This document shows positions 1 to 64,000 of a stretch of DNA of 64,000 bases, piece after piece. The translations under genes and the position numbers were made by a program. Positions within the stretch are counted from its first letter, which is position 1. The number at the start of each line of letters is the position of its first letter. The stretch lies in the IMG/VR virus record IMGVR_UViG_3300045988_128600. The stretch is one strand, 5' to 3'. Source of the stretch: a virus. The notes beneath the pieces are model-generated. The model worked only from the letters and a program-made list of their open reading frames with translations. It was not told the DNA's origin and ran no database searches.

Positions 1-19
1 AAATGATGATCGGTAAATC

Positions 20-223
20 TCATTTATTTTCTCCTTCATCAGATTTATTAAAACAAAAATGTAAATATTTATTTAAATCAGGAAGATTACCTAATTTTGG
101 AGGTATATTAAATAAATAAGGTTTATCTCCTTTAGTAAAATCTAAAAAATTATTTAGAAGAAAATAAACTTTTTCTTTATATTCTTGATAAGTTTCAATC
201 ATAAATACTTTCTCCTTTTCCAT
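20..223 (-). CDS. hypothetical small protein, last gene of the left-end minus-strand operon
   Basis: 67-aa ORF ending in TGA; very AT-rich; no recognisable motif. Confidence 0.3.
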   Translation of the reverse strand: MEKEKVFMIETYQEYKEKVYFLLNNFLDFTKGDKPYLFNIPPKLGNLPDLNKYLHFCFNKSDEGENK

Positions 224-2273
224 CTAAATAATTCAAAAACCATTCATAAGTAGGTACATAACATAACTCATTATTAAGATAATTTAATAATGGATAAATT
301 TCATTTTTAATATCATTAAAATTAGTTATACATTCTCCTCTTAGAAGATTAAATTCAATTTTCTAATTTTTAATATCTTCTATAATTTGTTTATCTAAAT
401 TGCATAAATTAGGGATATTATTAAAATCTTCTTTATTATTATATAAATTATACATAGTATATAATATATAATAAATTAAAAGAAGAATTTTTTCTAAAAA
501 ATAATTATTTTCATATCCATAAAAAGAAGAATCTAAATCACTTACTAATTTTATTTCATTAATAATCCTATAAAGATTCCGTCTTAAAGTGCTTTGTTTG
601 CAATCTTCGTCAATATTTTCTAATTTTAAAATATCAATAAAATTAGCAAAAAATACAATTATTTTATTGATATATCCTGTAATTATCATATTAGAATTAG
701 AATGAGATAAACAATTAGGATTGTCTTCTAACTAAGTTATATAAAGACCCAGATTCTAATCTTCTAACTCATAAGATTCACCATAAATATCGCATCTATC
801 TAAGAAAATACTGTCTTCTCCAAAGAAAAATTTTGAATATTTTATATTATTCTTAATAAGAAAATCTCTTTTAAGAATTAAATTAATCTTTTCAACTGAC
901 TTATCAACATTAGCTATTTTAAATACACCAAAATCTTCCTCACTATGTTTTATTGAATTATATAAAATTTCTAGAACATTATCATTCGGAAATAAATCAT
1001 CAGAATCCCAAAATAATACATATTTATTAAAAGAATACTCTAATCCTAAATTACGAGTTAGACCGGGTCCTTTTCGTTCTAAATTTTTAAAAAAGAAACA
1101 AGGAAAACTCGCTTCATCAAATACTTCAATAAGTTTTTTATCATAGAAAGAATGGTCGCTAATAAAATATACACAACAGTCTTTTATAATTGTTTGAGTG
1201 GATAAATTATTATACAAATTAATAATTTGCTAATCATTCATATTATAATAAGGTATTATAATATCCATTTTTCCATCAATAAAACGAGTAAAACATTTTT
1301 TTAAATAATAAGTATTATATCTAAATTCAATTGGACATCTATTTTCTTTAAATAACTAATAATTTTCTAAAAAATTTTCTTTATCATTAACTAATTTTAA
1401 ATAAAAATCATAATCTCTAAAATAGGCGTCTTCCATTGGAACTATAAATTCTGATTTTGTATCATAATATTTGTGCCAAATCCAAGAAGCTTCAGACATA
1501 GTTCCATCACAATATTTACAAATATTTTTAGGTTTAAAAATAAAATTATGTAAATCATCTAAACTATTTATATCCTCTAACCGCAAATAATCACTTTCAT
1601 CTTCTGGAATATTTACATTATATTTTTTTCTATAAATATCCAAATGTGCAGAAAAAGGACATATATAAATTTTATAATTTTTTAAAGTAAAACAAGGTAG
1701 CTAATGCGGACATTTATGAAAATATACTTCATTTATATCAGTAGTTCCCGCTTCATTTACAAGCTATTGTCGCATAAATAATCTTGAATTATGATTAAAC
1801 CCTAAACCATGACTATCTAAATATTCTACCGCTTTATGATCAGTATATTTTCCATAAGTAGTAATATCAAATATTACTCCCATATCTTGATATTCTTTCT
1901 CATGTTTAAAAGCATCTTGTAAATGACACCCATTGCTTAATATTTTAATTTCTACTTTATCTTTTGGAAAAACTTCTCTAGCAATCTAACATATTTCAAA
2001 TAATTTTGGATGTAAAGTAGGCTCTCCACCTAAAATCATAAAAAGTTTTATATTTGGAATTTTTTTATAAGCAAAAGTAATTTGATTGCGAAAATCATCT
2101 AAATCAATATACCAAGGTTCTGCCAAGGGAGAAAAATGATTACATCCCGCGCAATTAAGGTTACAATGATCTACAATATGCATTTCTAAGCTAACACCAT
2201 CATAGACCGATTTCCACACTGGATTAGTATAAGGAGGAATCCCTTGATAATTTTTAGTTCTATCTATTTCCAT
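195..2273 (-). CDS. radical-SAM domain followed by a family-2 glycosyltransferase domain in one continuous amber-read-through frame (a fusion, or two adjacent genes that cannot be separated under recoding)
   Basis: ATG at 2273-2271 sits 5 nt after a GGAGGA SD. The N-terminus has CNLNCAGC (CxxxCxxC) and ILGGEPTLHP. The frame has only TAG (about 8) and no TAA/TGA until TGA at 195-197. From M at about 1268 the sequence reads MDIIIPYYN...GPGLTRNLGL...WDSDD, which are GT-A/GT2 motifs. Confidence 0.5.
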
Positions 2274-2835
2274 ATTTATCCTCCAAAACATTTATAATAT
2301 TTCCATCATAATTAACTAATTCTTTTATTTGACTATCTCTTTCCTATAAAAAACATTCCGTACAAATTTCATTTATATCATTTAAATCACTATGAAAAAA
2401 TTCACAACGATGTATTTTTCTATTTAACTATTCACAATTTTTATCACACTTTAAAATCTATTCTTCTTTATCGTAAATAATTGGATGTTCTTCTTCAAAT
2501 CGTAAAGTTAAATATAACTTAAATTCTAATTGTCCCTAACTTGAATATAACATCGTTCTATAAAAAATAGATTTTACTGTAGATTCAAACGTAAATTTTT
2601 GTTTTTGATTAAAAACTAATTCAATAATTTTTATATCTTTGTATTCTAAATCTTTTAATTGATTATACAGATAATTTAATGAAGAATATTTTATATCATT
2701 TGAATTATTTACAATTTTACAAAAAGTAATTTCTTTTGGAAAATTTAATCCAAAAACAATATCATTACATTCACGCTCGTCAAACTTTACTGATTTTAGT
2801 AAAATTTGACGAGCATTATATAAATTAATTAACAT
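2254..2835 (-). CDS. Cys-rich (CxxC pairs) hypothetical protein, TAG-recoded
   Basis: ATG overlaps the upstream TAA (TAATG). Under TAG read-through (5 TAGs) the frame stays open to TAA at 2254. Cys pairs CDKNCE and CTEC are present. It overlaps the start of the next gene by about 20 nt. Confidence 0.4.
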
Positions 2836-3143
2836 TAATAATTACGCCAATATCCAGGAATTTTATATCCTAAGAAATGACGATAAATTAAATAATCTTC
2901 ACTCATATTAGGATTTTCATCTTCATTACAATTATCACAATCACAATTATTGTTATCATTAATACTAGAATCAACAATTTTTTTAATTAAATTGTTAATA
3001 AGAGAATTGACTTCTTCATTTTCTCCATTATTTTCAATCCAATTTAAATAGATTACATATAATAAATCTTTGTAATCTCCAACATCAGATGGGTTAAAAG
3101 TGTCATCTAAATGTTGAATTTGTCTTTTCATTTCTTCAATCAT
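2835..3143 (-). CDS. small acidic Cys-containing protein (CDCDNC)
   Basis: ATG at 3143 overlaps the TGA of the upstream rSAM-SPASM gene (ATGA). It ends in TAA, which overlaps the next ATG. The position suggests a RiPP-recognition-element-like partner, but no motif proves it. Confidence 0.4.
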   Translation of the reverse strand: MIEEMKRQIQHLDDTFNPSDVGDYKDLLYVIYLNWIENNGENEEVNSLINNLIKKIVDSSINDNNNCDCDNCNEDENPNMSEDYLIYRHFLGYKIPGYWRNY

Positions 3144-4539
3144 TATAATACCCCAATTGACGGCATAAAGTAAGCCATTTTTCTTTATCGATTTCACTCT
3201 TAAAATAATTTTTTTCAACGGCAATTTGAGTTAACCCTAATTCACAATAGGTTTTTGCCAAGAAAGTTAAATGTGTTTTATGTAATTTACAAACACTTTC
3301 CCCAGGAACAAATAAATCACCTGTCGCTTCATATTGAGCGCCTAAGCATCCTTTTAAACAATAAGGATCAAAAGGACAAGTCGGACAACCAATATTCATG
3401 TGCGTATTATTCATTTTAATTACACTATACACAGTAGGATTAATAGCAGTAATACCAACTACTTTATCATCTTTTACATCAAGACGTCCGCCAAGGAACT
3501 GAGGATAAGAAGTTCTATGACAAGGCGCAAATTCAAAACTTGCTACATAAAAACAAGTCTAATGTGAAATCGCACAAGTATATTCTTCGCTATCCCAAGT
3601 AGAAGTTAATCCAAGAGGGTCATAATTGCCAAGACAAGGTAAAGAACATTCTTCTCCGTCTCCTAAAAAAATATGTCTTGCCAATTTATCTACAGATTCA
3701 CCATTTTTATGGAATCTTACTTCAAGCATATGAGTTAAAAATTCAAGATAATGATCTAGTTTTTCATCAGTCCATTCATCATTACGAACTTCCAGATACA
3801 TAGGTTGAAAATCATGAATATCTTCACCAGCAAGATTATATTTTTCATATTGTTCGTCCCACCAATCAAAATTCTTAATAGCACTCTCAATATTACTTGG
3901 AGAAATCATAGGGTGAATACCACAAGGATTTCTTTGAAGAAATTCAAGAATTTTAATATAATAACTATCATCTTTATCGCGCTCGCGCACGCTATTATAA
4001 GGTCCATCTACAGAACAAGAAAGGCTTATTTCCATATTAATAGTTTTAAATCTAGTTAAAAGTTCTTCCATTCTTTTAGCTTTTTTATCATTGGTAGCAA
4101 AACTAAAATTATTCGGCATTACAATACGAGGATGATTATTAAAAAGATTAGGATGTTCATCATACAATTCTTTATAATATTTAAACATTAATTCAAATAT
4201 TTCAAATCCAATATCATCATAAAATAAATCTCCAGCAAAAAGTTCCATTTCATGAAATAAAACTTTTCTTTCTTTAAAAATATAATTTAAAATAATATCA
4301 GTATTATGAATTAAAGTTTTATTATCAACCCGCTTTTCCATAGGGTAAAGCTTATCTCCATATCTTGCAACATAACAATATTCACATTGTTGATTGCATT
4401 CAGGTCTTATAATAAGCTCAAAAGACTCCCCATTAATCCAGTATCCTTCCTCTTGATGGTCCCTATTAAAAATATAATTATCTACAAATTTTTCAAAATA
4501 TTTATTATTATCTAATTGACAACCTTCACTAATATTCAT
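3136..4539 (-). CDS. radical SAM / SPASM-domain maturase (TAG-recoded, about 467 aa)
   Basis: CNQQCEYC (CxxxCxxC) near the N-terminus. One in-frame TAG at 3559 joins the rSAM half to a C-terminal GCPTCPFDPYCLKGC, which is exactly the SPASM CX2CX5CX3C pattern. The start is coupled to the upstream stop (TAATG). Confidence 0.65.
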
Positions 4540-6038
4540 TAATTACTTTCTCCTCTATATTCATTCATATTTTCAGTATTTTGGAACCACTCTTCTTCAG
4601 GTTTAAGTAAATTATTTTCTCTATCTACATACATAAATAATGCTGATTGAGTTCTTAAAGTACCTATACTTCTTAATAAAGCACTACCTGAAGAAATAAA
4701 ATTATTATAAGTACAAGCATCAATTTTTGTTGCAATTAATGCCAATCTTAATAATTTATCAGGATTATATTTGTAGATAGAGTTTAATTGATTACATTCA
4801 TTAAGCATTTGTAAAGTATTTACAGTCGCTTGAAACATGAATGGGAAGGAATGTGTTTTATACATATCATATTTATATATAACTTTATTAATATCTTCTT
4901 CACTATCAGTTAAAAGATTGATACAATCAGTTTTAGTACGACGAGTATCTTTTCTTAATTGCGCTCCAATAGTGCCATCATCTTTAACATTATTACCGTC
5001 AAGATCAAACATAAAGTTTTGGCAAGACATCATAGTACCATCATAAAGTAATTTTAATTCATTAAAATTACCACTACAAAAATTATTTCTTGAAGCTACG
5101 GTAATTGCTTCTTGATTTCCTTCCATAACTAATCGCATTAATTCTTGAGGTGTAATTGGACGATCTTCTCCAGTAAATCCATGTAAATCAGAAAATACTT
5201 CTTCATAAAGATGACGGTAACCAATAATAATACCAACTGGAAGATGTGGGTCATGAAAATCACTTACATCAATATTAACAAGACGTTGTAAAAAAGATTC
5301 ATACTCAATACGCTCATCAACTGATCCATCTCTTGGGTTCTCAGGGCAAATAGATACGCTACTATTTACTTCAACTCTCTAATTAAGATTAATATCAGCT
5401 AATTCGAATCCAAAATTATCTAAATCTTTATAATAATCATGAACTTTTTGAGTTGTATTAAGCTCATGAATTAAAGCTCCAGAAAGAACACCATGTAATT
5501 GAATAGATACATTTACATTATGAAATTTAATTTTATTTAATTCTTTAATTACAGTTGAAGCAGTTTCAAAGATTTTTTCATTATTGGCATTTCTAATATT
5601 ATTGGTTGAGTAAGTGCCATCGTAAGAAAATTGAACTTCTAAAGCAAGTTCATTATTTGCCAATTCATCAACTTTTTTAATAAAATTAACAGTTCTTTCA
5701 GGGAAATCCATCCCATTAGTAGAATAATCAATATGATTAATATTTGGGAAATAATTAAACCAATCTTCCAAATGATCAGTAAGAAGATGCAGGGTCAATG
5801 TAGGTTCTTGACCCCATAAAGTAAAACATTCTATTTTATATCTGTCAAGATTTAAACGCTTAAAAATACCTTTTACATTATTTAAAAAAGTGCCATCATT
5901 TAAAGCTTTAATAGTTTCATGTTGTAAATTTGCGGAGCAATTATTTAAAGTATTTTCAATAAGACAATATTTACAATGTAAATTACATCCACATGAAGAT
6001 ACTAAAGATACTGCTCTAATATCCATTTCTTTAAACAT
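4539..6038 (-). CDS. radical SAM enzyme (TAG-recoded, about 499 aa)
   Basis: SCGCNLHCKYC (CxxxCxxC) and GQEPTL (GGEP-like) motifs. ORFs 5379..6038 and 4539..5138 are in the same frame with only TAG between them. GGAG SD upstream of ATG 6038; ends TAA at 4539-4541. Confidence 0.6.
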
Positions 6039-6071
6039 TTATATTTATAAAACTCCTTTTTCTCAAAAGAA

Positions 6072-6851
6072 TTAAGAACGTGATCTACCAGCGCCACTAC
6101 GATTTGTACTATTAGAAGTATAAGCCCCTCTATAGGCTCCTCTATAAGTACTTCTATTACCATTATTACTACTATAATTAGAACTTCTTACTCCATTATT
6201 ACTTGAGTAATTAGCAGTATAATAAGTATAATTACTTGAATAATTTGAACTTCTATTGCCATTATTACTACTATAGTTTGAACTTTTATTACCATTATTA
6301 CTTGAATAATCAGAAGAACGTTGGGCATTATTACTTGAATAATAAGAGCTTCTTTGGGCGTCATTACTACTATAATAAGAACTTCTTTGGGCGTCATTAC
6401 TACTATAATAAGAACTTCTTTGTGAATTATTGCTTGAATAATTAGAACTATTATAACTATTATTGCTTGTATAATCCGCACCATTATAGCTATTATTGCT
6501 TGTATAATTAGCACCACGATAACTATTATTACTTGTATAATCTGCTCCATTATAAGCGCAAATACCATTTATAGTATCAAGTTTACTTCTAATTTCTTCT
6601 AAGGGGACTCGTTTCATAAGCTCACTAGCTCTTGGAGCGGTAAAATTAGAAAAAATAGCCTAAGTTCCTACATAAGAAACATTTCTTAAATTTTCAATTT
6701 CATTTTTTAAAGTAGTAATGTCACTTTGTCTCGCATGACGCTCCCCGTTTGAGGAAGCAGTCGTGCGAGTTTGAGAAAAACGAGTCTAAGCAGTATTTAA
6801 AGTATCATATAGAGCGCGAACATCGCTCCATGAAATACGACTACCAGCCAT
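6072..6851 (-). CDS. repetitive S/N/Y-rich protein with leader-like N-terminus; candidate substrate (precursor) of the downstream rSAM/GT enzymes
   Basis: ATG at 6851-6849. Two in-frame TAGs (6786, 6660) join a non-repetitive about 80-aa N-terminal part to tandem about 10-11-aa repeats (YTSNNSY(R/N)G, QRSSYYSSN(D/N)A, NGN(K/R)SSNYSSN). Ends TAA. Confidence 0.55.
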
Positions 6852-6864
6852 TTATATTCTCTCC

Positions 6865-7281
6865 TTAATTTACAGCCTCGGGAGTGTAAGTTATATTAAG
6901 TTCTGCTACAGTATTATAACTATCAGCATATGACTTATCTCCAATATCATTATTATATTCGAAGACCATCTCAGCGATATTGGCGATATTTTTTTCAAAA
7001 ACTTTTCTATAATCATTAGAAACAGTTAAATAATATACACCAATTTTAGCAATCTTTGAACGATCAAAATTGCTAATAAGATCAGCAGAAACTTTAGATA
7101 AATTTAAAGCTTCAACATCATAACCTTCTGAATATTCACGTAGTCTGAAAGCATATTTAACTCCATTGGTTTCTCCATTAATACTCGCAGAAAAAACAAC
7201 AGGACCAGTTATAATACTTTCATTTTCTTTACCTTCATTATCAGTAACAATCACCTTAAAGGTATTATTTAATTCAGCCAT
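6865..7281 (-). CDS. hypothetical protein (138 aa), first gene of the left-end late-type operon
   Basis: Perfect AGGAGG SD. No in-frame TAG. Ends TAA. Follows the strong terminator at 7416-7447. Confidence 0.5.
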   Translation of the reverse strand: MAELNNTFKVIVTDNEGKENESIITGPVVFSASINGETNGVKYAFRLREYSEGYDVEALNLSKVSADLISNFDRSKIAKIGVYYLTVSNDYRKVFEKNIANIAEMVFEYNNDIGDKSYADSYNTVAELNITYTPEAVN

Positions 7282-7415
7282 TATTAAAATTCCTCCTAAT
7301 AAAATAAATAGTCAGGATATCATATATCCTATTTTTATTAAAAATTTATTTTATTTTATTTTTTAATTTCGGTTAAACCTAACCATTTATCATTTTTACT
7401 AAATAAATAATAACA

Positions 7416-7447
7416 AAAAAAAAGAGTAATGTCAAATGACATTACTC
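7416..7447. terminator. bidirectional rho-independent terminator
   Basis: agagtaatgtca-aa-tgacattactct hairpin flanked by an A-run and a T-run. Sits immediately 3' of gene 7454..7759 on the minus strand. Confidence 0.6.
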
Positions 7448-7453
7448 TTTAAA

Positions 7454-7759
7454 TTAACTTAATCCCAATCTTGCCTTCAAATCGGCAATATTTTTCTTTT
7501 CATCTGTGGTGATTTCAATCGGGGTTTCTCCACCTGCGGTTGCCCCATCTTCAAAATTCAAAACATTTGAATCCGCGGTTGCACCTGCTTCACCGACCGG
7601 AGTCTTTGGGCATGTCATACTAATAGCAATCTGAATTCGCTCACCATTTTCATTAGCCCAAAGATAATACTTTTTATCTCGCTCGCCGATCCAATCAGCG
7701 CCAAATACTTCCGCCATTTTCTTAGCGATCTGTTCCTTAGCTACTGCGCCTTTGGCCAT
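7454..7759 (-). CDS. hypothetical protein
   Basis: 101-aa ORF ending TAA; no in-frame TAG. Confidence 0.45.
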   Translation of the reverse strand: MAKGAVAKEQIAKKMAEVFGADWIGERDKKYYLWANENGERIQIAISMTCPKTPVGEAGATADSNVLNFEDGATAGGETPIEITTDEKKNIADLKARLGLS

Positions 7760-7771
7760 ATCTAATTCTCC

Positions 7772-9223
7772 TTAACTAAAATTATGTATAAAGTCTTTTA
7801 AAGACCTAAAATTATTAACTTTTTCTTCACCAGCATCTCTAAAGCACCAAGGACATAAATACATATCAGTCCCTTTATGATAGTGAATATCTTCTGTATA
7901 ATATAAATTATTACAACATTCGCATCGTTTACAATAAGTATCCGCACAACTATCGCAAACTAATTCATTCTCATCACCTACGGAATTTGCTTCATCGAGG
8001 ATTATACGAGAACCGCAACAAGCGCAATAACCATAGTTATCGTCTTCGTTTACTCCATAACTAAATTCACAGTCTCCGCATCGCATATATTCTCCACTTT
8101 CAATTATAGTTTTACCGCATTGTAAGCAGGGAACATCACCACCAATAGACCAATGAGGAAGATCAGTCTCCAATGGATAATAATACAACTTTAAACTGTA
8201 AATAGGTAAATAGCAAGAAGAATAAAGCAAATCATTATATTGAAGAGTATGCTCGCCAATATCTCCAACAATATCACCAATAGGATATAAACGAGATAAA
8301 ATAGGAATCCATGTTTCAGATAGTCCAATAGTTTCTTCACCAAAAGGAGTAGAGCTCATCCTATTAGAGACAGTGTTAATACCTCCATCTACCCAATCAC
8401 GCAACTGAAAAGTCTTATCAAAAGTATTAATAATATCTTTAATCTTAATTAAAGCATTAGTTGTCATAAAAGGATATTGGCGACCAGCCATCAGACCGCG
8501 TCGTTTATCTTCCATGTAAAGAAGCATACGCCATTTCTTAGAATTCCAAAGAACATCTTCGGGAAAGTGCGGAAGTTTCTGATTCTCCGCTCCGCGCAAA
8601 TAGCAAATAAAAGTGCTTCTATCTACCATGTAAGATAAATTTCCTGCTCTATATTCGCCATCAAGCGCATGGCAAGAACGCCAATTGTAAGTATTTTCAC
8701 TCACGCTTAAAAAATCCAAAGGATGAACTGAGAAACATAGTGTTCCCTCAATCTTATCCTCTTGGATAATACGACTTGCATAATTTTGAATGTCTTCCAA
8801 AGAGCGCGGATTCTCTTCAAAATACTTAAAAGCCTTAACTAATTTCATTCCTCTTGGAATCTTTTTATCCTTATAAAAATAAGTATCTATAACTGTATTA
8901 TCAAAGAATCCTTCTTTATTTACTGAAATAAAATCCTTTAAGTCTTCATTATTATAAGTATAATTAATTGTTTCAAGAAACTCCTCAAGACGATGCTCTT
9001 TAGTTTTATCATCTAAAGAAAAAGATACTTTTTCCGGCCATTCATAAATTAAATGACCGTGAAAAAATTTAATTAAGTCTTTTTTGGCTTCGAGGAATCT
9101 TTCGAATAGTTCTTCTGTTTTTGGATTACTGATTCCTTGGGAGTAACTGATGACTTTGTTGAACTGTTCTCTAATGCTTTCGATGTCGAAGTCACATGAC
9201 ATTTGACTAATCCTCCAATACAA
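7772..9223 (-). CDS. hypothetical protein with C-terminal multi-CxxC zinc-ribbon region; paralog of 11710..13314
   Basis: Shares an HPLD(F/Y) motif and a WNSK(K/R)WR motif with 11710..13314. The start is uncertain: the TTG-called start overlaps the upstream gene by 150 nt, and the first ATG is at 9197. Confidence 0.5.
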   Translation of the reverse strand: MYWRISQMSCDFDIESIREQFNKVISYSQGISNPKTEELFERFLEAKKDLIKFFHGHLIYEWPEKVSFSLDDKTKEHRLEEFLETINYTYNNEDLKDFISVNKEGFFDNTVIDTYFYKDKKIPRGMKLVKAFKYFEENPRSLEDIQNYASRIIQEDKIEGTLCFSVHPLDFLSVSENTYNWRSCHALDGEYRAGNLSYMVDRSTFICYLRGAENQKLPHFPEDVLWNSKKWRMLLYMEDKRRGLMAGRQYPFMTTNALIKIKDIINTFDKTFQLRDWVDGGINTVSNRMSSTPFGEETIGLSETWIPILSRLYPIGDIVGDIGEHTLQYNDLLYSSCYLPIYSLKLYYYPLETDLPHWSIGGDVPCLQCGKTIIESGEYMRCGDCEFSYGVNEDDNYGYCACCGSRIILDEANSVGDENELVCDSCADTYCKRCECCNNLYYTEDIHYHKGTDMYLCPWCFRDAGEEKVNNFRSLKDFIHNFS

Positions 9224-10179
9224 TCTTTACAATACTCGCTGTGTGGGTTCGCAGGGTCAATTTCAAATGCCTCTTCACACTCCGCACACCATTCAACATT
9301 ACTGGGAATACAATCAGGGCAATAAAAACATGTATGTCCATCTAATCCCTTTACTGGAAATGTTTCATATTCACTAAATAACTGACCGCATCCTCTACAA
9401 TGAACGTAGAATCCATCACCATCAGTTGGAAAATTCTTACAAATATTATCGAACCAAATGTTATGATAATTACGATAATACTCAAAATTAGGGATATCTT
9501 TCTCTTGGAGCATGCGGATTACCTTATTAATCGTATCAAAAAGAGCACCCGCATTTAATGTTTCAATACGGTTATGTTCATTTTTATAACCTACTGAAAG
9601 ATTTACACCACAAATTTTCCATTCAGGGCATAAAACGCTAATATCACTAAACGTGCCAAAATCCTCTACAAATCCAAAAGATTCAATGTAATCAATGAAT
9701 TTAGGATTGTAAAGGTCATAAAACACACAATCATTTGTGCCCTGTCTGTCCAACTGAATAATATATTTCAGATCAGGAAACGGACACTCAAAATATTGTA
9801 ATACTAATGCTTCGGCGCCTAATCCACCAAGCTCTTCATCGGTGGTAAAAATAATAGAAGGGCGCAAAGACGTATTTCTCAAAATATGAAGAATCGCATA
9901 TACTCCTGCTCTATCATCTGCGCCAAGACCATCGGGCGACCAAAGCACATTTTTTCTTGTATCATAATATAAATCTTTGACCGGTTTCTCAAATACGGTA
10001 TCAAGATGAGCTACTAAAGCAATCGGAATATCGCCGACCGCACAAACATATTCTTTAGTAATAACTACTTCAGTATATTTAGATTTCAATACATCGGCAA
10101 CATATTCCCTTAACTCATCTTGCGTCGAGCGAACCAGATATTCAAATAACCAAAGTTCATTAGTTTTAAAACCTCTCAC
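9073..10179 (-). CDS. putative Zn metallopeptidase (M20/M28/M42-like) with C-terminal zinc ribbon
   Basis: AHLDTV (HxD), GADDRAG (bridging Asp) and TTDEELGGLGA (EE) motifs. C-terminal CxxC pairs. Confidence 0.45.
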   Translation of the reverse strand: MRGFKTNELWLFEYLVRSTQDELREYVADVLKSKYTEVVITKEYVCAVGDIPIALVAHLDTVFEKPVKDLYYDTRKNVLWSPDGLGADDRAGVYAILHILRNTSLRPSIIFTTDEELGGLGAEALVLQYFECPFPDLKYIIQLDRQGTNDCVFYDLYNPKFIDYIESFGFVEDFGTFSDISVLCPEWKICGVNLSVGYKNEHNRIETLNAGALFDTINKVIRMLQEKDIPNFEYYRNYHNIWFDNICKNFPTDGDGFYVHCRGCGQLFSEYETFPVKGLDGHTCFYCPDCIPSNVEWCAECEEAFEIDPANPHSEYCKDCIGGLVKCHVTSTSKALENSSTKSSVTPKESVIQKQKNYSKDSSKPKKT

Positions 10180-10230
10180 AGTTTATTCTCCTATCTTTTA
10201 TCTTATATTTATATTATAACATTATTTTTT

Positions 10231-10878
10231 TTATTTGTCAATTGAGTCCTCTTCCGCCTCGGGAATAGGATTATTCTGCTTACTTGCTTGAACGGCTTTA
10301 TCTATAACACGAGAAAATATAAATGCGGTTTCACAATAATGACACGTCCCTTGTCGTTGACAGCGCTGACCGCAATTGATGCGGTTGGGGCCAAAATCTT
10401 CGGGGATTCCACGATTATCCGCATTATAATTTAAATTGGTTAATAAAAGGTTTAGATTACCTTGCCAATGACCGCTTTGGTAGATATCCAAAAGCACAGC
10501 TTCTTTAGAAAGCGCAGGTTCGTCAAATTCTAAAGTTGAGACATATGTTCCATAATAATCCACATCTTCCGGTCGAACGTAGGAACCGCATATTCCATTT
10601 TCTCTTGGAAGGTTATCGTCATAGCATTTATTCGCAATCATACGAATTGGAACTTTTGCTTGCTGATTTAATTGTCTCAAATCAAACGTAAGCGGTGCCC
10701 CGATGAAAAGTTCGCTAACTCCAAGATCAAGGAGAACACGGACTTCTGCCCATGTAGTAGCAGGATAAGCGAAATAATACTTTATATCAATATTACATCC
10801 ATTACGAGTAAGCATATCTTCAAATGCTACAATAAGATCGACTTTATTCTTAAATGAATCAATCTCTTCCCAATTCAC
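10231..10878 (-). CDS. hypothetical protein
   Basis: 215-aa ORF ending TAA. Confidence 0.45.
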   Translation of the reverse strand: MNWEEIDSFKNKVDLIVAFEDMLTRNGCNIDIKYYFAYPATTWAEVRVLLDLGVSELFIGAPLTFDLRQLNQQAKVPIRMIANKCYDDNLPRENGICGSYVRPEDVDYYGTYVSTLEFDEPALSKEAVLLDIYQSGHWQGNLNLLLTNLNYNADNRGIPEDFGPNRINCGQRCQRQGTCHYCETAFIFSRVIDKAVQASKQNNPIPEAEEDSIDK

Positions 10879-11202
10879 TTCTTCGTTTTTGCGGATTCTG
10901 ATAATATATCGCTTATTGGGGAATTTCTAAATCATATCATACATAATGTTTATATCATTATAATTAACCATAAGCTCATCAGCCTTCTCGCGGACAACAT
11001 CAGGTTGACGCACAGAAACACAATATTTCAAATTATATCACTCCTTTATAATATAATTATAACAAAAAACTCCAATTTTGTCAAGAAAATTCTAAACGGC
11101 TTTTTACTTTTGGACTTTCGGTATGTGCGACCAGCACCGGTCGGAGCAGATAACAAGAAAAAATGGACTGAAAAATTTTCAGTCCATTTAATCATTTAAT
11201 GC

Positions 11203-11619
11203 TTAGTCCTCAGCGACAATCTTGCGATAAGCCACTTTCTTAGATGCCTTACCGCCATCAGCACCCGGAACGGAAACCTCAGTCTTCTCCGCGCGGTTCT
11301 CGCTCACAAGAGTGCGAAGTCGATAACTTGCCTTCTGTGCGGAGACATCCTCATTGCCAAGAGCCTTGACAATCTCAGGGATGGTCATAAACTCATCGTC
11401 ATAAAGAACATTATAAATCTGCTCAGTCAGTTCATCGCCCTCAGCACGCTTGGCGGCCGCACGCTCCTTAGCCTTGGCAGTCTTCTTGTCAAGCAACTCA
11501 ATCTCATGTTCACAAAATGCGATCACATCATCAGGATTATACTTGATCTCACCAGTCTTCATAGCCTCGATAATCGCGGTCAGATAGTCGCGCTTAGAAA
11601 CCTTAACTTCATTAATCAT
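11203..11619 (-). CDS. hypothetical protein, paralog family A (with 29741..30118 and 32307..32681)
   Basis: Shares the (E/N)HEIELL(D/A)KK motif and overall layout with the two early paralogs. Confidence 0.5.
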   Translation of the reverse strand: MINEVKVSKRDYLTAIIEAMKTGEIKYNPDDVIAFCEHEIELLDKKTAKAKERAAAKRAEGDELTEQIYNVLYDDEFMTIPEIVKALGNEDVSAQKASYRLRTLVSENRAEKTEVSVPGADGGKASKKVAYRKIVAED

Positions 11620-11709
11620 AATTTTTACCTTAACCTTTCATAAATAACAATTTTATTTTTAGGAAGTATTTCTTCCTTTACCTTACATAAATATTATATA
11701 TTATTTTTT

Positions 11710-13314
11710 TTAAAAAATCAAAGAAGGTCTTTGATTTGGGTTAGTGCCGTTAACCCAAGAAATAAATTCCTTTTCATTAATATCAAAAAGGTCTCTACCC
11801 TTTTTAGTGAGAGTTTCTCCATCGACATAATAATTGGAGCGCCAACCGTCTCTATCTTCTTCAATTTCACCAGTGAAGAAGGTTTTTACTTTTTTATCTT
11901 CACAACAATCCCAACAAATATCCACATAGAATCCAACTGGCTTCTTCTGGAATCGAAGGCGGATTTGCTTCATGTCATCATAATCTTTGCGGACTCTGCA
12001 ACAAGGACAAATTTCTGTGCTTTCATCATAACAATAAGCACAGTAAGTTTTTCCATCAACATTGTAAGTGTCATCGACATAAACAATATCGCCACACTTA
12101 TCACACTTTACCGCGCCGGAACAACTCGTGCAAATGACCATTTCCGCGTTATTCTCTCTATCATCGAGGAGAGAATCATCAAGAAGTTCTCCACAACACA
12201 TACACTCAGATTCACCCGAGTAGTTAAGATCAATGTTTTCGTCCGTAGGAATCTTAGTGGAAACGTAAGCATTATGCTCTGAATAAATATCGTTATACAT
12301 GAAATTGGTAACAAGATTGAAATAAATACTTCTATCAAGCTCACCAATAATATTATTACTGTAATTCTGAATCTTATTTAAATACTTGGTATAAGGACCA
12401 AAACCAAGATTCTGTTCAACGAGCTTTTTGATCCAAGCAAGACAAATGCTTTCAAGATTTTCATTACAATAAGGATAACCTTTAATACCAAGGATAAGAC
12501 TTTCGTCTACGATGAAAAGCTCACGCCAACGCTTGCTATTCCACATAACAGGCTTACCAACCTTATACCAAATTTCCATATCCTTATCAGATTTAAGGTA
12601 AGCTTCGAGGACAATGGGAGAATTCATCATCTCAACGGTTCCCTGACGATACTCGCCACCGCCATTCTGCCATCTCATACAAGAGTCCCAACCGCAATTA
12701 TTATCACTCATAGTGATATAGTCAAGAGGATGAATAGAAAGACAAAGTTCACCAGAAATATTTTTCTGATTAAGGAACTGAGAATGAGCGATACGGAACT
12801 TTTCATAGATATCGCGATCAATCTCCAAGATATCACTCATCTTACCAAGCATTTTGCTAAGCTTCATACCCTTATTAATCATAAGAGTTTTATCGTTGTA
12901 AGTGAATTTAAAAGATTCACCATCATAGATGTTGGACATTAAAGGCTCAACATCCAAAAGACTTGCCAGATTAAGATACTGAGTATTAGAGATGGTTGTC
13001 CTAAGATAAAGATCCCTTACCTTATTATTAAAGGTATTTCGGAATTCATATCCATCACTATTTCTACCGAAATAATCATAAAAATCCTCACTCATCTCTT
13101 CATAAGAACGAGAATAATTTACCTTACGAGAAATGATAAGATTATCTCCCAACATCTTATAAAGACTCTGTTTATTATAAGCCCAAAAGCGGAGAATGTA
13201 ATCGAGAGATGCCTTCATATCGGAACTATCTCCGCCAAGACCCGCAAAATTGCGGATATACCCTTCAATCTTTTCGCAATCTTCTTTGGAAAGGAGCTCA
13301 AATAAATTAGCCAT
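11710..13314 (-). CDS. hypothetical protein, paralog of 7772..9223 with C-terminal zinc ribbons
   Basis: 534 aa. Carries LSIHPLDY and WNSKRWR motifs shared with 7772..9223, plus multiple CxxC pairs. Confidence 0.55.
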   Translation of the reverse strand: MANLFELLSKEDCEKIEGYIRNFAGLGGDSSDMKASLDYILRFWAYNKQSLYKMLGDNLIISRKVNYSRSYEEMSEDFYDYFGRNSDGYEFRNTFNNKVRDLYLRTTISNTQYLNLASLLDVEPLMSNIYDGESFKFTYNDKTLMINKGMKLSKMLGKMSDILEIDRDIYEKFRIAHSQFLNQKNISGELCLSIHPLDYITMSDNNCGWDSCMRWQNGGGEYRQGTVEMMNSPIVLEAYLKSDKDMEIWYKVGKPVMWNSKRWRELFIVDESLILGIKGYPYCNENLESICLAWIKKLVEQNLGFGPYTKYLNKIQNYSNNIIGELDRSIYFNLVTNFMYNDIYSEHNAYVSTKIPTDENIDLNYSGESECMCCGELLDDSLLDDRENNAEMVICTSCSGAVKCDKCGDIVYVDDTYNVDGKTYCAYCYDESTEICPCCRVRKDYDDMKQIRLRFQKKPVGFYVDICWDCCEDKKVKTFFTGEIEEDRDGWRSNYYVDGETLTKKGRDLFDINEKEFISWVNGTNPNQRPSLIF

Positions 13315-13324
13315 ATCTTATCAA

Positions 13325-13385
13325 CCTCTTTTTAATATCTTTCTTAACTTTATATATATATTATAATATATTTTTTTATAAAAAT
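13325..13385 (-). promoter_or_regulatory. conserved AT-rich middle-type promoter/leader motif (one of about 8 copies)
   Basis: On the minus strand it reads TTTTTATAAAAAAATATATTATAATATATATATAAAGTTAAGAAAG, directly 5' of the gene start. Near-identical copies lie at about 11650, 15470, 18335, 21245, 23990 and 27575, and a weaker one at 10200. Confidence 0.45.
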
Positions 13386-13443
13386 AAAGAAAGCCCTTTG
13401 CGGTCAATCAAAGGGCTTTCTTGCGAAAGGGGTTTTATTATAT

Positions 13444-14796
13444 TTACTTACAAAGATTACCCATGAACATGAGCGGAAGAAGATCATCCGCGTTCTTGGA
13501 GTCCTTCATAAGGAAATACATCATCATAGGATTCTTAGAGAAATCCATACCACCCTGACCGCTCATCATAGAGAGCATCAGCATGGTGTTCATATCGAAC
13601 TCGCCACTATTCTCACTCATCATGAGGAAGGGGAGCATATTGCCGAACGGCGCATCCGGAGTCGGCGCATCAGAAGTCATGTTAAAGAGAGACACGACCT
13701 TCGTTGCGAAGTTGAAACCAAACGGAGACTTGGTAAGCAGAATCTTCTTCTCCTCACCGGCCTGCGGGTCAATCGCGGTCATACCGGTCTCAGCCACCTC
13801 AGTCACAAACATCGCCTTGCGGTTGTGAATCACAATGTCGCCGACCTTAACGTCCTTGATGGCAACCGGCATCTTGTAAAGGAACTTACCGCCATCAAAG
13901 TTGAAGATATCGACGTCGATAATCTCCTTACTCTCAGGGTTGTAAGAAACCCAAGTGCCATTCGCGTTCTTCACGGCCAGGCCATACATAGACATACGAA
14001 TGTTATCAGTGGTGCAGGGGCCAAAATCAAAATTAAACGCCTTCATTTTCTTATTTCCTTTCTTATTATCAACATTATTGTTAAATGTATTTTGTTCGTT
14101 CAAAACTTTATTGATTCGATCATCAATATAATCGTTATCAATCATAGCGCACTTATCTTCAATTGCGTCAATTCGACTACCAAGTGTAGTTGTGTTAGAG
14201 GTAGCGAGAGTAGTAGCGAAAATTGCGTTAGAATTAATCGAAGCAACCTTTCCAGTCATGCAATCGTTATCAGGAACTACCGTAATAGGTGTAGTATTTA
14301 ACTCTCCAAGAATCTTCTGGGCTTCTTCGTCAGAAATAGTCCACGCAGTGGAAAATTCTGTATTCCACCCCGTACACACTTTGGTATAATCAAGGTCATC
14401 GCGGGTTTTGCTTATATCGTTATTCTTTTCAACAGTCTTCTTTGCCTTACGCATCTTATATTCAAGAAACTTTTCCGAACATTCAATCGCATAATCATTT
14501 GTAAAAATATTACAAACATTATCAACTAAGTATTCACCAAAAGAACCATCAATACCGTCAGCAAAGAAAGAATTCATAATATAAGTATCAGGAAAAATAT
14601 CAAAGAAAATTTTACCATTAAGGTCAGATTTGACAACAATCCTAACACTATTTTTAGTAGTCTTTAATTTACGCCAAAAGACGTAATCAAGCTTATGATA
14701 CTTACCATCTTGAACTGCTTGACTAAATTTATCTAAGACTTTATCAAAGACATTAGGTGGGAATTTATAAGTTCCCATTACATTAGATTCAGCCAT
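13444..14796 (-). CDS. hypothetical protein (450 aa)
   Basis: Long uninterrupted ORF. A middle-type AT-rich promoter motif and a terminator hairpin flank it. Confidence 0.5.
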   Translation of the reverse strand: MAESNVMGTYKFPPNVFDKVLDKFSQAVQDGKYHKLDYVFWRKLKTTKNSVRIVVKSDLNGKIFFDIFPDTYIMNSFFADGIDGSFGEYLVDNVCNIFTNDYAIECSEKFLEYKMRKAKKTVEKNNDISKTRDDLDYTKVCTGWNTEFSTAWTISDEEAQKILGELNTTPITVVPDNDCMTGKVASINSNAIFATTLATSNTTTLGSRIDAIEDKCAMIDNDYIDDRINKVLNEQNTFNNNVDNKKGNKKMKAFNFDFGPCTTDNIRMSMYGLAVKNANGTWVSYNPESKEIIDVDIFNFDGGKFLYKMPVAIKDVKVGDIVIHNRKAMFVTEVAETGMTAIDPQAGEEKKILLTKSPFGFNFATKVVSLFNMTSDAPTPDAPFGNMLPFLMMSENSGEFDMNTMLMLSMMSGQGGMDFSKNPMMMYFLMKDSKNADDLLPLMFMGNLCK

Positions 14797-14949
14797 TTAG
14801 TCTCCTCTCCACTTCTCGTCGGATATATTCCATATCGCTATCCGTCAGAGTGAGTTCAGTCTGGAAACTTGTCGCGCCCGCACTAATTTCCTTGATAATT
14901 CTTTCAAGTTCCTCAGTGTGATTCGCATAACACATAAACAAATTATCCA

Positions 14950-15225
14950 TTACTCCATCCACTCCAATGTATCTTTATCGTCCCAAAAGAAATCAAACTC
15001 AGTATGCGCTTTGCCGTCCTTATCTTTCTTAATAAGGATATCCATCATATGAGCATGAATACCATCTTCGGGATAATCCATTTCCCAAATTTCACGAATC
15101 TTATAACGAGACTTGTGCGGAATGGCTAAATGAGTAATGAATTCCTCGGGAGTCCAAGTTTCAGTAGCCGTGCAGAACACCAAGCCATAGTGCTCACTAT
15201 GAATTGCGATTACTCTTTCAATCAT
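14950..15225 (-). CDS. hypothetical protein
   Basis: 91-aa ORF. Confidence 0.4.
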   Translation of the reverse strand: MIERVIAIHSEHYGLVFCTATETWTPEEFITHLAIPHKSRYKIREIWEMDYPEDGIHAHMMDILIKKDKDGKAHTEFDFFWDDKDTLEWME

Positions 15226-15460
15226 TGTTATCCTCTCCTAATATATCACAAATTGCCTGATGACTAAACGTAATTTTCGCTCCAAGATAAGGAACTGTTT
15301 CATCATCAGCGATAATAATTTCCACAAAAGCAATATCGTATTTATAAAAATATACAATACGCTTAATTGCTTCCAAGTAATCAGAGGCTACCATTACACC
15401 CTGAAAATCTTCCTTTTCTGGGTCTACTGCATGAACATGAGCTATGTAGTGATACTCCAT
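15218..15460 (-). CDS. hypothetical protein
   Basis: 80-aa ORF preceded by the middle-type promoter motif. Confidence 0.4.
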   Translation of the reverse strand: MEYHYIAHVHAVDPEKEDFQGVMVASDYLEAIKRIVYFYKYDIAFVEIIIADDETVPYLGAKITFSHQAICDILGEDNND

Positions 15461-15541
15461 AATAAATAACCTCTTTTCTTATTTTCTATATATATTATAT
15501 AATAATATTTATAAAAAATCAAAAAAGGACTTTTAATTTAT

Positions 15542-16213
15542 TTAATTATTGAATAAATCAGTATCAATGATGGCGAAATTCGCACGATGAATATATACCG
15601 CCTTATCATCAATCATTAACTGAGTAGTCTTAGGAAGATTCTTTGGAATATCCCAAGAGACATTATCCCCTACAAGCATACAAATGGGGTCGCCCATCTG
15701 AGACTGAATCACTACAATCTTGCTACCAGTATCCGCATTGTTCAAATTCTTAGACTTCAAATACCACCAAGAAAGATCCCAATAATCATTCCAACCGCGG
15801 TCGGTAGGCGCGGAAATGCTGGCTCCATTGCCACTATTAGTCGAGGCTTCCGCGGGAATATCTACATCATACTGAGTGAGACGGCTATCAGCAAAAACAA
15901 TAGTAGAACCGCAACTCTCAATACTCTTCCCATCAATATCGACGCTTACAATAGACGAAAGAGAATAAGAACTAACCCAATGACCATCCGTGCTATAAGC
16001 CCATTCCTTTACCTTATTGGGCTTAATGTCAAAGGTCTCACCTTCACATTGAAGCCACTGAGTGCCGTAGTTATCATAAAAGGTAGCAAGGAAAGAAAGC
16101 TTAACATCGCCGTCTTCCGGCTCAGCAGTAATTGTGGTTGCTTCTGGACCACCACATGCAGTCAATGAAAGGCAAAGGATAATCGCAATAATACCACAAA
16201 TAAATCTCTTCAT
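15542..16213 (-). CDS. lipoprotein
   Basis: Signal peptide MKRFICGIIAIILCLSLTAC with an LTAC lipobox. Confidence 0.55.
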   Translation of the reverse strand: MKRFICGIIAIILCLSLTACGGPEATTITAEPEDGDVKLSFLATFYDNYGTQWLQCEGETFDIKPNKVKEWAYSTDGHWVSSYSLSSIVSVDIDGKSIESCGSTIVFADSRLTQYDVDIPAEASTNSGNGASISAPTDRGWNDYWDLSWWYLKSKNLNNADTGSKIVVIQSQMGDPICMLVGDNVSWDIPKNLPKTTQLMIDDKAVYIHRANFAIIDTDLFNN

Positions 16214-16216
16214 AAT

Positions 16217-16390
16217 TTAATGCTCTTTTGGATTATTTTCCATATAATTTTTGATACGTTCACCATCGAATCGAGAGGGACATTTGAGACAAATATAACT
16301 ATCGTAATAGTCGCACCAGTGCTTCTCTGTCCCATCAGGATTCAGAGTTGGATTCAGCGTATCATACGCACAATACATTTTATCAGTCAT
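16217..16390 (-). CDS. small Cys-containing hypothetical protein (57 aa)
   Basis: ATG ORF read from the reverse complement; it fills the gap between flanking genes. Confidence 0.3.
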   Translation of the reverse strand: MTDKMYCAYDTLNPTLNPDGTEKHWCDYYDSYICLKCPSRFDGERIKNYMENNPKEH

Positions 16391-17109
16391 TATTTTACCT
16401 CACTACATCTTGTTAATGTATTAATCTTTACATTCTTGCGGACGTCTTGCGACTTCACAGTTCCGCGGATATGATAAGTATTCCCAACAGTCCAATCACT
16501 TTTGGAGGAAGTAATCCACATAAACTGATTACCATCAGCATCACTCATAGAATAAGCAATGGTATGACCATATTTGCTTTCAAGAGCATGCTTGTCATCA
16601 ATTTTCACGGTAATGTCAATGCGGTCGCCAATGTTGCCAACCCACTGAGCCAAACTCTCGTCATACACAAGGGCATCAACCGCGTGCTTTACCACTTCTT
16701 CACGATAAAGCTCACCATCTGCTCCACCAACCTTATCCCAATCAAGACGAATCGGTTCAACGTCTGCGGGAAGCGTGGGAATCTCATCACATGAACGGAA
16801 ATACCAACCCCACAACCGCGTATAACGCGCGGAACTCATCTTAAACCAATCATTCTCTTCATCACAATTACCTTTGAAAATCGTGATGTAGCCCGCATCG
16901 CCAAACCCAAGAACTTGACGATGCGGAGCCATCTTAGTTGCTACCTCTTGGGATTTTTCGGGGTAAAGCTTAGCATACTCCGCGTCTTCATACCATCTGA
17001 CTTGTCTCACATTAAGAGTTCGAGGATGCTGAACTTGAATATACTTTTTGCCACCGGAAATATAAACATCACCGATCACTTTATACGATTGAAAACTCGG
17101 AGCTACCAT
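16390..17109 (-). CDS. hypothetical protein (239 aa)
   Basis: Uninterrupted ORF. Confidence 0.45.
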   Translation of the reverse strand: MVAPSFQSYKVIGDVYISGGKKYIQVQHPRTLNVRQVRWYEDAEYAKLYPEKSQEVATKMAPHRQVLGFGDAGYITIFKGNCDEENDWFKMSSARYTRLWGWYFRSCDEIPTLPADVEPIRLDWDKVGGADGELYREEVVKHAVDALVYDESLAQWVGNIGDRIDITVKIDDKHALESKYGHTIAYSMSDADGNQFMWITSSKSDWTVGNTYHIRGTVKSQDVRKNVKINTLTRCSEVK

Positions 17110-17112
17110 ACT

Positions 17113-17400
17113 TTACACCTCCCACATACTAACTATGCTAAAATGTTTTTCATCCTCTAAGATATAAGCTTCAAGCGTTTCATATTTCTTAGAGTTATTA
17201 TACTTATTATATAGCTCAAAAGAGCATTTCATACTATCAAAATAATCTTCAATGGATAAATCGTGATAAACACAAGACCAAAGAAAATCATCATAAGTTC
17301 TTTCTTCATAAAAAGAAAGAAGCATTTCATATGCATCTGAAAGATCACCGCAAGCTAAAACGGGGCGAAATTCATCACATACTAAGTGAACTCTTTTCAT
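17113..17400 (-). CDS. hypothetical protein
   Basis: 95-aa ORF tiling with its neighbours. Confidence 0.4.
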   Translation of the reverse strand: MKRVHLVCDEFRPVLACGDLSDAYEMLLSFYEERTYDDFLWSCVYHDLSIEDYFDSMKCSFELYNKYNNSKKYETLEAYILEDEKHFSIVSMWEV

Positions 17401-17603
17401 AGGATTGTCTGCTCCTCAATATAATATTCATGGCTCTTGAACTGAATTGCGAAACCTTCGGTTGTAATATAGGGAGACCGCATTGCTTGAAGCTTGCTAT
17501 ACCAATCTTTCAAACTAGCGACCTCAGTCCACCACTTTTCCGGCTTAATGGTAAGATAAGAGCTGGTGAATCGCACGGTATCACTAAGGAATCGCCCATT
17601 CAA
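17397..17603 (-). CDS. hypothetical protein
   Basis: 68-aa ORF. Confidence 0.35.
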   Translation of the reverse strand: MNGRFLSDTVRFTSSYLTIKPEKWWTEVASLKDWYSKLQAMRSPYITTEGFAIQFKSHEYYIEEQTIL

Positions 17604-17790
17604 TGCCTTCCTCTACCTCTTCTAGGTCATAATCCTCAAAGGCATGACTATAACCGTCGATTACGTCATAAGCCATTCCCTTGCCAATATCATCAGCTTC
17701 TGCGACACTATCAACCTCAAAAACACCGCCAGTATTGATGCCGTGGAGTCCGCAATAGACGCTTTCATAAGCATAAATCATTACAACCAT
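17584..17790 (-). CDS. hypothetical protein
   Basis: 68-aa ORF. Confidence 0.35.
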   Translation of the reverse strand: MVVMIYAYESVYCGLHGINTGGVFEVDSVAEADDIGKGMAYDVIDGYSHAFEDYDLEEVEEGIEWAIP

Positions 17791-18047
17791 TAGATAGTCT
17801 CTTTATCAACTTCCATAATCTTTACATAGTAGTCGCCGTAGCCGTGAACGAAAAACCCATCAAACGAAGGCTTTTTACAATATGAGATAGACTTATTTTT
17901 TTCCCAACGTTCTTGCGCTTCCTTTTCTTTCTTTCGTCCTGCTTCAAAAGCCTTTTCCTCAGTAGAATAAAGGCTAAGCACCGCGGTATCATCACCGCCA
18001 AAACTATCATAATGATAACAAAGAGCATAAACAGTCATTAATGACAT
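17790..18047 (-). CDS. hypothetical protein
   Basis: 85-aa ORF. Confidence 0.4.
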   Translation of the reverse strand: MSLMTVYALCYHYDSFGGDDTAVLSLYSTEEKAFEAGRKKEKEAQERWEKNKSISYCKKPSFDGFFVHGYGDYYVKIMEVDKETI

Positions 18048-18322
18048 ACCTCCGTATAATAAGTTCCAAGAGAACCATCTGCGTTAATCCAAGAGACGAT
18101 CAGCACATAAACCATTTCGACGCCGATTGTATCGAAAACGCAGGGGATTTCAATGTTATACTCGCGGATTCGGCCCTCACCCTTAGCCTTGGAGAAAAGA
18201 ATCTCAACCGCGTTGGCGATATGAACGCCATCCTTAGAAACGAGCATTGTGTATTCATCATCTTCTGGATCAGTATACTTTCTACCAATCAGATCCCAAA
18301 GCTCTACATACATAATTTTCAT
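18038..18322 (-). CDS. hypothetical protein
   Basis: 94-aa ORF directly downstream of a middle-type promoter motif. Confidence 0.4.
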   Translation of the reverse strand: MKIMYVELWDLIGRKYTDPEDDEYTMLVSKDGVHIANAVEILFSKAKGEGRIREYNIEIPCVFDTIGVEMVYVLIVSWINADGSLGTYYTEVCH

Positions 18323-18410
18323 TTCCTTTCTTAACTTTATATATATATTATATTATATTTTTTTAATAAAATAAAATAAGGACTTATGAATTAACATAAG
18401 TCCTTATTAT

Positions 18411-19001
18411 TTAATGAACTGAATGAGCGTCGCCCATGTAATAAATAGTTTCGCCTACATCGGTGATTTCGCCACAAACGGTAATATAAGAGCCTTTCTT
18501 GGCGTCCTTAATGAAATCGTAAACATCAGAGCCCTTGTCCATACTCCAATGGATATTATCTAAGAGAGTAAAATCGTCAGGGTCAGATACAATGGTAAAA
18601 TATTTACCATCACTATCAACAACATCAAGATAACCTGATACCTGAATATACTTACCAGTATACTCTTCCTCAGCTTTGATAGGATAATCTTCTACCATAT
18701 CAATCATTTTAGAAAGAGATTCGGATGAATATTCCGCGGTTTCCTGCTCATCGATCTCTTCGCCTGAACCAACCGAACTTTGAGACGAGGCTCCCGCGCT
18801 TTCTACAATCGGAGTGCGGTATACAGTAGGTTCGGGATCGGGATTTCTGATAACATAATCAATCCCCGTAAAGATGATAAGCACAAGGAGAATATGGAAC
18901 CACGTCTTATCATAGAAAGGAATCTTTACATTGCCTCCACAAAACGGACAAACTTTTGACTTATCAGAAATGGGCTGACCGCAATGTTTACAAATAATCA
19001 T
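18411..19001 (-). CDS. membrane-anchored zinc-ribbon protein
   Basis: N-terminal CKHCG...CPFCG zinc ribbon, one TM helix, and a C-terminal globular domain. Confidence 0.45.
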   Translation of the reverse strand: MIICKHCGQPISDKSKVCPFCGGNVKIPFYDKTWFHILLVLIIFTGIDYVIRNPDPEPTVYRTPIVESAGASSQSSVGSGEEIDEQETAEYSSESLSKMIDMVEDYPIKAEEEYTGKYIQVSGYLDVVDSDGKYFTIVSDPDDFTLLDNIHWSMDKGSDVYDFIKDAKKGSYITVCGEITDVGETIYYMGDAHSVH

Positions 19002-19112
19002 TTTTATTCTCCTTACTTCAACTCAATAGGTTCAAGTCGATCGACATATTCTCCGGCGTAAATTCTCAACCAAGGATTCGCGCGATTAGCCTTTGCGCTC
19101 GCAAGGTCTTCA

Positions 19113-19418
19113 TTATATTCCCTGAATTTCTTTATAAAGTTCAGTCGCGCCAAGGTTGTTATCATTATCAGTATAATCCTGTTCAAGTCGCCATTCAAGA
19201 GCTTCTCGACGAGTTGTATACTTCTCGTAAAGAGAATCACTGTATACATTTTCATTGATAACCACAATAGTAGAAAATACCATTACGATTCCAAAGATAA
19301 TGGTGCCAGTGAAGCCAACAATCGAACTAATACAACCAAGAGCAGAATATTTATTCATACCCCAAACTGCGAGAGCGATAAAACCCGCAAGCGCAAGAAT
19401 AAAAACTACATAAAGCAT
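19113..19418 (-). CDS. membrane protein
   Basis: Two predicted TM helices. It overlaps an alternative ORF (19013..19267) whose start cannot be resolved. Confidence 0.4.
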   Translation of the reverse strand: MLYVVFILALAGFIALAVWGMNKYSALGCISSIVGFTGTIIFGIVMVFSTIVVINENVYSDSLYEKYTTRREALEWRLEQDYTDNDNNLGATELYKEIQGI

Positions 19419-19431
19419 AACTATCTTCTCT

Positions 19432-19638
19432 TTAATGAATAAAATATTGAATTACTCCATACACTCCTGATATGATTGGGAGCGTAGAGATTATAAGTAG
19501 CAAGCTTCCAGTAATGACACAAGTGTCAATTAAAAATGTATCTTCGGGAGCGCTTGCGCCGTCAGCAAGCTTGAAGATACATAAGGCAAGTCTTGCTATA
19601 ATTAATCCAAGAATAATTTCTACAATAAACTCTACCAT
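19432..19638 (-). CDS. small membrane protein
   Basis: 68-aa hydrophobic ORF. Confidence 0.4.
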   Translation of the reverse strand: MVEFIVEIILGLIIARLALCIFKLADGASAPEDTFLIDTCVITGSLLLIISTLPIISGVYGVIQYFIH

Positions 19639-19872
19639 ATATCCTCCTCCTTAATCTAAGTCATCGAACAAAACGGACAAAATGCCAAGAGCGCAAAAAC
19701 AAAGAATTATTGCTTTAAGCATAAAAGACTGACTGAATGAAACCGGCAAACAGGCAAAGCAACATGCCCATACCGCAGTAATAATACTTCTCTTTAAGAG
19801 ATATAGTATTATCATTCAGTAAATCCATATACATAAAGCCGAAAAATACTAATATGATAAATAGCATAATAA

Positions 19873-20607
19873 TCATTTCTCCCATATTTTTTTACCTCCT
19901 CGCTTCTGCTTTCTCTTGGTCGCAGTGTCAATCGTCTTTCTATGGACGCTCCCGATCTTCGCAGTTGGACCATTTTTCATGAACTGATTCAAGTTCAAAG
20001 GGGCGGGGCCAAATACATCTACACAAACATTCTTATGATAGATGTCCGTCTCTTTATGATTGTGGTCGTGGCCGTGAAGATCGAGAGCCCAGTCCTGCTT
20101 AATCGGTTCGTGAGAAAGCATAAGTTTCTCACCAATGATGAGCGCGCCCTCATATACTTCGTCAAAAAGACCATTGTCCGCGGAAACCTCCCAATATTCA
20201 AAGGGGGTGTGGAAATCAAATCCCGAATCAATAGAATATTTACAATCAGGATAAAGACGCTTCATTTCCATGAGCGCTTCGTTCTTTTGGTAGTAATCCA
20301 TAGAGAACTTCTTCTTGACGATTTTGCGCTTATAGTTTTCAGATCCCGCATCATGGTTGCCCTTGATAAGAACCTTATAACCGGCGCGCAGTTTCCGCAC
20401 ATAGGAGATCTTGCCTACATCACCTAAACAAAGAAGCACATCTTTCCGACCGGCTTTACTGTTTAAAAGTTTTACAAGGTCATCATCAGAAATGCGGTCG
20501 GGGTGGCCAATCCGCAAATCCGAATCACCAAAATGCCAATCAGAGGATACCCAGACCGTCTGACCGCCCCAGCGCGTATTAAAGATTTCATAAAGTCCAG
20601 GAATCAT
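19873..20607 (-). CDS. calcineurin-like metallophosphoesterase
   Basis: SDWHFGD (DxH), GDVG, GNHD and GHDH motifs. Confidence 0.65.
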   Translation of the reverse strand: MIPGLYEIFNTRWGGQTVWVSSDWHFGDSDLRIGHPDRISDDDLVKLLNSKAGRKDVLLCLGDVGKISYVRKLRAGYKVLIKGNHDAGSENYKRKIVKKKFSMDYYQKNEALMEMKRLYPDCKYSIDSGFDFHTPFEYWEVSADNGLFDEVYEGALIIGEKLMLSHEPIKQDWALDLHGHDHNHKETDIYHKNVCVDVFGPAPLNLNQFMKNGPTAKIGSVHRKTIDTATKRKQKRGGKKIWEK

Positions 20608-20618
20608 TTATATCCTCC

Positions 20619-20900
20619 TTAAAATGCGTAAGCATTAAATTTATACATATAGAACTCGCCGTCCATAAGAAGAAGTTTATCAACTTCTTTCTGATAATCT
20701 ACTTCTGTTCTCCACCAATCAGGTTTAGGAAGAGGGAGATCGAAGTATTCGATTCGCTGAGTTTCCATAACGTCTTCTTCGATCGCGCCTTCAAGGAAAG
20801 CAAGATATAACTCTTCCGCTTCTGCCTCAGAAATGTTGGCGAAGGTCCAAGACTTACTGGTCATTTCATCTTCAATTTTATAACAAGTAATTTCTTTCAT
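20619..20900 (-). CDS. hypothetical protein
   Basis: 93-aa ORF. Confidence 0.4.
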   Translation of the reverse strand: MKEITCYKIEDEMTSKSWTFANISEAEAEELYLAFLEGAIEEDVMETQRIEYFDLPLPKPDWWRTEVDYQKEVDKLLLMDGEFYMYKFNAYAF

Positions 20901-20911
20901 AATTATTCTCC

Positions 20912-21232
20912 TTACATTTCAATCGCATCAACGAAATCAATGAAAACATCATTTGCGACCTCGTTCATCATATCGAGGTAAGAAGAAAATCTCTTTGTCC
21001 ACTCACCGGTCATCTCACCGTGGTAAAGATACCAATCATAATCAGAATCTTTCTGAATTGTTTCGAACTGACGCTCCATAAGACTATCATCGACCATATC
21101 TCGACAATACTCCATAAACATTTCCTGCATATCAGCCTCGGATGCATTCAGGAAATAGAAATTATGGTCTCCGGCCGTATCACAAAGAATACCAATAGAA
21201 TGAGTTTTAATATTAGAATTAGAAGTAATCAT
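20912..21232 (-). CDS. hypothetical protein
   Basis: 106-aa ORF downstream of a middle-type promoter motif. Confidence 0.4.
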   Translation of the reverse strand: MITSNSNIKTHSIGILCDTAGDHNFYFLNASEADMQEMFMEYCRDMVDDSLMERQFETIQKDSDYDWYLYHGEMTGEWTKRFSSYLDMMNEVANDVFIDFVDAIEM

Positions 21233-21329
21233 AATTTTTATTTCCTTTCTTTACTTTATATATATATTATATATTATTTTTTATAAAAAATCAAAAAAGG
21301 ATTTGCGGTTTGCGCAAATCCTTTAAAGA

Positions 21330-21545
21330 TCAGAGAATGGGAGCATAATCATAATAAATAATCATATCTTCCAGTGCATCTTTGTAAAGTTTTGTATCAA
21401 ATTTATGACAGTGGAATCGTTTCTCAACATTCTCTTCGATCGCGGACATAGCGATTTCGAGAGCGTCAGACCCACTTACGTTTGTAGCACAATAAATCTC
21501 ATCACAAGGCGCGTCATAAACGAATAAGACAGGCATATACTTCAT
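21330..21545 (-). CDS. hypothetical protein
   Basis: 71-aa ORF. Confidence 0.35.
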   Translation of the reverse strand: MKYMPVLFVYDAPCDEIYCATNVSGSDALEIAMSAIEENVEKRFHCHKFDTKLYKDALEDMIIYYDYAPIL

Positions 21546-21603
21546 ATATTATTCCTCCATTAATTGATTTTACCCAAAATTTTTGTTATAATATATTTAG
21601 AAA

Positions 21604-21849
21604 TTAAAAGATTTCAACTGCGTCTTCAAAAAGATTGAGAAACTCTTCGGCAGTCTCAGAAGATACAAGAATACTTGTTGAAGCATTGAACTGCCAATCA
21701 ATGTAGATAAATGAGAGCGGACCACCGCCCGCTTCCGCGATTTCCTCCGCATAAGTTTCAGAATTTACGGGTCGAATTTCGACGGCATTAATATTGTTAG
21801 TATTAATAAGATACTTAGAACCGCGGAAGTTGTGTAAAATTACAATCAT
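21604..21849 (-). CDS. hypothetical protein
   Basis: 81-aa ORF. Confidence 0.35.
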   Translation of the reverse strand: MIVILHNFRGSKYLINTNNINAVEIRPVNSETYAEEIAEAGGGPLSFIYIDWQFNASTSILVSSETAEEFLNLFEDAVEIF

Positions 21850-22116
21850 CTAAATGCCTCCTCAGATACAAAATTTTTAAGTTGTCTTAGAATTGCGACA
21901 CCATCAGAATAACCATCATCAAAGACATACTCATAATGAGATTTATCATTCATATAAAAGTCAAGTTTTGTTTCAAAAGTTTCAGCAGAAATGCTGTCAT
22001 TATCTGAATTATCCTTGGCAATATGAGAAATAAGAACCATGACGATTTCATTTACGTTAAGAAAAGCGCGGTCGCCATTAGACATTTTAAAATAAATCAA
22101 TTCACCTTTGTTCATT
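21846..22116 (-). CDS. hypothetical protein
   Basis: Start placed at the ATG (MNKGEL) immediately after the stop of the upstream gene. The TTG-called longer ORF overlaps 22117..22716. Confidence 0.35.
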
Positions 22117-22716
22117 TTACTTCTCCACAATATAGTCTTTCGCCACGTCTGTTCCTTCTGGAATATAAAGATAAACTCGCGCTGATTTAGAACAGATAAA
22201 GAACCACTCTCTCCAATCGCCATAACGAGGGATGCGCTTTTCAGCGTGCGGAACCTGATTAGAGTAAACAACTACCGTATCATTCACGGGATAATTCTTA
22301 GTGCTTGTAATGCCATCAGCGCTAAGCGTAAGATAAGTGTAATAAACACTTTCACCTTCGAATGCGCGGTAAGTATAGATACAGCCATCATCATCCATAC
22401 TTGTTAGCTCTTGGGCTTCCGTAATTGTATAATCGTATTCGGAATAATCCTCTTTAACAGAAGACATTATAACTCCACCAAATAGACTTATGGTAAGATA
22501 AAGACAAACGCCGAGCCAAAAGGCGGGAATAATTTGACGGGGAATGTCAACGCGGTCGCGGTGAGACCAATTGCGGAAGTGCTTAGCTTTAGGATCGGAA
22601 AGAGTGCTGTAATAGCCATAGCTACAATATGCAGAATGAATGGCGAAAATCAGAAAAATAATTAAGGTCGGTAGAACAAATCCGCCCACCAGCGTTTTCA
22701 AGAAGAAGATAAGCAT
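22117..22716 (-). CDS. membrane protein
   Basis: N-terminal TM helices. Confidence 0.45.
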   Translation of the reverse strand: MLIFFLKTLVGGFVLPTLIIFLIFAIHSAYCSYGYYSTLSDPKAKHFRNWSHRDRVDIPRQIIPAFWLGVCLYLTISLFGGVIMSSVKEDYSEYDYTITEAQELTSMDDDGCIYTYRAFEGESVYYTYLTLSADGITSTKNYPVNDTVVVYSNQVPHAEKRIPRYGDWREWFFICSKSARVYLYIPEGTDVAKDYIVEK

Positions 22717-22730
22717 ATTTAAAAACTCCT

Positions 22731-23180
22731 TTAAAGAATAGGTTTAAGTTTATCGCAGTAATTGAAATCTCTCATACAACCATTTTCCTCAGTGAAACAA
22801 GAACAACCATTTTGGCAAGTATTACGAACAATGTCGGGATTACGGACATTCGTGATGGCTTGCATATTTCCAACGATTTCTCGCTTTTGGATCATTTTCG
22901 GTGTGTCGGGAGAAGCATCAAACGCGCAGTTCACATTTTGTTCACAATTTGCGCATGTGTTAAGTTTTGCCCAACATTTATCGCAATAAGTGTTGCCTTG
23001 ATCGTCGATGATCATTTGTTTATGGAAAATTGGAGTATGACATGCTTTACAAGTGTAATATTCACCGCAAAGAAAATTATCGCAGATCGCATGATTTGGG
23101 TCAATTGTGTTGCCTGTGATTTGACATAATCCGGTCGTTGGCCGGTAATAACCGCAGTTACTACAATAAAAAGTCATCAT
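22731..23180 (-). CDS. Cys-rich (multi zinc-binding) protein
   Basis: About 25 Cys in 149 aa, arranged in CxxC patterns. Confidence 0.45.
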   Translation of the reverse strand: MMTFYCSNCGYYRPTTGLCQITGNTIDPNHAICDNFLCGEYYTCKACHTPIFHKQMIIDDQGNTYCDKCWAKLNTCANCEQNVNCAFDASPDTPKMIQKREIVGNMQAITNVRNPDIVRNTCQNGCSCFTEENGCMRDFNYCDKLKPIL

Positions 23181-23431
23181 AGTAGTTTAGCAGAATATGG
23201 AGCATCTTCGCCGTCAAATTTTAGAATCTTATCGGCGAGTTCGCGGTTAACGCGCAAAGGACCATCGTCAAGAGGGGTAAATGCGACAGTGATAAGATTT
23301 TCGAAATATTCTCCTGCCCAACGGCCGGCTTCTGCGAGGGTTTCCGCGAAGATAAAACCGCACGTGAATTTATCTATTTTGTCGGAGTCGTCCCAATAAC
23401 GTGCTTCATAATAAACGGGGCATTGCTTCAT
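23177..23431 (-). CDS. hypothetical protein
   Basis: 84-aa ORF. Confidence 0.4.
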   Translation of the reverse strand: MKQCPVYYEARYWDDSDKIDKFTCGFIFAETLAEAGRWAGEYFENLITVAFTPLDDGPLRVNRELADKILKFDGEDAPYSAKLL

Positions 23432-23447
23432 ATTTATTTTCCTTTCT

Positions 23448-23786
23448 TTAAGAAATTGTAGAGATTAGAAAAATCTCGGGATCATCAAGGCTTTCGATGG
23501 GGATTTTAAGAAACTTTGCGTAAGCTTCCTTCATTGTGTTATTAAGGCGATAATATTCCTGCGGAGCGATGAAGATATTGTCGATGCGGACGGCCTGTCC
23601 CGATTCAGCTTCGCCGAGAACATAACCAAAGACCGGATTTTCATCGTTATCATAGTAGCTTGCGCGATGCCAATAGCCTTCCTCAGTAAGCTGTTCGATA
23701 GCCTCAGTCATATTATCATAGTTCTCAAGAAGGTTCTTGGGGACTTTATAGCCACATACGAGCTTAGAACCAAAATCAACAGACAT
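23448..23786 (-). CDS. hypothetical protein
   Basis: 112-aa ORF. Confidence 0.4.
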   Translation of the reverse strand: MSVDFGSKLVCGYKVPKNLLENYDNMTEAIEQLTEEGYWHRASYYDNDENPVFGYVLGEAESGQAVRIDNIFIAPQEYYRLNNTMKEAYAKFLKIPIESLDDPEIFLISTIS

Positions 23787-23787
23787 A

Positions 23788-23985
23788 TTACTTATCCTCC
23801 TTAAGAATAGAATTGATAAAAGTGCTATACTCAGTGGGTCTTACATAATATGCGGTTTTTATTTTATTATCCCAAAGAATCGTCATAAGCTTGTCAGACC
23901 CAGAATTTTTTACGCAAATTGACCGAATGAAAGTTGTATTGATGATATGAATTTGACCTTGATTATCAATAAGTTTAGCAAGCAT
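23788..23985 (-). CDS. hypothetical protein
   Basis: 65-aa ORF; first gene after the middle-type promoter motif at about 23990-24050. Confidence 0.4.
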   Translation of the reverse strand: MLAKLIDNQGQIHIINTTFIRSICVKNSGSDKLMTILWDNKIKTAYYVRPTEYSTFINSILKEDK

Positions 23986-24109
23986 TTTTTATCACCTTTA
24001 ATAGTTTTTCTTTATTTTATATTTATATTATATATTAAAATTTAATAAAAATCAATAAAGCGGTTTTGTCGCCCCAAGGTGGTATAAAGACTGGGTTTAA
24101 TGATCGGCT

Positions 24110-24235
24110 TATCAAAAATGGTCATTTTAAATGAAAATGGTCAAAATTTTCTATATGTTGGTCTAAAATTTCTATATTTTTGTCCGTTTTTTTCTATATT
24201 TCTGGTCAAAAAATGCTGATAAAGAGATCGGATAG
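24110..24235. repeat. cluster of direct repeats (GGTCAAAATTTCTATAT-like, x4)
   Basis: The sequences ggtcattttaaatg, ggtcaaaattttctatatg, ggtctaaaatttctatatt and tttttctatatttctggtcaaaaaatg follow one another directly. Confidence 0.5.
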
Positions 24236-24259
24236 CAAGTATAGAGGCGGATTAGGGCA

Positions 24260-24455
24260 AGGAAAACCGCGTTGGTAATTTTTCATAGTTGCTTATTTTC
24301 ATATAGATGTCTAAATTTTAAACAAAATAGGTAAAAATTTTAGGTAATTTTTCATAGTTCCCTATTTTTATTTAGAATTTGTAGGTAATTTTTAATAGTT
24401 AGCGATCGGTTTAGTTAGAATTTTTAAGAAATTTTTCATAGTTGCCTTTAAAAAT
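24260..24455. repeat. iterons, TAGGTAATTTTTCATAGTT x4, upstream of the RepA_N-like gene
   Basis: Four spaced copies of ggtaatttttcatagtt (or ...aatagtt) separated by about 50 bp. Confidence 0.6.
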
Positions 24456-24505
24456 ATACTTTGGGTAAAAATTGTTAAAATTACTATTTTAGATTTGAAG
24501 TATAT

Positions 24506-25156
24506 ATGAAGGAGGTGGAAGCGTTGCCAGTAGAATAGAAAAGATTTCCTGCTAATGTAGATATGAATATATTAACTTTTTTAAATAATAAGAAAATAAA
24601 TGGTGAATTATATGCTTATTTATAGAGTTTATCTGAATATAATGTTATTAGTAAATAGCATAATATTTATAAAACTTATGTATTGAAAAAATGGTTGCCA
24701 ATTCAAAGTAAGATGTGTCAAATGCTTGGTATTAAAAGTCCTAAAACATTAAAAACGCATTTGAATTATTTAATTGAACAAGGGTATATTATAGAAGAAG
24801 AAGATAGATATATATTACCTGAAATGGAAAATATATATTTTCTTATTCCTTTACATACATTAAGATATATAAATGATAACTGTAAAGAACATATTATAAA
24901 GATATATATTTATTTGGGATAGCGTTATAAATATGCGTTAAATAATGGAAGTTAGTATGAATTTACATTAGAGGAAATTGGAGAACATAGCGGTATAAAA
25001 GTTAAGAATAATAGCAGAGGTTATGAAATTATTAATAATGCTTTAACGTTTTTATAGAATTCAGAATTGATTGATTATGTTAGTTTTTTTGATGGATAGA
25101 TGTAGAAAAAGAAATTAACAAAATTTAGTTTTGAATATAAAAATTAGAATAGGTAA
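24506..25156 (+). CDS. RepA_N / DnaD-like replication initiator (winged helix), TAG-recoded
   Basis: AAGGAGG SD then ATG at 24506. With 7 in-frame TAG read as sense the product is about 216 aa. ELYAYLQSLS...WLPIQSKMCQMLGIKSPKTLKTHLNYLIEQGYI matches the RepA_N helix-turn-helix pattern, and a second wing follows (TLEEIGEHSGI). Ends TAA at 25154-25156. Confidence 0.5.
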
Positions 25157-25240
25157 TTTTTAATAGTTGCTTAATAGGCATTTTAGGTAATTTTTCATAG
25201 ATGCTTCGACTTAAATTAGGTAAAAAATCATAGATTATCT
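25140..25240. repeat. iterons, TAGGTAATTTTT(C/A)ATAG x3, downstream of the RepA_N-like gene
   Basis: Same motif as at 24260-24455, so the gene is bracketed by the repeat on both sides. Confidence 0.55.
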
Positions 25241-25264
25241 AAGTAATAAGTAGAGGGTGTTTCC

Positions 25265-25330
25265 TAAGTAGTTTGTATGATACAAATGATCGGCTTCGCC
25301 TCACTTTGTATCATACAAACATTTGATTTT
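25265..25330 (+). terminator. long-stem hairpin terminator
   Basis: gtttgtatgatacaaa ... tttgtatcatacaaac, a 16-bp stem, followed by a T-run. Confidence 0.5.
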
Positions 25331-25352
25331 TTTGTAAGAAAGGTAATGTAGA

Positions 25353-25916
25353 ATGAAAAAAGAAGAATGGTCTAAATTAATAGGTCATGGAATAAGAGAA
25401 GATACTTATATTTTGTTAGAAAGAATGCGTGGTGGGGAAAAATATAATGATATTATAAAAGACATAGATAATAATAGAGAGAAATATCATATAAAGAAGT
25501 ATACTGCTTTATCAAAAAGAGAAACAGTAGAGAAATATTTGTTAATAGCTAATAATGAAGAAAAAGTTAAATTAAATAATATAGAAAATAAACATGGTAT
25601 TTATGGAATATATATAAATAATATTTTGATTTATATTGGCAAAACTACTACTTCATTTAAAGTAAGATTTCAATAGCATAAACATTTTATGAATGTAGAG
25701 GAAAATAAAGATTATTTATATTAGATATTAAAATGTGCTAAATAGAATAATTAGATTATAACATTAAAACCGCTTATTATAGTAGAAGATTTAAAAGTTC
25801 AATATCCTATCAAAGATAGAGATTTAGATGCTATGGAGTTAGCCTTAATAACTTTATATAAGCCTTAGTGTAATAAAATTATAGATTTTTTTAAGAGTAA
25901 AAGGAGTAAAATATGA
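25353..25916 (+). CDS. GIY-YIG homing endonuclease, TAG-recoded
   Basis: HGIYGIYINNILIYIGKT is a canonical GIY-(10)-YIG. Five in-frame TAGs extend it to about 187 aa; it ends in TGA. Confidence 0.6.
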
Positions 25917-26164
25917 GTTATAGTTATACAGATATAAAAGGCGGAAAAGGCAATCTGTCTATTGTTAAATTTAGAAGAGGAACGCAAGAATAGTTTGATA
26001 AGTTGGATAAGACAGGTATGATAAAACCTGATTTATATATGAAAGATGATACTCTTTATTTAGTTATTCCTACAAATACAAAGCCAGTAGAGGTAGCATT
26101 TGACAGTGATAAGCCTGAATCAATAGAAGAAAATCCATTCTTACAAGATTCTATTTGCTATTAA
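25913..26164 (+). CDS. hypothetical protein (one in-frame TAG)
   Basis: ATGA overlap with the upstream stop; AAAGGAG SD. Confidence 0.35.
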
Positions 26165-26302
26165 TTAAAAATTATATTATAATATAAATAGTAAAGAAAG
26201 AAATAAAATTATCCGGGGTATATTATTTCTATATAGAGTAGGGGTATTTATTCCGGGGAGCATTTCAAAAAATAAAATGAAAGTAAGGATTTGAAAACTG
26301 AA

Positions 26303-26674
26303 ATGAAATTTGATACTAAAACCTTAAAAGAGAATAATGGAAAAAAGGTAGGCGTTTTCCGCAATTGGAATGTAATTGCAACTACTAAGAAAGAGTTCTT
26401 TAATAGGGAGAATACGCAAGGCGCTTATCTTATCTGGGACGATTGTAATAAGTTGGTTTTTAATGGTAAGGTTGTTGGTAGAATTGGTGAGCAGGGTAGG
26501 GTGGAATATATCGAAAGTGAATATAGATATGTGAGGCCGCAGACGACTTCGGACACGAGCGCCCTTGTTGATGTTGCTTCTGGATCGGAAGATGTGGATC
26601 TTAGCAAGCGCACACTTGCTGATGACATTCTTGATAATGCGTTTAAGACAAAGTTGGAAGAGCTTTTAGTATAA
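26303..26674 (+). CDS. hypothetical protein
   Basis: ATG (MKFDTK) with SD; 123 aa. Confidence 0.4.
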   Translation: MKFDTKTLKENNGKKVGVFRNWNVIATTKKEFFNRENTQGAYLIWDDCNKLVFNGKVVGRIGEQGRVEYIESEYRYVRPQTTSDTSALVDVASGSEDVDLSKRTLADDILDNAFKTKLEELLV

Positions 26675-26687
26675 GGAGGATATTATG

Positions 26688-26762
26688 AGTGGTATTATTT
26701 GGTTTTTAATTGGTGTAGCTGTTGGATATTGCATATGGAACGCTGGAAGAGATCGATAATAG
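26688..26762 (+). CDS. 24-aa hydrophobic mini-protein
   Basis: TAAGGAGGA SD then ATG; translation MSGIIWFLIGVAVGYCIWNAGRDR. Confidence 0.3.
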
Positions 26763-26914
26763 ATCTATATTGGTTGATTCGCTTCTGGATAACAATTAAA
26801 TGTTCGGATACTACGTATCCTCACTGTAAGGGGAAAAAGGATTAAATTATAAGAGACGGGTTGAAATCGTAGAAATATTAGTAGTTGTTAATATTGTTAA
26901 AATCACTAATATTG

Positions 26915-27018
26915 CTATTAAAAGTGTGAAAATTACTATTAAAAGTGTGAAAATTGCGAGAGTGTGAAAATTACTAAAATTGCGAGAGTGTGAAAATTAC
27001 TAAAATTGCGAGAGTGTG
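26915..27018. repeat. imperfect tandem repeats carrying GTGTGAAAATT x5 (unit about 22-26 bp)
   Basis: The unit actaaaattgcgagagtgtgaaaatt is repeated about 2.5 times, with variant copies upstream. Confidence 0.6.
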
Positions 27019-27068
27019 ATGCCGATCGGTTTAACCAATCACCAACCACATTTTCCCCGTCTCCGCTC

Positions 27069-27110
27069 TCCGAGCCTAAAAAAAAGAGAGACTTTTTTTA
27101 GTCTCTCTTT
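27069..27110. terminator. bidirectional rho-independent terminator
   Basis: aaaagagagact-ttttttt-agtctctctttt hairpin. Confidence 0.6.
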
Positions 27111-27180
27111 TTTCATATTAAGCAATTCTTGGTGAAATTGTCGATTCTTAGAATGAAAAATATCTCATCCGACACATTGT

Positions 27181-27558
27181 TCACTTATTGATGAAAGTAT
27201 TCAAAAAATCGGCAATTACATCATCATCGGTTCTCTTAACCTTCTTAACCTTTACTGGCTCACTCTTGGGAAAAAGCACGTCAAGAAGACCGTTAACCCC
27301 GGTCATAAGACCGTAAACCTCAGCAAAGATGGTCTCCACATCGGACGCGGTCAACGCGGAATCCTTGCAGCCATTAAGAGCGGCATACTCGTTAATCCGA
27401 TCGGCGATTTCCTGCGCGAGCGCGGTCTTCCGATCGGCCTGCTTGGTTTCCTTCTCCACCTGCTTAACCGCATCATTCAGAGACTTAGCCATTTCGTCCG
27501 CAATAACCTGAGCGTCCTCACCATTTTTCAGACGAGCAATAATATCATTCATATCCAT
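27181..27558 (-). CDS. hypothetical protein
   Basis: Start placed at MDMNDII, directly after the middle-type promoter motif and SD. Confidence 0.45.
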   Translation of the reverse strand: MDMNDIIARLKNGEDAQVIADEMAKSLNDAVKQVEKETKQADRKTALAQEIADRINEYAALNGCKDSALTASDVETIFAEVYGLMTGVNGLLDVLFPKSEPVKVKKVKRTDDDVIADFLNTFINK

Positions 27559-27878
27559 ATGAATACCTCTTTTCTTATTTTCTATATATATTATATACTT
27601 TTTTTTTAAAAATGTCAAGATTTTTTTGGACGAAAACATACGCGTGAAACAATGTAAGGGCGAAGCAATTTTTAATTAATCATAAAGGCATATGATCCTA
27701 CGCGAGCTTAAAAAAGTCTTTTTTTACTATTATAACATATTTTTTATAAAAAGTCAATTTTCGGGATTTTTTTGGGCCATATGGAGAGGTGCTAGAAGTA
27801 TGAAAAATTTTGCATATGGGCATACCGATCGGAAACTCGGCCCGCGACGTTCCACCGCGGGCCGGTCAATCCAGTGTA

Positions 27879-28493
27879 TTAGAGTTCTTGAAGCAACTCC
27901 AAAGTTTTTTCGTATCCATACTTATTTATCAATCGAGTTGTTTCAATTATAATTTCTTTTCGATTCATTAGCATCCATCTGGGGTTATCTTCCGGCGAAC
28001 CCCATCTAAGATTTTCTAATCTATTATCAGTGCGGTTTCCGTTAATGTGATCTATAATCTATTCTTCAAAATTAATATTTGGTTGCCAAGATTGTAATAC
28101 TATACGATGTAAATTATAATTCTAATTATTAATAGAAACTCTAACATACCCCTAATAAATTGTTCCTTTTAAAATTATTTTAGTCCGTTTATTCCTAACT
28201 CGACCTAAATTAGAAACTTCATAATTCTTAGAGCAATAAGTTTCTATCCATTTTTCTCCATCTAATTCTGTCGTATCACTTCTGCGAGTAGAAAATAAAG
28301 ATTTATCAACGTCTTGCTTTTCCGTGCGCTCAACGGTATAAACTGCTTTTGCTCCAATACCTGTTCTTGTAATTAAGAATCCTCGTTTTAATTGATTCTT
28401 ACAAAACAAAGGAAAATTTGCACTAATTGTGGAGATTGCTACTCCAAAATAATCTGCTAATTCTTGTTTATTCAAAATAATCAGTCCTTTCAT
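27879..28493 (-). CDS. HNH homing endonuclease (N-terminal HTH, NUMOD4-like, HNH_3), TAG-recoded
   Basis: N-terminal HTH (QELADYFGVAISTIS) and a WIETYCSKNYEVSNLGRVRN NUMOD4-like motif precede TAG at 28152. Reading 4 TAGs as sense reveals DHINGNRTDNR-x-KNLRWGSPEDN, which is the HNH motif. Ends TAA at 27879-27881. Confidence 0.65.
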
Positions 28494-28654
28494 TATTATA
28501 TAAATTTTGGGATTTCATAATTTTCTATTTTTGTCCAATAATTTTTTTGCAAAATTTGCTAAACCTATAATTATTCCAAAATTCCGCCCGGAGCGTCAGT
28601 GATCGGGCGGTCCATTATACCACGTTTTCCGATCGGTGTCAATAGGTAAAATGC

Positions 28655-28685
28655 ACAAAAAAATCAGCAGGTTTTAGTCAACCTG
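28655..28685 (-). terminator. rho-independent terminator
   Basis: cagcaggttgactaaaacctgctg hairpin followed by a T-run on the minus strand, 3' of gene 28698..29114. Confidence 0.55.
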
Positions 28686-28697
28686 CTGATTGAATAT

Positions 28698-29114
28698 TTA
28701 TGCAAGAAATGCGTTTACAATTTCATCGAACACCGTGGGGTTAATGTCCACATTAAAAAAACGGTCATTCTTGCGGAACGCTTTGGGGTATCGTCTAATC
28801 AGTTCCGCACGCAATGCGCTTTCCGCGCCTTCGGCGGGATAGTCCCCACAAGAACGGATTCGGTGAATTTCAACGCGCGTGATAGCATACTTTTTTGCAT
28901 ACTCGCCGATTTCATCACGCAAGCGCCCTATAACATCTTTTGCGGAAGTGCCTACTTTGTTAAATTCAAGTTCGTCGTTGTTGTAAAACTTAAAAAAGTA
29001 GACTGCTTGAACGTCTTTCAGGTTCTCGCCACAATTAGGCATAAACTCCATAGAAACGGGCGGTCTGCCGTCCTTAAATCGGCGTAGCTTAATAGTAATT
29101 TCTTCCATTAACAC
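28698..29114 (-). CDS. GIY-YIG-like domain protein (putative nuclease)
   Basis: VYFFKF-(10)-KVGTS, then downstream R and E residues; weak GIY-YIG-like pattern. It shares a 29-nt 5'-UTR element with gene 31390..32166. Confidence 0.4.
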   Translation of the reverse strand: MLMEEITIKLRRFKDGRPPVSMEFMPNCGENLKDVQAVYFFKFYNNDELEFNKVGTSAKDVIGRLRDEIGEYAKKYAITRVEIHRIRSCGDYPAEGAESALRAELIRRYPKAFRKNDRFFNVDINPTVFDEIVNAFLA

Positions 29115-29231
29115 AAAATCCTCTCTATTGATTGAGGTTTACCATCGTTCTCTCAACCATTATTTTTTGTACTTTTTTGCTTGTTTTCGGGTGAAAAACC
29201 GCATTTTTCAACGGTTTTTCACCCTTTTTTG

Positions 29232-29639
29232 TCAGTTTTTGGGCTTTCGCTTCTGAATCAGGGTCAATTCATAATCATTTTCGCCCACATGGAACGCAAT
29301 CATGCGCTCAATGTTCGTGATTTCCACATTTTCGCACGCATTTTCGCTGTTTTCACGCAAAAAAGTCGCAAGTTCAGCGATAATCGAGCGTTTTGTGGGG
29401 TTTTCCTTGCGCTGTCGCTTCTCAAACTTATAAGCGGTCGGCGCTTTGCGTGTTCCGGTCTTAGAATACTTGTTAGCTTCTTTGAGCTTTTCCGCGGACA
29501 GGTCAAAGTCTTTGGCGATTCCATGGTCAATGTCATCATCGTCCATGAGAATTTCTTTTGCTTCCTCGGCAGTACAATCCAACTTTTTCATTAGATTGTC
29601 AATCTTTGCCTGAAAGTCCTTTTCACTCATTTTAGGCAT
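29232..29639 (-). CDS. hypothetical protein
   Basis: 135-aa ORF. Overlapping plus-strand and alternative-frame ORFs were judged spurious. Confidence 0.45.
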   Translation of the reverse strand: MPKMSEKDFQAKIDNLMKKLDCTAEEAKEILMDDDDIDHGIAKDFDLSAEKLKEANKYSKTGTRKAPTAYKFEKRQRKENPTKRSIIAELATFLRENSENACENVEITNIERMIAFHVGENDYELTLIQKRKPKN

Positions 29640-29703
29640 TTTCTTTGCCCCCTTTCAAGTATGATTATAACACCGCCGTCAGCAAATGTCAAGAGGAAAA
29701 TGT

Positions 29704-29738
29704 GGGAGCGCCTAATTTTTTTTTAGGCGCTCCCCTTG
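29704..29738. terminator. bidirectional terminator
   Basis: gggagcgcctaa-ttttttt-ttaggcgctccc hairpin. Confidence 0.55.
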
Positions 29739-29740
29739 AA

Positions 29741-30118
29741 TTAACGCGCCATGCGGAAGTAGGACTTGCGCTTGTCCACAATCTTTTCCACCTTGTTGGC
29801 GTCAATCATCTGACGCAGAAGAGCGGAAACGCGCTGGTTGGTGAGGTCGCCCAGATCGTCCACATTCTTAATGAGGTCGGTCACGGTATACAGCTTGTCG
29901 GGGTTTGCGGTCATTTCAGCAAGGATAATGTCCTTGTAGCCGTCGTTGGCAATCTGATTCGCGGTCGGCTTCTTATCGCCCGCGTTCTTCTTGGCGAGCA
30001 ATTCGATTTCGTGGTTGATAAACTCAACCATAGCAGGGTCAGCCTGGACCTCGGACAGCTTGAGCAGAGCCTCGAAACGGTCGCGCTTGGTGAGCTTCTT
30101 AACAGTAGAAGTAGACAT
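29741..30118 (-). CDS. hypothetical protein, paralog family A
   Basis: About 60% identical to 32307..32681 over its length; shares the HEIELLAKKNAGDKKPTA motif. Confidence 0.55.
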   Translation of the reverse strand: MSTSTVKKLTKRDRFEALLKLSEVQADPAMVEFINHEIELLAKKNAGDKKPTANQIANDGYKDIILAEMTANPDKLYTVTDLIKNVDDLGDLTNQRVSALLRQMIDANKVEKIVDKRKSYFRMAR

Positions 30119-30169
30119 AGTATCAATTCCTTTCTTTGGCGGTAGGTCGCTACCCTTTTGATATTATTG

Positions 30170-30198
30170 AGTATACCACACTTTAGAGTGCTTGTCAA
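30170..30198 (-). promoter_or_regulatory. sigma70-type promoter TTGACA-N17-TATACT
   Basis: Read from the minus strand; it drives gene 29741..30118. Confidence 0.55.
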
Positions 30199-30647
30199 GA
30201 GGTTTCGCAAACTTTTCACACGAATTACCGCCCCGACCTGACGGATAATTTATTGTTTGTTGATTCAATCTATTTGTCAGCGGAAAACCGCGTCAAGGAT
30301 AGTTGGTTCAATCAAACTCACTTTCGCGTTCAACGTTTGGCTTTACAACGTGGTGTATTATGTTTACTTCCTATACTTTCTCAAGGTCGCGCGCCCTCGG
30401 ATTTCTTGGGCTACTCCCTCTCGACATTTTCTATTGTAGCACACTCGCTGGGATTTGTCAAGAGGGAATTTCAAATTTCTTTGAAAACGGGTCAGTTACC
30501 GAGTTATCACACCCATCAGCGAAGCCGTTTGGCAATTCACTGTTCCCTCCTGACATTATTCATTATAGCAGATTGCCCGTAGATTGCAATTGACAAAATA
30601 ACCAAATTACGGGAAAAAATTTTCTTCATTTTTGTGCAACTTTTCTC

Positions 30648-30676
30648 TTGACAAAATTGGCGGGGTGTGGTATAAT
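30648..30676 (+). promoter_or_regulatory. consensus sigma70-type promoter TTGACA-N17-(TGg)TATAAT on the plus strand
   Basis: Perfect -35 and -10 hexamers with a 17-bp spacer and an extended -10. It points opposite to the flanking genes. Confidence 0.5.
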
Positions 30677-30683
30677 GGAAAAT

Positions 30684-30790
30684 TCGGACCGCTGCGTACG
30701 CTGGCGGTCCGCCCATTTTATCACAAAAATCCGCATTTGTCAATAGGCAAAATAAACAAAAAAAACTGCCCATTTTTGGGCAGTTTTTTA
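30684..30790 (+). ncRNA. candidate about 105-nt sRNA (repeat-family copy E1)
   Basis: It starts downstream of the consensus promoter with a GC stem-loop (cggaccgc...gcggtccg). An A/U-rich segment follows, then the terminator hairpin ctgccca-ttttt-gggcag and a T-run. Confidence 0.35.
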
Positions 30791-30791
30791 T

Positions 30792-31037
30792 TTAGTCCAG
30801 CAGGTTGATTTCGCCGGGAATTGCGAAAGAATCAGCGTTCAATGTGTAGTTCCAGCCCGTGGCAAAAAATTCAATCGTTCCACACTCTCTGACGTAATTG
30901 TCTACTGACCGCCGAACGTTGTTCCAGAGGTCAGTCTGTCGGCTTTCCGCTCGGGCTTCCTTGACTTCCTTTATTTGGGCGATGAGTTCGTCCAGTTCCT
31001 CGTCAGTCATGCAATTAAAATCTAAATCCATTTTCAA
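30792..31037 (-). CDS. hypothetical protein
   Basis: 81-aa ORF. Confidence 0.45.
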   Translation of the reverse strand: MKMDLDFNCMTDEELDELIAQIKEVKEARAESRQTDLWNNVRRSVDNYVRECGTIEFFATGWNYTLNADSFAIPGEINLLD

Positions 31038-31339
31038 AACTCCCTTTTAATGGCTTTTTCCCACGCTTCACGGCCGAACTTTCCCTCGCGGTCTAACTTC
31101 TTGCCAATGTCTTTTGCGGTCAGCAGGTCAAGCTCGTCCGCAATCTCATCTTCAAAGTTTACCCAAGAGTCGTAAGTCTGAATAATGAGAACTTCATCAG
31201 CTTCAAAGACGCCACCGCACTCAGCGCAGATAATATAATCGTGGTCGATTAAAATACCCATGTGAGGGTCATTATCATCAGGGACTACAAAAAGGACTTG
31301 TTTAGCGTTCATGTGAAACACCTCTTTCATTTGATACAT
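31034..31339 (-). CDS. hypothetical protein
   Basis: 101-aa ORF; the promoter at 31341-31369 lies directly upstream. Confidence 0.45.
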   Translation of the reverse strand: MYQMKEVFHMNAKQVLFVVPDDNDPHMGILIDHDYIICAECGGVFEADEVLIIQTYDSWVNFEDEIADELDLLTAKDIGKKLDREGKFGREAWEKAIKREF

Positions 31340-31340
31340 T

Positions 31341-31369
31341 GATTATACCATAGGGAATAGGATTTGTCA
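31341..31369 (-). promoter_or_regulatory. sigma70-type promoter TTGACA-N17-TATAAT
   Basis: On the minus strand the element reads gggcTTGACAaatcctattccctatggTATAATcaa. Confidence 0.55.
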
Positions 31370-31389
31370 AGCCCTATTCCCTATTTTTT

Positions 31390-32166
31390 TTAGCTCATGT
31401 TTATCATGGGATTTTCCTTAATGTTTCGCATGAGCGCACGCTGAAACTCGGTCGGCTTGGGGCGTTCCACCGTGGGAGTTTTGAAAAGGGACTTTTCCAT
31501 TTTCTTGTGCTGTCGGACGCAATAGCGCAGAATCTCAACTTCAATGAGAACATCTTCTAATCCCGTGTGGGATTCATCAAAGCTGTCCTTACCGCTGATA
31601 AAGCGATAGAGAATTTCTGCGGTGAAACGGAGCTGTCCGTTCTTGGTCTTGTAGCCGTTCTTTTCGCAATAGTCGCGGTAAGTGGGCATTTTGCCGATAA
31701 CCTGACGTGCCATTTTCAACGTGTCCCAAATTTCGAGGTCGTAGGGGAAGAAATAGCGATACTTGCTTTTCGTGTCCCATCTTTGTGCGTTGTTGCAGGC
31801 GTTAAGGTCGAACCGCATATTGTGAGCGCACACAAAAGAGCAGTTGTAGCGCTCGACACATTCGCAAAACGCAAGACGAATTTCGTAAAGGTCAGCCATA
31901 ATGCGAATGCCGTTTTGAATATCCTCGACATAGCGAGGAATCTTGTTGGCATAGTATGCGGACTGCATGAGGTCGCGTTCGTAGCAGAAAATGTCGCGAT
32001 TCACAAAGGAATGAGTTTCATAAACATTTCCCTTGGAATCAATGACTGCCCAGCCGAAGTCGTAGGGAAGCACATTTGACATATCCAGCTTATTACCGTC
32101 CTGAATGGTGTTTGCGGTTTCCGTGTCCAGCATAATGCCGTAGTTTTTGCGCCTATCAATACCCAT
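31390..32166 (-). CDS. DnaQ-like 3'-5' exonuclease (DEDDh)
   Basis: IMLDTETAN (Exo I), CAHNMRFDLN (Exo II) and HTGLEDVLIEVE (Exo III, H-x4-D) motifs. Confidence 0.6.
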   Translation of the reverse strand: MGIDRRKNYGIMLDTETANTIQDGNKLDMSNVLPYDFGWAVIDSKGNVYETHSFVNRDIFCYERDLMQSAYYANKIPRYVEDIQNGIRIMADLYEIRLAFCECVERYNCSFVCAHNMRFDLNACNNAQRWDTKSKYRYFFPYDLEIWDTLKMARQVIGKMPTYRDYCEKNGYKTKNGQLRFTAEILYRFISGKDSFDESHTGLEDVLIEVEILRYCVRQHKKMEKSLFKTPTVERPKPTEFQRALMRNIKENPMINMS

Positions 32167-32306
32167 TTTATCGTCTCCTATTGGAAAAGTAGATTGAGGT
32201 TTACCATCGTTCTCTCAACCTCTAAATATAGTATAGCACTTTGCTATTGGTTTGTCAACAGTTTTTTTTGTGGGGCAGGGGATTTTTTATCCCCTGCCCT
32301 TTTCCC

Positions 32307-32681
32307 TTATGCGTGGGAGAAGTAGGACTTGCGCTTGTCAACCGTCTTGACAACCGTGCCTGCATCAATCATCTGACGCAGAAGAGCAGAAACACGCTGG
32401 TTGGAATACTCCGCAAGCTCGGGAACGCCCTTGATGAGGTCGGTCACGGTATACAGCTTGTCAGGGTTTGCGGTCATCTCGTCCAGAATGACCTGCTTCA
32501 CAGCGTCATTCTCCATCTGCTTGGCCGTGGGCTTCTTATCGCCCGCGTTCTTCTTGGCGAGCAATTCAATCTCATGCTCGATGAACGCCACCATGTCAGG
32601 ATTTGCCTGAACCTCGCTCATTTTGAGCAGAGCCTCGAAACGGTCGCGCTTGGTGAGCTTCTTAACAGTAGAAGTAGACAT
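32307..32681 (-). CDS. hypothetical protein, paralog family A
   Basis: Paralog of 29741..30118 and 11203..11619. Confidence 0.55.
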   Translation of the reverse strand: MSTSTVKKLTKRDRFEALLKMSEVQANPDMVAFIEHEIELLAKKNAGDKKPTAKQMENDAVKQVILDEMTANPDKLYTVTDLIKGVPELAEYSNQRVSALLRQMIDAGTVVKTVDKRKSYFSHA

Positions 32682-33184
32682 AGTATCAATTCCTTTCTGG
32701 TTTTTGAGACTGTCCTTGTCTTTGATGTAGTTATTATATCATAGGTGGCGCAGGTTGTCAATAGGTTTTGCAAATTTTTTTTAGGGGCGGTCGCGAGGTT
32801 TATTACTATACATCTTGTTTATACCTACCTTTATCTATAATCATAAACCAATTCATTTTACTAAACCAAATTAGTCTTTAAGGCGGTGGACGAGCATTAG
32901 AAGTCATCTTGTTTTTACCTCTCTCATTTGATGTATTCATTATACCCTACGTAGAACGGTTTGTCAAGGGGTTTTTCAAACTTTTTTTTTGAAAGTTTGT
33001 TCGGCACGCCACGCTTGGAACATTCCGTCGGATTTTGGTATAATGGTCAAGGGAACTGCCTTTCCGCAGGTCTTACTCTTTCCTCCTGACATTATGTAGT
33101 ATAGCAGATTGGTAATGATTTGTCTATTGGCAGAATGACCAAATAACGGGAAAAAATAAAATTGAAATTTGTGCAAAATTTCTC

Positions 33185-33213
33185 TTGACAAAAATGCTGG
33201 CAGGGTGTATAAT
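33185..33213 (+). promoter_or_regulatory. consensus TTGACA-N17-TATAAT promoter on the plus strand (repeat copy E2)
   Basis: Same layout as the promoter at 30648-30676. Confidence 0.45.
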
Positions 33214-33219
33214 GGTAAA

Positions 33220-33330
33220 TTCCGGTCGCAACATGCGTTAGCGACCGGCCAATTTTATCACATTTAAGGAACTTTGTCAATAGTCAAAGTAAACAAAAAA
33301 ATCTCCCCATTTTTGGGAAGATTTTCTTTT
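33220..33330 (+). ncRNA. candidate sRNA (repeat-family copy E2)
   Basis: GC stem-loop ccggtcgc...gcgaccgg, then the terminator tctcccca-ttttt-gggaaga and a T-run. Confidence 0.3.
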
Positions 33331-33604
33331 AGCCAATCACATTGACCTCGGTTTTGATAGGCGTTACCATCTTGTCGCGCGGGAACTCGCGAACCTGACC
33401 CGTTTCAAGATTCACCGCGTAGCAATACTGCGGGCCTCTCGACCGGACAAACGGCGTGTTGTTGTTGCTGTCAATTTTAAGATACATTCCCATACCGCTA
33501 CCATTGGAACGCAGAGTGGTGAACGTGCCACCGCTGAGAACGTTGATAATCTGGAACTGACCCTTAGTGCCAAAATTTACTTTCATTTTTATTTCCTCTT
33601 TCAA
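33329..33604 (-). CDS. hypothetical protein
   Basis: 91-aa ORF. Confidence 0.4.
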   Translation of the reverse strand: MKEEIKMKVNFGTKGQFQIINVLSGGTFTTLRSNGSGMGMYLKIDSNNNTPFVRSRGPQYCYAVNLETGQVREFPRDKMVTPIKTEVNVIG

Positions 33605-33915
33605 AATTCTTCTAAGAAGTGAATCGGTTTATGATTTGGTCTGAAAAATGCCATTCCCTCGGTATAAAGAGAATTAAACAAATCCGCAGACACTTCAAAC
33701 CATTCCGTGCCACTAATGCGATTGCCCAACTCACTTAAAGTCAGATGACAAGAATTTTCCATGTCTCGGCTTCCAGCGCAAGTGCTACGCATTATTGCTT
33801 TTGGATTATGGGTGTAATAGGTTTTACGACGATTTGCAAGGTTTTTAGTGCCGTCAGAATAGCCAACTTTAACCAAATGACTATTGGCTAAATTATCCAT
33901 CATCAAATACAGCAT
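33601..33915 (-). CDS. hypothetical protein; weak T5orf172/GIY-YIG-like signature
   Basis: VKVGYSDGTKNLANRR loosely resembles the T5orf172 motif; the resemblance is weak. Confidence 0.3.
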   Translation of the reverse strand: MLYLMMDNLANSHLVKVGYSDGTKNLANRRKTYYTHNPKAIMRSTCAGSRDMENSCHLTLSELGNRISGTEWFEVSADLFNSLYTEGMAFFRPNHKPIHFLEEF

Positions 33916-33922
33916 TTTTACC

Positions 33923-34066
33923 TCACAACAGATGGGTATTGACCCAATCTGCGGTCACAAGTCCGATTTCCTTAGAGACAACCGTTTCATAGCGGTAATT
34001 ACCGCCATCAGTTCGTCCGGTCACTTTGGCGAGAACGCCAAGGGTAAGCCAAAAATAAGGCATCAT
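33923..34066 (-). CDS. small hypothetical protein (47 aa)
   Basis: AAAGGGG SD then ATG, immediately after the stop of the upstream TM peptide. Confidence 0.3.
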   Translation of the reverse strand: MMPYFWLTLGVLAKVTGRTDGGNYRYETVVSKEIGLVTADWVNTHLL

Positions 34067-34071
34067 TTTTA

Positions 34072-34278
34072 TCACCCCTTTGAACCGACCGTAAAGAGCG
34101 AACGCAGAAGCAACAGAACAATCCAAATTGCGAGCGCCAGCTTCCACGAGAACACGATGACGAAAGTGCCGATTGCGGTGATACCAAGGGCGGGAAGAAG
34201 CCAACAGAGAAGCCAAACCAGACCAGAGGTAAGCAGGAACGAAATTGCGAGAGACAGCAGAATCAAAAGAACAAACAT
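34072..34278 (-). CDS. small membrane protein (2 TM)
   Basis: Consensus promoter at 34309-34337, then SD and ATG; strongly hydrophobic. Confidence 0.5.
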   Translation of the reverse strand: MFVLLILLSLAISFLLTSGLVWLLCWLLPALGITAIGTFVIVFSWKLALAIWIVLLLLRSLFTVGSKG

Positions 34279-34308
34279 TTTATTTTTTCCTTTTCATTTG
34301 ATGTATTT

Positions 34309-34337
34309 ATTATACCATTGGAGTAGGGCTTTGTCAA
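34309..34337 (-). promoter_or_regulatory. sigma70-type promoter TTGACA-N17-TATAAT
   Basis: On the minus strand the element reads gggcTTGACAaagccctactccaatggTATAATaaa. Confidence 0.55.
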
Positions 34338-34834
34338 GCCCTTTTCTCCAAAAGTTCCGAAAGTTTTTCGATAATGTTTACTGTGGTCGGGTCAATGGTA
34401 GCGCCCAAGTGCCAACCATTCCGAACCTTTTCATTATCGTCAACCAAGATGGACACGTCATAGCGGTCGCGCACGCTGTCGGCCTTAGTCGCGCCATACT
34501 GGACGCCGTGGAAGTGGTCATAGTGGAAGCCCTGTTCTTTAAGCCACGCGCGCTTTGCTTCACGCACGAGGTTTTTGTATTCCTCGCTCGAATCCTTAGA
34601 GAGCCAAGTAATGATATTGATTTCCCAGCCCTCGGCGCGGAGAAGTTCGCAAACCTCATTCAATTCAGCCATGTCACACATGGGGACGGCAGTTCGATAG
34701 GGCTTAGGGTTTTCCGAACGGAGAAGCGCGAGCCAATCCTTGACGCCGTAGAGGTCAGCGATAGTGCCGTCCATGTCAAAGTTAATGGAGCGTCGAGTGG
34801 CCACAACGTGGGACTTGATGTAAGTGATTTTCAT
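34334..34834 (-). CDS. HAD-superfamily 5'(3')-deoxyribonucleotidase-like phosphatase (NT5C family)
   Basis: INFDMDGTIADL matches HAD motif I (DxDG) as found in dNMP phosphatases. ILVDDN supplies motif III. Confidence 0.55.
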   Translation of the reverse strand: MKITYIKSHVVATRRSINFDMDGTIADLYGVKDWLALLRSENPKPYRTAVPMCDMAELNEVCELLRAEGWEINIITWLSKDSSEEYKNLVREAKRAWLKEQGFHYDHFHGVQYGATKADSVRDRYDVSILVDDNEKVRNGWHLGATIDPTTVNIIEKLSELLEKRA

Positions 34835-34846
34835 AGGTGCTTACCT

Positions 34847-34875
34847 CTTTCCTTTACTATGCTTGTATTATACCA
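34847..34875 (-). promoter_or_regulatory. consensus sigma70-type promoter TTGACA-N17-(TGg)TATAAT
   Basis: tgtcaa at 34870-34875 and attata at 34847-34852 on the plus strand; the spacer is exactly 17 bp. Confidence 0.6.
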
Positions 34876-34926
34876 CTATTGGATTTGCTTGTCAAGTGTT
34901 TTTTTTCAAAATTTTCGCGGTCTTTC

Positions 34927-35070
34927 TTAATACACGAAAGATAAGAAATTAAGCAAAATCAACACAGGAATAGCGTAAACGATATTGAAAGAGTCCCACC
35001 CGAGACTTTCACAGGAATAAGCAAAAATAAAGCCAAAAACGAGGCCGAAAATGCCGATTAAAATAATCAT
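34927..35070 (-). CDS. small membrane peptide (about 47 aa)
   Basis: GGAGGA SD then ATG (MIILIGIFGL...). Confidence 0.4.
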   Translation of the reverse strand: MIILIGIFGLVFGFIFAYSCESLGWDSFNIVYAIPVLILLNFLSFVY

Positions 35071-35330
35071 TCTAAATCCTCCAAGTGGCCGAAATGTTCG
35101 TTGATATGCCATTCAAGATAGGCATTAGTCGCAATCTGAATTTCTCTATCCAGCCAGTCATAAAAATCCTCGGGGTCGCGGGCCATGCGTTCATCAATGA
35201 TATCTTTGAGAGAAACGCGGTGAGCAAGGAATTCCGAAATATCAAGAGAATCCATAGAAGAAAGAAGCTCTTCCGCACATTCTCCGCGAGTAGAGAACTT
35301 TTCAGTAGAAAAATCGTGAGTGTAATACAT
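35067..35330 (-). CDS. hypothetical protein
   Basis: 87-aa ORF. Confidence 0.4.
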   Translation of the reverse strand: MYYTHDFSTEKFSTRGECAEELLSSMDSLDISEFLAHRVSLKDIIDERMARDPEDFYDWLDREIQIATNAYLEWHINEHFGHLEDLE

Positions 35331-35352
35331 TGTTTGTACCTCCTATGAGTAT

Positions 35353-35607
35353 TCAGAAAAGAATTTTACCAACAGTAGAGAAATTATTATCATCATTGAT
35401 ATAATATTCCTCTTCGTAGGTATTATACTCAATACTCCCAAAAGCGGAACAATAGTTCTTGATTGCTTCTACGACTTCATTCCACGCGGTCTCCTTTGCA
35501 CAAAGCCGTCTATGTTCAAGCTCATCGGCGATAACCAACTGTAAATGAGACAGGTCTTCGGCAGAGATTGTCTCAACAGGATTAGTAAGTAAATTCTTAA
35601 TTTCCAT
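35353..35607 (-). CDS. hypothetical protein
   Basis: 84-aa ORF. Confidence 0.4.
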   Translation of the reverse strand: MEIKNLLTNPVETISAEDLSHLQLVIADELEHRRLCAKETAWNEVVEAIKNYCSAFGSIEYNTYEEEYYINDDNNFSTVGKILF

Positions 35608-35725
35608 TTTATGTTCCCCTTTCCTTTACGGTAATCATAGTATAGCAGATTATTACATTCTTGTCTATTGGCAAAATGCCCAAATTCGGGAAAATAATTA
35701 GTTGGACTTTTGGCTAAATTTCCTA

Positions 35726-35754
35726 TTGACAAATTGCTGAGATGGTGGTATAAT
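35726..35754 (+). promoter_or_regulatory. consensus TTGACA-N17-TATAAT promoter on the plus strand (repeat copy E3)
   Basis: ATTGACAaattgctgagatggtgGTATAATgg. Confidence 0.45.
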
Positions 35755-35760
35755 GGAATT

Positions 35761-35870
35761 TCCGGCCGTGGCAGGCGCAAACGGCCGGTCATTTTATCAC
35801 ACTATTGGATTTTTGTCAATAGGCAAAATAGCTAAAAAATGAGGTGAATTTTCACCTCAAATTTTATCTG
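35761..35870 (+). ncRNA. candidate sRNA (repeat-family copy E3)
   Basis: GC stem-loop ccggccg...cggccgg, then the hairpin gaggtgaa-tttt-cacctc. Confidence 0.3.
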
Positions 35871-36045
35871 TAATAACGGGTAGTAATGGTTTTGAAAATC
35901 TGATAGATATTTTCATCTTCCATCAACTTTTGGATAAAAGCATCAGCTTTTTCTTCGGAATCAAAACTGATTCGATTTTCATAATACTGGTCCCAAGGAT
36001 TTTTACCGCTGTAATCAACCCGGAATGTCTTTTCAATTTCCATTT
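35866..36045 (-). CDS. small hypothetical protein (59 aa)
   Basis: ATG ORF with SD; it lies below the 60-aa cutoff of the ORF track. Confidence 0.3.
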
Positions 36046-36120
36046 TATTTGCCCCTTTTCTTTGATTCTTTTATTGTAGCACAAGGGACTTGTTTTGTCA
36101 AGTCCCTTGTGCTATTTTTT

Positions 36121-36573
36121 TTAACGTTCAGATACAATGCTGAGGTAGCGGACAATCATGTCCATTTCGCAACCCTTGTCTTGCTGGTCGCAAACCGCAT
36201 AACCCACAAGGTCGCCGTCCGCACAAATCGGGTAAACGCCATAAGTGTTATTGAAAACAAACGGCTTTCTTTCAAATTCCCATTGGGTCGGAACGTAGGC
36301 CGGATAGTTTTCCATACCCCGCAGTTTCACGGTAGTATCATAGATTGCGATAGGACGCAGACCGGAATTCGATGCCATTGTAATAGCGGTTCGCAGAGCT
36401 TCTTCGGTCAGCGAACCAAGCACCGAATACCTCTTGAAGCAAACGCAGTCGTTGTCTTCAATGAAGATTTCGAGCGGATCGCCCTCGCGAATCTTCAAAG
36501 TCCGGCGAATCTCTTTCGGAATGACCACACGTCCAAGGTCATCAATTCTGCGGACAATACCAGTAGCTTTCAT
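36121..36573 (-). CDS. AbrB/SpoVT-family (swapped-hairpin) DNA-binding regulator
   Basis: The N-terminus MKATGIVRRIDDLGRVVIPKEIRRTLKIREGDPLEIF matches the AbrB N-domain consensus. About 100 further aa follow at the C-terminus. Confidence 0.65.
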   Translation of the reverse strand: MKATGIVRRIDDLGRVVIPKEIRRTLKIREGDPLEIFIEDNDCVCFKRYSVLGSLTEEALRTAITMASNSGLRPIAIYDTTVKLRGMENYPAYVPTQWEFERKPFVFNNTYGVYPICADGDLVGYAVCDQQDKGCEMDMIVRYLSIVSER

Positions 36574-36637
36574 TTTAATTTTCCCCTTTCATTTGATACG
36601 TTAAGTATAGCAGAATAAAAGGCTTTTGTCAAGCCCT

Positions 36638-37117
36638 TTATTCAAGATTTTTGCTTTCGTAAGCAGAAATTTTTCCGTTGCAGGTATGCGCGATTTCCTT
36701 AACTGCTTTTGTCTGCTCTTGCGTGGAACAGTAGCAATTAAACATAATCCACTTACCCGCATAGAAATAATTACACGGAATGTCATGGTCAGTTACCATT
36801 AACTTCACAATATCGGCGTTATAGTCCGCGGAAACAGCAAATTCAATTTTCCATAGCTTATCTTTACGCGCTTTCTCTTCAATCCACTTGACAAGGTAAA
36901 CGCCTACGAAATTACAAATGGCAGTAATAGCCATTTTCAACCAGATGGGCATACCGTCCGCGGAAGTCAGCACAATCACATAGGAATAAAAACCATAAGT
37001 GATAGCATTGATAAAAGATGCGCTAAACTTCCCACCGTTGACAGTCAAGATGCTTTTGATAGTTGACAGAATCACATTCACCGCCGTGCAAAGCGCGAAC
37101 AGAAGAATTGTATTCAT
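36638..37117 (-). CDS. membrane protein
   Basis: Several TM helices in the N-terminal half. Confidence 0.45.
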   Translation of the reverse strand: MNTILLFALCTAVNVILSTIKSILTVNGGKFSASFINAITYGFYSYVIVLTSADGMPIWLKMAITAICNFVGVYLVKWIEEKARKDKLWKIEFAVSADYNADIVKLMVTDHDIPCNYFYAGKWIMFNCYCSTQEQTKAVKEIAHTCNGKISAYESKNLE

Positions 37118-37362
37118 TCTACCACCTCAATATCGCAGTAAATACAGTCGGTAATATCGACGTATTCCTCAAAGTTCATTCTTTTATCGTCGCGGTGTGT
37201 AAAGTCGATGTAGGCATCTTTACCGCGAAGATTATTCTCTTCATTATATGCGCGAGTGGCATTGTCAAAAGCCTTAATAGCGTCAGCTTCATTATAAACC
37301 ACCACTTCTTTGACTTCCAGAGCATCATACCAAATAGTATATTTCTTTTTCATTATTATCAC
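37114..37362 (-). CDS. hypothetical protein
   Basis: 82-aa ORF. Confidence 0.4.
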   Translation of the reverse strand: MIIMKKKYTIWYDALEVKEVVVYNEADAIKAFDNATRAYNEENNLRGKDAYIDFTHRDDKRMNFEEYVDITDCIYCDIEVVE

Positions 37363-37577
37363 CCTTTCCTTTTTCTATTATAATAATATCATATTATAAT
37401 AGAAATGTCAATAGAGAGTTTTTAATTTACTCTTTTAATTTTTCTAATAAGTCATCAGCACATTCATAGCTGATACTTCTGCGGTCGCACTCGTTGGACA
37501 AAGGACAACAAGCGCAGTCGTTAAAGGTTTCCGTCCAAGCGCGCAACCAGTCAATCAAGCGCAAAGTATTAACTTCC

Positions 37578-37880
37578 TCATACATTGTTTTCAGTCTCCT
37601 TTACTCGGACAAAAAAGACCTTGTTATAGATTTTCGTCGCTTTAAGGTCAATCCAAAAATACACATTTCCACATACTCGATAGATTTTACAAGTCTCTCC
37701 GCTGACCTTTTTGACTTCCTCAAATTTCTCTGGCGTAGTGGGGTGGAAAACCGTCAGTTTAAGGAATATGCAATAGAAAGATAAAGGAACAAAGCCGATA
37801 ATCAGAGCAATCCATGCGAGAACGTCAGTTAAAGTGTTTTCCCCATTCGCACCATTCGTCGGTGATTGTAGCGAACGCAA
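37578..37880 (-). CDS. hypothetical membrane protein
   Basis: Contains a TM segment. A 32-aa hydrophobic mini-ORF (37825-37923) lies just upstream on the same strand. Confidence 0.35.
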   Translation of the reverse strand: MRSLQSPTNGANGENTLTDVLAWIALIIGFVPLSFYCIFLKLTVFHPTTPEKFEEVKKVSGETCKIYRVCGNVYFWIDLKATKIYNKVFFVRVKETENNV

Positions 37881-38150
37881 TACCCACGCAAAATGCGAGA
37901 ATCAACCAATACCATGCCACCATTATTTTATTCCCCCTTTATTTGTTGTATACATCTTACCACATTATAGGATTTTTGTCTATTGGCATTTTACACAAAA
38001 ATTCGTGCGAAAATTTGTTGAACTTACCTCTTGACAAAAAACTCGGCGCGCCACAATCGTCCGCGCGCCGACAATTTTATCACATTCAAGGAACTTTGTC
38101 AATAGTGAAAGTAAACAAAAAAAATCACCCAAATTGGGTGATTTTTTCAT

Positions 38151-38342
38151 TTAATTTTCTACGGCTTCGAGGTCGGCGAGAATGGGAACGAGCTTGTCTT
38201 CAAGAAGCGCGACACGCTCAATCATTTCATTTGCCTCTGCACCACCCGACGGGTATCTCTTCTGAATACCGTATCGAGCCATTCTGCACACCGTTTCAAC
38301 AACCTCGCTCAGTTTCTCATTTTTCATTTTTCTTATCTCCAT
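38151..38342 (-). CDS. hypothetical protein
   Basis: 63-aa ORF. Confidence 0.4.
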   Translation of the reverse strand: MEIRKMKNEKLSEVVETVCRMARYGIQKRYPSGGAEANEMIERVALLEDKLVPILADLEAVEN

Positions 38343-38438
38343 TCAATTTATTTTTGGAAAGGGTGGCGGTTGTTTCAGGCACAACCGCCAAAGCCATAGG
38401 AAAGGGGGAGAAAAAACACGAACAAAAGTTCGGTTTTG

Positions 38439-38690
38439 TCAAGAGATAATGAGTTCTGCACCGTAGATGGGGAGAACCAAGTGTTTTGGACTGAAACAGT
38501 CAAGAGTGTAATTATCCAAATTGAGAGCGTTCCATTCATCTGCTCCGGTGTCGTCATTGACCTCTAAAGAGGTTTTAATGTAATAAGTGTCTCCGGTGGT
38601 GGCAGGGGCTTGAAAAACCATACCCTCGGGAATATCTTCAAACGGAACAAGTTTATTGCTATGTTTAACAGTAATTTTCATTTCATTCAC
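38439..38690 (-). CDS. hypothetical protein
   Basis: 83-aa ORF. Confidence 0.4.
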   Translation of the reverse strand: MNEMKITVKHSNKLVPFEDIPEGMVFQAPATTGDTYYIKTSLEVNDDTGADEWNALNLDNYTLDCFSPKHLVLPIYGAELIIS

Positions 38691-38838
38691 CCTTTATAAT
38701 AGTATTTGTAAGCCCATTCGATGATTTCATGGCTTGTGGTAGTCCATTCCTCTTTGGGGCTATCGAACTTTTCCGCATACTTTTTGATGTAGTTATTATA
38801 CTCCATGCGTGCGGTGTCGTATGCTCCAATAGCCACAA

Positions 38839-39039
38839 TTAAAGCGTGCTTCGCTTTTCGGCGTCAGAGACGGCTTTCTTGCGGTCAGCGCCATCGGGGT
38901 AGAGGTTAATCACTCCTACGCGCGTAATGACTTGCCTTGTCTTTTCATAAAGGCGGTCGCGTGTTTCCCATACTTCATAAAGCGCATCGTCCGCGCGACT
39001 TTCATAAGGGTTGAAAGGCTTCTTTTTCTTACCGAACAT
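38839..39039 (-). CDS. small basic protein
   Basis: Start placed at MFGKKKKPF; the longer TTG-called ORF overlaps the upstream gene. Confidence 0.35.
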   Translation of the reverse strand: MFGKKKKPFNPYESRADDALYEVWETRDRLYEKTRQVITRVGVINLYPDGADRKKAVSDAEKRSTL

Positions 39040-39367
39040 TTTTCTTTTTCTCCTTTTCCTGTTTATTCCACATTCTATCAAAGAACGCATTTGCGAGAAC
39101 ACGCTTGTAAAGGTTATCAGGCATGGGGCGCTCGCCGTGCTTATTTCTCCAAATCGCGGTGATTTTATCAATATCCGCGATATAGGCTGTAATGAGCGTG
39201 CCGTCCTTGGCGCTACGGATAAGAAGAATACCGGTTGTAGTGATAGTGTAGAGAACATCGTCCTCAACGCTGTCGATATACGGTTCGCCGATTCCTACAT
39301 TATCGTAGATGAAGAGCAGGCGGTCAATGCGGTCTTGCGTAGCATGTTTTGACATTTTGATAAGCAT
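39029..39367 (-). CDS. hypothetical protein
   Basis: Start moved to the ATG (MLIKMSK) downstream of promoter 39405-39433 and the AAGAGG SD. Confidence 0.4.
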   Translation of the reverse strand: MLIKMSKHATQDRIDRLLFIYDNVGIGEPYIDSVEDDVLYTITTTGILLIRSAKDGTLITAYIADIDKITAIWRNKHGERPMPDNLYKRVLANAFFDRMWNKQEKEKKKNVR

Positions 39368-39404
39368 TTGTTTTACCTCTTTCTTTTCCTCTTGGATTGA
39401 TTGT

Positions 39405-39433
39405 ATTATACCATATGGGGAGGGGCTTGTCAA
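39405..39433 (-). promoter_or_regulatory. sigma70-type promoter TTGACA-N17-TATAAT
   Basis: On the minus strand the element reads gggcTTGACAagcccctccccatatggTATAATaca. Confidence 0.55.
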
Positions 39434-39450
39434 GCCCCTTTAATATAATT

Positions 39451-39597
39451 GTTCCCCATTGTGGTAGCGCTCATATTCCGCTTCAAGGAAGTCGAGAATA
39501 GTTTCAAAGTCGTCTGCGTCTGCGGGGTCTGCAAAGACCTTTTCAAGGACTTCGTTAGTGTGTCTGTTGTAAACTCGAACCATATCCATTTTACTTA
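39451..39597 (-). CDS. small acidic protein (about 49 aa)
   Basis: Promoter 39620-39648 (TTGACA-N17-TATAAT), AAGAGG SD, then ATG (MDMVRVYN...). Confidence 0.35.
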
Positions 39598-39619
39598 CCT
39601 CTTTCTTGATTGTATATGT

Positions 39620-39648
39620 ATTATATCATGCGAAAGGGCTTTTGTCAA
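39620..39648 (-). promoter_or_regulatory. sigma70-type promoter TTGACA-N17-TATAAT
   Basis: tgtcaa at 39643-39648 and attata at 39620-39625 on the plus strand. Confidence 0.55.
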
Positions 39649-39794
39649 GCCCTTTTTATCAGAAATGATAATTTCTGATGATGGCGTCGAACTTGGGAGC
39701 ATATTTAATTTCCATGGTGTTTCTCCCTTTCCTTTATTGTATCTTTATTGTAGCATATAGGGCTTGTTTTGTCAAGCCCTATATGCAATTTTTT

Positions 39795-40103
39795 TTAGCA
39801 GTAAGCCAGATTCCCGCGTGCCCAGCCATATACGCTGATTTGATTGCACGCCTTGCCAATTTCAAGCGCCTGCTTCTTGGTCTGCACCCTCTTGGACTTG
39901 TCAACATAATAGATGCCGTTCGCAAGCCACACACCGCAGTTTCCGTCGAAGTCCTTAACCGCGTTGATAGCTTCGCGGGCGGTCTTACATTCAACGCCGT
40001 TGGTAGCGACCTGCCAGCCGGACTTGTAGTTGACTTTTTTGCCATATTTGAGGGTCATGCCGTCATTTTCTGCGAGCTTACGAATAGAACGAATGTTAAT
40101 CAT
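39795..40103 (-). CDS. hypothetical protein
   Basis: 102-aa ORF with a long 5' leader that includes a GC stem-loop (repeat copy E5). Confidence 0.45.
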   Translation of the reverse strand: MINIRSIRKLAENDGMTLKYGKKVNYKSGWQVATNGVECKTAREAINAVKDFDGNCGVWLANGIYYVDKSKRVQTKKQALEIGKACNQISVYGWARGNLAYC

Positions 40104-40368
40104 GTTGTAAATCCCTTTCCGGTTTGGTAGGTTTTCCTTCCCTTACTGTGATTATAGTATAGCACCGATTCGGGATTCTGTCTATTGACATTATGCACAA
40201 AGATTTGCCATAAAAATTGTTGAACTTGCCTATTGACACAAAATTCCGGCCGCGCCTGGCGTGCACGGCCGGCCGATTATACCACAAAGTTTTGAAATTG
40301 TCAATAGTCAAAGTAAACAAAAAAATCTCCCCATTTTTGGAGAGATTTTTAATTCAAAAAATTTAATT

Positions 40369-40668
40369 TTAACCATCAACATAAACGATAAGGACATCAT
40401 TTTTGGCTTTCAAACCGCTGACCGGTAGTCCCAGCACCCATTCTTCGCTTGCGCCTAAAACATCGCCGTTCAGAGTCATGCGACCTTTGCGGTCTTTGAG
40501 ATAGCGACCGCAAGTGTTTTCATTTATCACTTCGATGCCGTTCCCCTCATAGAACATCAGCGCGCCTTTTACCAGACCAATCACATTTTTAACCATGCCC
40601 AAAGTCATTTTTGTCAACCTCTTTCGTTTTAATGTTGTTCCCCTTGGAACAATTATAGTATAGCACAA
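40369..40668 (-). CDS. hypothetical protein
   Basis: 99-aa ORF. Confidence 0.4.
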   Translation of the reverse strand: MCYTIIVPRGTTLKRKRLTKMTLGMVKNVIGLVKGALMFYEGNGIEVINENTCGRYLKDRKGRMTLNGDVLGASEEWVLGLPVSGLKAKNDVLIVYVDG

Positions 40669-40760
40669 GGTGTAGCAAAAGTCAACTTAAATTTTGGGAT
40701 TACCAATAGGTAAAATGTATAAAAAACTCGGCAGGATTTTGTATGTCCTGCCGAGTTTTT

Positions 40761-40955
40761 TTAGTCTTCCCAACTCTCGATGACTTCGCCGGTCATTGCA
40801 TCGATGATGTCAACCGAGAGGACGTTGTCTGCGTCCATGAACTTCTGCCCGAGGGCATATGCGTTTTCCTGTCCTGCGACAGACACTTCATAGCGATAGC
40901 GGTTGTTATCGCCAGCCTTGTAATTGTAGTAGTTGATAGAAACAATAAATAACAT
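40761..40955 (-). CDS. hypothetical protein
   Basis: 64-aa ORF. Confidence 0.35.
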   Translation of the reverse strand: MLFIVSINYYNYKAGDNNRYRYEVSVAGQENAYALGQKFMDADNVLSVDIIDAMTGEVIESWED

Positions 40956-41059
40956 TTGGTTTATCCCCTTTCTTTTTATACTCTTATTATACTATAGATT
41001 CAGGATTTGTCAATAGGTTTTTGAAAAAAGTTTGAAAAAAAATAAGGGCGTTTCCGCCC

Positions 41060-41317
41060 TTATTCTTCATAAATAATAATATTATTTTGTAGCAGTTTCA
41101 CGCGAGAATCTTCACAAAAGTGATAGGTAAAACTCACGGAGAGGTGTTTGAGAAATTCACGTCTCCATGTGCGGGACTTCGGCTCTAATTCAAAGAGAAT
41201 GTAAAGCGTTTCTTCTAACCGGTCGAGGAAGTTTTCAGTGTCCGCGACGTTGAATTTGCCCGCGAATTTCGGAATAGGATTAGAAGTCCCAACAGTAATA
41301 ATGTTGTAAGTTGTCAT
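41060..41317 (-). CDS. hypothetical protein
   Basis: 85-aa ORF. Confidence 0.4.
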   Translation of the reverse strand: MTTYNIITVGTSNPIPKFAGKFNVADTENFLDRLEETLYILFELEPKSRTWRREFLKHLSVSFTYHFCEDSRVKLLQNNIIIYEE

Positions 41318-41509
41318 GGAAAAATCTCCTTTTCATTTGATGTATTTATTATACATGATAGTGTGGAACTTGTCAATACTTAAAATAGAAAAAAGAGAAG
41401 TTTTTCAACTTCTCTTTTTCAGTTTCTTTTCTGCCCATTCAATGAGCGCGCCCGCGGCGATTGTCCCAAGGTAAATGAAAAGTAAAACTAAACCGTCATG
41501 CATGCTCAT

Positions 41510-41692
41510 TTAATATTCCTCCACATACTCAGTAAAAACAAGCTCCCAGTCAGGGCCAAGATCCGGAGCTTTGCAGTATCGTGACTGTCGAATGTCATGC
41601 TCATTAGTAATTTTGTTGATAAACTCGAATTCATACATTTTTATTATCTCCTTTTCTTTACTGTACCAATAGTATAGCAGATAACAGGGCAT
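41510..41692 (-). CDS. hypothetical protein
   Basis: 60-aa ORF. Confidence 0.35.
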   Translation of the reverse strand: MPCYLLYYWYSKEKEIIKMYEFEFINKITNEHDIRQSRYCKAPDLGPDWELVFTEYVEEY

Positions 41693-41726
41693 TTGTCAAT
41701 ACCATTTATAAAAAAATGTACGAGGT

Positions 41727-42044
41727 TTAATCCTCGTACATTTCCATTAACGATTTGATTTTTTCGATTGCATTTTCAATTTCTTCTACATAGTCGGCCT
41801 GCTCCTCATTTGCGCGCATGGCCTGTTCATATGCGTCATAGATAGCTTCGCACTGTTCACGGGTGTAGTCTTCTTCTGGAGCGTGTTCCATGGTGACGAC
41901 TGTCGTCCAAGCGAGCGTTTCCTTATCGTCAAGGTCATCGGCTTTTTCCGTGGCAGTGGTAAGCTCATGTTCGAGGCGCGTTTTTTCGAGCGAGAGGGTC
42001 TTGAGAAAATCCTTGTTAGTCATTGTGGTGTATCTCCTTTTCAT
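41727..42044 (-). CDS. hypothetical acidic/coiled-coil protein
   Basis: 105-aa ORF. Confidence 0.4.
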   Translation of the reverse strand: MKRRYTTMTNKDFLKTLSLEKTRLEHELTTATEKADDLDDKETLAWTTVVTMEHAPEEDYTREQCEAIYDAYEQAMRANEEQADYVEEIENAIEKIKSLMEMYED

Positions 42045-42338
42045 TTGATACCTTTATTATACCACTTCTGGACTGAATGTCAATAGGTTTTTGAAAAAAA
42101 TATTTATTCATCAGGGCTGTATAAATATTCATGTATAAATATTCATTTTCGGGTGTATAAAGGTGACTGGCATAATGCACAAAATGGTTTCAAAATTTTT
42201 GTGCAACTTGCCTATTGCAAAACTCGGCCTGCTGACTTGCGCAACGCACGTCAGCGGGCCGGCCAAGCCAATGTGTGAATATGCAATGAATATTCATATG
42301 AATATTTATGAATCAAAATGAAAAATGGAGAGAGAGAC

Positions 42339-42701
42339 TTAATAAGCCTCTCTCCACACCTTGATTATTTCATCATCTGCTATATCATCTGTGTCATTAT
42401 CGTTTATCCACAAAAGCAGAAAATCATTATCATCAATGGTCATATTCTCAACTTCCCATTGGTTGCCACGTTCGTCCAGTAGCGTGATGGTGTTACCATT
42501 TCGGGAAGCGACCTCTGCACCGATAAAGCGTATGCTTCCTTTCTCTGTGCCAGCGCCGCACCATTCATCTAATGCGGTGAGGTCGTAGGACTGGGGTGCT
42601 TCCTCACAGGCTTCCGCGGTTGTGTGGTCGTGGAATCCGAAGAAAGACACGGAGAGAATGATGGCAATGGCCATGGTGATGATTTTGGAAACGTTTTTCA
42701 T
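42339..42701 (-). CDS. secreted protein (signal peptide)
   Basis: The N-terminus MKNVSKIITMAIAIILSVSFFG is hydrophobic and is followed by a cleavage-like site. Confidence 0.45.
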   Translation of the reverse strand: MKNVSKIITMAIAIILSVSFFGFHDHTTAEACEEAPQSYDLTALDEWCGAGTEKGSIRFIGAEVASRNGNTITLLDERGNQWEVENMTIDDNDFLLLWINDNDTDDIADDEIIKVWREAY

Positions 42702-42724
42702 TTTGTTTTACCTCTTTCTTACTT

Positions 42725-42868
42725 TATAGGTTAGTGGCGATAGTGACAACAGCAATAAGCATGAGCGTGCTTGAGACAGCTTTACCTACATTCTTGCTAT
42801 CTATGGCATAGACAAAATTATATGCGCTTATAGCGGTAAGCACAATAATAGCAGCAATGATAGACATG
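42725..42868 (-). CDS. small membrane peptide (47 aa)
   Basis: ATG ORF with 2 TM segments, below the ORF-track cutoff. Confidence 0.3.
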
Positions 42869-42897
42869 GCATATGCTCCCCTCTTTGAGCGAGTGGG

Positions 42898-43248
42898 TTA
42901 AACCCACTCGCTAAACAATGTCTTGATATAGTCGTCATGTAAATCACCGGGAAGCTGGTCAATTCCGCATTTGTATGTGTTCAGAACAGTTAATTTGTTC
43001 CCAACACTCATGTTCTCGCGCTCAAATTTGGCCTGTTCTTCAACGGTCATAAAATACCCGCTATAATTATAGATGTCACCAAATTCGGCATCATCTATAA
43101 TATAGTCTACCACGGTGAAGCGCGTGTCAATCCATGTTTTAGCGATCATGGACATAATATCTGCGCGTTTACGCCAGTCCTCACCAAGGACATAAGACAA
43201 GGGCTTGACAGGAATAACGCCGTCGAGAAGAGTCTTGATAGTAGACAT
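42898..43248 (-). CDS. hypothetical protein
   Basis: 116-aa ORF. Confidence 0.4.
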   Translation of the reverse strand: MSTIKTLLDGVIPVKPLSYVLGEDWRKRADIMSMIAKTWIDTRFTVVDYIIDDAEFGDIYNYSGYFMTVEEQAKFERENMSVGNKLTVLNTYKCGIDQLPGDLHDDYIKTLFSEWV

Positions 43249-43326
43249 AATGTGCCTTTCCGCGCTATTGTGCGCTATCGTATGTGTGTGTAGGTATGCA
43301 CCGCGAGGGGCGAGGGCACAAGGCCC

Positions 43327-43629
43327 TCACTTATTCGCGGTGGTGGGAAGCACCTGAGCGGCACGGGCAGTCGCGGCCTTGGGATACTTTGCAAGGCACT
43401 CGGCATACAGCTTGGGCGCTTTAGTCTTAAAGACTTTCGTATCGAGGCCGCCTGCGTTCATGCCACCGGCGCGAATCTGCACGGTGTACTTGTTTTCGGC
43501 GGTGTAAACCGTCGTGCCGGTCAACTCACTATCGGCGCGGAATTCGGCCTTGAGTTCTTCTAAACGTGCGCTCAATTTTTTAATCTGTTCGGAGAGTTTG
43601 CAAATCTCTTTAATTTTGTTGTCGGTCAT
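43327..43629 (-). CDS. hypothetical protein; first gene of the leftward early block
   Basis: Start placed at MTDNKIKEI with SD. Sits in a GC-rich segment. Confidence 0.4.
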   Translation of the reverse strand: MTDNKIKEICKLSEQIKKLSARLEELKAEFRADSELTGTTVYTAENKYTVQIRAGGMNAGGLDTKVFKTKAPKLYAECLAKYPKAATARAAQVLPTTANK

Positions 43630-43911
43630 AATTAAAAACCCCTTGTAATGTATTTGCCGTTCGGTATTGTGTCGCTCGGCATGGTCAAATAGTAGCAGAT
43701 TCGACCACGGAATACAAGTGGCGGATTGCACAAAGATTTGTTTGTACGGGGGTCTGTTTTTGTGCAGTTTGACGGGCGCGGCACCCTTGCATCATACCTT
43801 TGTATTTTTATTCACTCAAGAATGAATAAAATCTGCATAGAGGGGGGGTGTATTTCAGGAAAAATAAATTTTTATTTATTGTTTTTTCTTTTGCCTGGTC
43901 AAAACGCAATC

Positions 43912-44085
43912 TAAATCAATTTTCAATTTCAAATTACGAAGAATAATTTTCAATTTCAAATTACGAAGAATAATTTTCAATTTCAAATTACGAAGAATAA
44001 TTTTCAATTTCAAATTACGAAGAATAATTTTCAATTTCAAATTACGAAGAATAATTTAAAATTTCAAATTACGACTTCTTTTTTC
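43912..44085. repeat. 28-bp tandem repeat TTTTCAATTTCAAATTACGAAGAATAAT x5.5
   Basis: Five exact copies plus a degenerate sixth, placed between the divergent leftward and rightward transcription units. Confidence 0.85.
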
Positions 44086-44165
44086 TACCTCTTTTAGGCT
44101 TCTCACCCCACATAAAAGTGTATAATCCAGAAGTAGCAGAATATGTAGCTTTCTGCTGATACTTT

Positions 44166-44549
44166 TTAGCAGCTGCCTTCAAGGGGTTGAGGGGTTTCCG
44201 CATTTAATTTTTCCTCCATATATTCGATTAATTTATCTTTATATTTACAACTATCAATATATCTATTAATATATTTTTCCATTAAATGCTCTAATACATA
44301 TTTGTATTTATTTAACTGGTATTCTTCTTGTTCTTCTTTAGTGCTTAATTGGGCCTTTTCCGCGTCTGATAAAGGTTTATAAGTAATTGTTCTTGACCCA
44401 TTATCCTTTTGCTCAATACGTATTGTTTTAAATAATTTCCAATCTCTTACAAAAGGGTCTTTATCTCTTGTTGCGTTAAAATATTCTTGTTCTAATCTAA
44501 ATATTACCGCGTCTATCCCTCTTACTTCAAAAGGCTGGTTCCATCCCAT
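44166..44549 (-). CDS. hypothetical protein
   Basis: Start placed at MGWNQPFEV; ends TAA. Confidence 0.35.
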   Translation of the reverse strand: MGWNQPFEVRGIDAVIFRLEQEYFNATRDKDPFVRDWKLFKTIRIEQKDNGSRTITYKPLSDAEKAQLSTKEEQEEYQLNKYKYVLEHLMEKYINRYIDSCKYKDKLIEYMEEKLNAETPQPLEGSC

Positions 44550-44922
44550 CTTCAATATCCTCCCATTCAAATGTTCCATCATCTAATTCATATACAAATG
44601 CTTGTTTATAAAATGATGAAACAATTCCATCATTTGCAATTCCTTTTGGACTATTTTTTGCATCATGGAAACAATTATAAACAATTAGTCCTTGCGTTTC
44701 ATATCGTGAAAAATCTACTGCCCTTCCCTCAAAATCATAATTATAAAATATGTTTAATAATAGCATACACTCATATTGCGCGATTGGCCATTTATTCAAT
44801 TCTTTTTGCTAATTTGCCATTTTTTGGTACAATACCCAAAAAGCTTTTCTATATAACCATAAAAAAAGGAGTGATGCTACTAACGCACAACTCAATAATA
44901 CAATAAAAATAATTTCCATAAA
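44527..44922 (-). CDS. TM-anchored hypothetical protein, TAG-recoded
   Basis: MEIIFIVLLS... (44809..44997) and 44527..44799 are in the same frame, separated only by TAG at 44809-44811. Confidence 0.4.
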
Positions 44923-45057
44923 TACTCCTTTTCTTTTTCTTATAATAATAATAAAATAAAAATAAAGAAATGTCAAATCATGGGTGTGATTGGGCAAAAG
45001 TTATTTGTTTTGTTAAAAAAATTTTTAAATATAAAAAGAAAAAATTTTAAATGAAAC

Positions 45058-45086
45058 TTGACAAAAAAAATTTTTTCGAGTATAAT
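45058..45086 (+). promoter_or_regulatory. consensus sigma70-type promoter TTGACA-N17-TATAAT for the rightward unit
   Basis: cTTGACAaaaaaaattttttcgagTATAATat, then GGAGGT SD and ATG at 45111. Confidence 0.55.
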
Positions 45087-45110
45087 ATAAATATAGACTG
45101 GAGGTAAAAA

Positions 45111-46166
45111 ATGATAAAACTTGATTATTCTTTACAAACTCCAGAAGAAAGAAATCAATTAGTCGAACAAATTTTGGCTGACAATCCAGATCCGCCTGAA
45201 AAGTATTTAGAAATTTTAGCAGACTATTTGGTTCTTTGTATGGAGAAACAAGAAAAAAAGGAGAAAAAATTATTAACTAATAATCGTATGGCTACAGTTA
45301 ATAAGCGTGAGACTTCTTTTGAAGGTCTTGTTTCCCAACTCGAAAATGGCGAAGATGGAATTTATAATTTAATTACAGATAATAGAAATACAATATTTCA
45401 ACCACATATTACAATTACAAAAAAAGATTTAGAAGAGATACCAAGTTTAAATTAGTTAAGAGAAGCCATTAATGTTTGGGAGGCTAAATTAAAAGTAACA
45501 GAAGGCAGAGATGCTTTTGTTATTAAAAAGGCTCTTATTGAAATGCGTAAAGATTAGTATGTTATGAAAAATGCTTATCGTCGTCCAATAGTGCCTACAA
45601 AATTAACCAGATCAAAGTCTTATATTCCATTAGATGATAAAACATTTATTTTTGATGATGATGGGTTTCCTATTCCTGATGGAATTAGTTTATTAAGACC
45701 TGAAATATGTTCTGCGGTTTTATGTAATTATTCCCGATTAAAGCAAGATAGTTGGGGTGAATACGATAAAGACTTATGGTATTTAATGGAGGATTTTGAT
45801 AAGCTTTGTGATAAAGCTTTAGCTAATTATCCTCTTTATGATAGAATCGTTGAATATAAAATTGATGGTTTACAAAATATTGACATTCAAGAGAAAATAC
45901 AAATGGAATTTGGTATTAAGCACAGTCTTGAATATATTTCAAGTTTATGGCGTAATAAAATTCCAAAATTAATTGCTTCGACTGCGGAAGATGAATATTT
46001 AGATAATTATTATTTAAATGTTGAAAAAGGTAAATATAAAAAATGTAGTCGTTGTGGTAAAATAAAATTAGCTCATAATAAATATTTTAGTAAAAATAAA
46101 ACAAGTAAAGATGGCTTTTATAGTATTTGTAAAAGTTGTCGAAATTCTAAGGTCAAAAAATCTTAA
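45111..46166 (+). CDS. hypothetical protein with C-terminal zinc ribbon (possible late regulator), TAG-recoded
   Basis: ORFs 45111..45455 and 45564..46166 share a frame and are joined by 2 TAGs. C-terminal CSRCG...CKSC. Confidence 0.45.
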
Positions 46167-46215
46167 TATTGTCCTTTTGTTTATAATAAATAGTTGAAAG
46201 GAGAATATTTTATTT

Positions 46216-47403
46216 ATGGCTGAAACATATTATTGCGAAAAATGTAATCGCACAATGAATGGCACGGAATTCTATTCATCTAATAATTTAGAAAAATATC
46301 CTAATGATGGTAAATTTCCTGTGTGCAAAAAATGTATGACAATGCACGTCGATAATTGGAATCCAGATACTTATTTATGGATTTTACAAGAAGCGGATGT
46401 TCCTTATGTTCCAGATGAATGGAATAAATTAATGGAAAAATATGGGCGCGATCCGCAGTCTATAACCGGTATGACAATTATTGGACGTTATTTGTCAAAA
46501 ATGAAACTCAAATAGTTTAAAGATTATCGTTGGAAAGATACAGAATTTTTATAGTAGATGGCGAATAATAAATTAGAGCAAACTATGAAGCGTCAAGGAT
46601 ATGATGCTCAATAGATTGCAACCGCTATTGAAAAAAGTTCTATTGCTATTCCAGAAGGAGAACTAAAAGGACCGGTTTATGCTCCACCACCTAATGCCCC
46701 TGCGGAAGATTATTTCGCACAATAGAGTGGTGAAGTGGAACAAGAATTAGACTTAACTGATGAAGACCGCACTTATTTAAGACTTAAATGGGGCAAGACT
46801 TATAAACCTGAAGAATGGGTTAAGCTTGAATAGCTGTATGAAGAAATGATGGCTTCTTATGATATTCAAGGTGCCGGACATAAAGATACGCTAAAATTAA
46901 TATGTAAGACATCTTTAAAGGCAAATCAATTGATCGATATTGGTGATATTGAAGGTTTCCAAAAGATGAGCAAAGTATATGATAGCTTGATGAAGTCTGG
47001 TAAATTTACCGCTGCTCAAAACAAAGCAGAATCAGGTGAATTTATTGATTCAATTGGTGAATTAATTGAATTGTGTGAAAAAGAAGGATATATTGAAAGA
47101 TATTATGTTGAATAGCCACATGATAAAGTGGATTTAACTATTCAAGATATGCAACGTTATACTCGTACTCTTATTGAAGATGAAACTAATATTAGCACAA
47201 TGGTAGAAAAAGCTTTACGCGAAAATGCTAAAGAAGATGAAGAGAAAGCAAAGAACGCGGAAAGCGATATCGTTGATGATGCTGATTTAAGTATTGAAGA
47301 ACTTGAAAAAACTATTAAAGATAGTGATTACGCGGATTTTGAGGAATTTAAAGAATAGGAGTCCGCGCGAGATAATGAGTTCTTATAGGGTTTGGATAAA
47401 TAA
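46216..47403 (+). CDS. hypothetical protein upstream of the terminase (possible small terminase subunit), TAG-recoded
   Basis: The pieces 46216.., 46846.. and 47128.. share a frame and are joined by about 8 TAGs. N-terminal Zn ribbon. Ends TAA, overlapping the terminase ATG. Confidence 0.4.
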
Positions 47404-49142
47404 TGGCATTACAAGATTTACTGTAGTTAAATGATAGCCGTAAAAAAATAGGTCTATCACCGGAGCGAGTAGAAGCGGTAATGCCTACTATCCGCAAATA
47501 CGTTGCCTTTTGGAGAGAATATCCTGATTTATTTGTAGATTTTATGGTGCGAGGAAGACGCACTGAAATAAAAGATGGAGAATTTAATTTTTATTTTTAT
47601 TAGAGAGTATTTCTCCGTTCTGTTATGCGTTATTAGTATGTTTACGCGGTTTTCCCTCGTGCTTATTCTAAATCATTCTTGTCTGTTATGGCATTAATGA
47701 TTAGATGTATTTTATACCCTGGTGCGCATTTGTTCGTTACTTCTGGAGGTAAAGAACAAGGTGCTAGTATTCTTCATGATAAAGTTCAAGAAATATGTGA
47801 ACTTATTCCAAGTTTTAATCGAGAAATTGATTGGAGCCGAGGAAAAACTCTTGAAGGAAAAGATAAAGTTAGATATGTGTTTAAAAATGGTTCAGTTTTG
47901 GATAACCTCGCAGCTCGTGAAAGCACTCGTGGTCAGCGTCGTCATGGTGGACTAATGGAAGAATGTGTTGGTATTGATGATGCCATTCTTCGTGAAGTTA
48001 TTATTCCTGTTATGGCAATTTCTCGTAGAGCTAAAGATGGCACTACTAATGAACAAGAGCCATTAAATAAATCACAAATCTATATTACTACTGCTGGTTA
48101 TAAGGGCACATTCCCTTATGATAGACTTATTGGTTTCTTAGTTCGTATGGTGACTTAGCCCGATCGTTGTATGATATTAGGCGGAACATGGCGAACTCCT
48201 GTTGCGGTAGGATTACAAAGTAAAACATTTATTACTGACCAAAAGAATGAAGGAACTTATAATGAAGCTTCATTCGAACGTGAATATGAATCTAAGTGGT
48301 CAGGAACTGTTGAGGATGCTTTCTTTAATGGAGAGCATTTTGATAGAAATAGAAAACTATTATAGCCTGAATATGAAGCTTCTGGGCGCGCGGGCGCACA
48401 AGCTTATTATGTACTTTCTGTAGATGTAGGTCGTAAGGGGTGTGATTCGGTAGTTTGTGTATTTAAAGTAACACCACAAGCTCAAGGTCCAGCTATTAAA
48501 TCATTAGTAAATATGTATACTATGTCAGATGATCATTTTGAAGATTAGGCTATTAAATTAAAGAAATTATTTTATAAATATAAAGCTAAAACTTTGGTTA
48601 TAGACGGTAATGGTTTAGGTATTGGACTTTTGGATTATATGGTAAAATCTCAAAATGATGAAGATGGTGAATTTTTACCTGATTTTGGTGTTGAGAATGA
48701 TGATGATGGATATTATAAAAAATATCGCACACCAAATACTCAATTTGATGCTATGTATGTTATTAAAGCAAATGCTCCAATAAATACTGAATGTCATGCT
48801 AATGCTCAGACTCAATTACAAGCGGGTAAGGTAAAATTCTTAATAGATGAGAGAACAGCTAAAGAAAAATTATTAGCTACTCAAAAAGGTTCAAAAATGA
48901 CTTCTGAACAAAGGGCAGATTATTTAAAACCATTTACTCTAACCTCCATATTAAAAGAAGAAATGATGAATTTACGCGAAGAAAATGAAGGTATTAATAT
49001 TATCCTAAAATAGGCAAATCGTGGAATTCGTAAAGATAAATTTTCGGCTTTTGAATATGGATTATATTATTTAAAACTTGAAGAAGATAAAAAGAAAAAG
49101 CGTAAAAAGTTTAATGCGGCTGATTGGTGCTTTTTAAATTAA
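47403..49142 (+). CDS. terminase large subunit, TAG-recoded
   Basis: Four same-frame pieces (47403.., 47679.., 48171.., 48594..) are joined by about 7 TAGs, giving about 579 aa. The segments YVLSVDVGRKGCDSVV and LVIDGNGLGIG are terminase ATPase/nuclease-like. The position before the portal gene fits. Confidence 0.6.
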
Positions 49143-49154
49143 GGAGGGTGGAAA

Positions 49155-49511
49155 ATGCGTGCTTCAAGAGGAGAAATTAAAATTGAAGAAATCTTAGAAG
49201 AAGCAGGACTACCTTTTAAAATGGAATATATCTTTCCAGATTTAAAAAGCCCAAGCGGGCGTCCGCTTCGTTTTGATTTTGTTATATTTGATGATGATGG
49301 AAAAATTGATTTCATTATTGAGTATTAGGGAAAATAGCATTATGAAGCCAGTTCTAAATTTGGCGGAAAACGCGGTTTATACCAGTAGCAATATAATGAT
49401 AATCAAAAAAGACGTTTTTGCGCTTTACATGATTTTAGATTAATAGAGATTCCATATACCGACGAAAACCTTATTTCTTATGATTATATAATGAAATTAG
49501 CAGGTTATTAA
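49155..49511 (+). CDS. small PD-(D/E)xK-like nuclease-fold protein (Vsr/DUF559-like), TAG-recoded
   Basis: RFDFVIFDDDGKIDFIIEYQGKQH gives a D...E-x-K-like core; 3 in-frame TAGs. Confidence 0.35.
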
Positions 49512-49524
49512 AGGAGGTGGAACT

Positions 49525-51174
49525 TTGGATACGCAAGATCGTAATGATTAGATTCACGCTAAAGGTTTTGATATTTATAATAGTCGTTATGAATATAATT
49601 ATAATGACACTATGGATTATGCCAATAGAAAAATAAAAGTTGGCACAAAAACTTTAGATGATGCTATTTTAAAACTTGGTGATTATAGTAAGATTAGATA
49701 CCCAGGTCAAACTCGTATTATCACGAAACCCGATGTGCTTCGCGCACTAGCAGAAAGAGATTTAAATGCTTTGCGATATATTTCTAATCTTTATTATGAT
49801 ATAAGTGGTGTATATCAACGAGTTTGTAATTATGTTGCTTTTTTATACCGCTATGATTGGTATATTGCAGCCGAAACTTATGATGATAATGTAAAAGAAG
49901 AAAAAGTTTTAAAAGATTTTTATAGAATGTTGAATTATTTTGATAATAGTTATATTAAAAAGATTTGCGGAGATATTGCTTTACAAGTCGTTAAAAATGG
50001 ATGCTATTATGGATATATAGTTCCTTCAGAGAAAAATCTAATTTTACAAGAGTTGCCAGTTAGATATTGTAGAACACGTTATAGTGTAAATAATACTCCA
50101 GTTGTCGAATTTGATATGCGATTTTTTGATACTTTTAGAGATATGAATTACCGTTTAAAAGTATTAAAATTATTCCCAGAAGAATTTGCTAAAGGTTATG
50201 TTTTATATAAGCAAGGAAAACTTGCTTTAGATGATGCGGTTGGATGCTAGCATACTGGTAGTTGGTATGTTCTTGAGCCAGAAAATTGTATTAAATTTAA
50301 TATTAATAATAGTGATGTTCCTATTTTTGTAAATTCCATTCCTACTATTATGGATTTAGATGCAGCGCAAGATCTTGACCGCAAGAAACAAATGTAGAAG
50401 TTGCTTAAAATTTTAGTCCAAAAGCTCCCAATGGATAAAAATGGTGATTTAATATTTGATGTTGATGAAGCCAGAGATATCCATAATAATGCCGTTTAGA
50501 TGTTATAGAGGGCTATTGGAGTAGATGTTTTAACTACATTTACTGATGTAGATTCTATTGATATGTCTGATAAGAATACTACTACAACGACAGATGATTT
50601 AGCTAAAGTTGAACGTAGTGTTTATAATTCGTTAGGTATTTCATAGAATTTATTTAATACTGATGGTAATATGGCTTTAGAAAAATCAGTGTTAAATGAT
50701 GAATCTACAATAAGAAGTTTAATTTTATAGTTTAATATATTCTTTAATAGAATTATTGAAAAAAAGAGTAGTAATAAGAAATATAATTTTAGATTTTATT
50801 TATTAGAAACTACTCAGAATAATTATCAAACACTTTCTAAAATGTATAAAGAACAAGCGCAAATGGGGCAATCAAAACTATTGTCTTAGATTGCTCTTGG
50901 ACATTCATAGAGTTTTATTCTTAATGCAGCTCATTTTGAAAATGAGATTTTACATTTAAGTGAAATTATGATTCCTCCTCTTATGAGTTCTACTATGGGT
51001 AGTGAAGATATTTTGAGTTTAAAGGGTTCATCATCTAATAATAAAACTCAAAATAATTCAGGAAGTTTAGGTTCTGGAACTACTAAAGCTTCTAATGGCG
51101 AGGCGGGACGTCCGGAAAAACCTGATGATTAGAAAAGTGAAAAAACTATTCAAAATAAAGAAGCAATGAAATAA
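49525..51174 (+). CDS. portal protein (putative), TAG-recoded
   Basis: About 549 aa once about 11 TAGs are read through. The position follows the terminase. AAGGAGGTG SD, then a TTG start. Confidence 0.5.
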
Positions 51175-51183
51175 GGAGGATTT

Positions 51184-52770
51184 ATGAAACATACAAGTAT
51201 TAAATTAAATACACCTTGTGAGTTTATAAATATAACTCCTGTAAATCCTTTAATTTCTAAATGCCAAATTAAGGTTTGTTATGTAGATGATAAACCTAAT
51301 CGTAATAAAAGCGTAATTACTAAAGATGTAGCGACTGAGATGGCTAATAGTCTTCCAGGCAGTCCTATTGTTGGCTTTTTTAACGAAAATACCGAAGATT
51401 TTGAAGAACATAATAGGATAATTGAATTATCTAACGGCGAATTTAGAATGAAAGATAATACTCGCCCTTATGGTTTTGTTGATCTTGGAGCTAAAGTTTG
51501 GTTTTAGAAATTTTTGGATGATGGTGTTGCCGAACGTGAGTATTTAATGACTGAAGGTTATTTGTGGACTGGTTAGTATCCTGAATGTAAACGTGTAGTT
51601 GATAAAGGGAATAATCATTCTATGGAGCTTGATGAAAAAACATTAAATGCTACGTGGGCAAAAGATAGTAATGGAAAGCCTTAGTTTTTTATTATAAATA
51701 AGGCAATTATTTCTAAACTTTGTATTTTGGGAGAAGAAAATGAACCTTGTTTCGAAGGCTCCCAAATCAATGTGAATTTTTCATTCGATGATGGTTTTAA
51801 GAACACTTTGTTCTCCATGATGAATGAACTTAAAGAATTTATGAAAGAAGGAGGACCCAAAGTGTTTACACAATATGCTGTTGAAATTGGCGATAGTTTG
51901 TGGAATTCTCTCTGGTCTTATGTTGAGACTAAGTATCCTGGCGAGCCTAGTAGTTATTGTTCTATTTATCGCATTGAAGGCGTTTATGAAGATGCTGGAC
52001 AAAAGTTTGCTATTCTTCAAAATAGACAAGACCAAAAATATTATCGCATGGACTTTTCTCTTACCGATGTAGAAGGCTTTGTTCCTTCTGACGCTTTAAC
52101 TGAAGTAACTAAGTCTTATACTCCGGCAGCAGAGCCTCAGTTTGCTCTTGCTGATGTTGAAGCTTTTGAGACTGATTATGCTTCAAAGAAAAAGGCTGAG
52201 GAAGAGGACAAAAATAATAAATCTAATGGCCAAAACCCTGATAATAAATCAGAGGGCAATGATAATAAAAAGAACCCTGATAATGGGGAACCCTCTAATA
52301 AGTCTGATAAAGGCGACAATGGCGAGAATGATGATGATAAAAAGAAAAAGAAAAATTATTCTCTTGAGGACGTTGTTGAATATACTGAACTTAAAGCTCA
52401 GTATGATGAATTACAGACTAAATTCGCGGCTCTTGAAACTGAAAATAATAGCTTGAAAGAGCAAATTGCTCCACTTGCTGAATTTAAAAATGCCGCTGAA
52501 AAGAAAGATAAAGAAGATATGATTGCTAAATTCTATATGCTTTCTGATGAAGATAAGGCTGATGTTGTTGAAAATATTGATAAATATTCTCTTGATGATA
52601 TTGAAGCTAAATTATCTGTTATTTGTGTTCGCAACAAGGTGAGTTTCGACCTTGACGAAAATAATAAGCCCAATGGTGCTACTACTTTTAATTTGAACAA
52701 TAATGGTTCAGAAGATGATGATATGCCCGCTTGGGTGAAGGCGGCTTTTGCTACCGCCAACAAAAATTAA
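51184..52770 (+). CDS. scaffold-like protein with acidic/coiled-coil C-terminal half, TAG-recoded
   Basis: 51184.. and 51727.. share a frame and are joined by 3 TAGs. The C-terminal half is a K/E/D-rich coiled-coil-like region. Confidence 0.4.
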
Positions 52771-52787
52771 TAAGGAGGACATACTAA

Positions 52788-53705
52788 ATGTTTAAAGACT
52801 TTTTGAATAAGAATCTTCCTATTAAGTCTCAGGCAAAGTATGTTGAGTTTGGTTACGGTCAGGTCGAGCCTAATCACCTTTCCGCACAAAGAAATGCTCA
52901 AATCTATGCTCAACTTCCCGCCAATAAAGACATTGAGATTCTTGAAAACGGTCAGTTTGTAAAGTATGACTATGCTGCTAATAATAACGGTGTCGGCGAA
53001 GTCAACTTCACTGGCGAAGGCGAATGGATGCTCGTTTATAACGAGATTAAACTTTATCGTGATCATTATGATGGCAGTAAGCAGTGGGATTGCGAATTTG
53101 CTATGATTAAAGATGACTATCAGGCTCGTGTTTATAGCCCTTATGATTGGGAGCATACCGAGGTTGAATATGGTGGTCGTTTCTGGAATGGTGTTGATGA
53201 AAAGGGTCAAACCTATAAGTTAATCAATCAGACTGTTTCCGCTGATCAAGGTTTAAAGACTGTTACTATTGCTGGTCGTGTTTATGATGTTGATGAAACC
53301 GGCAAGTTTACTTATGATGGTAATGAATATACTCTTGATAGTAATCATCAGGTTGCTAATGTTCCTGTAAAATATTACTATGATAAGCTTCTTACTGATG
53401 TTCCTGATATGTATGAAATGAATTGGACCGCTGATCCATATCATAAGTTAGGTATTTATCATGAGAAGTTCATGGAATCTGGCACTTCTATGGTTCCTCG
53501 TGTATTTAAGACCATGATTGGTGATCTTTATACTACTAATATGATTAATGAAGAGACTCTTGCTGTTGGAGATAAGCTTTCTCCTTCTGCTGCTACAAAG
53601 GGTATTCTTAGCAAAACTGGCGACGATTCAATGACCTGGCAGGTTGTTAAGGTTTATACTATGCCTGATGGTCAAAAGGGCGTCAAGGTAATGCGTATTA
53701 AGTAA
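52788..53705 (+). CDS. head protein (no TAG codons)
   Basis: 305 aa, uninterrupted, ends TAA. Confidence 0.4.
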   Translation: MFKDFLNKNLPIKSQAKYVEFGYGQVEPNHLSAQRNAQIYAQLPANKDIEILENGQFVKYDYAANNNGVGEVNFTGEGEWMLVYNEIKLYRDHYDGSKQWDCEFAMIKDDYQARVYSPYDWEHTEVEYGGRFWNGVDEKGQTYKLINQTVSADQGLKTVTIAGRVYDVDETGKFTYDGNEYTLDSNHQVANVPVKYYYDKLLTDVPDMYEMNWTADPYHKLGIYHEKFMESGTSMVPRVFKTMIGDLYTTNMINEETLAVGDKLSPSAATKGILSKTGDDSMTWQVVKVYTMPDGQKGVKVMRIK

Positions 53706-53722
53706 GAAAGGAGAAAAGGATA

Positions 53723-54829
53723 ATGTTAGATAAAAATAATTTAATTGCTCTTATGAAGCAAGTTGCTAAGGCTGATCCTTCTGCTCCTGTTGCTTATAGT
53801 TATGAGGGAAAAAATCTTAGTTATGAAGCCTTAAATGAAACTCTTCGTAATGAAATGAATGAGTTGGCTGGTACTTACGCTCTTTATCGTGAAAATAAGA
53901 ATCTTATTTTCTCTATGATTGAGCAAACTCTTGATGAGGTTCTTCCTAAGAAAGTTATTCAGCAATATGATCAGTTTGCTGAGGTTAAGACTTTCGCTCA
54001 AGGTGATAAACCTATTTTCCGTCGTCCTCTTAATAATCGTGCTCGTGCTAAGCAGTTTGTAACTCGCGTTGGTCTTGCTGGTATTTATGAAGTCTTCAAG
54101 CTCGGACCTAAAGAGAATGAAGCCTTCGAGGTACGTACTAGCGCTATCGGCGGAGCTGCTCAGATTGGCTTCGAAGAGTTCCTTGATGGTCGTGTTGATT
54201 TCGGTGAAGTAACCAAGATCATCATGGATGGTATGGATGAACTTATTTATAAAGAAGTCGCTGCTGCTCTTAGATCTTCTATTAATCAGCTTCCTCCTGC
54301 TAACCGCGTTGCGGCTGCCGGATTTGATGAAGCTGCTATGGATCGTTTGATCACTATTGCTTCTGCTTATGGCACTCCTACTATTTATTGTACTTATGAG
54401 TTCGCTGTTAAGATGATTCCTCATGAGGCTTGGAGATATACTGAAGCTATGAAGAACGAGCTTTGGAATAATGGTCGTCTTGCTACTTACAAGGGCACTA
54501 AGGTTATTATTCTTGAGCAGGGCTTTGAAGATGAAACCAATACTCGTAAGGTTATTGATCCTGGTTATGCTTGGGTTATTCCTACGGGCACTGATGGTAA
54601 GCCTGTAAAGATTGCTTTCGAAGGTGGCACTATTGTTGACGAGTTCAACAATTATGATCGTTCTCGTGAGATTCAGGTTTACAAGAAGGTTGGCGTAGTT
54701 TGTATGCTTGCTAATAACATCTGTGCTTATGTTGATACTTCACTTCTCGGTCAGATGTATACTTGGAATTATGATGGAGTCACCGGTAAGGTTGTCACTT
54801 ATGATGGCCGTCTTGATGGCAAGATTTAA
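53723..54829 (+). CDS. major capsid protein (putative; no TAG codons)
   Basis: 368 aa, followed by a strong terminator, and located downstream of the portal and scaffold genes. Confidence 0.5.
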   Translation: MLDKNNLIALMKQVAKADPSAPVAYSYEGKNLSYEALNETLRNEMNELAGTYALYRENKNLIFSMIEQTLDEVLPKKVIQQYDQFAEVKTFAQGDKPIFRRPLNNRARAKQFVTRVGLAGIYEVFKLGPKENEAFEVRTSAIGGAAQIGFEEFLDGRVDFGEVTKIIMDGMDELIYKEVAAALRSSINQLPPANRVAAAGFDEAAMDRLITIASAYGTPTIYCTYEFAVKMIPHEAWRYTEAMKNELWNNGRLATYKGTKVIILEQGFEDETNTRKVIDPGYAWVIPTGTDGKPVKIAFEGGTIVDEFNNYDRSREIQVYKKVGVVCMLANNICAYVDTSLLGQMYTWNYDGVTGKVVTYDGRLDGKI

Positions 54830-54848
54830 TTTAATATAAATTATTCCA

Positions 54849-54885
54849 TGGGGAGAAGGGATTAAAACTCCCTCTCCCCATATTT
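54849..54885 (+). terminator. rho-independent terminator
   Basis: tggggagaaggga-ttaaaact-ccctctcccca hairpin, then a T-run. Confidence 0.65.
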
Positions 54886-54916
54886 TTGTTTTATGAGTAA
54901 AAGGAGAAATTGAATA

Positions 54917-55510
54917 ATGATTAATAATGAAGATATTTATAATGTAAAAAATAGAAGCACTAGCGTAGTTGTTTATACTATTCCTGATACAAATTTGCGT
55001 CGTGAATTTGCGCCTGGTGAAACTAAGCGTATTCCATTTGGTGAGCTAGAGAAATTAACTTATCAGGCAGGCGGCCGCGAATTAATTGCTAATTTTTTAC
55101 AAATTTTAGAGCCAGAAGTAACTCATACTCTTAATGTTCATACTGAACCTGAATATAATATGTCAGAGCAACAAGTTGCTGATTTAATTCTTAATGGCTC
55201 ATTAGATGCTTTCTTAGATGCTCTTGATTTTGCTCCTATTGGAATTATTGACTTAATCAAGAATTTATCTGTTAGCCTTCCTATTACTGATATTAATAAG
55301 CGTAGAGCTTTGAAGGAAAAAACTGGGTTTGATGTTGATAAAGCTATTGCTAATGATATCGCTAGTAAAGAAGAAGATACTATTGTAGAGAAAGAACCGG
55401 CAGCTAAGCGTCGTGTAGTAAGAGAAGAACCTACTACTCAAGGTCGTCGTACAAGCGGTTCTGGATATAAAGTAATTAATAAAACCGAGGAAACTTCCTC
55501 CAAGAAATAA
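54917..55510 (+). CDS. virion-associated hypothetical protein (no TAG)
   Basis: 197-aa ORF. Confidence 0.4.
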   Translation: MINNEDIYNVKNRSTSVVVYTIPDTNLRREFAPGETKRIPFGELEKLTYQAGGRELIANFLQILEPEVTHTLNVHTEPEYNMSEQQVADLILNGSLDAFLDALDFAPIGIIDLIKNLSVSLPITDINKRRALKEKTGFDVDKAIANDIASKEEDTIVEKEPAAKRRVVREEPTTQGRRTSGSGYKVINKTEETSSKK

Positions 55511-55529
55511 TTTATAGGAGGGCGATTAA

Positions 55530-56102
55530 GTGGGAACATTATTCTCAACTGTTTATAATCGCTTTCTAAACAAGGTTACTGATGATATGTATCTGGAATT
55601 GACTCCTGAAGATACTCTAAGAGATTTATAGAATCTTATAATAGATGCTATTCCTGGATTTGAATTTCCGCGAAAAAATCTTTTAGATTATAATTTAGAT
55701 GTCGCTACTATTAATGAATCTGACGCTATGCCGGATGATTTTATTGTAGGAACAGTATGGGGGGAACTTCCAGAGCCGGGTGAAGAACCTCAAGTTTTAG
55801 TTGATAGATCCAGTTTTAATTGTGATCTAACTGAAGAAGAAATTAATATTTTAGCTATTTTAATGATGTGCGGTTGGACGCAAAGACAAGTCACTTCAAT
55901 TGAGAATACTCGAATGAAATATAGTGGCTCTGATTTTAAATTTACTTCTTAGGCAAATCACCTATCAAAGTTATTGAATTTATTAGGTGAATGCCAAAGA
56001 CAATCTCACCATATGTAGCGTTTATATAAACGCAGACGTTTAAATAATAAAGGTGAGTATGAATCTAATTGGGATGTATTTAAAAGTCGATATGATTACT
56101 AA
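55530..56102 (+). CDS. head-tail joining-region protein, TAG-recoded
   Basis: AGGAGG SD then GTG; 3 in-frame TAGs; ends TAA. Confidence 0.4.
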
Positions 56103-56395
56103 ATATAATTTTGATATTCCAATAGAGAGCATAAAAGTAAATTGCTTGCGCTTAACCAATCAATTATGGAAATTAATTCCAATGCGCGAAAATAATGAAG
56201 ATTGGCATAAATAGCTAGAAACTGTTATAAATGAAATTGTGGGGTTTAGTGTGATTTTTAGCGCTGAACCCCTTTATTTATAGTTATTAAACAAACTTGA
56301 GGGATTATAGAATCAAGATACTGATTTTAATTTTTACCGTAAGACTGTATTTGAAACTATCAGTCTTTTATAGGAGATAAATTATGGCGTCAGGG
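56092..56395 (+). CDS. hypothetical small protein, TAG-recoded
   Basis: An ATG frame bridging the neighbouring genes, with 4 TAGs. Confidence 0.25.
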
Positions 56396-57448
56396 TTTGA
56401 TTATAGTAGTAAGCAACCTTTTAGATTATAGCAAGGTCGCTTAGGAATTTATGATAAACCACCCTTTGAAGGTAGCCCTGTTGAAGGCGTTAATTATATG
56501 GCGGTTCGGCTCGGTCAAATGGGCGGAAACCGCCAACAAGAGCGTATGATTTTATCTAAACGTAGAAGTTTAGATAGGGCAGTATGGAATTCATACCAAG
56601 CCGCGGAAATTATTAAATAGGATGCGGAATATAAAAAACCTATTAGGTGTTTGATTAATCCTAATAAATTAAAATAGGATTATGATGACAAGATTTTATC
56701 TGTTGGAAATGAATATTAGTTTAAACCAGGAGATATTTTTGAATGGTGTGGAACTAATACCTATTGGATTTGTTATCTTTAGGATTTGACTGAATTAGCT
56801 TATTTTAGAGGAGATATTAGAAAATGCTCTTATAAAATAAATTGGGTAGATGAGGGAGAGAAAAAGTCTACTTATGCAGCAATTCGCGGTCCTGTAGAAA
56901 CGAAAATTAATTATATTCAAAAACATGAAATTAGTGTAGATATTCCTAATTATTCATTAAATATTTTGATGCCTAAGAATAAAGATACTTTGAGTTATTT
57001 TAAGCGGTATACAAAATTTTATTTAGATAGTTAGGATGACGGAGATAATTTAATTTGTTGGCGTGTTGAAGCTGTAGATTCTATAAGTATGCCTGGTATT
57101 TTAGAAGTCAATGCGACTGAATATTATATTAATGAGTAGGAAGATAATTTAAATGATAAGACTGTTGGTTCTTTAATTGCGGAACCGATTGATCCGAATC
57201 CTACGACAACTGATATTATAGGAGAAACATTTATCTTTCCAAAGAAAAGTTATACTTATTATTTTGATGGTGAAGTTGTTTTAGAATGGAGCATAAAGAA
57301 TAATAAGAAGTTGCCGGTTTCTTTAAAAATTATTAAAGAAGCAAAAAAACCAACAGTTGAAATAAGTTGGACTTCTGGATATAGTGGATAGTTCGATTTA
57401 TTATATGGAGATTATAAAAAAACGATAATTGTTCAATCATTGTTTTAA
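56384..57448 (+). CDS. structural protein, TAG-recoded (about 354 aa)
   Basis: TAGGAG SD then ATG; about 9 TAGs; ends TAA. Confidence 0.45.
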
Positions 57449-57463
57449 GGAGAAAAAGGTGTT

Positions 57464-58045
57464 ATGAAGATTGATGGAGTAAAGATTCCTAAATCTAGTT
57501 TCTTATCTATGGAAAAGGATTTAGAAATTGTTGTAAATCATTTATGTAAAAATGAAAGATTAAAACGTTTATTGTATTATACTACCCCAGATGCTATAGA
57601 CAAGCCAAATCTGAGTGATGAACAAATGATTTAGTTATTTAAGAAAAATATTAAATTAATTCCTAAATTATATGTTGATGGTAGTGTTTTAAATTATGTC
57701 GTAATTAGTTTTGATAATTTTATTCCTAATGATACAAATCCAGAATTTAGGGATAATATTATTGAATTTGATATAGTTTGTCATTATGATTAGTGGCATT
57801 TAAAAGATTATTAGTTGCGTCCTTATCGCATTGCTGCGGAAATAGATAGTATGATAGATAAAACACATTTAACAGGTATTGGAAAATTGGAATTTCTTGG
57901 TGGCAACCAAATTATTTTAACTGATGAATATGCTGGTTTATGTCTTATGTATACTGCTATTCATGGAGAAGAAGATAAGAAATTTATGCCAAATCCCAAT
58001 GATGAAGAAAGATTTTTAAAAGACTTTTAGGATCGAACTAAATAA
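57464..58045 (+). CDS. structural protein, TAG-recoded
   Basis: 4 TAGs; ends in the TAATG overlap with the next gene. Confidence 0.4.
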
Positions 58046-58770
58046 TGGATTTACGTTTAGGCTTAATGTGCGGAATTGATTTACCAATACCAGAACTTTA
58101 GGCTACAATTCATTAGCCAAAGATAAAAGAGATTGCTTTTGTCGGTGAAAAAGATTTCTTCCTTGGGGTTCAATGTCTTTGTATTGATAAAAATATAATA
58201 GCCAATTAGGGCGAAAGTCTTTTAGTTAATACGAATAATTTTTAGATATTTATGACAATGATGAAAGAAAAAGAGATGGCTGAAAAAAAAGATTCAGTCA
58301 TAAATGTTTTTTCTCTTATATTTCCAAAATATAAAACTTTATTTACTCCAAGATCTATCATTTTACAAAGTGATACTTAGATAATGATTGATGATTCAAA
58401 TTTTGAAATTCTTTAGGAATATTTAAAGGAAATATTTTGTTTTAAATCTTCTATGTCTCAAGAGCTGGGTTTTAACCCTGCTAATGATACTGCTAAAAAA
58501 ATTGCAGATAAATTAATGAGAGGTAGATAGAGAGTTGCTGAATTAAATGGTTCAGCTAATGTTAGTATATTTAGTTAGTATCTTTCAATGCTTACTGTAG
58601 GTTTAGATTCAATGTCTCTACAGGATTTAATGGATTTAACAATGTTCCAACTTTTTGACCTTGTTGAAAGATATTAGCTTTATATTAATTGGGATATTGA
58701 TATTCGGTCAAGGCTAGCGGGCGGAAAACCTGATGGCAAACCGGAGAACTGGATGAAAAATATCCATTAA
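58045..58770 (+). CDS. structural protein, TAG-recoded
   Basis: About 11 TAGs; about 241 aa. Confidence 0.4.
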
Positions 58771-58794
58771 ATTTATTAAGGAGGAAAATAACCT

Positions 58795-59793
58795 ATGAAA
58801 TTTGGTGTTCGCGAAATTTGCGATGTCGTTTTAAAGGCTAAGGCAACTCAAAAGGTTGGTAATAAAATCTTTTATAGAAATGAGCCAGTTATTTATTTCG
58901 ACACTTTAAAAACTTCCAGCATGGAAGGCGCTGCTACCACTGTATATGCACAGGGAGGACGCGGTAATGCTCGTTTAGTAGCCTGGGAAGGTGAGCGTAC
59001 TGTTACCTTTACAATGGAAGATGCTCTTATTTCTCCAGAAGGTTTCATGATTCTTTCTGGTGCTGGTCTTGTTGAAGCAAGTGCTACTAGTACTATTAAA
59101 CAGCACGTTACTGAAACTGTAGATAAATCACAAATTGATAGTACAACCACTGAAGGACAAGTTACTATTCGTGTTTCTAAAAAGCCCTATCTTCCAACAG
59201 ACGAACAAGAGAATTTTGCTTATGTTATGTTTGTCAAAGATGGCGAAATTATCACTGAGCCTTTTATTCCTGTCCATGAGGAGTTAACTGCTAAGACAGA
59301 TACTAACGGTAATGAATATTTTGAATTAACTCTTAAAACTCCACATGATGATTATATTGCTGGTACAGGTAATTATACTTTTAATGAAAAGAATGGCCTT
59401 CCAGCGGCTGCAGCATATGATAGTGCTATTGTTGATTATTATACTGAAAAGGCTAGTGGCGCTCAACAGATTGAGATTACTGCTGATAAATTCGGTGGTA
59501 ACTATTATCTTGAAGCCTCTACTTTATTCCGTGATCAAAATGGTGTTGATATGCCTGCTGAATTTATTATTCCTAACTGCAAGATTCAGTCTAACTTCAC
59601 CTTCACAATGGCTTCTTCTGGTGATCCTTCTACTTTCACCTTTACTATGGATGCTTTCCCTGATTATACTCGTTTTGACCACAGTAAGAAAGTTCTTGCC
59701 GCAATTCAAATTATTGAGGAAGGCGGAGCTAGTGACCTCCATCGTACTATGACTGCTCACGATGAGGCTCACAATGCTTCTTTCACTGACTGA
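58795..59793 (+). CDS. major tail protein (putative; no TAG codons)
   Basis: AAGGAGG SD; 332 aa; located upstream of the chaperone and tape-measure genes. Confidence 0.4.
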   Translation: MKFGVREICDVVLKAKATQKVGNKIFYRNEPVIYFDTLKTSSMEGAATTVYAQGGRGNARLVAWEGERTVTFTMEDALISPEGFMILSGAGLVEASATSTIKQHVTETVDKSQIDSTTTEGQVTIRVSKKPYLPTDEQENFAYVMFVKDGEIITEPFIPVHEELTAKTDTNGNEYFELTLKTPHDDYIAGTGNYTFNEKNGLPAAAAYDSAIVDYYTEKASGAQQIEITADKFGGNYYLEASTLFRDQNGVDMPAEFIIPNCKIQSNFTFTMASSGDPSTFTFTMDAFPDYTRFDHSKKVLAAIQIIEEGGASDLHRTMTAHDEAHNASFTD

Positions 59794-59966
59794 TGATTAT
59801 TAAAGGTAAACGTTGGAACATCCAAAAGAAAACTGAGGAAGTAAAAAACAACAATACCAAGAAAGAGAAAAAAGCTGTTAAATCTATCAAGGTTCCTGAA
59901 GAACCTGTGATTTCTGAAGAAGAAATTGATGAGGTCAGCAAATTCTTTAATTTAGATAAAGAATAA
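59793..59966 (+). CDS. small basic protein
   Basis: ATGA overlap with the upstream stop; 57 aa. Confidence 0.3.
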   Translation: MIIKGKRWNIQKKTEEVKNNNTKKEKKAVKSIKVPEEPVISEEEIDEVSKFFNLDKE

Positions 59967-59968
59967 TT

Positions 59969-60010
59969 TTATGGGAGAGAATAGAAATATTCTCTCCCAT
60001 TTTTTTTATT
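59969..60010 (+). terminator. rho-independent terminator
   Basis: tgggagagaata-gaaa-tattctctccca hairpin, then T8. Confidence 0.65.
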
Positions 60011-60031
60011 TAGAGAAAAAGGAGAGATAAT

Positions 60032-61138
60032 ATGAATTCGTTATAGAGAAGTATTAAGGCCAGTCCAAGAGAAATGAATACAGAAGATTTTTTAAAGAAA
60101 TCTTATGAATTTACAAAAAGAAGTATGAGTTAGAAATTAAGAGCAAGAGATACTTCTGAAAAACAAGCTAAAAAATTAGAAGAATTCTTTCAAAGTATTC
60201 AAAATAGATAGCTTGGAAATCCTATCGAAAATATCCAAATGAGTGAATTATTAGATGCTTTAGAATAGATTAATCCTTAGCTTTTTAATTCAATGAAATA
60301 TTTATTTACTACGCCAGATAACTATGGAGATTCTAATGATGCGCATGGTAAATATTTTGAAGGGGTTATTGCGGAAGCGGTTGCCACTGCGGAGAATTAT
60401 TTTGCTGGTAATAAAACTATGACTATAAGTGGAAGTAGTAAAAAGGCTGGAACCGCATCTGTTAATCTTATAGATTTAGCAAAGGATTTAGATGAAGATA
60501 CAAAAAATCTAATGAATGATATTTATTAGAAAACTGCCCAAGAAATGAAAAAAGATAGTGAAGCTGCCTCTTCTATGATAAAAGGAGTTTCTGGCAAAGC
60601 GGATATTATAGGAATTTAGTAGAATTATACAATATAGAAAACTAGCCATTTAGAATTAGATGAAGAAATTTATGATGCTTTATTAAATGCTACTTTTACT
60701 GCGAAAAATTATATGTCTAACACTTAGATTGAATTAGGATCTACTAATCCTTTTCGTGTTTTTATGACTATGATTCCTCTTGGAGGAGCTACAAGTAAAA
60801 TTTAGAGATATTACCGTATGTTGGCTTGTAAATAGAAGCACTTTCCTGATAAGCATCCTGATGCACCAAAGTATTTTTATAGATTAAGAGCTATTTATGA
60901 ATTAACTGGTGGAAAATCTAATTATACTAATACTGTATTAAATAAGCTAATAGGTGGAAATTATACTAAATTTTTAGTTTTAAATTTATAGGGACATATA
61001 AGAGTTATTCCTACTTAGAGTGTCATAAAAGAGCTTATTGACAATATTGATGATGATTAGTTTAATAAAGATATAGATTGGCAAAAGGCTTTATATGGAC
61101 GTATTAGGATTAATCAAAATAAATTTAGTGAAATTTAA
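60032..61138 (+). CDS. tail-region protein, heavily TAG-recoded (about 15 TAG)
   Basis: AAAGGAGAG SD then ATG; the frame is open to TAA at 61136 only if TAG is read as sense. Confidence 0.4.
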
Positions 61139-61140
61139 AA

Positions 61141-61169
61141 TTGACTAAATAGAAAATTTTTTGTATAAT
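61141..61169 (+). promoter_or_regulatory. sigma70-type promoter TTGACT-N17-TATAAT
   Basis: Lies directly upstream of the AAGGAGG SD and ATG at 61197. Confidence 0.45.
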
Positions 61170-61196
61170 ATAATAAAGAGTAAAAGGAGGCTAATT

Positions 61197-61730
61197 ATGG
61201 CTAAAATTTCATATACTAAATTAGGAATTGGCAAGGAAGAATTGAATAAAGTTCAGACTGTAGAATATAATGATCAGACTATTGAAGTAAAGCAATATCT
61301 TCCAGTTGCAGAAAAGAGTGAATTAATTACTCGTGTATTAAATAATTCTGTAGATGAAGACAATGGATATTATAATCTTTTAAAGATGGATATGCATCTT
61401 GCGCTTGAGATTGTTTATGCTTATAGTAATATTAATTTTACAGAAAAGCAAAAAGAGGATTCAGCGAAGCTTTATGATATGCTCAATGCTTCAAAGGTGC
61501 TTAATCTTATTATTGGTCTTATTCCAGAGGGGGAGTTTTATTATTTAAATAAGACTGTCCATGAAATGGCTAATAATATTGTGGCTTATCGCAATTCCGC
61601 AATGGGAATTATGGAGCGCATCACTACTGATTATAGCAATTTAAATTTTGATGCTAGCACGATTCAAAAAGAGCTTGCCGATCCTAATAATATGACTTTA
61701 TTGAAAGATATTCTCACTAAATTGGGCTAA
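61197..61730 (+). CDS. tail assembly chaperone-like protein (by position; no TAG)
   Basis: 177 aa, immediately upstream of the tape-measure gene. Confidence 0.35.
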   Translation: MAKISYTKLGIGKEELNKVQTVEYNDQTIEVKQYLPVAEKSELITRVLNNSVDEDNGYYNLLKMDMHLALEIVYAYSNINFTEKQKEDSAKLYDMLNASKVLNLIIGLIPEGEFYYLNKTVHEMANNIVAYRNSAMGIMERITTDYSNLNFDASTIQKELADPNNMTLLKDILTKLG

Positions 61731-61782
61731 TTAAATTATTTAATTTAATTAATTTTTTAAAGTCATTAGAGTAATGGGGATA

Positions 61783-61825
61783 AGAGTATTTTATTACTCT
61801 TATCCCCTTTTTATTTTTATTTTGC
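61783..61825 (+). terminator. rho-independent terminator
   Basis: ggggataagagta-ttttat-tactcttatcccc hairpin, then a T-run. Confidence 0.6.
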
Positions 61826-61859
61826 AAAGTAAAAATTAAGAGAGAAAGGAGATTTTTTG

Positions 61860-64000
61860 ATGGCTAAACAATTAAATAGTTATCAAGTTAATTTACAATT
61901 TAATGCAAATACTACATAGGCGAAAATGCAATTGCAGGATTTGCAAACGACTCTTGATGCTATTATAAAAGAATCTGTGGCGGGAGTCTCTAAAGGAGAT
62001 TTTAATTTAACTAAAAGATTAAATGAAGCACAGATAGCGGCATCAAAACTACAAACCATTTTAGCTCAAACTACTAATGTAGAAACGGGAAAAATGGATT
62101 TAACAAGATTTTCTCAATCTTTAAAATAGAGTAACTTAGATTTAAAAAAGATATAGAGTAGTTTACTTGAGCTTGGGCCTTCTGGACAAAAAGCTTTTAT
62201 GTCTTTAGCTCAATCTATTGTTGAAGCTGATGTTCCATTAAAAAGAACAAATTTATTAGTTTCTGAATTATGGACAACTTTAAAGAACACAGCTCGTTGG
62301 TAGATTTCTTCTAGTGCATTGCATGCATTTATGGGTACTATTCAATCTGCTTATGGATATGCTAAAGATTTAAATGAATCTTTAAATGATATTCGTATTG
62401 TTACTGGACACAATATTGAATATATGGATAAATTTGCTGAAAGAGCAAATAAAGCGGCGAAAGCATTAAATGCTACTACATTAGATTACACTAATGCTTC
62501 TTTAATTTACTATCAATAGGGTTTAAGTGATGAAGAAGTAGAAAAAAGAACAGATATTACTGTTAAAATGGCTAATGTCATTAAACAAAATGCTGATATT
62601 GTTTCTGATCAATTAACTGCGATTTGGAATAATTTCTATGATGGCTCTGACTCTCTAGAACATTATGCTGATGCGATGGTGCGCTTAGGTGCAGATACCG
62701 CATCTAGCTCTGATGAAATTGCTGGTGGTCTTGAAAAATTTGCGGCAGTTGCTAATACAATTGGTTTAAGCTTTGATAATGCAGCGGCTGCATTGGCTAC
62801 TATTACTGCTACAACTCGTCAAAGTGAAGATGTAGTAGGTACTTCTTTAAAGACTATTTTTGCTCGTATTCAAGGTTTAAAATTAGGCGAGACCTTAGAA
62901 GATGGTACTACTTTAAATCAGTACTCACAAGCTCTTGCAGCTGTTGGAGTTAATATTAAAGACTCCAATGGACAATTAAAGGATATGGATATCATTCTTG
63001 ATGATTTGGGGCACAAATGGTCAACAATTAGTAAAGATCAACAGGTAGCTTTAGCTCAACAAGTAGCTGGTATCCGTCAGTACAACCAATTAATTGCTTT
63101 AATGGATAATTTTGATTTTTATCAAGAAAATATTCAAAGAGCAAAAGAAGCAGATGGTTCTTTACAAGAACAAGCTGATATTTATGCTGAAAGCTGGGAA
63201 GCTGCTCGTGATCGTGTGCGTGCAGCAGCCGAAAGTATTTATGATGATTTGATTAATGATAAATTTTTTATTAGTTTGTCTGATGCGATAGCAGGAGCTT
63301 TAGATGCTATCGATAAATTGATTAGTTCTATAGGAGGTCTTCCAGGAGTAATTGCAGCTCTTGGAATGATATTTACTAAAGTGTTTAAAGTTCAAATGGG
63401 CGAGGGCGTTAATAATTTAGTTTTTGGCCTTTAGTCTTTAATTGGACTTACAAAAAAGAGTGCAGTTTCTCTTAAACAAGAAGCTTATAATCGAGCTTCT
63501 AATATGGCTTTTGATACTGGTACTGAAGTTGGAGATAGGTAGGGAGAATCATTAAAATAGACTTTAGACTTAAAGAAAAGAATATATGATATATCTGAAA
63601 ATATTACAAAAGAGGAAAGACAATAGCTTGAAGGGTTAATTGAAATTAATCGAGCTTATAATGAACAGGCTATAAAAGCAGCTCAAAAAAAAGATTAGGC
63701 TAGTGAGAATCTTCAAAATACTCGCATGGATCTTAGAGCGCGCATAAGAAGAAATTCTGCCACTGGAGAAGTAGAGAAAAATTTAAATACTTTTGGAAAT
63801 GTTCAATAGCAAATGAGTGGAATTATTAAAACTGGTTTGCGAGGAAGTAAAGCTTTAGATGGACTTAATAAAGCATTAAAAGAAGGAAGTTCATTAGGAA
63901 AAGCTTTTGAAGGTAGAATAAATACAATTCAGTAGGCTTTAATTAAAGTAGATAGATCTAAAGCAGCTGAATCTATTGGAAATTTTGCTGAAGAGTTAAA
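61860..64000 (+). CDS. tail tape measure protein (partial, continues beyond the window), TAG-recoded
   Basis: ATG at 61860; more than 700 aa within the window and more than 12 TAGs. The central region (YAKDLNESLNDIRIVTG...GLSDEEV...) resembles the tape-measure core domain. Confidence 0.6.

What the first reader, a model, noticed from the sequence alone, without database searches (positions are those of the whole stretch)
27879..28493. HNH homing endonuclease whose catalytic motif only appears after TAG read-through
The annotated 113-aa ORF has an HTH and a NUMOD4-like EVSNLGRVRN motif but no catalytic domain. Continuing through TAGs at 28152, 28122, 28059 and 28017 gives DHINGNRTDNR-x-KNLRWGSPEDN, a textbook HNH_3 motif, before TAA at 27879. 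This is compact internal proof of the recoding. It also shows that selfish endonuclease genes in this phage are recoded.
Basis: seen in the sequence. Interest (0 to 1): 0.6.

Follow-up and report, generated by a model that had tools for sequence, protein, structure and literature searches.

The report
TAG-recoded mobile HNH endonuclease gene
A gut phage that reads the stop codon TAG as glutamine carries a small, mobile DNA-cutting (HNH) gene with three such TAGs, parked just behind an early promoter; this is a clear new example of a phenomenon that is already described.

Summary
The minus-strand frame 28493..27879 has three in-frame TAGs, not four: 28152-54, 28122-24 and 28059-61. The frame ends at TAA 27879-81. 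Read with TAG=Gln, it gives a 204-aa protein (probably 198 aa from TTG 28475) with NUMOD4 and HNH_3 above Pfam thresholds. An AF2 model of a 93%-identical ortholog matches I-HmuI (1U3E).

TAG is a Gln codon here, and the gene is not a pseudogene:
- 25 orthologs carry 0-7 TAGs at more than 20 different codons, and all but two defective copies have no internal TAA/TGA.
- A 90%-identical allele (L172) has CAA and CAG at two of the window's TAG sites, and TAG at the family's near-invariant Gln134.
- dN/dS after the first TAG is 0.09-0.31, about the same as before it.

The gene is mobile. It is a 745-bp cassette (27869-28613) that is absent from 12 of 13 collinear relatives. It sits between the -10 box of a consensus promoter and that promoter's leader hairpin.

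Its codon usage (GC3 0.22, CAA+TAG) is the late class, inside a TAG-free block with GC3 0.46-0.72.

Delayed translation until the code switch is inferred, not shown. Borges et al. already proposed it for a TGA-recoded intron endonuclease. Verdict: new member of a known kind.

The parts
27879..28493 (-). Full HNH endonuclease ORF under code 15 (204 codons plus TAA stop at 27879-27881)
   Evidence: Translation and stop positions. Pfam NUMOD4 + HNH_3. PHROG 59 HNH endonuclease, E = 8.8e-29 over residues 74-170. About 120 full-length homologs.
28473..28490 (-). Probable true start TTG (28475-28473), preceded by Shine-Dalgarno AAAGGA (28490-28485). This would give a 198-aa product.
   Evidence: Homologs start MTKQEL/MNKQEL. 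L088 has ACG in place of the ATG at codon 1. Sequence read directly. The start assignment is an inference.
28152..28154 (-). In-frame TAG no. 1 (codon 114)
   Evidence: The 90%-identical allele L172 has CAA (Gln) here.
28122..28124 (-). In-frame TAG no. 2 (codon 124)
   Evidence: It is TAG in L172, L001, L087 and L088 as well. Other orthologs have K/R/H/Q at this column.
28059..28061 (-). In-frame TAG no. 3 (codon 145), three codons before the catalytic Asp-His
   Evidence: L172 has CAG (Gln) here.
28326..28481 (-). N-terminal winged-helix-like DNA-binding domain (residues ~5-56)
   Evidence: AF2 secondary structure H9-16, H20-25, H27-36, E39-44, E51-56. Weak Foldseek matches to the CtsR/PurR/RepE wHTH. 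Sub-threshold Pfam HTH hits.
28131..28247 (-). NUMOD4 module (residues 83-121), spanning TAG no. 1
   Evidence: Pfam PF07463, 34.0 bits against a cut-off of 23.4.
27984..28112 (-). HNH_3 catalytic domain (residues 128-170). Includes Asp148-His149 (28052-28047) and Asn170 (27986-27984).
   Evidence: Pfam PF13392, 40.3 bits against 24.8. Alignment to I-HmuI 1U3E, E = 9e-12. D148, H149, N157, N161 and N170 are invariant in 21-36 homologs. Foldseek to 1U3E, E = 1.8e-5, prob 1.00.
27885..27962 (-). C-terminal two-helix module (residues 178-203)
   Evidence: AF2 helices H178-192 and H194-203. Conserved E184, T186, R187, Y194 and L198.
27869..28613 (-). The mobile cassette (745 bp, ends ambiguous by 1-3 nt): leader plus HNH ORF plus 10 nt
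   Evidence: Absent from L167, L169, L170, L173, L177, L178 and L179, where window 28604/28614 joins directly to 27868. Present in L172, L087-L089 and L001 (alignment A3).
28614..28642 (-). Consensus sigma-70/sigma-A-type promoter TTGACA-17-(TG)-TATAAT. It belongs to the insertion site, not to the cassette.
   Evidence: 12/12 match. It is retained in the HNH-less alleles.
28662..28691 (-). Intrinsic-terminator-like hairpin ending the upstream gene (28698-29108)
28584..28610 (-). GC hairpin at the 5' end of the cassette's leader, followed by AAUUUU
   Evidence: Fold. The same leader occurs in the ORF-less alleles L168/L171/L175.
27834..27867 (-). Native leader hairpin of the promoter element, now displaced to 3' of the HNH stop
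   Evidence: Fold. In empty alleles it directly follows the -10 box.

Best explanation
Window 27879-28493 (-) is an intact, selected gene for an I-HmuI-like HNH endonuclease. Its layout is an N-terminal winged-helix domain, NUMOD4, an HNH_3 catalytic core and a C-terminal helical pair. Its three in-frame TAGs are glutamine codons, because this roughly 195-kb gut phage of a Bacillota-type host uses TAG=Gln (code 15) for part of its genes.

The gene is the cargo of a 745-bp free-standing mobile cassette. The cassette sits between the -10 box of a consensus host-type promoter and that promoter's leader hairpin, in a block of standard-code, GC3-rich genes that I infer to be early.

Shown here: the coding frame, the domains, conserved catalytic residues, TAG=Gln, purifying selection across the TAGs, presence/absence polymorphism, and the late-type codon usage.

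Inferred: the cassette is transcribed from the early promoter, but a standard-code ribosome stops at codon 114, before the catalytic domain. Full-length nuclease would therefore appear only once TAG is decoded (an amber suppressor tRNA is present in relatives). This would confine nuclease production to the late, recoded phase. The enzyme probably nicks or cuts cassette-less relatives near the empty site; this was not tested.
For: Frame and domains:
- Frame, stop positions and domain hits.
- I-HmuI is the only PDB match by sequence, and the only one at E <= 0.001 by fold.
- The catalytic D148/H149/N170 are invariant.

TAG = Gln:
- 25 orthologs have 0-7 TAGs at more than 20 different columns. 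The Gln134 column is CAA x17 / TAG x3; two other columns are Q16/TAG6 and Q10/TAG5.
- L172, about 90% identical in nucleotides, swaps TAG for CAA or CAG at codons 114, 134 and 145.
- dN/dS for codons 114-204 is 0.09-0.31, against 0.07-0.13 for codons 1-113.
- Genome-wide, ORF coverage rises from 0.66 to 0.83 under code 15. TerL has 7 TAGs and portal 9. TerL TAGs 67, 321 and 382 align with Gln in standard-code phages.

Mobility:
- 12 of 13 collinear relatives (82-96% nt identity) lack the ORF, with clean junctions.

Promoter context and codon class:
- TTGACA-N17-TATAAT with at most 1 mismatch occurs 36 times against 1.1 expected, and 28 of these lie in 27590-41699.
- The HNH gene has GC3 0.22 and Gln codons 6 CAA / 0 CAG / 3 TAG. 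Its neighbours have GC3 0.46-0.72 and 0 TAG in 31 Gln codons, Fisher p = 0.0085.
- The same pattern holds for a second, polymorphic HNH in L003.

Suppressor tRNA:
- An amber suppressor tRNA(CUA), within an array of at least 14 tRNAs, is present in clade members that share the syntenic early gene.
Against: - No tRNA of any kind lies in the 64-kb window, and the suppressor was not found in the closest relatives by exact-pattern search. The decoding agent for this particular genome is therefore unidentified.
- 'Early' is inferred only from promoter type, codon class and TAG avoidance. There are no expression data.
- TAG positions are not conserved among orthologs, and two orthologs (L093, L094) have none. 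The TAGs could therefore be neutral late-class codon usage rather than a selected lock.
- The leader hairpin followed by AAUUUU might terminate part of the early transcripts.
- The site also hosts other cargo (L174: two small ORFs; L168-type: leader only), so exchange there need not be driven by the endonuclease.
- No nuclease activity or target site is known.
Confidence: 0.8

Rival explanations
1. The TAGs have no regulatory role. They are neutral Gln codons that accumulate (CAG->TAG) in any gene translated only in the recoded, AT-biased late phase, or they were inherited from a donor with late-type codon usage. The gene is recoded, but it is not 'locked'.
For: The TAG share of Gln codons (3/9 = 0.33) is ordinary for late genes in this window, which range from 0.2 to 0.7. 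TAG positions vary freely among orthologs, and two orthologs have none. Close alleles interchange TAG and CAA/CAG.
Against: The cassette lies directly behind a 12/12 consensus promoter of the class that marks the TAG-free block. A second HNH cassette in a relative shows the same contrast with its neighbours. Borges et al. found an endonuclease family significantly enriched in recoded stops.
Confidence: 0.4
2. It is a two-product gene. Under the standard code the first 107-113 residues (wHTH plus half of NUMOD4) are made early as a DNA-binding protein without nuclease activity, for example a site protector or regulator. Read-through later yields the nuclease.
For: In the window and its five nearest alleles, the first TAG falls exactly between the DNA-binding half and the catalytic half. 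An early-type promoter sits upstream.
Against: The first TAG is at codon 124 in L172, and anywhere from codon 7 to codon 203, or absent, in other orthologs. No truncated isoform is therefore conserved. The truncation also cuts NUMOD4 in the middle.
Confidence: 0.1
3. It is a decaying pseudogene of a homing endonuclease that has picked up nonsense mutations. Only the 113-aa ORF, or nothing, is expressed.
For: Under code 11 the gene is broken three times. Homing endonuclease genes often decay after fixation (established knowledge).
Against: All three stops are TAG, and none is TAA or TGA, in 204 codons (p about 6e-7 by composition). There are no frameshifts. dN/dS is 0.09-0.31 after the first TAG. 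TAG interchanges with Gln codons between alleles. The catalytic residues are invariant. The phage's essential genes carry the same TAGs.
Confidence: 0.03
4. It is a domesticated HNH protein that serves the phage, for example in host-DNA degradation, exclusion of competitors or packaging, rather than a selfish homing element.
For: The family occupies the same neighbourhood across relatives down to about 34-69% identity. The cluster of the 93%-identical protein has 173 member sequences. Purifying selection is strong.
Against: 12 of 13 closely related collinear genomes do without it. A paralogous cassette is likewise polymorphic. It is not adjacent to the terminase (47403-49142).
Confidence: 0.12

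Closest known systems
I-HmuI (Bacillus phage SPO1 HNH homing endonuclease, PDB 1U3E)
   Same: It is the only solved structure matched by sequence (E = 9e-12, residues 81-176 against 9-106) and the only fold match at E <= 0.001 (Foldseek E = 1.8e-5, 117 columns, 27% identity). It has the same NUMOD4-like beta region followed by the HNH core, and the same Asp-His...Asn catalytic positions.
   Different: I-HmuI is encoded in a group I intron, and its DNA-binding HTH is C-terminal. This gene is free-standing (no Rfam intron), has an N-terminal winged-helix-like domain plus a short C-terminal helical pair, and contains TAG sense codons.
TGA-recoded group I intron endonuclease in an early gene of Agate-clade phages (Borges et al., bioRxiv 10.1101/2021.08.26.457843)
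   Same: A homing-type endonuclease that lies in the early part of a recoded phage and carries the recoded stop codon. The authors proposed that the in-frame stops prevent endonuclease production until late in infection.
   Different: That case uses TGA=Trp, is intron-borne and belongs to another clade. This one uses TAG=Gln and is a free-standing cassette behind a promoter. It comes with an allelic series (empty, leader-only, HNH, other cargo) that pinpoints the insertion site.
Code-15 (TAG=Gln) phages: crAss-like, Lak, Sapphire and similar clades, and the phAss-1 group
   Same: TAG occurs in the structural and packaging genes, early genes are TAG-free, and clade members carry a suppressor tRNA(CUA). 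TerL is 44.6% identical to phAss-1 and 47% to Enterococcus phages H1 and VRE9_4. The roughly 195-kb size and the scattered recoded modules resemble the description of Sapphire.
   Different: Membership of a named clade could not be tested, because no reference sequences were held. No tRNA is present in this 64-kb window.
Free-standing homing endonuclease genes of T-even phages (mobE, seg genes) - from general knowledge
   Same: Intergenic, promoter-associated, and present or absent among close relatives.
   Different: Those genes use the standard code. No cleavage site or marker co-conversion was examined here.

Membership tests
HNH_3 / I-HmuI-like HNH endonucleases | Pfam HNH_3 (PF13392) match above the gathering score | tested here: met
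   40.3 bits against a cut-off of 24.8, residues 128-170. The post-TAG fragment alone scores 43.3 bits.
HNH_3 / I-HmuI-like HNH endonucleases | NUMOD4 module N-terminal to the HNH core | tested here: met
   34.0 bits against a cut-off of 23.4, residues 83-121.
HNH_3 / I-HmuI-like HNH endonucleases | Catalytic Asp-His (general base) and the distal metal-binding Asn are conserved | tested here: met
   D148, H149 and N170 align with the I-HmuI 'DH' and 'N' and are invariant in 21 and 36 homologs. The residue roles come from the literature on 1U3E, recalled from memory.
HNH_3 / I-HmuI-like HNH endonucleases | Beta-beta-alpha-metal fold | tested here: met
   AF2 model of the 93%-identical P0001, pLDDT 86.6. 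Foldseek top hit is 1U3E, prob 1.00. The window's own sequence could not be submitted.
HNH_3 / I-HmuI-like HNH endonucleases | DNA nicking or cleavage activity | not testable with these tools
   Needs an enzyme assay.
Mobile (homing-type) endonuclease gene | Present or absent at one site in otherwise collinear genomes | tested here: met
   1 of 13 relatives seeded by the flanking gene carries it. Junctions were mapped.
Mobile (homing-type) endonuclease gene | Cleaves the cassette-less allele and is copied into it | not testable with these tools
   No target site is known. The same site also holds other cargo.
Mobile (homing-type) endonuclease gene | Located in a self-splicing intron or an intein | tested here: not met
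   No Rfam family reaches its gathering score anywhere in the window. The cassette lies in a 5' leader, not in a gene. It is therefore free-standing.
Code-15 (TAG=Gln) recoded phage | Essential conserved genes need TAG read-through, and ORF coverage rises under code 15 | tested here: met
   TerL has 7 TAGs and portal 9. Coverage rises from 0.66 to 0.83.
Code-15 (TAG=Gln) recoded phage | TAG aligns with Gln in homologs | tested here: met
   HNH family. TerL against standard-code phages.
Code-15 (TAG=Gln) recoded phage | Phage-encoded suppressor tRNA(CUA) | tested here: inconclusive
   None in the window. It is present in five contigs of more distant clade members. It was not found by exact pattern in the closest relatives. 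About two thirds of the genome is unseen.
Stop-codon-gated endonuclease (Borges et al. model) | Endonuclease gene in the early region carrying the recoded stop, with TAG-free neighbours | tested here: met
   3 of 9 Gln codons are TAG, against 0 of 31 in neighbouring genes. 'Early' is inferred from promoters.
Stop-codon-gated endonuclease (Borges et al. model) | Translation of the full-length enzyme is delayed until the code switch | not testable with these tools
   Needs time-resolved proteomics or ribosome profiling.

The most novel reading that the evidence does not exclude
The cassette exploits the phage's dual genetic code. It inserts at the promoter-leader junction of an early transcription unit, so it is transcribed by the host polymerase from the first minutes of infection. 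Its TAG codons and late-type codon usage keep the nuclease untranslated until the phage's own tRNA set, including the amber suppressor, is active. Under this reading, stop-codon recoding acts as a selected safety catch that lets selfish nucleases live in early regions, and it does so repeatedly across HNH cassettes of this clade.
Probability: 0.35. Interest if true: 0.55.

Novelty: new member of a known kind. Interest (0 to 1): 0.35.

Why it matters
The gene is a compact and unusually well-controlled demonstration of TAG=Gln. Nearly identical alleles interchange TAG with CAA or CAG, and empty-site alleles define the element to the nucleotide.

It extends to a TAG-recoded phage of a Bacillota-type host the published idea that recoding can hold back a homing endonuclease sitting in an early region.

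It also offers a concrete test system. The pieces are the cassette, the empty site, the leader-only allele and a second polymorphic HNH cassette in a relative that shows the same codon contrast.

Practically, it shows that code-11 annotation truncates such genes to a DNA-binding stub and hides the nuclease.

Tried and rejected
- Megablast of window 20000-44000 against GenBank phages gave no match.
- The HNH-seeded IMG/VR scan found almost no close relatives. Seeding with the flanking gene worked.
- Group I intron hypothesis: rejected. No Rfam hit anywhere in the window, and the cassette lies in a leader.
- Other HNH paralogs in the window: none found with a family HMM on code-15 six-frame translations.
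- Apparent TAG-containing ORFs in the early block (35067-35792, 38839-39345, 39678-40151): judged spurious read-throughs of non-coding DNA.
- Suppressor tRNA search: none in the window or in 48 loci scanned during the search. A generic anticodon/T-arm pattern found one in a clade member. One follow-up pattern had a wrong spacer and found nothing. Corrected patterns found it only in the more distant subgroup.
- A shuffle test timed out and was replaced by an analytic estimate.

Full report
**1. The observation**

On the minus strand, the frame that opens at ATG 28493 is a 113-aa ORF under the bacterial code. Reading on in the same frame meets only three internal stops, and all three are TAG: 28152-54, 28122-24 and 28059-61 (codons 114, 124 and 145). 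The frame ends at TAA 27879-81.

The codon there is TTA, and the motif reads DHINGNRTDNRLENLRWGSPEDN.

With this ORF's base composition, the chance of 90 further codons without TAA or TGA is about 2e-3. The chance for all 204 codons is about 6e-7. The two other frames of the same strand hold 12 and 22 TAA/TGA.

**2. What the protein is**

With TAG read as Gln, Pfam gives two hits above threshold:
- HNH_3: 40.3 bits, cut-off 24.8, residues 128-170.
- NUMOD4: 34.0 bits, cut-off 23.4, residues 83-121. This hit spans the first TAG; the truncated ORF scores only 27.9 bits.

PHROG 59 (HNH endonuclease) matches residues 74-170 in one stretch, E = 8.8e-29.

A profile of the family finds a single solved structure, I-HmuI (1U3E), at E = 9e-12. 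The Asp-His and distal Asn of the active site are aligned. These residues (D148, H149, N170) are invariant in 21 and in 36 homologs.

An AF2 model of the 93%-identical ortholog P0001 has pLDDT 86.6. It shows:
- a three-helix plus hairpin N-terminal domain;
- a beta-rich NUMOD4/HNH core, whose best fold match is again 1U3E (Foldseek E = 1.8e-5, prob 1.00);
- two C-terminal helices.

The N-terminal domain gives only weak winged-helix matches (CtsR, prob 0.91). "HTH" is therefore plausible but not firm.

The real start is probably TTG 28475, behind AAAGGA. Homologs begin MTKQEL or MNKQEL, and one close allele has ACG in place of the ATG.

**3. TAG is glutamine, and the gene is under selection**

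The protein database holds about 120 full-length relatives at 52-93% identity. These had been called with TAG=Gln, because their genes do not translate to the stored proteins under the standard code.

I took the DNA of 25 orthologs and aligned them codon by codon:
- They carry 0-7 TAGs each, at more than 20 different columns.
- None has an internal TAA or TGA, apart from one low-coverage frameshifted contig and one truncated copy.
- Where TAG falls in a conserved column, that column is Gln. The family's near-invariant Gln134 (LQSW) is CAA x17 / TAG x3. Two other columns are Q16/TAG6 and Q10/TAG5.

The clearest case is L172, an allele about 90% identical in nucleotides:

| Codon | Window | L172 |
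|---|---|---|
| 114 | TAG | CAA |
| 124 | TAG | TAG |
| 134 | CAA | TAG |
| 145 | TAG | CAG |

dN/dS against four close alleles is 0.09-0.31 for codons 114-204 and 0.07-0.13 for codons 1-113. This rules out a pseudogene.

The rest of the window agrees:
- ORF coverage rises from 0.66 to 0.83 when TAG is sense, while TGA recoding gives no gain.
- TerL (47403-49142) has 7 TAGs and portal (49612-51174) has 9.
- TerL TAGs 67, 321 and 382 align with Gln in the standard-code Enterococcus phage H1 and Geobacillus virus E3.

**4. Context: two codon classes**

The window splits into two kinds of block.

Recoded, AT3-rich blocks lie at 1-7300, 24200-26200 and 44900-64000. Their genes have GC3 0.11-0.25, and Gln is written CAA or TAG.

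TAG-free blocks lie at 7300-24200 and 26700-44900. In the second of these, genes have GC3 0.46-0.72 and Gln is mostly CAG. In the TAG-free blocks no credible ORF ends at TAG: 0 of 27 in the first and 3 of 35 in the second. Those three are the HNH stub and two spurious ORFs.

The second TAG-free block is dense with consensus promoters. TTGACA-N17-TATAAT with at most one mismatch occurs 36 times against 1.1 expected, and 28 of the 36 lie in 27590-41699. This is why I call the block early.

Together with TerL relatives in Enterococcus and Geobacillus phages and phAss-1, the promoters point to a Bacillota-type host. Both the "early" label and the host are inferences.

The HNH gene lies in this block, but it has GC3 0.22 and Gln codons 6 CAA / 0 CAG / 3 TAG. 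Its neighbours have 0 TAG in 31 Gln codons (Fisher p = 0.0085).

**5. It is a mobile cassette**

I seeded IMG/VR with the upstream gene (29232-29639). This gave 13 collinear relatives at 82-96% nucleotide identity, on contigs of up to 197 kb. Only L172 carries the HNH gene.

The site occurs in several forms:
- Empty (7 genomes): the -10 box is followed directly by the native hairpin...GTGGTATAA|TGGCCGG... (alignment A3).
- Leader-only (4 genomes): the cassette's leader without the ORF.
- Other cargo (L174): two small Cys-rich ORFs.
- HNH-occupied: the window, L172 and the metagenome contigs L001 and L087-L089.

The cassette is therefore window 27869-28613, 745 bp. It lies between the -10 box of a 12/12 promoter (28642-28614) and that promoter's GC hairpin (27867-27834). 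The promoter itself follows the terminator of the upstream gene (28691-28662).

No group I intron or any other Rfam family is present in the window, so the gene is free-standing.

A paralogous HNH in a related 197-kb phage (L003 8473-9048) is absent from L004 and L005. It shows the same contrast: GC3 0.18 and 6 TAGs, against neighbours with GC3 0.55-0.64 and 0 TAG.

**6. How it probably works**

Shown: this is an intact, selected, mobile HNH gene whose nuclease half lies behind TAG codons.

Inferred: host RNA polymerase transcribes it from the early promoter. Under the host's code, the ribosome stops at codon 114, before the catalytic domain. The full enzyme would be made only when TAG is decoded.

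Clade members that share the syntenic early gene encode tRNA(CUA) within an array of at least 14 tRNAs. Most of these have U at the wobble position, and their anticodons match the A-ending codons of the late class.

There are limits to this picture:
- The window itself has no tRNA.
- The closest relatives were not hit by exact-pattern search for the suppressor.
- In one relative the tRNA array is interleaved with homologs of the window's radical-SAM genes, but it is not in the window.

The decoding agent for this genome is therefore unidentified.

The main rival is that the TAGs are merely neutral late-class codons. TAG positions are not conserved, two orthologs have none, and the TAG share is ordinary for late genes. 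A conserved truncated isoform is unlikely for the same reason.

**7. Comparison with what is known**

TAG=Gln phages and late-gene recoding are established. Borges et al. reported a TGA-recoded group I intron endonuclease in an early gene of Agate phages. They proposed that its in-frame stops delay endonuclease production.

This case is a TAG version in a different phage group. It is free-standing rather than intron-borne, and an allelic series maps its insertion point. I file it as a new member of a known kind.

The roughly 195-kb size and scattered recoded modules resemble the published description of Sapphire-clade phages. Membership of that clade could not be tested.

**8. Verdict**

The delayed-translation (gating) mechanism remains an inference. 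Interest is 0.35.

Noticed in passing
window ~30631-30794, 33165-33331, 35700-35840, 38055-38153, 40154-40354; degenerate copy at 27830-28642: A repeated palindromic element of about 165 nt. Two convergent consensus promoters (TTGACA-17-TG-TATAAT) face each other across a GC-rich hairpin that is followed by AATTTT on either strand. Each transcript would therefore begin with a terminator-like hairpin. The elements are conserved in relatives. The HNH cassette is inserted into one of them. Their function is unknown.
   Followed up: partly
whole window (gene table): One phage genome holds two sharply different codon-usage classes. The TAG-free block at 26700-44900 has GC3 0.46-0.72 with Gln mostly CAG; the other TAG-free block (7300-24200) is intermediate (GC3 0.25-0.51). 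The recoded genes have GC3 0.11-0.25 with Gln written CAA or TAG. Several structural-block genes have no TAG at all: 52788-53705, 53723-54829 (probably the major capsid), 54917-55510, 58795-59793 and 61197-61730.
   Followed up: partly
L312, L316, L315, L313, L215 (IMG/VR contigs _160359, _140174, _147738, _120995, _141926): Relatives carry a tRNA array of at least 14 genes. It includes tRNA(CUA) with an unpaired 1:72 position, G73 and an encoded CCA. Most anticodons have U at the wobble position. In L316 the array is interleaved with homologs of the window's radical-SAM genes, yet the window has no tRNA there.
   Followed up: partly
window 24200-26200 (+): An AT-rich, heavily recoded island on the opposite strand, inside the TAG-free region. 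ORF 24506-25156 has 9 TAGs (75% of its Gln codons) and weak HTH hits. ORF 25353-25916 has a GIY-YIG-like motif (GIYGIY...YIGKT) and 5 TAGs, with only a sub-threshold RE_Eco29kI hit. The island differs among close relatives and may hold a second recoded nuclease cassette.
   Followed up: partly
window 195-6851 (-): A cluster of three CxxxCxxC radical-SAM-type proteins, one of them fused to a GT2 glycosyltransferase (195-2291, 8 TAGs). Next to it lies a 259-aa Ser/Asn/Tyr-rich protein made of YSSNN(A/G)xRSS-like repeats (6072-6851). This may be an enzyme-substrate pair.
   Followed up: no
L174 7062-7546: At the exact site of the HNH cassette, one close relative carries about 480 bp encoding two small acidic Cys-rich ORFs (41 and 51 aa, no TAG). 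The promoter-leader junction is therefore a general cargo hot spot.
   Followed up: partly
window 7772-9202 and 11710-13314 (-): Two large proteins (476 and 534 aa), apparently paralogous, with C-terminal clusters of CxxC motifs (zinc-ribbon-like). The first matches only a PHROG of unknown function, and the second was not scanned against any family library.
   Followed up: no

What the first reader, a model, noticed from the sequence alone, without database searches (positions are those of the whole stretch)
28690..43760. Early region built from single-gene units, each with a textbook sigma70-type promoter and a terminator
At least 14 minus-strand promoters match TTGACA-N17-TATAAT almost perfectly, many with a TGn extended -10. 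Examples are at 30170-30198, 31341-31369, 32238-32266, 32745-32773, 34309-34337, 34847-34875, 36080-36110, 36605-36633, 39405-39433 and 39620-39648. Each lies 20-40 nt upstream of a small ORF with an AGGAGG-like SD. Most ORFs are followed by a GC hairpin plus T-run. The density, about one consensus promoter per 400-1000 bp, is unusually high and implies very strong host-RNAP-driven early transcription of many tiny proteins. Many of these are membrane peptides and could be host-takeover or superinfection-exclusion factors.
Basis: seen in the sequence. Interest (0 to 1): 0.65.

Follow-up and report, generated by a model that had tools for sequence, protein, structure and literature searches.

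The report
Promoter-dense early gene module of phage
This stretch is the early gene block of an uncultured gut phage, in which about 40 small genes sit behind about 30 near-perfect host-type promoters; that layout is already known from large phages of Gram-positive bacteria, but here it is unusually extreme and contains a repeated promoter-against-hairpin unit whose role is unknown.

Summary
The core observation is real and understated. In 27.0-44.1 kb, 30 sites match TTGACA-N16-18-TATAAT at 11/12 or better (0.48 expected) and 17 match perfectly (0.01 expected). Twenty-seven of the 30 lie on the minus strand, and most have a TGn extension. The hexamers stay fixed while spacers drift in 15 related viral contigs. 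A cultured relative, Enterococcus phage H1, has the same layout.

The details are only partly right.
- About 13-14 of 22 coding units are single-gene.
- About 10 of 31 promoters precede no gene.
- Only about half of the unit ends have a sense-strand hairpin plus T-run.
- 8 of 40 proteins look membrane-bound.

I read it as a host sigma-A-dependent early module of the SPO1 or phage K type. It has no protein homology to the SPO1 module, and terminal-repeat status cannot be tested here. It is a standard-code, 40-44% GC island with no TAG stops, inside a genome whose flanking genes need TAG read as an amino acid.

The unexpected part is a 200-bp module repeated every ~2.3 kb: a strong promoter abuts a covarying GC hairpin. 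In half the copies a second perfect promoter faces it. Its function is unknown.

Verdict: a new variant of a known kind, of moderate interest.

The parts
27050..43900 (-). Whole early module. About 40 small standard-code genes sit behind about 27 near-consensus sigma-A promoters. GC is 40-44% against 22-37% in the flanks.
42056..42083 (-). Promoter TTGACA-16-TATAAT, 12/12, with TG. Precedes gene 42023-41727.
41671..41699 (-). Promoter, 11/12 (TATACT), with TG. Precedes genes 41638 and 41509.
41348..41376 (-). Promoter, 12/12. Precedes gene 41317-41060.
40986..41013 (-). Promoter, 12/12, 16-nt spacer. Precedes gene 40955-40761.
40657..40685 (-). Promoter, 10/12, with TG. Precedes gene 40608-40369.
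40276..40304 (-). P1 promoter of module F, 12/12, with TG. Abuts hairpin F; no ORF follows.
40246..40272 (-). Hairpin F, a GC stem followed by AATTTTGTGT on the gene strand.
40156..40184 (-). P2 promoter of module F (TAGACA-17-TATACT, 10/12, with TG). Precedes gene 40103-39795.
39747..39775 (-). Promoter, 11/12. Its -35 lies in the loop of the 14-bp hairpin 39753-39786, which has an A-run 5'. Precedes an 18-aa ORF.
39620..39648 (-). Promoter, 12/12, with TG. Its -35 lies in a hairpin loop. Precedes gene 39589-39440.
39405..39433 (-). Promoter, 12/12, with TG. Its -35 lies in a hairpin loop. Precedes a 4-5-gene unit, 39367-38151.
38074..38102 (-). P1 promoter of module E (TAAAAT -10, 11/12, with TG).
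38044..38070 (-). Hairpin E, followed by GTTTTTTG on the gene strand.
37954..37982 (-). P2 promoter of module E (TAGACA-17-TAAGAT, 9/12, with TG). Precedes membrane-protein gene 37923.
37383..37411 (-). Promoter, 11/12, with TG. Precedes genes 37353 and 37117.
36604..36632 (-). Promoter, 11/12, with TG. Its -35 lies in a hairpin loop. Precedes the AbrB/MazE-like gene 36573-36121.
36073..36101 (-). Promoter, 11/12, embedded in the 16-17-bp hairpin 36076-36115. The T8 run is on the plus strand only. Precedes gene 36043-35864.
35791..35819 (-). P1 promoter of module D (TAAAAT, 11/12, with TG).
35762..35788 (.). Hairpin D. It lies between P1-D and the facing plus-strand promoter.
35726..35754 (+). 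P+ promoter of module D, 12/12, with TG. It faces P1-D.
35639..35667 (-). P2 promoter of module D (10/12, with TG). Precedes a 3-gene unit, 35607-34927.
34867..34895 (-). Promoter, 12/12, with TG. Precedes the HAD phosphatase-like gene 34834-34334.
34309..34337 (-). Promoter, 12/12, with TG. Its -35 lies in a hairpin loop. Precedes a 4-gene unit, 34278-33329.
33252..33280 (-). P1 promoter of module C (TAAAAT, 11/12, with TG).
33222..33248 (.). Hairpin C.
33185..33213 (+). P+ promoter of module C, 12/12. It faces P1-C.
33098..33126 (-). P2 promoter of module C (10/12, with TG). It precedes a strong SD but no ORF, in a nearly invariant non-coding stretch.
33015..33044 (+). Second plus-strand promoter (TTGGAA-18-TATAAT, with TG). 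It faces P2-C and is conserved in relatives.
32939..32967 (-). Promoter, 12/12. Precedes the 9-aa micro-ORF 32907-32878, which ends RPPP-stop.
32733..32761 (-). Promoter, 12/12, with TG. Precedes gene 32681-32307, which is 79% identical to 30118-29741.
32230..32258 (-). Promoter, 11/12, with TG. A conserved leader hairpin follows, then the DEDDh-like exonuclease gene 32166-31390.
31342..31370 (-). Promoter, 12/12, with TG, embedded in a 13-bp hairpin that has an A7 run 5'. Precedes genes 31312 and 31031.
30715..30743 (-). P1 promoter of module B (TAAAAT, 11/12, with TG).
30685..30711 (.). Hairpin B. The tool also scores it as a plus-strand terminator.
30648..30676 (+). P+ promoter of module B, 12/12, with TG. 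It faces P1-B.
30562..30589 (-). P2 promoter of module B (10/12, with TG). Only a 14-aa ORF follows.
30433..30461 (-). Promoter, 11/12, with TG. About 230 nt with no ORF follow.
30170..30198 (-). Promoter, 11/12, with TG. Precedes gene 30118-29741.
29664..29692 (-). Promoter, 12/12, with TG. Precedes genes 29639-29232 and 29108-28698.
28614..28642 (-). P1 promoter of module A, 12/12, with TG.
28584..28610 (-). Hairpin A. It is carried on the inserted homing-endonuclease cassette.
27838..27864 (-). Hairpin H. It is the original partner of P1-A, displaced by the 740-bp insertion.
27729..27757 (-). Promoter, 11/12, with TG.
27590..27618 (-). Promoter, 12/12. Precedes the last early-type gene, 27556-27181.
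42223..42267 (-). Hairpin G, a longer stem with no P1. It is flanked by repeated ATGAATAT boxes.
28662..28691 (.). Bidirectional terminator just upstream of P1-A. Equivalent ones lie at 30760-30789, 33295-33328, 35840-35859, 38118-38148 and 40321-40350.
43918..44074 (.). Tandem array, 27 bp x 5.8, at the upstream border of the module.
26911..27019 (.). Tandem arrays (21 bp x 2.1 and 26 bp x 2.7) at the downstream border. Related contigs L001 and L003 end here.

Best explanation
The stretch from about 43.9 kb down to about 27.05 kb, on the minus strand, is the early gene module of an uncultivated large phage of gut Firmicutes. Related contigs are 97-197 kb. It depends on the host's own RNA polymerase.

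How I think it works, step by step:
1. Right after DNA entry, unmodified host sigma-A holoenzyme binds about 27 near-perfect promoters. Each has TTGACA, a 17-bp spacer, TGn and TATAAT, usually with an A/T-rich tract upstream.
2. Each promoter drives one gene or a short 2-5-gene group through a stereotyped leader of about 25 nt and a strong Shine-Dalgarno site.
3. About 40 small, mostly unknown proteins are therefore made at once, in the standard genetic code, before any phage factor exists.
4. Hairpins end or insulate the units.
5. Later expression is handed to the flanking genes, which need TAG read as an amino acid. A phage sigma-like gene lies next door (inferred).

Every ~2.3 kb a 200-bp repeated module sits in the array. 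It holds a bidirectional terminator, a strong promoter pressed against a GC hairpin, in about half the copies a second perfect promoter facing it, and then a weaker promoter for the next gene. These units can yield only hairpin RNAs of about 30-40 nt, or hold polymerase in place. I read them as two-way insulators or tiny-RNA units, with low confidence.

Shown here: the sequence features, their excess over chance, their conservation, the hairpin covariation and the coding context.
Inferred: early timing, dependence on host polymerase, and what the repeated modules do.
For: Excess over chance: 30 sites at >=11/12 against 0.48 expected, and 17 perfect against 0.01. The tool scan gave 93 against 35.3. 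Twenty-seven of the 30 are on the gene strand.

Placement: about 21 promoters lie 25-64 nt from an SD-preceded start codon, and many share the leader ATCAAATGAAAAGGAG.

Selection:
- 15 related IMG/VR contigs each have 22-31 sense-strand sites, and more distant ones have 12-29.
- Other viral contigs from other samples reach 1-3 sites per kb.
- Enterococcus phage H1 has 16 sense-strand sites in about 7 kb, most about 20-30 nt before an SD.
- Hexamers are invariant while spacers vary.

Context:
- The window is a phage. A tape-measure protein and a virion protein are present. Terminase and portal appear once TAG is read as Gln.
- Reading TAG as sense raises coverage by stop-free frames of 150 aa or more from 0.43 to 0.93 at 44-64 kb.
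- The 39 early genes in the module use TAA 24 times, TGA 15 times and TAG never.
- A gene that PHROGs labels 'sigma factor', with 2 in-frame TAGs, sits behind a perfect promoter at 45058-45086.

Analogy:
- SPO1 has a 24-gene host-takeover module in a 13,185-bp terminal redundancy (PMC10531801).
- SPO1 early genes depend on sigma-A (PMC13401047).
- A phage K-like virus has 58 strong sigma-70-type early promoters (PMC7698491).
- Phage K terminal-repeat genes are transcribed by 2 min (PMC9241854).

Repeated modules:
- The covariance model found 102 hits (73 distinct), all on the gene strand.
- The stem is 98.8% paired, and 4 of 8 pairs carry double compensatory changes. Slid controls are 28-46% paired.
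- The facing promoter's hexamers have entropy of 0.03 and 0.05 bit, against 0.95 in the spacer.
- The facing promoter and a sense-strand T-run are alternatives.
- Module spacing is regular, with CV 0.076 and p about 7e-5.
Against: - There are no transcript data, so timing and promoter use rest on consensus matches and analogy. The scan tool itself warns that matches are not evidence of function.
- Many promoters share flanking sequence, so part of the count reflects duplication of one cassette rather than independent events.
- About 10 strong promoters drive no protein, which the simple 'express many small proteins' model does not explain.
- Seven unit-end hairpins have their T-run only on the antisense strand.
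- The first four genes (43629-42339) have no consensus promoter.
- No early protein matches SPO1 host-takeover genes. Nearly all lack any family hit, so 'host takeover' is unproven.
- The 'sigma factor' label comes from PHROGs only. No Pfam sigma domain was found.
Confidence: 0.75

Rival explanations
1. Polymerase sink. The main job of the promoter array is to pull host sigma-A polymerase away from host promoters, giving host shut-off by competition. Many units, above all the promoter-hairpin modules, exist to bind polymerase and not to express anything.
For: - About 10 of 31 strong promoters precede no gene.
- P1 and the facing promoter combine a consensus -35, a 17-bp spacer, TGn, a consensus -10 and GG just downstream. 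From general knowledge, that combination favours very stable binding and slow escape.
- Perfect promoters persist next to decayed micro-ORFs.
- The density (30 per 17 kb) exceeds the SPO1 terminal redundancy (5 per 14.5 kb) and the phage K terminal repeat (8 per 9.5 kb) by the same scan.
Against: - Most promoters are precisely placed before SD-preceded ORFs that relatives conserve.
- A sink would not need hairpins that covary or regular spacing.
- This reading is compatible with the main explanation and is not an alternative to it.
Confidence: 0.15
2. Transcription-driven genome entry. As in T7, a run of co-oriented strong host promoters at the leading end lets host polymerase pull the DNA into the cell. 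The density guards against terminators.
For: - 27 of 30 strong sites point the same way. Minus-strand genes continue leftward for about 40 kb beyond the module.
- The module is bordered by tandem arrays. Two related contigs end in one of them, which could mark a physical end.
Against: - The genome ends are unknown.
- Conserved plus-strand promoters and many terminators oppose a pulling role.
- Relatives of this kind (SPO1, phage K) are not known to need this, to my knowledge.
Confidence: 0.1
3. The promoter-hairpin-promoter modules are genes for tiny RNAs that act in trans. They could be complementary hairpin pairs or decoys against a host defence or nuclease. The rest of the region is an ordinary early module.
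For: - Every hairpin is flanked by at least one near-perfect promoter and by a T-run in that promoter's direction.
- The hairpin covaries, and an inner C-G pair plus a four-base loop is kept in 53 of 73 distinct copies.
- The facing promoter is under strong constraint.
- The same arrangement occurs in 59 viral stretches, from sample 3300045988 and 24 other samples. In 47 of 50 distinct centres the sequence folds at -8.9 kcal/mol or better.
- RNA-seq of phage K found small non-coding RNAs in its terminal repeat, one of 46 nt (PMC9241854).
Against: - Stem sequences differ between copies within one genome, so there is no common sequence for a single target.
- The hairpin starts 2-4 nt after the -10 of P1, so a P1 transcript would lack part of the 5' arm.
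- No Rfam family matches, CRISPR repeats included.
- Wobble pairs do not clearly favour one strand.
Confidence: 0.2
4. The promoter-like sites are simply copies of one duplicated cassette, or the GC-rich island is foreign DNA or an assembly chimera. On this view there is no selection for promoter function.
For: - Promoters fall into a few sequence classes with shared flanks and leaders.
- One gene is duplicated at 79% identity.
- GC jumps by 10-15 points at both borders.
Against: - Hexamers are near-invariant while the spacers and flanks between them vary, both among paralogues and across 15 genomes.
- The same junctions and gene order recur in independent contigs.
- A cultured phage with 30% GC shows the same promoter layout.
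- Both borders are spanned by continuous related contigs.
Confidence: 0.03
5. The modules are replication origins or primer sites. Short promoter-driven transcripts that end in a GC hairpin would prime DNA synthesis at regular intervals.
For: - Spacing is regular at about 2.3 kb.
- The units combine a strong promoter, a GC-rich start and A/T-rich flanks.
- Repeated ATGAATAT boxes lie around hairpin G.
Against: - Nothing ties the modules to replication proteins.
- Seven origins in 15 kb would be unprecedented, to my knowledge.
- Relatives of this phage encode a primase (PMC10607447).
Confidence: 0.04

Closest known systems
Host-takeover module in the terminal redundancy of Bacillus phage SPO1 (Herelleviridae)
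   Same: - It is a 13-kb block of 24 small, mostly unknown genes, expressed first by host sigma-A polymerase from strong promoters with strong ribosome sites, followed by a phage sigma cascade (PMC10531801, PMC13401047).
- The capsid-region protein of this window has distant matches in Bacillus, Enterococcus and Staphylococcus large phages.
   Different: - No early protein is homologous.
- By the same scan SPO1 has 5 sites at >=11/12 in 14.5 kb, against 30 in 17.1 kb here.
- SPO1 genes lie on both strands. No promoter-against-hairpin module was seen in SPO1, whose 5 sites at >=11/12 are followed by weaker hairpins that start further downstream.
- Terminal-repeat status is unknown here.
- This genome is TAG-recoded outside the module.
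Early promoters and terminal-repeat genes of Staphylococcus phage K and its relatives (Kayvirus)
   Same: - 58 strong sigma-70-type early promoters were mapped by RNA-seq (PMC7698491).
- Terminal-repeat genes are transcribed within 2 min, and small non-coding RNAs were found in the terminal repeat (PMC9241854).
- A strong promoter with no ORF is also present there, at 4962.
   Different: - Density is lower, at 8 sites per 9.5 kb.
- No convergent-promoter hairpin module was noted in that scan.
- There is no recoding.
Enterococcus phage H1 (OP534061) and relatives EF1, EF5 and VRE9; phage phAss-1
   Same: - These are true relatives. The exonuclease-like protein is 39% identical and the capsid-region protein 40-50%.
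- H1 has 16 consensus promoters in about 7 kb, most directly before small genes, and both early regions hold a HAD-like hydrolase gene upstream of the exonuclease gene.
- phAss-1 and its group read TAG as Gln (PMC10607447).
   Different: - H1 is 30% GC throughout this region and is reported as not recoded (PMC10607447).
- The covariance model for the promoter-hairpin unit finds nothing in H1.
- H1 has two TAAAAT promoters next to GC-rich inverted repeats (one clear hairpin, one weak), but they point against the genes.
- I found no description of these promoters in the papers I read.
Face-to-face promoter pairs with transcriptional interference or cis-antisense RNA (coliphage 186 pR/pL, P22 Pant/Psar, lambda oop; from my own knowledge)
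   Same: - Two promoters fire toward each other over a short overlap.
- One product is a short, hairpin-terminated RNA.
   Different: - Those are single switches at a lysis-lysogeny or immunity locus.
- Here there are 6-8 copies per genome at regular spacing in a lytic early region.
- The overlap is only about 35-40 nt and consists of the hairpin itself.
- Both promoters are at or near consensus.

Membership tests
Housekeeping sigma-70/sigma-A promoters (extended -10 class) | -35 TTGACA and -10 TATAAT, 16-18 bp apart, found more often than chance | tested here: met
   30 sites at >=11/12 against 0.48 expected, and 17 perfect against 0.01. 28 of 31 curated sites have a 17-bp spacer.
Housekeeping sigma-70/sigma-A promoters (extended -10 class) | TGn directly upstream of the -10 | tested here: met
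   22 of the 27 minus-strand sites at >=11/12 carry TG.
Housekeeping sigma-70/sigma-A promoters (extended -10 class) | Hexamers conserved in relatives while the spacer sequence drifts | tested here: met
   Entropy is 0.03 and 0.05 bit in the hexamers against 0.95 in the spacer, over 43 distinct instances of the facing promoter. The same pattern holds in the alignment of 33140-32731.
Housekeeping sigma-70/sigma-A promoters (extended -10 class) | Transcription actually starts 6-8 nt downstream and depends on host holoenzyme | not testable with these tools
   There are no transcript data for this phage or its cultured relatives.
SPO1-type host-takeover module in a long terminal repeat | Cluster of small early genes behind strong host-type promoters and strong ribosome sites | tested here: met
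   40 genes with a median length of 84 aa, with SD motifs and about 27 promoters.
SPO1-type host-takeover module in a long terminal repeat | Location inside the direct terminal repeat of the linear genome | not testable with these tools
   This needs read coverage or end mapping. Tandem arrays border the module, and two related contigs end in one of them, which is suggestive only. No related contig yielded a second locus for the exonuclease-like gene of the module.
SPO1-type host-takeover module in a long terminal repeat | Homology to SPO1 gp37-gp60 | tested here: not met
   tblastn of 40 early proteins against SPO1 1-14500 gave no hit at E <= 1e-3.
SPO1-type host-takeover module in a long terminal repeat | Products shut off or redirect host functions | not testable with these tools
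   Only five products have any family match.
Intrinsic (Rho-independent) terminators | GC-rich hairpin followed by a T-run on the transcribed strand | tested here: inconclusive
   34 terminator-like sites against 16.3 expected. About 10 unit ends meet the definition on the gene strand, and 7 have the T-run only on the opposite strand.
Face-to-face promoter / cis-antisense RNA pairs | Two promoters pointing at each other with overlapping transcripts | tested here: met
   Three perfect pairs are in the window. 31 of 58 distinct modules in the family have both promoters at >=11/12. The overlap of the transcripts is inferred from the geometry.
Face-to-face promoter / cis-antisense RNA pairs | One promoter or its RNA lowers the output of the other | not testable with these tools
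   This needs reporter or RNA measurements.
CRISPR-repeat mimics (RNA anti-CRISPRs, solitary repeat units) | Hairpin sequence matches a CRISPR repeat family | tested here: not met
   No hairpin is hit by any Rfam CRISPR-DR model, even at E <= 5. The single CRISPR-DR25 hit lies inside a gene. Stems also differ between copies. Repeats of the unknown host could not be compared.
Stop-codon-recoded phages (TAG read as Gln) | In-frame TAG in conserved late genes, with full-length family matches once TAG is read as Gln | tested here: met
   Terminase (7 TAG), portal (11 TAG) and others match. Coverage rises from 0.43 to 0.93.
Stop-codon-recoded phages (TAG read as Gln) | Suppressor tRNA gene | tested here: not met
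   No tRNA gene was found in this 64-kb window. It may lie elsewhere in the genome, which by related contigs is 97-197 kb.

The most novel reading that the evidence does not exclude
The repeated promoter-hairpin-promoter units may be a previously undescribed kind of phage regulatory element.
- They are placed every ~2.3 kb.
- They contain two consensus promoters that fire into one covarying hairpin.
- They could make abundant complementary hairpin RNAs of about 30-40 nt, or hold polymerase in place.
- Either way they would partition the early region into insulated domains, or supply small RNAs that act on the host.
- They are conserved across viral contigs from about 25 metagenome samples.
Probability: 0.3. 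Interest if true: 0.7.

Novelty: new variant of a known kind. Interest (0 to 1): 0.5.

Why it matters
- It shows how far a phage can push the tactic of winning host polymerase with perfect promoters. The density is 1.75 consensus sites per kb, several times that of the SPO1 and phage K regions scanned the same way.
- It ties that tactic to stop-codon recoding. Only the block that must work before any phage factor exists is written in the host's code. That block has higher GC, carries host-type promoters and avoids TAG stops.
- If this holds, the early/late border in recoded phages can be read from sequence alone.
- The region is a ready source of strong, compact Firmicute promoter-leader cassettes.
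- The facing-promoter hairpin modules are a concrete, testable puzzle in transcription control.

Tried and rejected
- Known phage identity: megablast of the region and a distant blastn of one module against deposited phages found nothing.
- Known RNA families: Rfam gave nothing at gathering scores. At E <= 5 it gave only terminator-like chance hits. No tRNA genes were found.
- CRISPR-repeat mimic: not supported.
- Homology to SPO1 takeover genes: none.
- Solved structures: no sequence match for the duplicated 124-aa protein or the exonuclease-like protein.
- Same element in bacterial genomes: the exact facing-promoter pattern gave 52 hits. Only L082 and L122/L126 carry this family's GC hairpin (L125 has an unrelated one). 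L122 and L126 lie on a 163,874-bp contig binned as 'Mollicutes' that looks like the same phage family. The other hits are unrelated promoter pairs.
- Strand of the functional hairpin RNA: wobble pairs and mismatches split between the strands, so this is undecided.
- Code-switch sensor idea: the small upstream ORF in the conserved leader hairpin ends in TAG. The TAG is replaced by TGA in one relative (L014), so I dropped the idea.
- Terminal-repeat status: it cannot be decided from contig ends alone.
- I did not run structure predictions or the large protein-homology searches. They would not bear on the promoter question.

Full report

Yes. The consensus scan of 28000-44500 returned 93 promoter-like sites against 35.3 +/- 5.9 in shuffles. 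Sixteen of them matched TTGACA-N16/17-TATAAT perfectly.

I repeated the test on 27001-44100 with 100 dinucleotide-preserving shuffles. There were 30 sites at 11/12 or better against 0.48 expected (maximum 3). There were 17 perfect sites against 0.01 expected. Twenty-seven of the 30 lie on the minus strand, and 22 of those carry TG before the -10. The remaining ~47 kb of the window holds only 8 such sites.

Six are off by 1-20 nt.

**2. What is only partly right**

I mapped promoters, start codons preceded by a Shine-Dalgarno motif, and hairpins along the minus strand.

- About 21 of 31 promoters sit 25-64 nt, mostly 30-33 nt, before a start codon. Many share the leader ATCAAATGAAAAGGAG.
- About 10 promoters precede no real gene. 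Six press directly against a GC hairpin. Others precede only 9-14-aa micro-ORFs or about 230 nt of non-coding sequence.
- About 13-14 of about 22 coding units are single-gene. The rest hold 2-5 genes. The first four genes (43629-42339) have no consensus promoter.
- Of 27 gene ends with a gap of 40 nt or more, 22 have a stable hairpin. Only about 10 have a T-run on the gene strand.
- Seven unit-end hairpins have an A-run on their 5' side, so the T-run is on the opposite strand. Separately, seven promoters carry their -35 hexamer in the loop of a hairpin (36101, 39775, 31370, 34337, 36632, 39648, 39433).
- Eight of 40 products have a hydrophobic segment.
- The module extends further than reported. 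Promoters at 27757 and 27618 drive a last GC-rich gene at 27556-27181.

**3. What the window is**

It is a phage.

- A tape-measure protein and a virion protein are recognisable as read.
- The right flank becomes almost fully coding only when TAG is read as sense. Coverage by stop-free frames of 150 aa or more goes from 0.43 to 0.93.
- With TAG read as Gln, the large terminase (7 TAG), the portal (11 TAG) and a gene that PHROGs labels 'sigma factor' (2 TAG) match their families over their whole length.
- Pfam finds no sigma domain in that last protein, so I treat the label with caution.
- Distant relatives are phAss-1, a described TAG-to-Gln phage from the human gut (PMC10607447), Enterococcus phages H1, EF1, EF5 and VRE9, and more remotely Bacillus and Staphylococcus large phages.

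The promoter-dense block is different from its flanks. It is 40-44% GC against 22-37%. It reads cleanly in the standard code. Its 39 genes stop with TAA 24 times, TGA 15 times and TAG never. It is therefore a standard-code island in a recoded genome.

**4. Is the layout selected or accidental?**

The evidence points to selection.

- Fifteen related IMG/VR contigs of 97-197 kb carry 22-31 sense-strand sites each across the same region. Four of five more distant contigs carry 12-29; the fifth, a 4.7-kb fragment, has 3.
- Unrelated-sample contigs found by a pattern search reach 1-3 sites per kb.
- Cultured Enterococcus phage H1, at 30% GC, has 16 sense-strand sites in about 7 kb, most about 20-30 nt before a ribosome site.
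- In alignments, hexamers stay fixed while spacers and flanks change.
- Relatives are collinear, but cassettes have been swapped or inserted, and several junctions fall at promoters.
- By the same scan the SPO1 terminal redundancy has 5 sites in 14.5 kb, and the phage K terminal repeat has 8 in 9.5 kb.

The layout is a lineage trait, and it is more extreme here than in the textbook cases.

**5. Most likely mechanism**

Host sigma-A holoenzyme, with no phage factor needed, binds these promoters as soon as the DNA enters. It transcribes many short units in parallel. The products are small proteins of unknown function, made in the host's code.

Later genes need TAG suppression and probably a phage-encoded sigma-like factor. 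That factor's own gene lies just outside the module, behind a perfect promoter at 45058-45086, and itself contains TAG codons.

The timing and the dependence on host polymerase are inferred from the promoter type and from known phages:
- SPO1 early genes depend on sigma-A (PMC13401047).
- The SPO1 host-takeover module has 24 genes in a 13,185-bp terminal redundancy (PMC10531801).
- A phage K-like virus has 58 strong sigma-70-type early promoters (PMC7698491).
- Phage K terminal-repeat genes are transcribed by 2 min (PMC9241854).

**6. The unexpected part: a repeated intergenic module**

Six clear copies have their first promoter at 28642, 30743, 33280, 35819, 38102 and 40304. A partial copy lies at about 42260, and a displaced hairpin at 27838-27864. 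They align as one ~200-bp unit with four elements:
1. a bidirectional terminator;
2. a strong promoter, P1, whose -10 is followed after only 2-4 nt by a GC hairpin;
3. in copies B, C and D, a perfect promoter on the opposite strand, P+, that faces P1;
4. a weaker promoter, P2 (TAGACA-17-TATACT), for the next gene.

A covariance model built from the six copies found 102 instances (73 distinct) in the window and the 15 close relatives. All are on the gene strand. None is in the distant relatives or in phage H1.

The 8-bp stem is paired in 98.8% of cells. Four of the eight pairs show double compensatory changes, in 111 cells. Slid controls are 28-46% paired. An inner C-G pair closing a four-base loop is present in 53 of 73 distinct copies.

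The facing promoter's hexamers are almost invariant, at 0.03 and 0.05 bit against 0.95 in the spacer, over 43 distinct instances.

The facing promoter and a sense-strand T-run are alternatives.
- With the facing promoter present, the P1 -10 is TAAAAT in 26 of 33 cases. On the other strand that sequence supplies the T-run after the hairpin. The sense T-run is then weak, at 3.06 T in 9 nt.
- Without the facing promoter, the sense T-run is strong, at 4.95 T in 9 nt.

Every hairpin is therefore fired into by at least one near-perfect promoter and followed by a T-run in that direction. The only possible products are hairpin RNAs of about 30-40 nt.

The modules are regularly spaced, with gaps of 2101-2539 nt, CV 0.076 and p about 7e-5 under random placement.

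An exact pattern for the facing pair hit 59 viral stretches, from sample 3300045988 and 24 other samples. In 47 of 50 distinct centres the sequence folds at -8.9 kcal/mol or better. In bacterial genomes the same pattern hit 52 places. Only L082 and two hits on one 163,874-bp contig that looks like the same phage family carry this family's GC hairpin.

I cannot show what the modules do. My preferred reading is a two-way insulator that also holds polymerase. Tiny trans-acting RNAs, a cis-antisense pair and primer sites remain open. The nearest published analogue I found is the set of small non-coding RNAs seen by RNA-seq in the phage K terminal repeat (PMC9241854).

**7. Comparison with known systems, and membership**

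The region works like the SPO1 host-takeover module and the phage K early region.

I do not file it as a member of the SPO1 module.
- No early protein is homologous.
- Terminal-repeat status cannot be tested here.
- Tandem arrays border the module at 43918-44074 and 26911-27019, and two related contigs end in the latter. That is suggestive only.

The promoters meet every sequence criterion of the sigma-70/sigma-A class. Actual start sites remain untested. The hairpins match no Rfam family, CRISPR repeats included.

**8. Verdict**

- The interpretation as host-polymerase-driven early expression is well supported by inference.
- The picture of uniform single-gene units is too simple.
- The kind of system is known. 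This example is more extreme, sits as a standard-code island in a TAG-recoded genome, and carries a conserved, periodic facing-promoter hairpin module that I could not find described.
- I rate it a new variant of a known kind, with interest 0.5.

Noticed in passing
window 44000-64000 and 1-6100: The flanking genes need TAG read as an amino acid. Coverage by stop-free frames of 150 aa or more rises from 0.43 to 0.93 at 44-64 kb. With TAG read as Gln, terminase (47400-49139, 7 TAG) and portal (49495-51171, 11 TAG) match their families end to end. No tRNA gene lies in the window.
   Followed up: yes
window 28698-43629: The 39 early genes stop with TAA (24) or TGA (15) and never with TAG. This fits genes that must still terminate correctly once TAG is being read through.
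   Followed up: yes
window 45058-46163 (+): A gene that PHROGs labels 'sigma factor' (E 6e-55, no Pfam sigma domain) lies just outside the module. It sits behind a perfect TTGACA-17-TATAAT promoter and contains 2 in-frame TAG codons. It may be transcribed early but translated only after TAG suppression begins.
   Followed up: partly
window 27880-28608: A low-GC gene resembling a homing endonuclease (NUMOD4 and HNH-like motifs) with in-frame TAGs is a 740-bp insertion absent from relatives L002 and L006. It sits exactly after the -10 of promoter P1-A and brings its own hairpin. The original hairpin is displaced to 27838-27864.
   Followed up: partly
window 26911-27019 and 43918-44074: Tandem repeat arrays lie at both borders of the module (21 bp x 2.1 and 26 bp x 2.7 at one end; 27 bp x 5.8 at the other). 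Related contigs L001 and L003 end inside the first array. They could mark terminal-repeat boundaries or merely break assemblies.
   Followed up: partly
window 32878-32907 and 32781-32813: Two micro-ORFs follow a perfect promoter and a strong ribosome site. The first reads M-x-x-x-A-R-P-P-P-stop. Its RPPP ending is kept in the 13 close relatives aligned through it, with a synonymous Arg codon change. The second ends RDRP-stop. Two relatives (L008, L014) have a deletion joining the two ends. A stalling leader peptide is possible.
   Followed up: partly
window 32985-33095: A non-coding stretch after promoter P2-C is almost invariant in 15 relatives, more conserved than the neighbouring genes. A conserved plus-strand promoter at 33015-33044 faces it, forming a second convergent pair.
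   Followed up: partly
window 32184-32222 and 29128-29160: The same 29-nt leader hairpin (GGTTGAGAGAACGATGGTAAACCTCAATC) precedes two nuclease-like genes: the DEDDh-type exonuclease at 32166 and a T5orf172-like gene at 29108. It is invariant in close relatives, with one compensatory change in L014. It may be a shared translational operator. The small upstream ORF inside it ends in TAG, but in TGA in one L014 copy.
   Followed up: partly
window 29741-30118 and 32307-32681: One gene is duplicated at 79% identity. Its C-terminal half looks by eye like a winged-helix DNA-binding domain, but no family or solved-structure match was found. The two copies break the assemblies of relatives L011 and L015.
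   Followed up: partly
window 42090-42330: Repeated ATGAATAT(T) boxes, including a 14-bp unit x 2.1 at 42118-42146, flank hairpin G upstream of the first consensus promoter. Relative L001 has about four tandem 11-bp copies here. This may be a binding array for a regulator.
   Followed up: no
window 37578-37923: A membrane-protein gene appears split by a frame shift at a GGGGAAAA run: a 32-aa ORF followed by a 100-aa frame. This could be a sequencing error or a programmed shift.
   Followed up: no
L021 (Enterococcus phage H1) 7800-8620: An 800-bp gene-free stretch in the cultured relative is packed with ATAAAATAAC boxes and TGTGAA...TTCACA palindromes around a GC hairpin. An antisense TAAAAT promoter is also present. 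It may be an origin or control region.
   Followed up: no
window 198-6038 (-): With TAG read as Gln, three large radical-SAM-type proteins appear, one of them fused to a family-2 glycosyltransferase domain. This suggests a modification pathway in the 22-28% GC left end.
   Followed up: no

What the first reader, a model, noticed from the sequence alone, without database searches (positions are those of the whole stretch)
29120..32225. Identical 29-nt 5'-UTR element with a TAG-terminated mini-uORF upstream of two nuclease genes
GGTTGAGAGAACGATGGTAAACCTCAATC is perfectly conserved immediately 5' of the GIY-YIG-like gene (start 29114) and the DEDDh exonuclease gene (start 32166). In both it contains a GAGAG SD-like site and an ATG opening a short uORF, MVNLNQ-TAG or MVNLNLLFQ-TAG. 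The uORF stops at TAG just before the main SD. If TAG becomes sense late in infection, ribosomes would read across the main start in another frame. This would give a built-in switch coupling nuclease expression to suppressor status. Alternatively the element is an operator for an RNA-binding translational repressor.
Basis: inference. Interest (0 to 1): 0.6.

Follow-up and report, generated by a model that had tools for sequence, protein, structure and literature searches.

The report
Shared leader RNA hairpin before nuclease genes
The identical 29-base sequence in front of two phage nuclease genes is a conserved RNA hairpin found across a large family of human-gut phages, and the small TAG-ended reading frame inside it looks like a by-product, not a genetic-code switch.

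Summary
GGTTGAGAGAACGATGGTAAACCTCAATC occurs twice, exactly, on the minus strand (32192-32220 and 29130-29158). One copy precedes a DEDDh exonuclease gene, the other a 138-aa GIY-YIG-like gene. Both mini-ORFs read as described, and the phage does use TAG as a sense codon in late genes.

The interpretation changes. The 29-mer is one member of a leader RNA hairpin family that I found in many related gut-phage clades. It has an outer stem, an internal loop, a 2-bp inner helix and a GAUG tetraloop, and the apical sequence A-R-C-G-A-W-G-G-Y-A-A is nearly invariant. The stems turn over by compensatory changes: 8 of 10 pairs covary and 94% of cells are paired. G·U pairs place the structure on the mRNA strand. 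It usually starts a few bases after a sigma-70 promoter and ends 12-26 nt before the start codon.

The mini-ORF is not conserved. Its AUG is lost in three lineages. Its stop is TAG, TAA or TGA. In some lineages it overlaps the main ORF or is fused to it.

The best reading is an operator or stabiliser hairpin recognised by an unidentified factor that co-regulates nuclease and nucleotide-metabolism genes. The element matches no Rfam family.

The parts
32192..32220 (-). Leader hairpin copy 1, upstream of the DEDDh exonuclease gene. Stem GGUUGAG/CUCAAUC, inner pairs A11-U18 and C12-G17, tetraloop GAUG.
   Evidence: Exact match. Folds at -6 kcal/mol. CM scores 52.8 / 48.6 bits on the sense strand against 13.6 / 9.9 on the antisense.
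29130..29158 (-). Leader hairpin copy 2, upstream of the 138-aa GIY-YIG-like gene.
   Evidence: Homologous hairpins precede orthologues of this gene in L264, L281, L283, L285, L288, L290 and L292.
32230..32258 (-). Sigma-70-type promoter (TTGACA-17-TATACT with TG) that would start transcription about 2-4 nt before copy 1.
   Evidence: Promoter scan, 11/12 matches. The same arrangement is seen in most relatives, with 6-16 nt between the -10 and the hairpin. The start site is inferred, not measured.
32178..32207 (-). Mini-ORF 1 (MVNLNLLFQ-TAG). Judged incidental.
   Evidence: Read from the sequence. Not conserved across relatives.
29125..29145 (-). Mini-ORF 2 (MVNLNQ-TAG). Judged incidental.
   Evidence: Read from the sequence. 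The stop is TAA in L175, and the peptide changes in L048.
31390..32166 (-). DEDDh 3'-5' exonuclease gene (258 aa).
   Evidence: Motifs in the sequence. phrog_20187 at 5e-43 and a weak hit to DNA polymerase exonuclease subunit. The AF2 model with Foldseek matches RNase T, Orn, epsilon and 3'hExo at E of about 1e-5.
28698..29114 (-). 138-aa GIY-YIG-like protein gene.
29189..29224 (-). GC-rich hairpin without a U-run between the 135-aa gene and copy 2. No promoter was detected between it and the hairpin.
   Evidence: Sequence. The promoter scan finds nothing between 29629 and 29158 on the minus strand.
29232..29692 (-). Promoter (29692-29664, 12/12) and 135-aa gene whose transcript probably carries copy 2 as an internal element.
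   Evidence: The order 135-aa gene, hairpin, GIY-like gene is conserved in relatives.

Best explanation
The 29-mer is the DNA copy of a structured 5'-leader RNA element. It is a hairpin with an outer stem of 6-9 bp, a small internal loop, a 2-bp inner helix and a GAUG tetraloop. Its apical nucleotides (A10, C12, G13, A14, G16, G17, A19, A20) are held constant while its stems evolve freely. It belongs to a family spread through a large group of TAG-recoded human-gut phages. In that group it marks the leaders of DEDDh exonuclease genes, the GIY-YIG-like gene and a few other nucleotide-metabolism or unknown genes. I propose that it is an operator. A sequence-specific RNA-binding factor, most likely phage-encoded and not yet identified, recognises the apical module. 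The 3' arm of the hairpin ends only about 5-15 nt before the Shine-Dalgarno sequence and 12-26 nt before the start codon. Binding would therefore block 30S loading and switch both nuclease genes off, or tune them, together. When unbound, a hairpin at the very 5' end of the transcript would also protect the mRNA from 5'-end-dependent decay. Shown here: the conserved structure, the covariation, the strand specificity, the position and the gene association. Inferred: the transcription start, the existence of a binding factor, and the direction of regulation. The AUG and TAG inside and after the hairpin are by-products of the conserved loop (GAUG) and of the A-rich ribosome-binding region.
For: The 29-mer is exact in two contexts and is exactly conserved in a relative whose flanks have diverged (L009). 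In an alignment of 8 contexts the only invariant block is the loop AACGATGGTA. All 23 hand-collected distinct variants fold on their own into the same architecture. On 28 distinct CM-aligned sequences, 94.4% of cells are paired and 8 of 10 pairs change on both sides (36 cells). The covariation score is 0.393 against at most 0.137 for slid controls, and 0 of 500 shuffles reach the observed values. The inner helix covaries: A11-U18 to G-C in L281, L283, L285, L290 and the L292 exo copy, and C12-G17 to A-U in L036 and L125. G·U pairs are common (17 of 28 at pair 2-28), and the sense strand scores 48.6 bits against 9.9 for the antisense, which indicates RNA rather than duplex DNA. Position is constant: 6-16 nt after a consensus -10 and 12-26 nt before the start codon. 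The gene association recurs in different genome arrangements. Examples are the exo and GIY-like genes in clade A, both genes again in L292 with two different hairpin variants, and other DEDDh types, an HD-like gene and unknown genes elsewhere. Full-length relatives (160-197 kb) carry exactly two copies. Other early leaders in the window lack the element.
Against: No binding protein has been identified. The candidate I tested by co-occurrence, the adjacent 135-aa protein, is also present in phages whose exo leader lacks the element. The hairpin does not include the SD or the start codon, unlike classical operators. Copy 2 and the L288 and L292 GIY copies are not at a mapped 5' end, so the stabiliser part cannot apply to them unless the RNA is processed. 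The stem energies are modest (-3 to -12 kcal/mol). The covariation alignment was fitted to the model, which favours the structure. All transcription starts are inferred from consensus promoters only.
Confidence: 0.5

Rival explanations
1. The element is only a 5'-terminal stabiliser or structural hairpin. It protects the mRNA from 5'-end-dependent decay (RNase J or RNase Y type) and needs no specific trans-acting factor.
For: It starts 6-16 nt after the -10 in nearly all lineages, so it would sit at the extreme 5' end. Leaders of homologous exo genes in other clades carry hairpins at the same place with unrelated loops, for example GGUGAGGG-UAAAA-CCCCACC in L100-L109, and also L137 and L153. 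Another early leader in the window (at about 30160) also begins with a small hairpin. The layout matches what I recall of the B. subtilis aprE leader (5' stem-loop plus ribosome-binding site); that is my own knowledge, not tested here.
Against: A stabiliser needs only a stem. Here about 10 apical nucleotides are invariant across clades whose stems have been completely replaced. The element is restricted to particular gene families rather than to all early transcripts. Copy 2, L288 and the L292 GIY copy are internal to a transcript or follow a terminator.
Confidence: 0.2
2. The hairpin AUG opens a translated uORF whose TAG stop becomes sense once the phage suppressor tRNA is expressed. Ribosomes then run across the main start in another frame and shut off nuclease synthesis late in infection.
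For: The phage does recode TAG in late genes. TAG is rare on the sense strand of the early region (84 observed against 277 expected), and early genes end in TAA or TGA. Both mini-ORFs end in TAG, which overlaps the main SD. Read-through would cross both main starts out of frame. TAG is kept in most clade A and group B sequences.
Against: The AUG is lost in L114, L264 and L036. The stop is TGA in L009 and L168, TAA in the L175 GIY copy, and TAA or TGA in L058, L147, L281, L283, L285, L401, L455, L444, L392 and L479, although L058 is itself clearly TAG-recoded. The frame overlaps the main start without suppression in L288, L292, L424, L449 and L396, and is fused in frame in L290, L318, L348, L392 and L478. 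CAATAGAAA is retained out of frame in L392 and L430. The G of TAG is as polymorphic as the purines next to it (TAG-AGA, -GGA, -AAA, -GAA and TAA-GGA). The SD-like sequence is absent in L048 (GAAGA) and too close to the AUG in L283 (2 nt). The AUG sits in a closed tetraloop. Synonymous positions are frozen while the peptide changes (MVHFN in L048).
Confidence: 0.04
3. The element is a nut-like RNA site. A phage antiterminator, acting like lambda N on boxB, binds the nascent hairpin and makes RNA polymerase resistant to downstream terminators.
For: There are two near-identical hairpins per genome placed early in early transcripts, one right after a promoter and one after the first gene. This resembles lambda nutL and nutR (my own knowledge). 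The early region is dense in terminators and contains five promoter-plus-immediate-terminator units, which hints that antitermination matters in this phage. The conserved loop with variable stems is what boxB families look like.
Against: The hairpin keeps a tight, constant distance to the start codon of one particular gene (12-26 nt) and travels with gene families rather than with operon starts. Copy 2, L288 and L292 lie downstream of the terminator-like hairpin, not upstream of it. I saw no boxA-like element, and no N-like protein is known here.
Confidence: 0.12
4. The element is a cleavage or processing signal for a sequence-specific endoribonuclease of the phage or host. This would be analogous to T4 RegB inactivating early mRNAs, or would generate a protected 5' end for the downstream cistron.
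For: The conserved loop would suit a specific nuclease. Copy 2 lies between two cistrons after an A-rich linker, where processing would leave the hairpin as a new 5' end.
Against: There is no direct evidence. Most copies already sit at a primary 5' end, and no candidate nuclease has been identified.
Confidence: 0.09
5. The element is a DNA operator, an inverted repeat bound by a dimeric repressor just downstream of the promoter.
For: The arms form an inverted repeat at +3 to +31 of a promoter. Some orthologues of the GIY-like protein carry an N-terminal HTH.
Against: G·U pairs (C·A on the other strand), single-base bulges, an asymmetric invariant centre and covariation in the 2-bp inner helix do not fit a duplex palindrome. 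Copy 2 has no promoter to repress. The element always lies in the sense orientation.
Confidence: 0.05

Closest known systems
Phage translational operators (T4 gp43 operator hairpin, the T4 RegA regulon, the MS2/Qbeta coat-protein operator). Recalled from my own knowledge.
   Same: A small mRNA hairpin next to the ribosome-binding site with a sequence-specific loop. As with RegA, several early nucleic-acid-metabolism mRNAs share one signal. As in MS2, an AUG lies inside the hairpin.
   Different: The hairpin here does not contain the main SD or start codon. The repressor is unknown. There is no sequence similarity to any of these operators. The hosts are probably Firmicutes-like gut bacteria.
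5'-terminal stabiliser stem-loops of Gram-positive mRNAs (B. subtilis aprE leader, ermC, the phage SP82 stabiliser). Recalled from my own knowledge.
   Same: A stem-loop within a few nucleotides of the predicted 5' end, followed closely by a strong ribosome-binding site, in a short leader of about 55-65 nt.
   Different: Stabilisers are not sequence-specific. Here the apical 10-11 nt are invariant, and the element is restricted to certain genes. Some copies are internal.
Lambda N / boxB nut sites. Recalled from my own knowledge.
   Same: Two nearly identical hairpins per genome in early transcripts. The loop is conserved and the stem covaries among related phages.
   Different: The element here is tied to a fixed distance from a start codon. 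No boxA was seen. Some copies lie after, not before, the nearest terminator.
RBS-sequestering hairpins of T4 homing-endonuclease genes (I-TevI, mobE). Recalled from my own knowledge.
   Same: Post-transcriptional restraint of potentially toxic phage nuclease genes through leader RNA structure.
   Different: Those hairpins base-pair with the SD itself and are gene-specific. This one leaves the SD free and is a shared, conserved motif.
Stop-codon recoding as a timing device in gut phages (bioRxiv 10.1101/2021.08.26.457843; PMC9523058).
   Same: The window is such a phage. TAG is sense in the terminase, portal and an inserted HNH gene, and early genes avoid TAG.
   Different: In that literature, in-frame recoded stops delay late proteins. 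A uORF-based negative switch is not described there, and it is not supported here.

Membership tests
   The tetraloop is GAAG (no AUG) in L114, L264 and L036.
   The stop is TGA (L009), TAA (L175, L058, L147, L281, L283, L285 and others). Other lineages show overlap without suppression or in-frame fusion.
   The SD-like run is lost in L048 and lies 2 nt from the AUG in L283. Substitutions preserve base pairs, not the peptide.
Structured cis-regulatory leader RNA (operator-type hairpin) | Secondary structure conserved with compensatory changes on the transcribed strand | tested here: met
   8 of 10 pairs change on both sides, 94.4% of cells are paired, and 0 of 500 shuffles reach the observed values. 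G·U pairs are present, and the sense strand scores far above the antisense.
Structured cis-regulatory leader RNA (operator-type hairpin) | Conserved unpaired nucleotides available for recognition | tested here: met
   A10, C12, G13, A14, G16, G17, A19 and A20 are invariant or nearly so in 23 distinct variants.
Structured cis-regulatory leader RNA (operator-type hairpin) | Fixed position next to the ribosome-binding site of the regulated genes | tested here: met
   The distance from the 3' end of the hairpin to the start codon is 12-26 nt in all family members.
Structured cis-regulatory leader RNA (operator-type hairpin) | A cognate RNA-binding regulator | not testable with these tools
   The co-occurrence test of the neighbouring 135-aa protein was negative. 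No other candidate was tested.
5'-terminal mRNA stabiliser stem-loop | The stem begins within a few nucleotides of the transcript's 5' end | tested here: inconclusive
   This is inferred from consensus promoters for copy 1 and most relatives. Copy 2, L288 and the L292 GIY copy have no promoter. No transcript data are available.
Lambda-type nut site | A hairpin upstream of the terminators it overrides, with an accompanying boxA and an N-like protein | tested here: inconclusive
   Terminators are abundant, but some copies follow the nearest terminator. I saw no boxA by eye, and no N-like protein was searched for.
Any Rfam 15 family | A covariance-model match at or near the gathering score | tested here: not met
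   No gathering-score hit in the window. In the E<=10 scan of 29050-32330 nothing lies on the minus strand at either hairpin. The only overlapping hit is L20_leader on the opposite strand, at 27 bits against a gathering score of 58.7.
DEDDh (DnaQ-like) exonuclease, for the 258-aa protein | Exo I, II and III motifs with His, and an RNase T / epsilon fold | tested here: met
   D14-x-E16, N116-x-x-F-D120 and H200-x4-D205 are invariant in 26 homologues. Foldseek matches DEDDh enzymes at E 5e-6 to 1e-4. Pfam finds nothing.
GIY-YIG nuclease superfamily, for the 138-aa protein | GIY-YIG fold with the conserved Tyr, Arg, Glu and Asn | tested here: inconclusive

The most novel reading that the evidence does not exclude
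On top of the ancestral hairpin, clades A and B (including this window) may have co-opted the loop AUG and the in-frame TAG as a sensor of suppressor-tRNA status. Nuclease synthesis would then be shut off when the phage switches its genetic code. This would be the first uORF-based read-out of a viral code change.
Probability: 0.05. Interest if true: 0.75.

Novelty: new member of a known kind. Interest (0 to 1): 0.45.

Why it matters
The element defines a previously undescribed, strongly covarying RNA motif. It has no Rfam match, and a text search for its core sequence found no relevant paper. The motif links the leaders of nuclease and nucleotide-metabolism genes across many clades of large, uncultured, TAG-recoded human-gut phages. 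It offers a concrete handle on early-gene post-transcriptional control in phages that cannot yet be grown: a 29-nt bait for finding the regulator, and a marker for a small 'nuclease regulon'. It also shows that a tempting link between uORFs and code switching does not survive comparison with relatives.

Tried and rejected
- Rfam scans found no family.
- tRNA and suppressor searches in the window and in 35 related loci found none, so suppressor status could not be examined directly.
- I looked in the window for an antisense partner of the loop and found no enrichment beyond the two copies themselves.
- I considered alternative pairing of the CCUC arm with the main SD. Only 4 bp are possible in copy 2 and none is conserved in copy 1, so I rejected it by inspection.
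- I considered a pseudoknot with the 3' flank, a K-turn or K-loop, and a CsrA GGA motif. By inspection the required sequences are absent or not conserved.
- I tested the neighbouring 135-aa protein as the specific binder. Its homologues also occur in phages whose exo leader lacks the motif, for example contigs 051734, 055134, 093451 and 3300029305_001775, so it gains no support.
- I searched for extra copies in the window with two covariance models with filters off, and found none.
- blastn of the region against annotated phages gave no match. The nearest cultured relatives of the exo gene are Enterococcus phages at 39% amino-acid identity.
- The bacterial-genome scan returned chance matches apart from one 164-kb contig labelled 'uncultured Mollicutes MAG', which is most likely the phage itself.
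The list of clades and gene contexts is therefore incomplete.
Full report
**1. Observation.** The 29-mer GGTTGAGAGAACGATGGTAAACCTCAATC occurs exactly twice in the window, both times on the minus strand, at 32192-32220 and 29130-29158. There are no further matches with up to three mismatches, and none are expected by chance.

- Copy 1 is followed by ...CTACTTTTCCAATAGGAGACGATAAAATG. Its ATG at 32207 opens MVNLNLLFQ-TAG. The TAG overlaps the SD AGGAGA, and the main ATG is at 32166.
- Copy 2 is followed by ...AATAGAGAGGATTTTGTGTTAATG. Its ATG at 29145 opens MVNLNQ-TAG, and the main start is GTG 29114 or ATG 29108.
- Identity ends at the 29-mer boundaries.
- Copy 1 lies 9 nt after the -10 of a TTGACA-17-TATACT promoter (32258-32230).
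- Copy 2 has no detectable promoter. It follows the 135-aa gene and a GC-rich hairpin that lacks a U-run (29224-29189). It probably rides on the transcript from the promoter at 29692.

**2. Genes and genome.**

- The 258-aa protein carries invariant DxE, NxxFD and HxxxxD motifs. Its AlphaFold model (pLDDT 86) matches DEDDh exonucleases: RNase T, oligoribonuclease, Pol III epsilon and 3'hExo.
- The window is a phage that reads TAG as sense in late genes. The terminase large subunit (7 TAG), the portal (11 TAG) and an inserted HNH endonuclease (3 TAG) are recognisable only when TAG is read through.
- In the GC-richer early region (28.6-44 kb), genes end in TAA or TGA. TAG is depleted there to 0.30 of expectation.
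- No tRNA gene lies in the window.

**3. The element elsewhere.**

- Exact and near-exact copies occur in about 15 closely related viral contigs of 85-197 kb. Each full-length contig has exactly two copies, one before the exo orthologue and one before the 138-aa orthologue.
- Copies also occur in human-gut metagenomes and in one 164-kb contig filed as an uncultured Mollicutes MAG.
- More distant phages carry recognisable variants:
  - group B exo leaders, at 60% protein identity;
  - L147, and L036/L125;
  - L058, before an unknown 130-aa gene;
  - orthologues of the 138-aa gene in L264, L281, L283, L285, L288, L290 and L292;
  - a second copy in L292 before a different DEDDh gene;
  - further clades where it precedes other DEDDh types, an HD-like gene and unknown genes.
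- Some exo homologues have no such element, or have a hairpin with an unrelated loop at the same place.

**4. Structure.**

- All 23 distinct variants fold independently into the same shape: an outer stem of 6-9 bp (sometimes with a one-base bulge), a small internal loop, a two-pair inner helix (11-18 and 12-17) and a tetraloop. The tetraloop is GAUG in most, GAAG in three lineages and AAUG in one.
- The apical sequence A-R-C-G-A-W-G-G-Y-A-A is almost invariant, while the stems are replaced. Examples are GGUUGAG/CUCAAUC, AUUUGGG/CCCAAGU, GGUUAGGG/CCCUAAUC, AGUCAAGG/CCUUGAUU and GUAAGGG/CCCUUAU.
- The inner pair A11-U18 becomes G-C in five variants. C12-G17 becomes A-U in L036 and L125.
- On 28 distinct sequences aligned with the covariance model:
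  - 94.4% of cells are paired;
  - 8 of 10 pairs show changes on both sides;
  - the covariation score is 0.393, against at most 0.137 when partners are slid;
  - no shuffle out of 500 reaches the observed values.
  The alignment was fitted to the structure, which favours it.
- G·U pairs are frequent, and the sense strand scores 48.6 bits against 9.9 for the antisense. The structure is therefore an RNA feature of the mRNA strand, not a duplex-DNA palindrome.

**5. Position.** Across lineages the hairpin begins 6-16 nt after a consensus -10 hexamer and ends 12-26 nt before the start codon. The leader is thus little more than the hairpin plus the ribosome-binding site. Two covariance models run with filters off find no further copy in the 64-kb window. 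The element is therefore specific to these two genes and is not a general early-leader feature.

- The AUG is absent in L114, L264 and L036.
- The stop codon varies:
  - TAG in clades A and B, and in L421;
  - TGA in L009, L447, and the L392 and L479 exo copies;
  - TAA in the L175 GIY copy, L058, L147, L281, L283, L285, L401, L455 and L444.
- The frame runs over the main start without any suppression in L288, the L292 GIY copy, L424, L449 and L396.
- The frame is fused to the main ORF in L290, L318, L348, L392, L413 and L478.
- In L392 and L430 the CAATAGAAA motif is retained but is out of frame with the AUG.
- L058 is itself clearly TAG-recoded, yet uses TAA.
- Within clade A the G of TAG varies like the neighbouring purines.
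- In L048 the changes alter the peptide (MVHFN) but restore pairing (G7:C23 to A:U).
- The SD-like run is lost in L048 and sits 2 nt from the AUG in L283.

The AUG is best explained as part of the conserved GAUG tetraloop. The TAG is best explained as part of the A-rich region around the SD.

**7. Mechanism.**

- I commit to an operator-type leader hairpin. An unidentified, probably phage-encoded, RNA-binding factor recognises the invariant apical module. Because the hairpin abuts the SD, binding would control 30S access, and perhaps mRNA stability, for the exonuclease and the GIY-YIG-like gene together.
- A plausible rationale comes from my own knowledge of T4, where endonuclease II and exonuclease A act on host DNA: potentially toxic nucleases need joint, timed restraint. 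This rationale is inference.
- The structure, its conservation, strand, position and gene association are shown. The factor, the transcription starts and the sign of regulation are inferred.
- The rivals are a purely structural 5' stabiliser, a nut-like antitermination site, an endoribonuclease site, a DNA operator and the uORF/TAG switch.
- The invariant loop argues against the pure stabiliser. The fixed distance to one gene's start codon argues against a nut site. G·U pairs and bulges argue against a DNA operator.

**8. Comparison with known systems.** The element works most like the phage translational operators (T4 gp43 and RegA, the MS2 coat-protein operator). In layout it resembles Gram-positive 5' stabiliser leaders. 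It matches no Rfam family, and a full-text search for its core sequence found only unrelated primers. The recoding literature (10.1101/2021.08.26.457843) describes in-frame stops that delay late proteins and a homing endonuclease, which fits the HNH gene seen here. It does not describe a uORF switch.

**9. Verdict.** The primary interpretation is not supported. The secondary one (an operator) is the best current reading. This is a new RNA motif family of a familiar kind, of moderate interest.

Noticed in passing
window ~28560-28700, 30660-30800, 33197-33337, 38019-38159, 40221-40361 (minus strand): A unit repeated five times. It consists of an intrinsic terminator, then a conserved TTGACA-N17-TGTGATAAAAT promoter, then immediately a GC-rich hairpin whose arms differ between copies but stay complementary, followed by AATTTT. 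A strong promoter therefore runs straight into a terminator-like hairpin, giving an RNA of about 35-40 nt. The same unit occurs in relatives (L058, L292). One copy is faced by a consensus promoter on the plus strand (30648-30676). It could be an attenuator awaiting antitermination, or a small RNA.
   Followed up: partly
window 27879-28514 (minus strand): An AT-rich HNH endonuclease gene with three in-frame TAG codons, inserted just after the terminator of the 138-aa gene at the edge of the standard-code early region. PHROG hit to HNH at 9e-29 when TAG is read as Q.
   Followed up: partly
window 45-61 kb (plus strand) and 195-2291 (minus strand): Late genes read through many TAG codons: terminase large subunit 47400-49142 (7 TAG), portal 49495-51174 (11 TAG), and ORF 59960-61138 (16 TAG). 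GC content is 25-35% there, against about 43% in the early region at 28.6-44 kb.
   Followed up: partly
window 32307-32681 and 29741-30118 (minus strand): Two paralogous 124/125-aa genes (77% nucleotide identity over 300 nt), each with its own consensus promoter. Homologues are present in all related clades I examined. Function is unknown; the C-terminal half looks like a winged helix by eye.
   Followed up: no
window 43891-44101 and 6111-6575: A perfect 27-nt tandem repeat (about 7 copies) at the boundary between the early region and the AT-rich region, and a 33-nt periodic repeat inside a coding region.
   Followed up: no
L037 and L038 (viral contigs 3300045988_180318 and _179616): Distant homologues of the exonuclease gene that themselves contain an in-frame stop codon. 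In some relatives, recoding therefore reaches this early gene.
   Followed up: no
L100-L109 and L401: The exo leaders of the L100 clade keep the outer stem GGUGAGGG/CCCCACC found in L401 but have a 5-nt loop (UAAAA) in place of the conserved apical module. This looks like a natural deletion of the recognition part.
   Followed up: no
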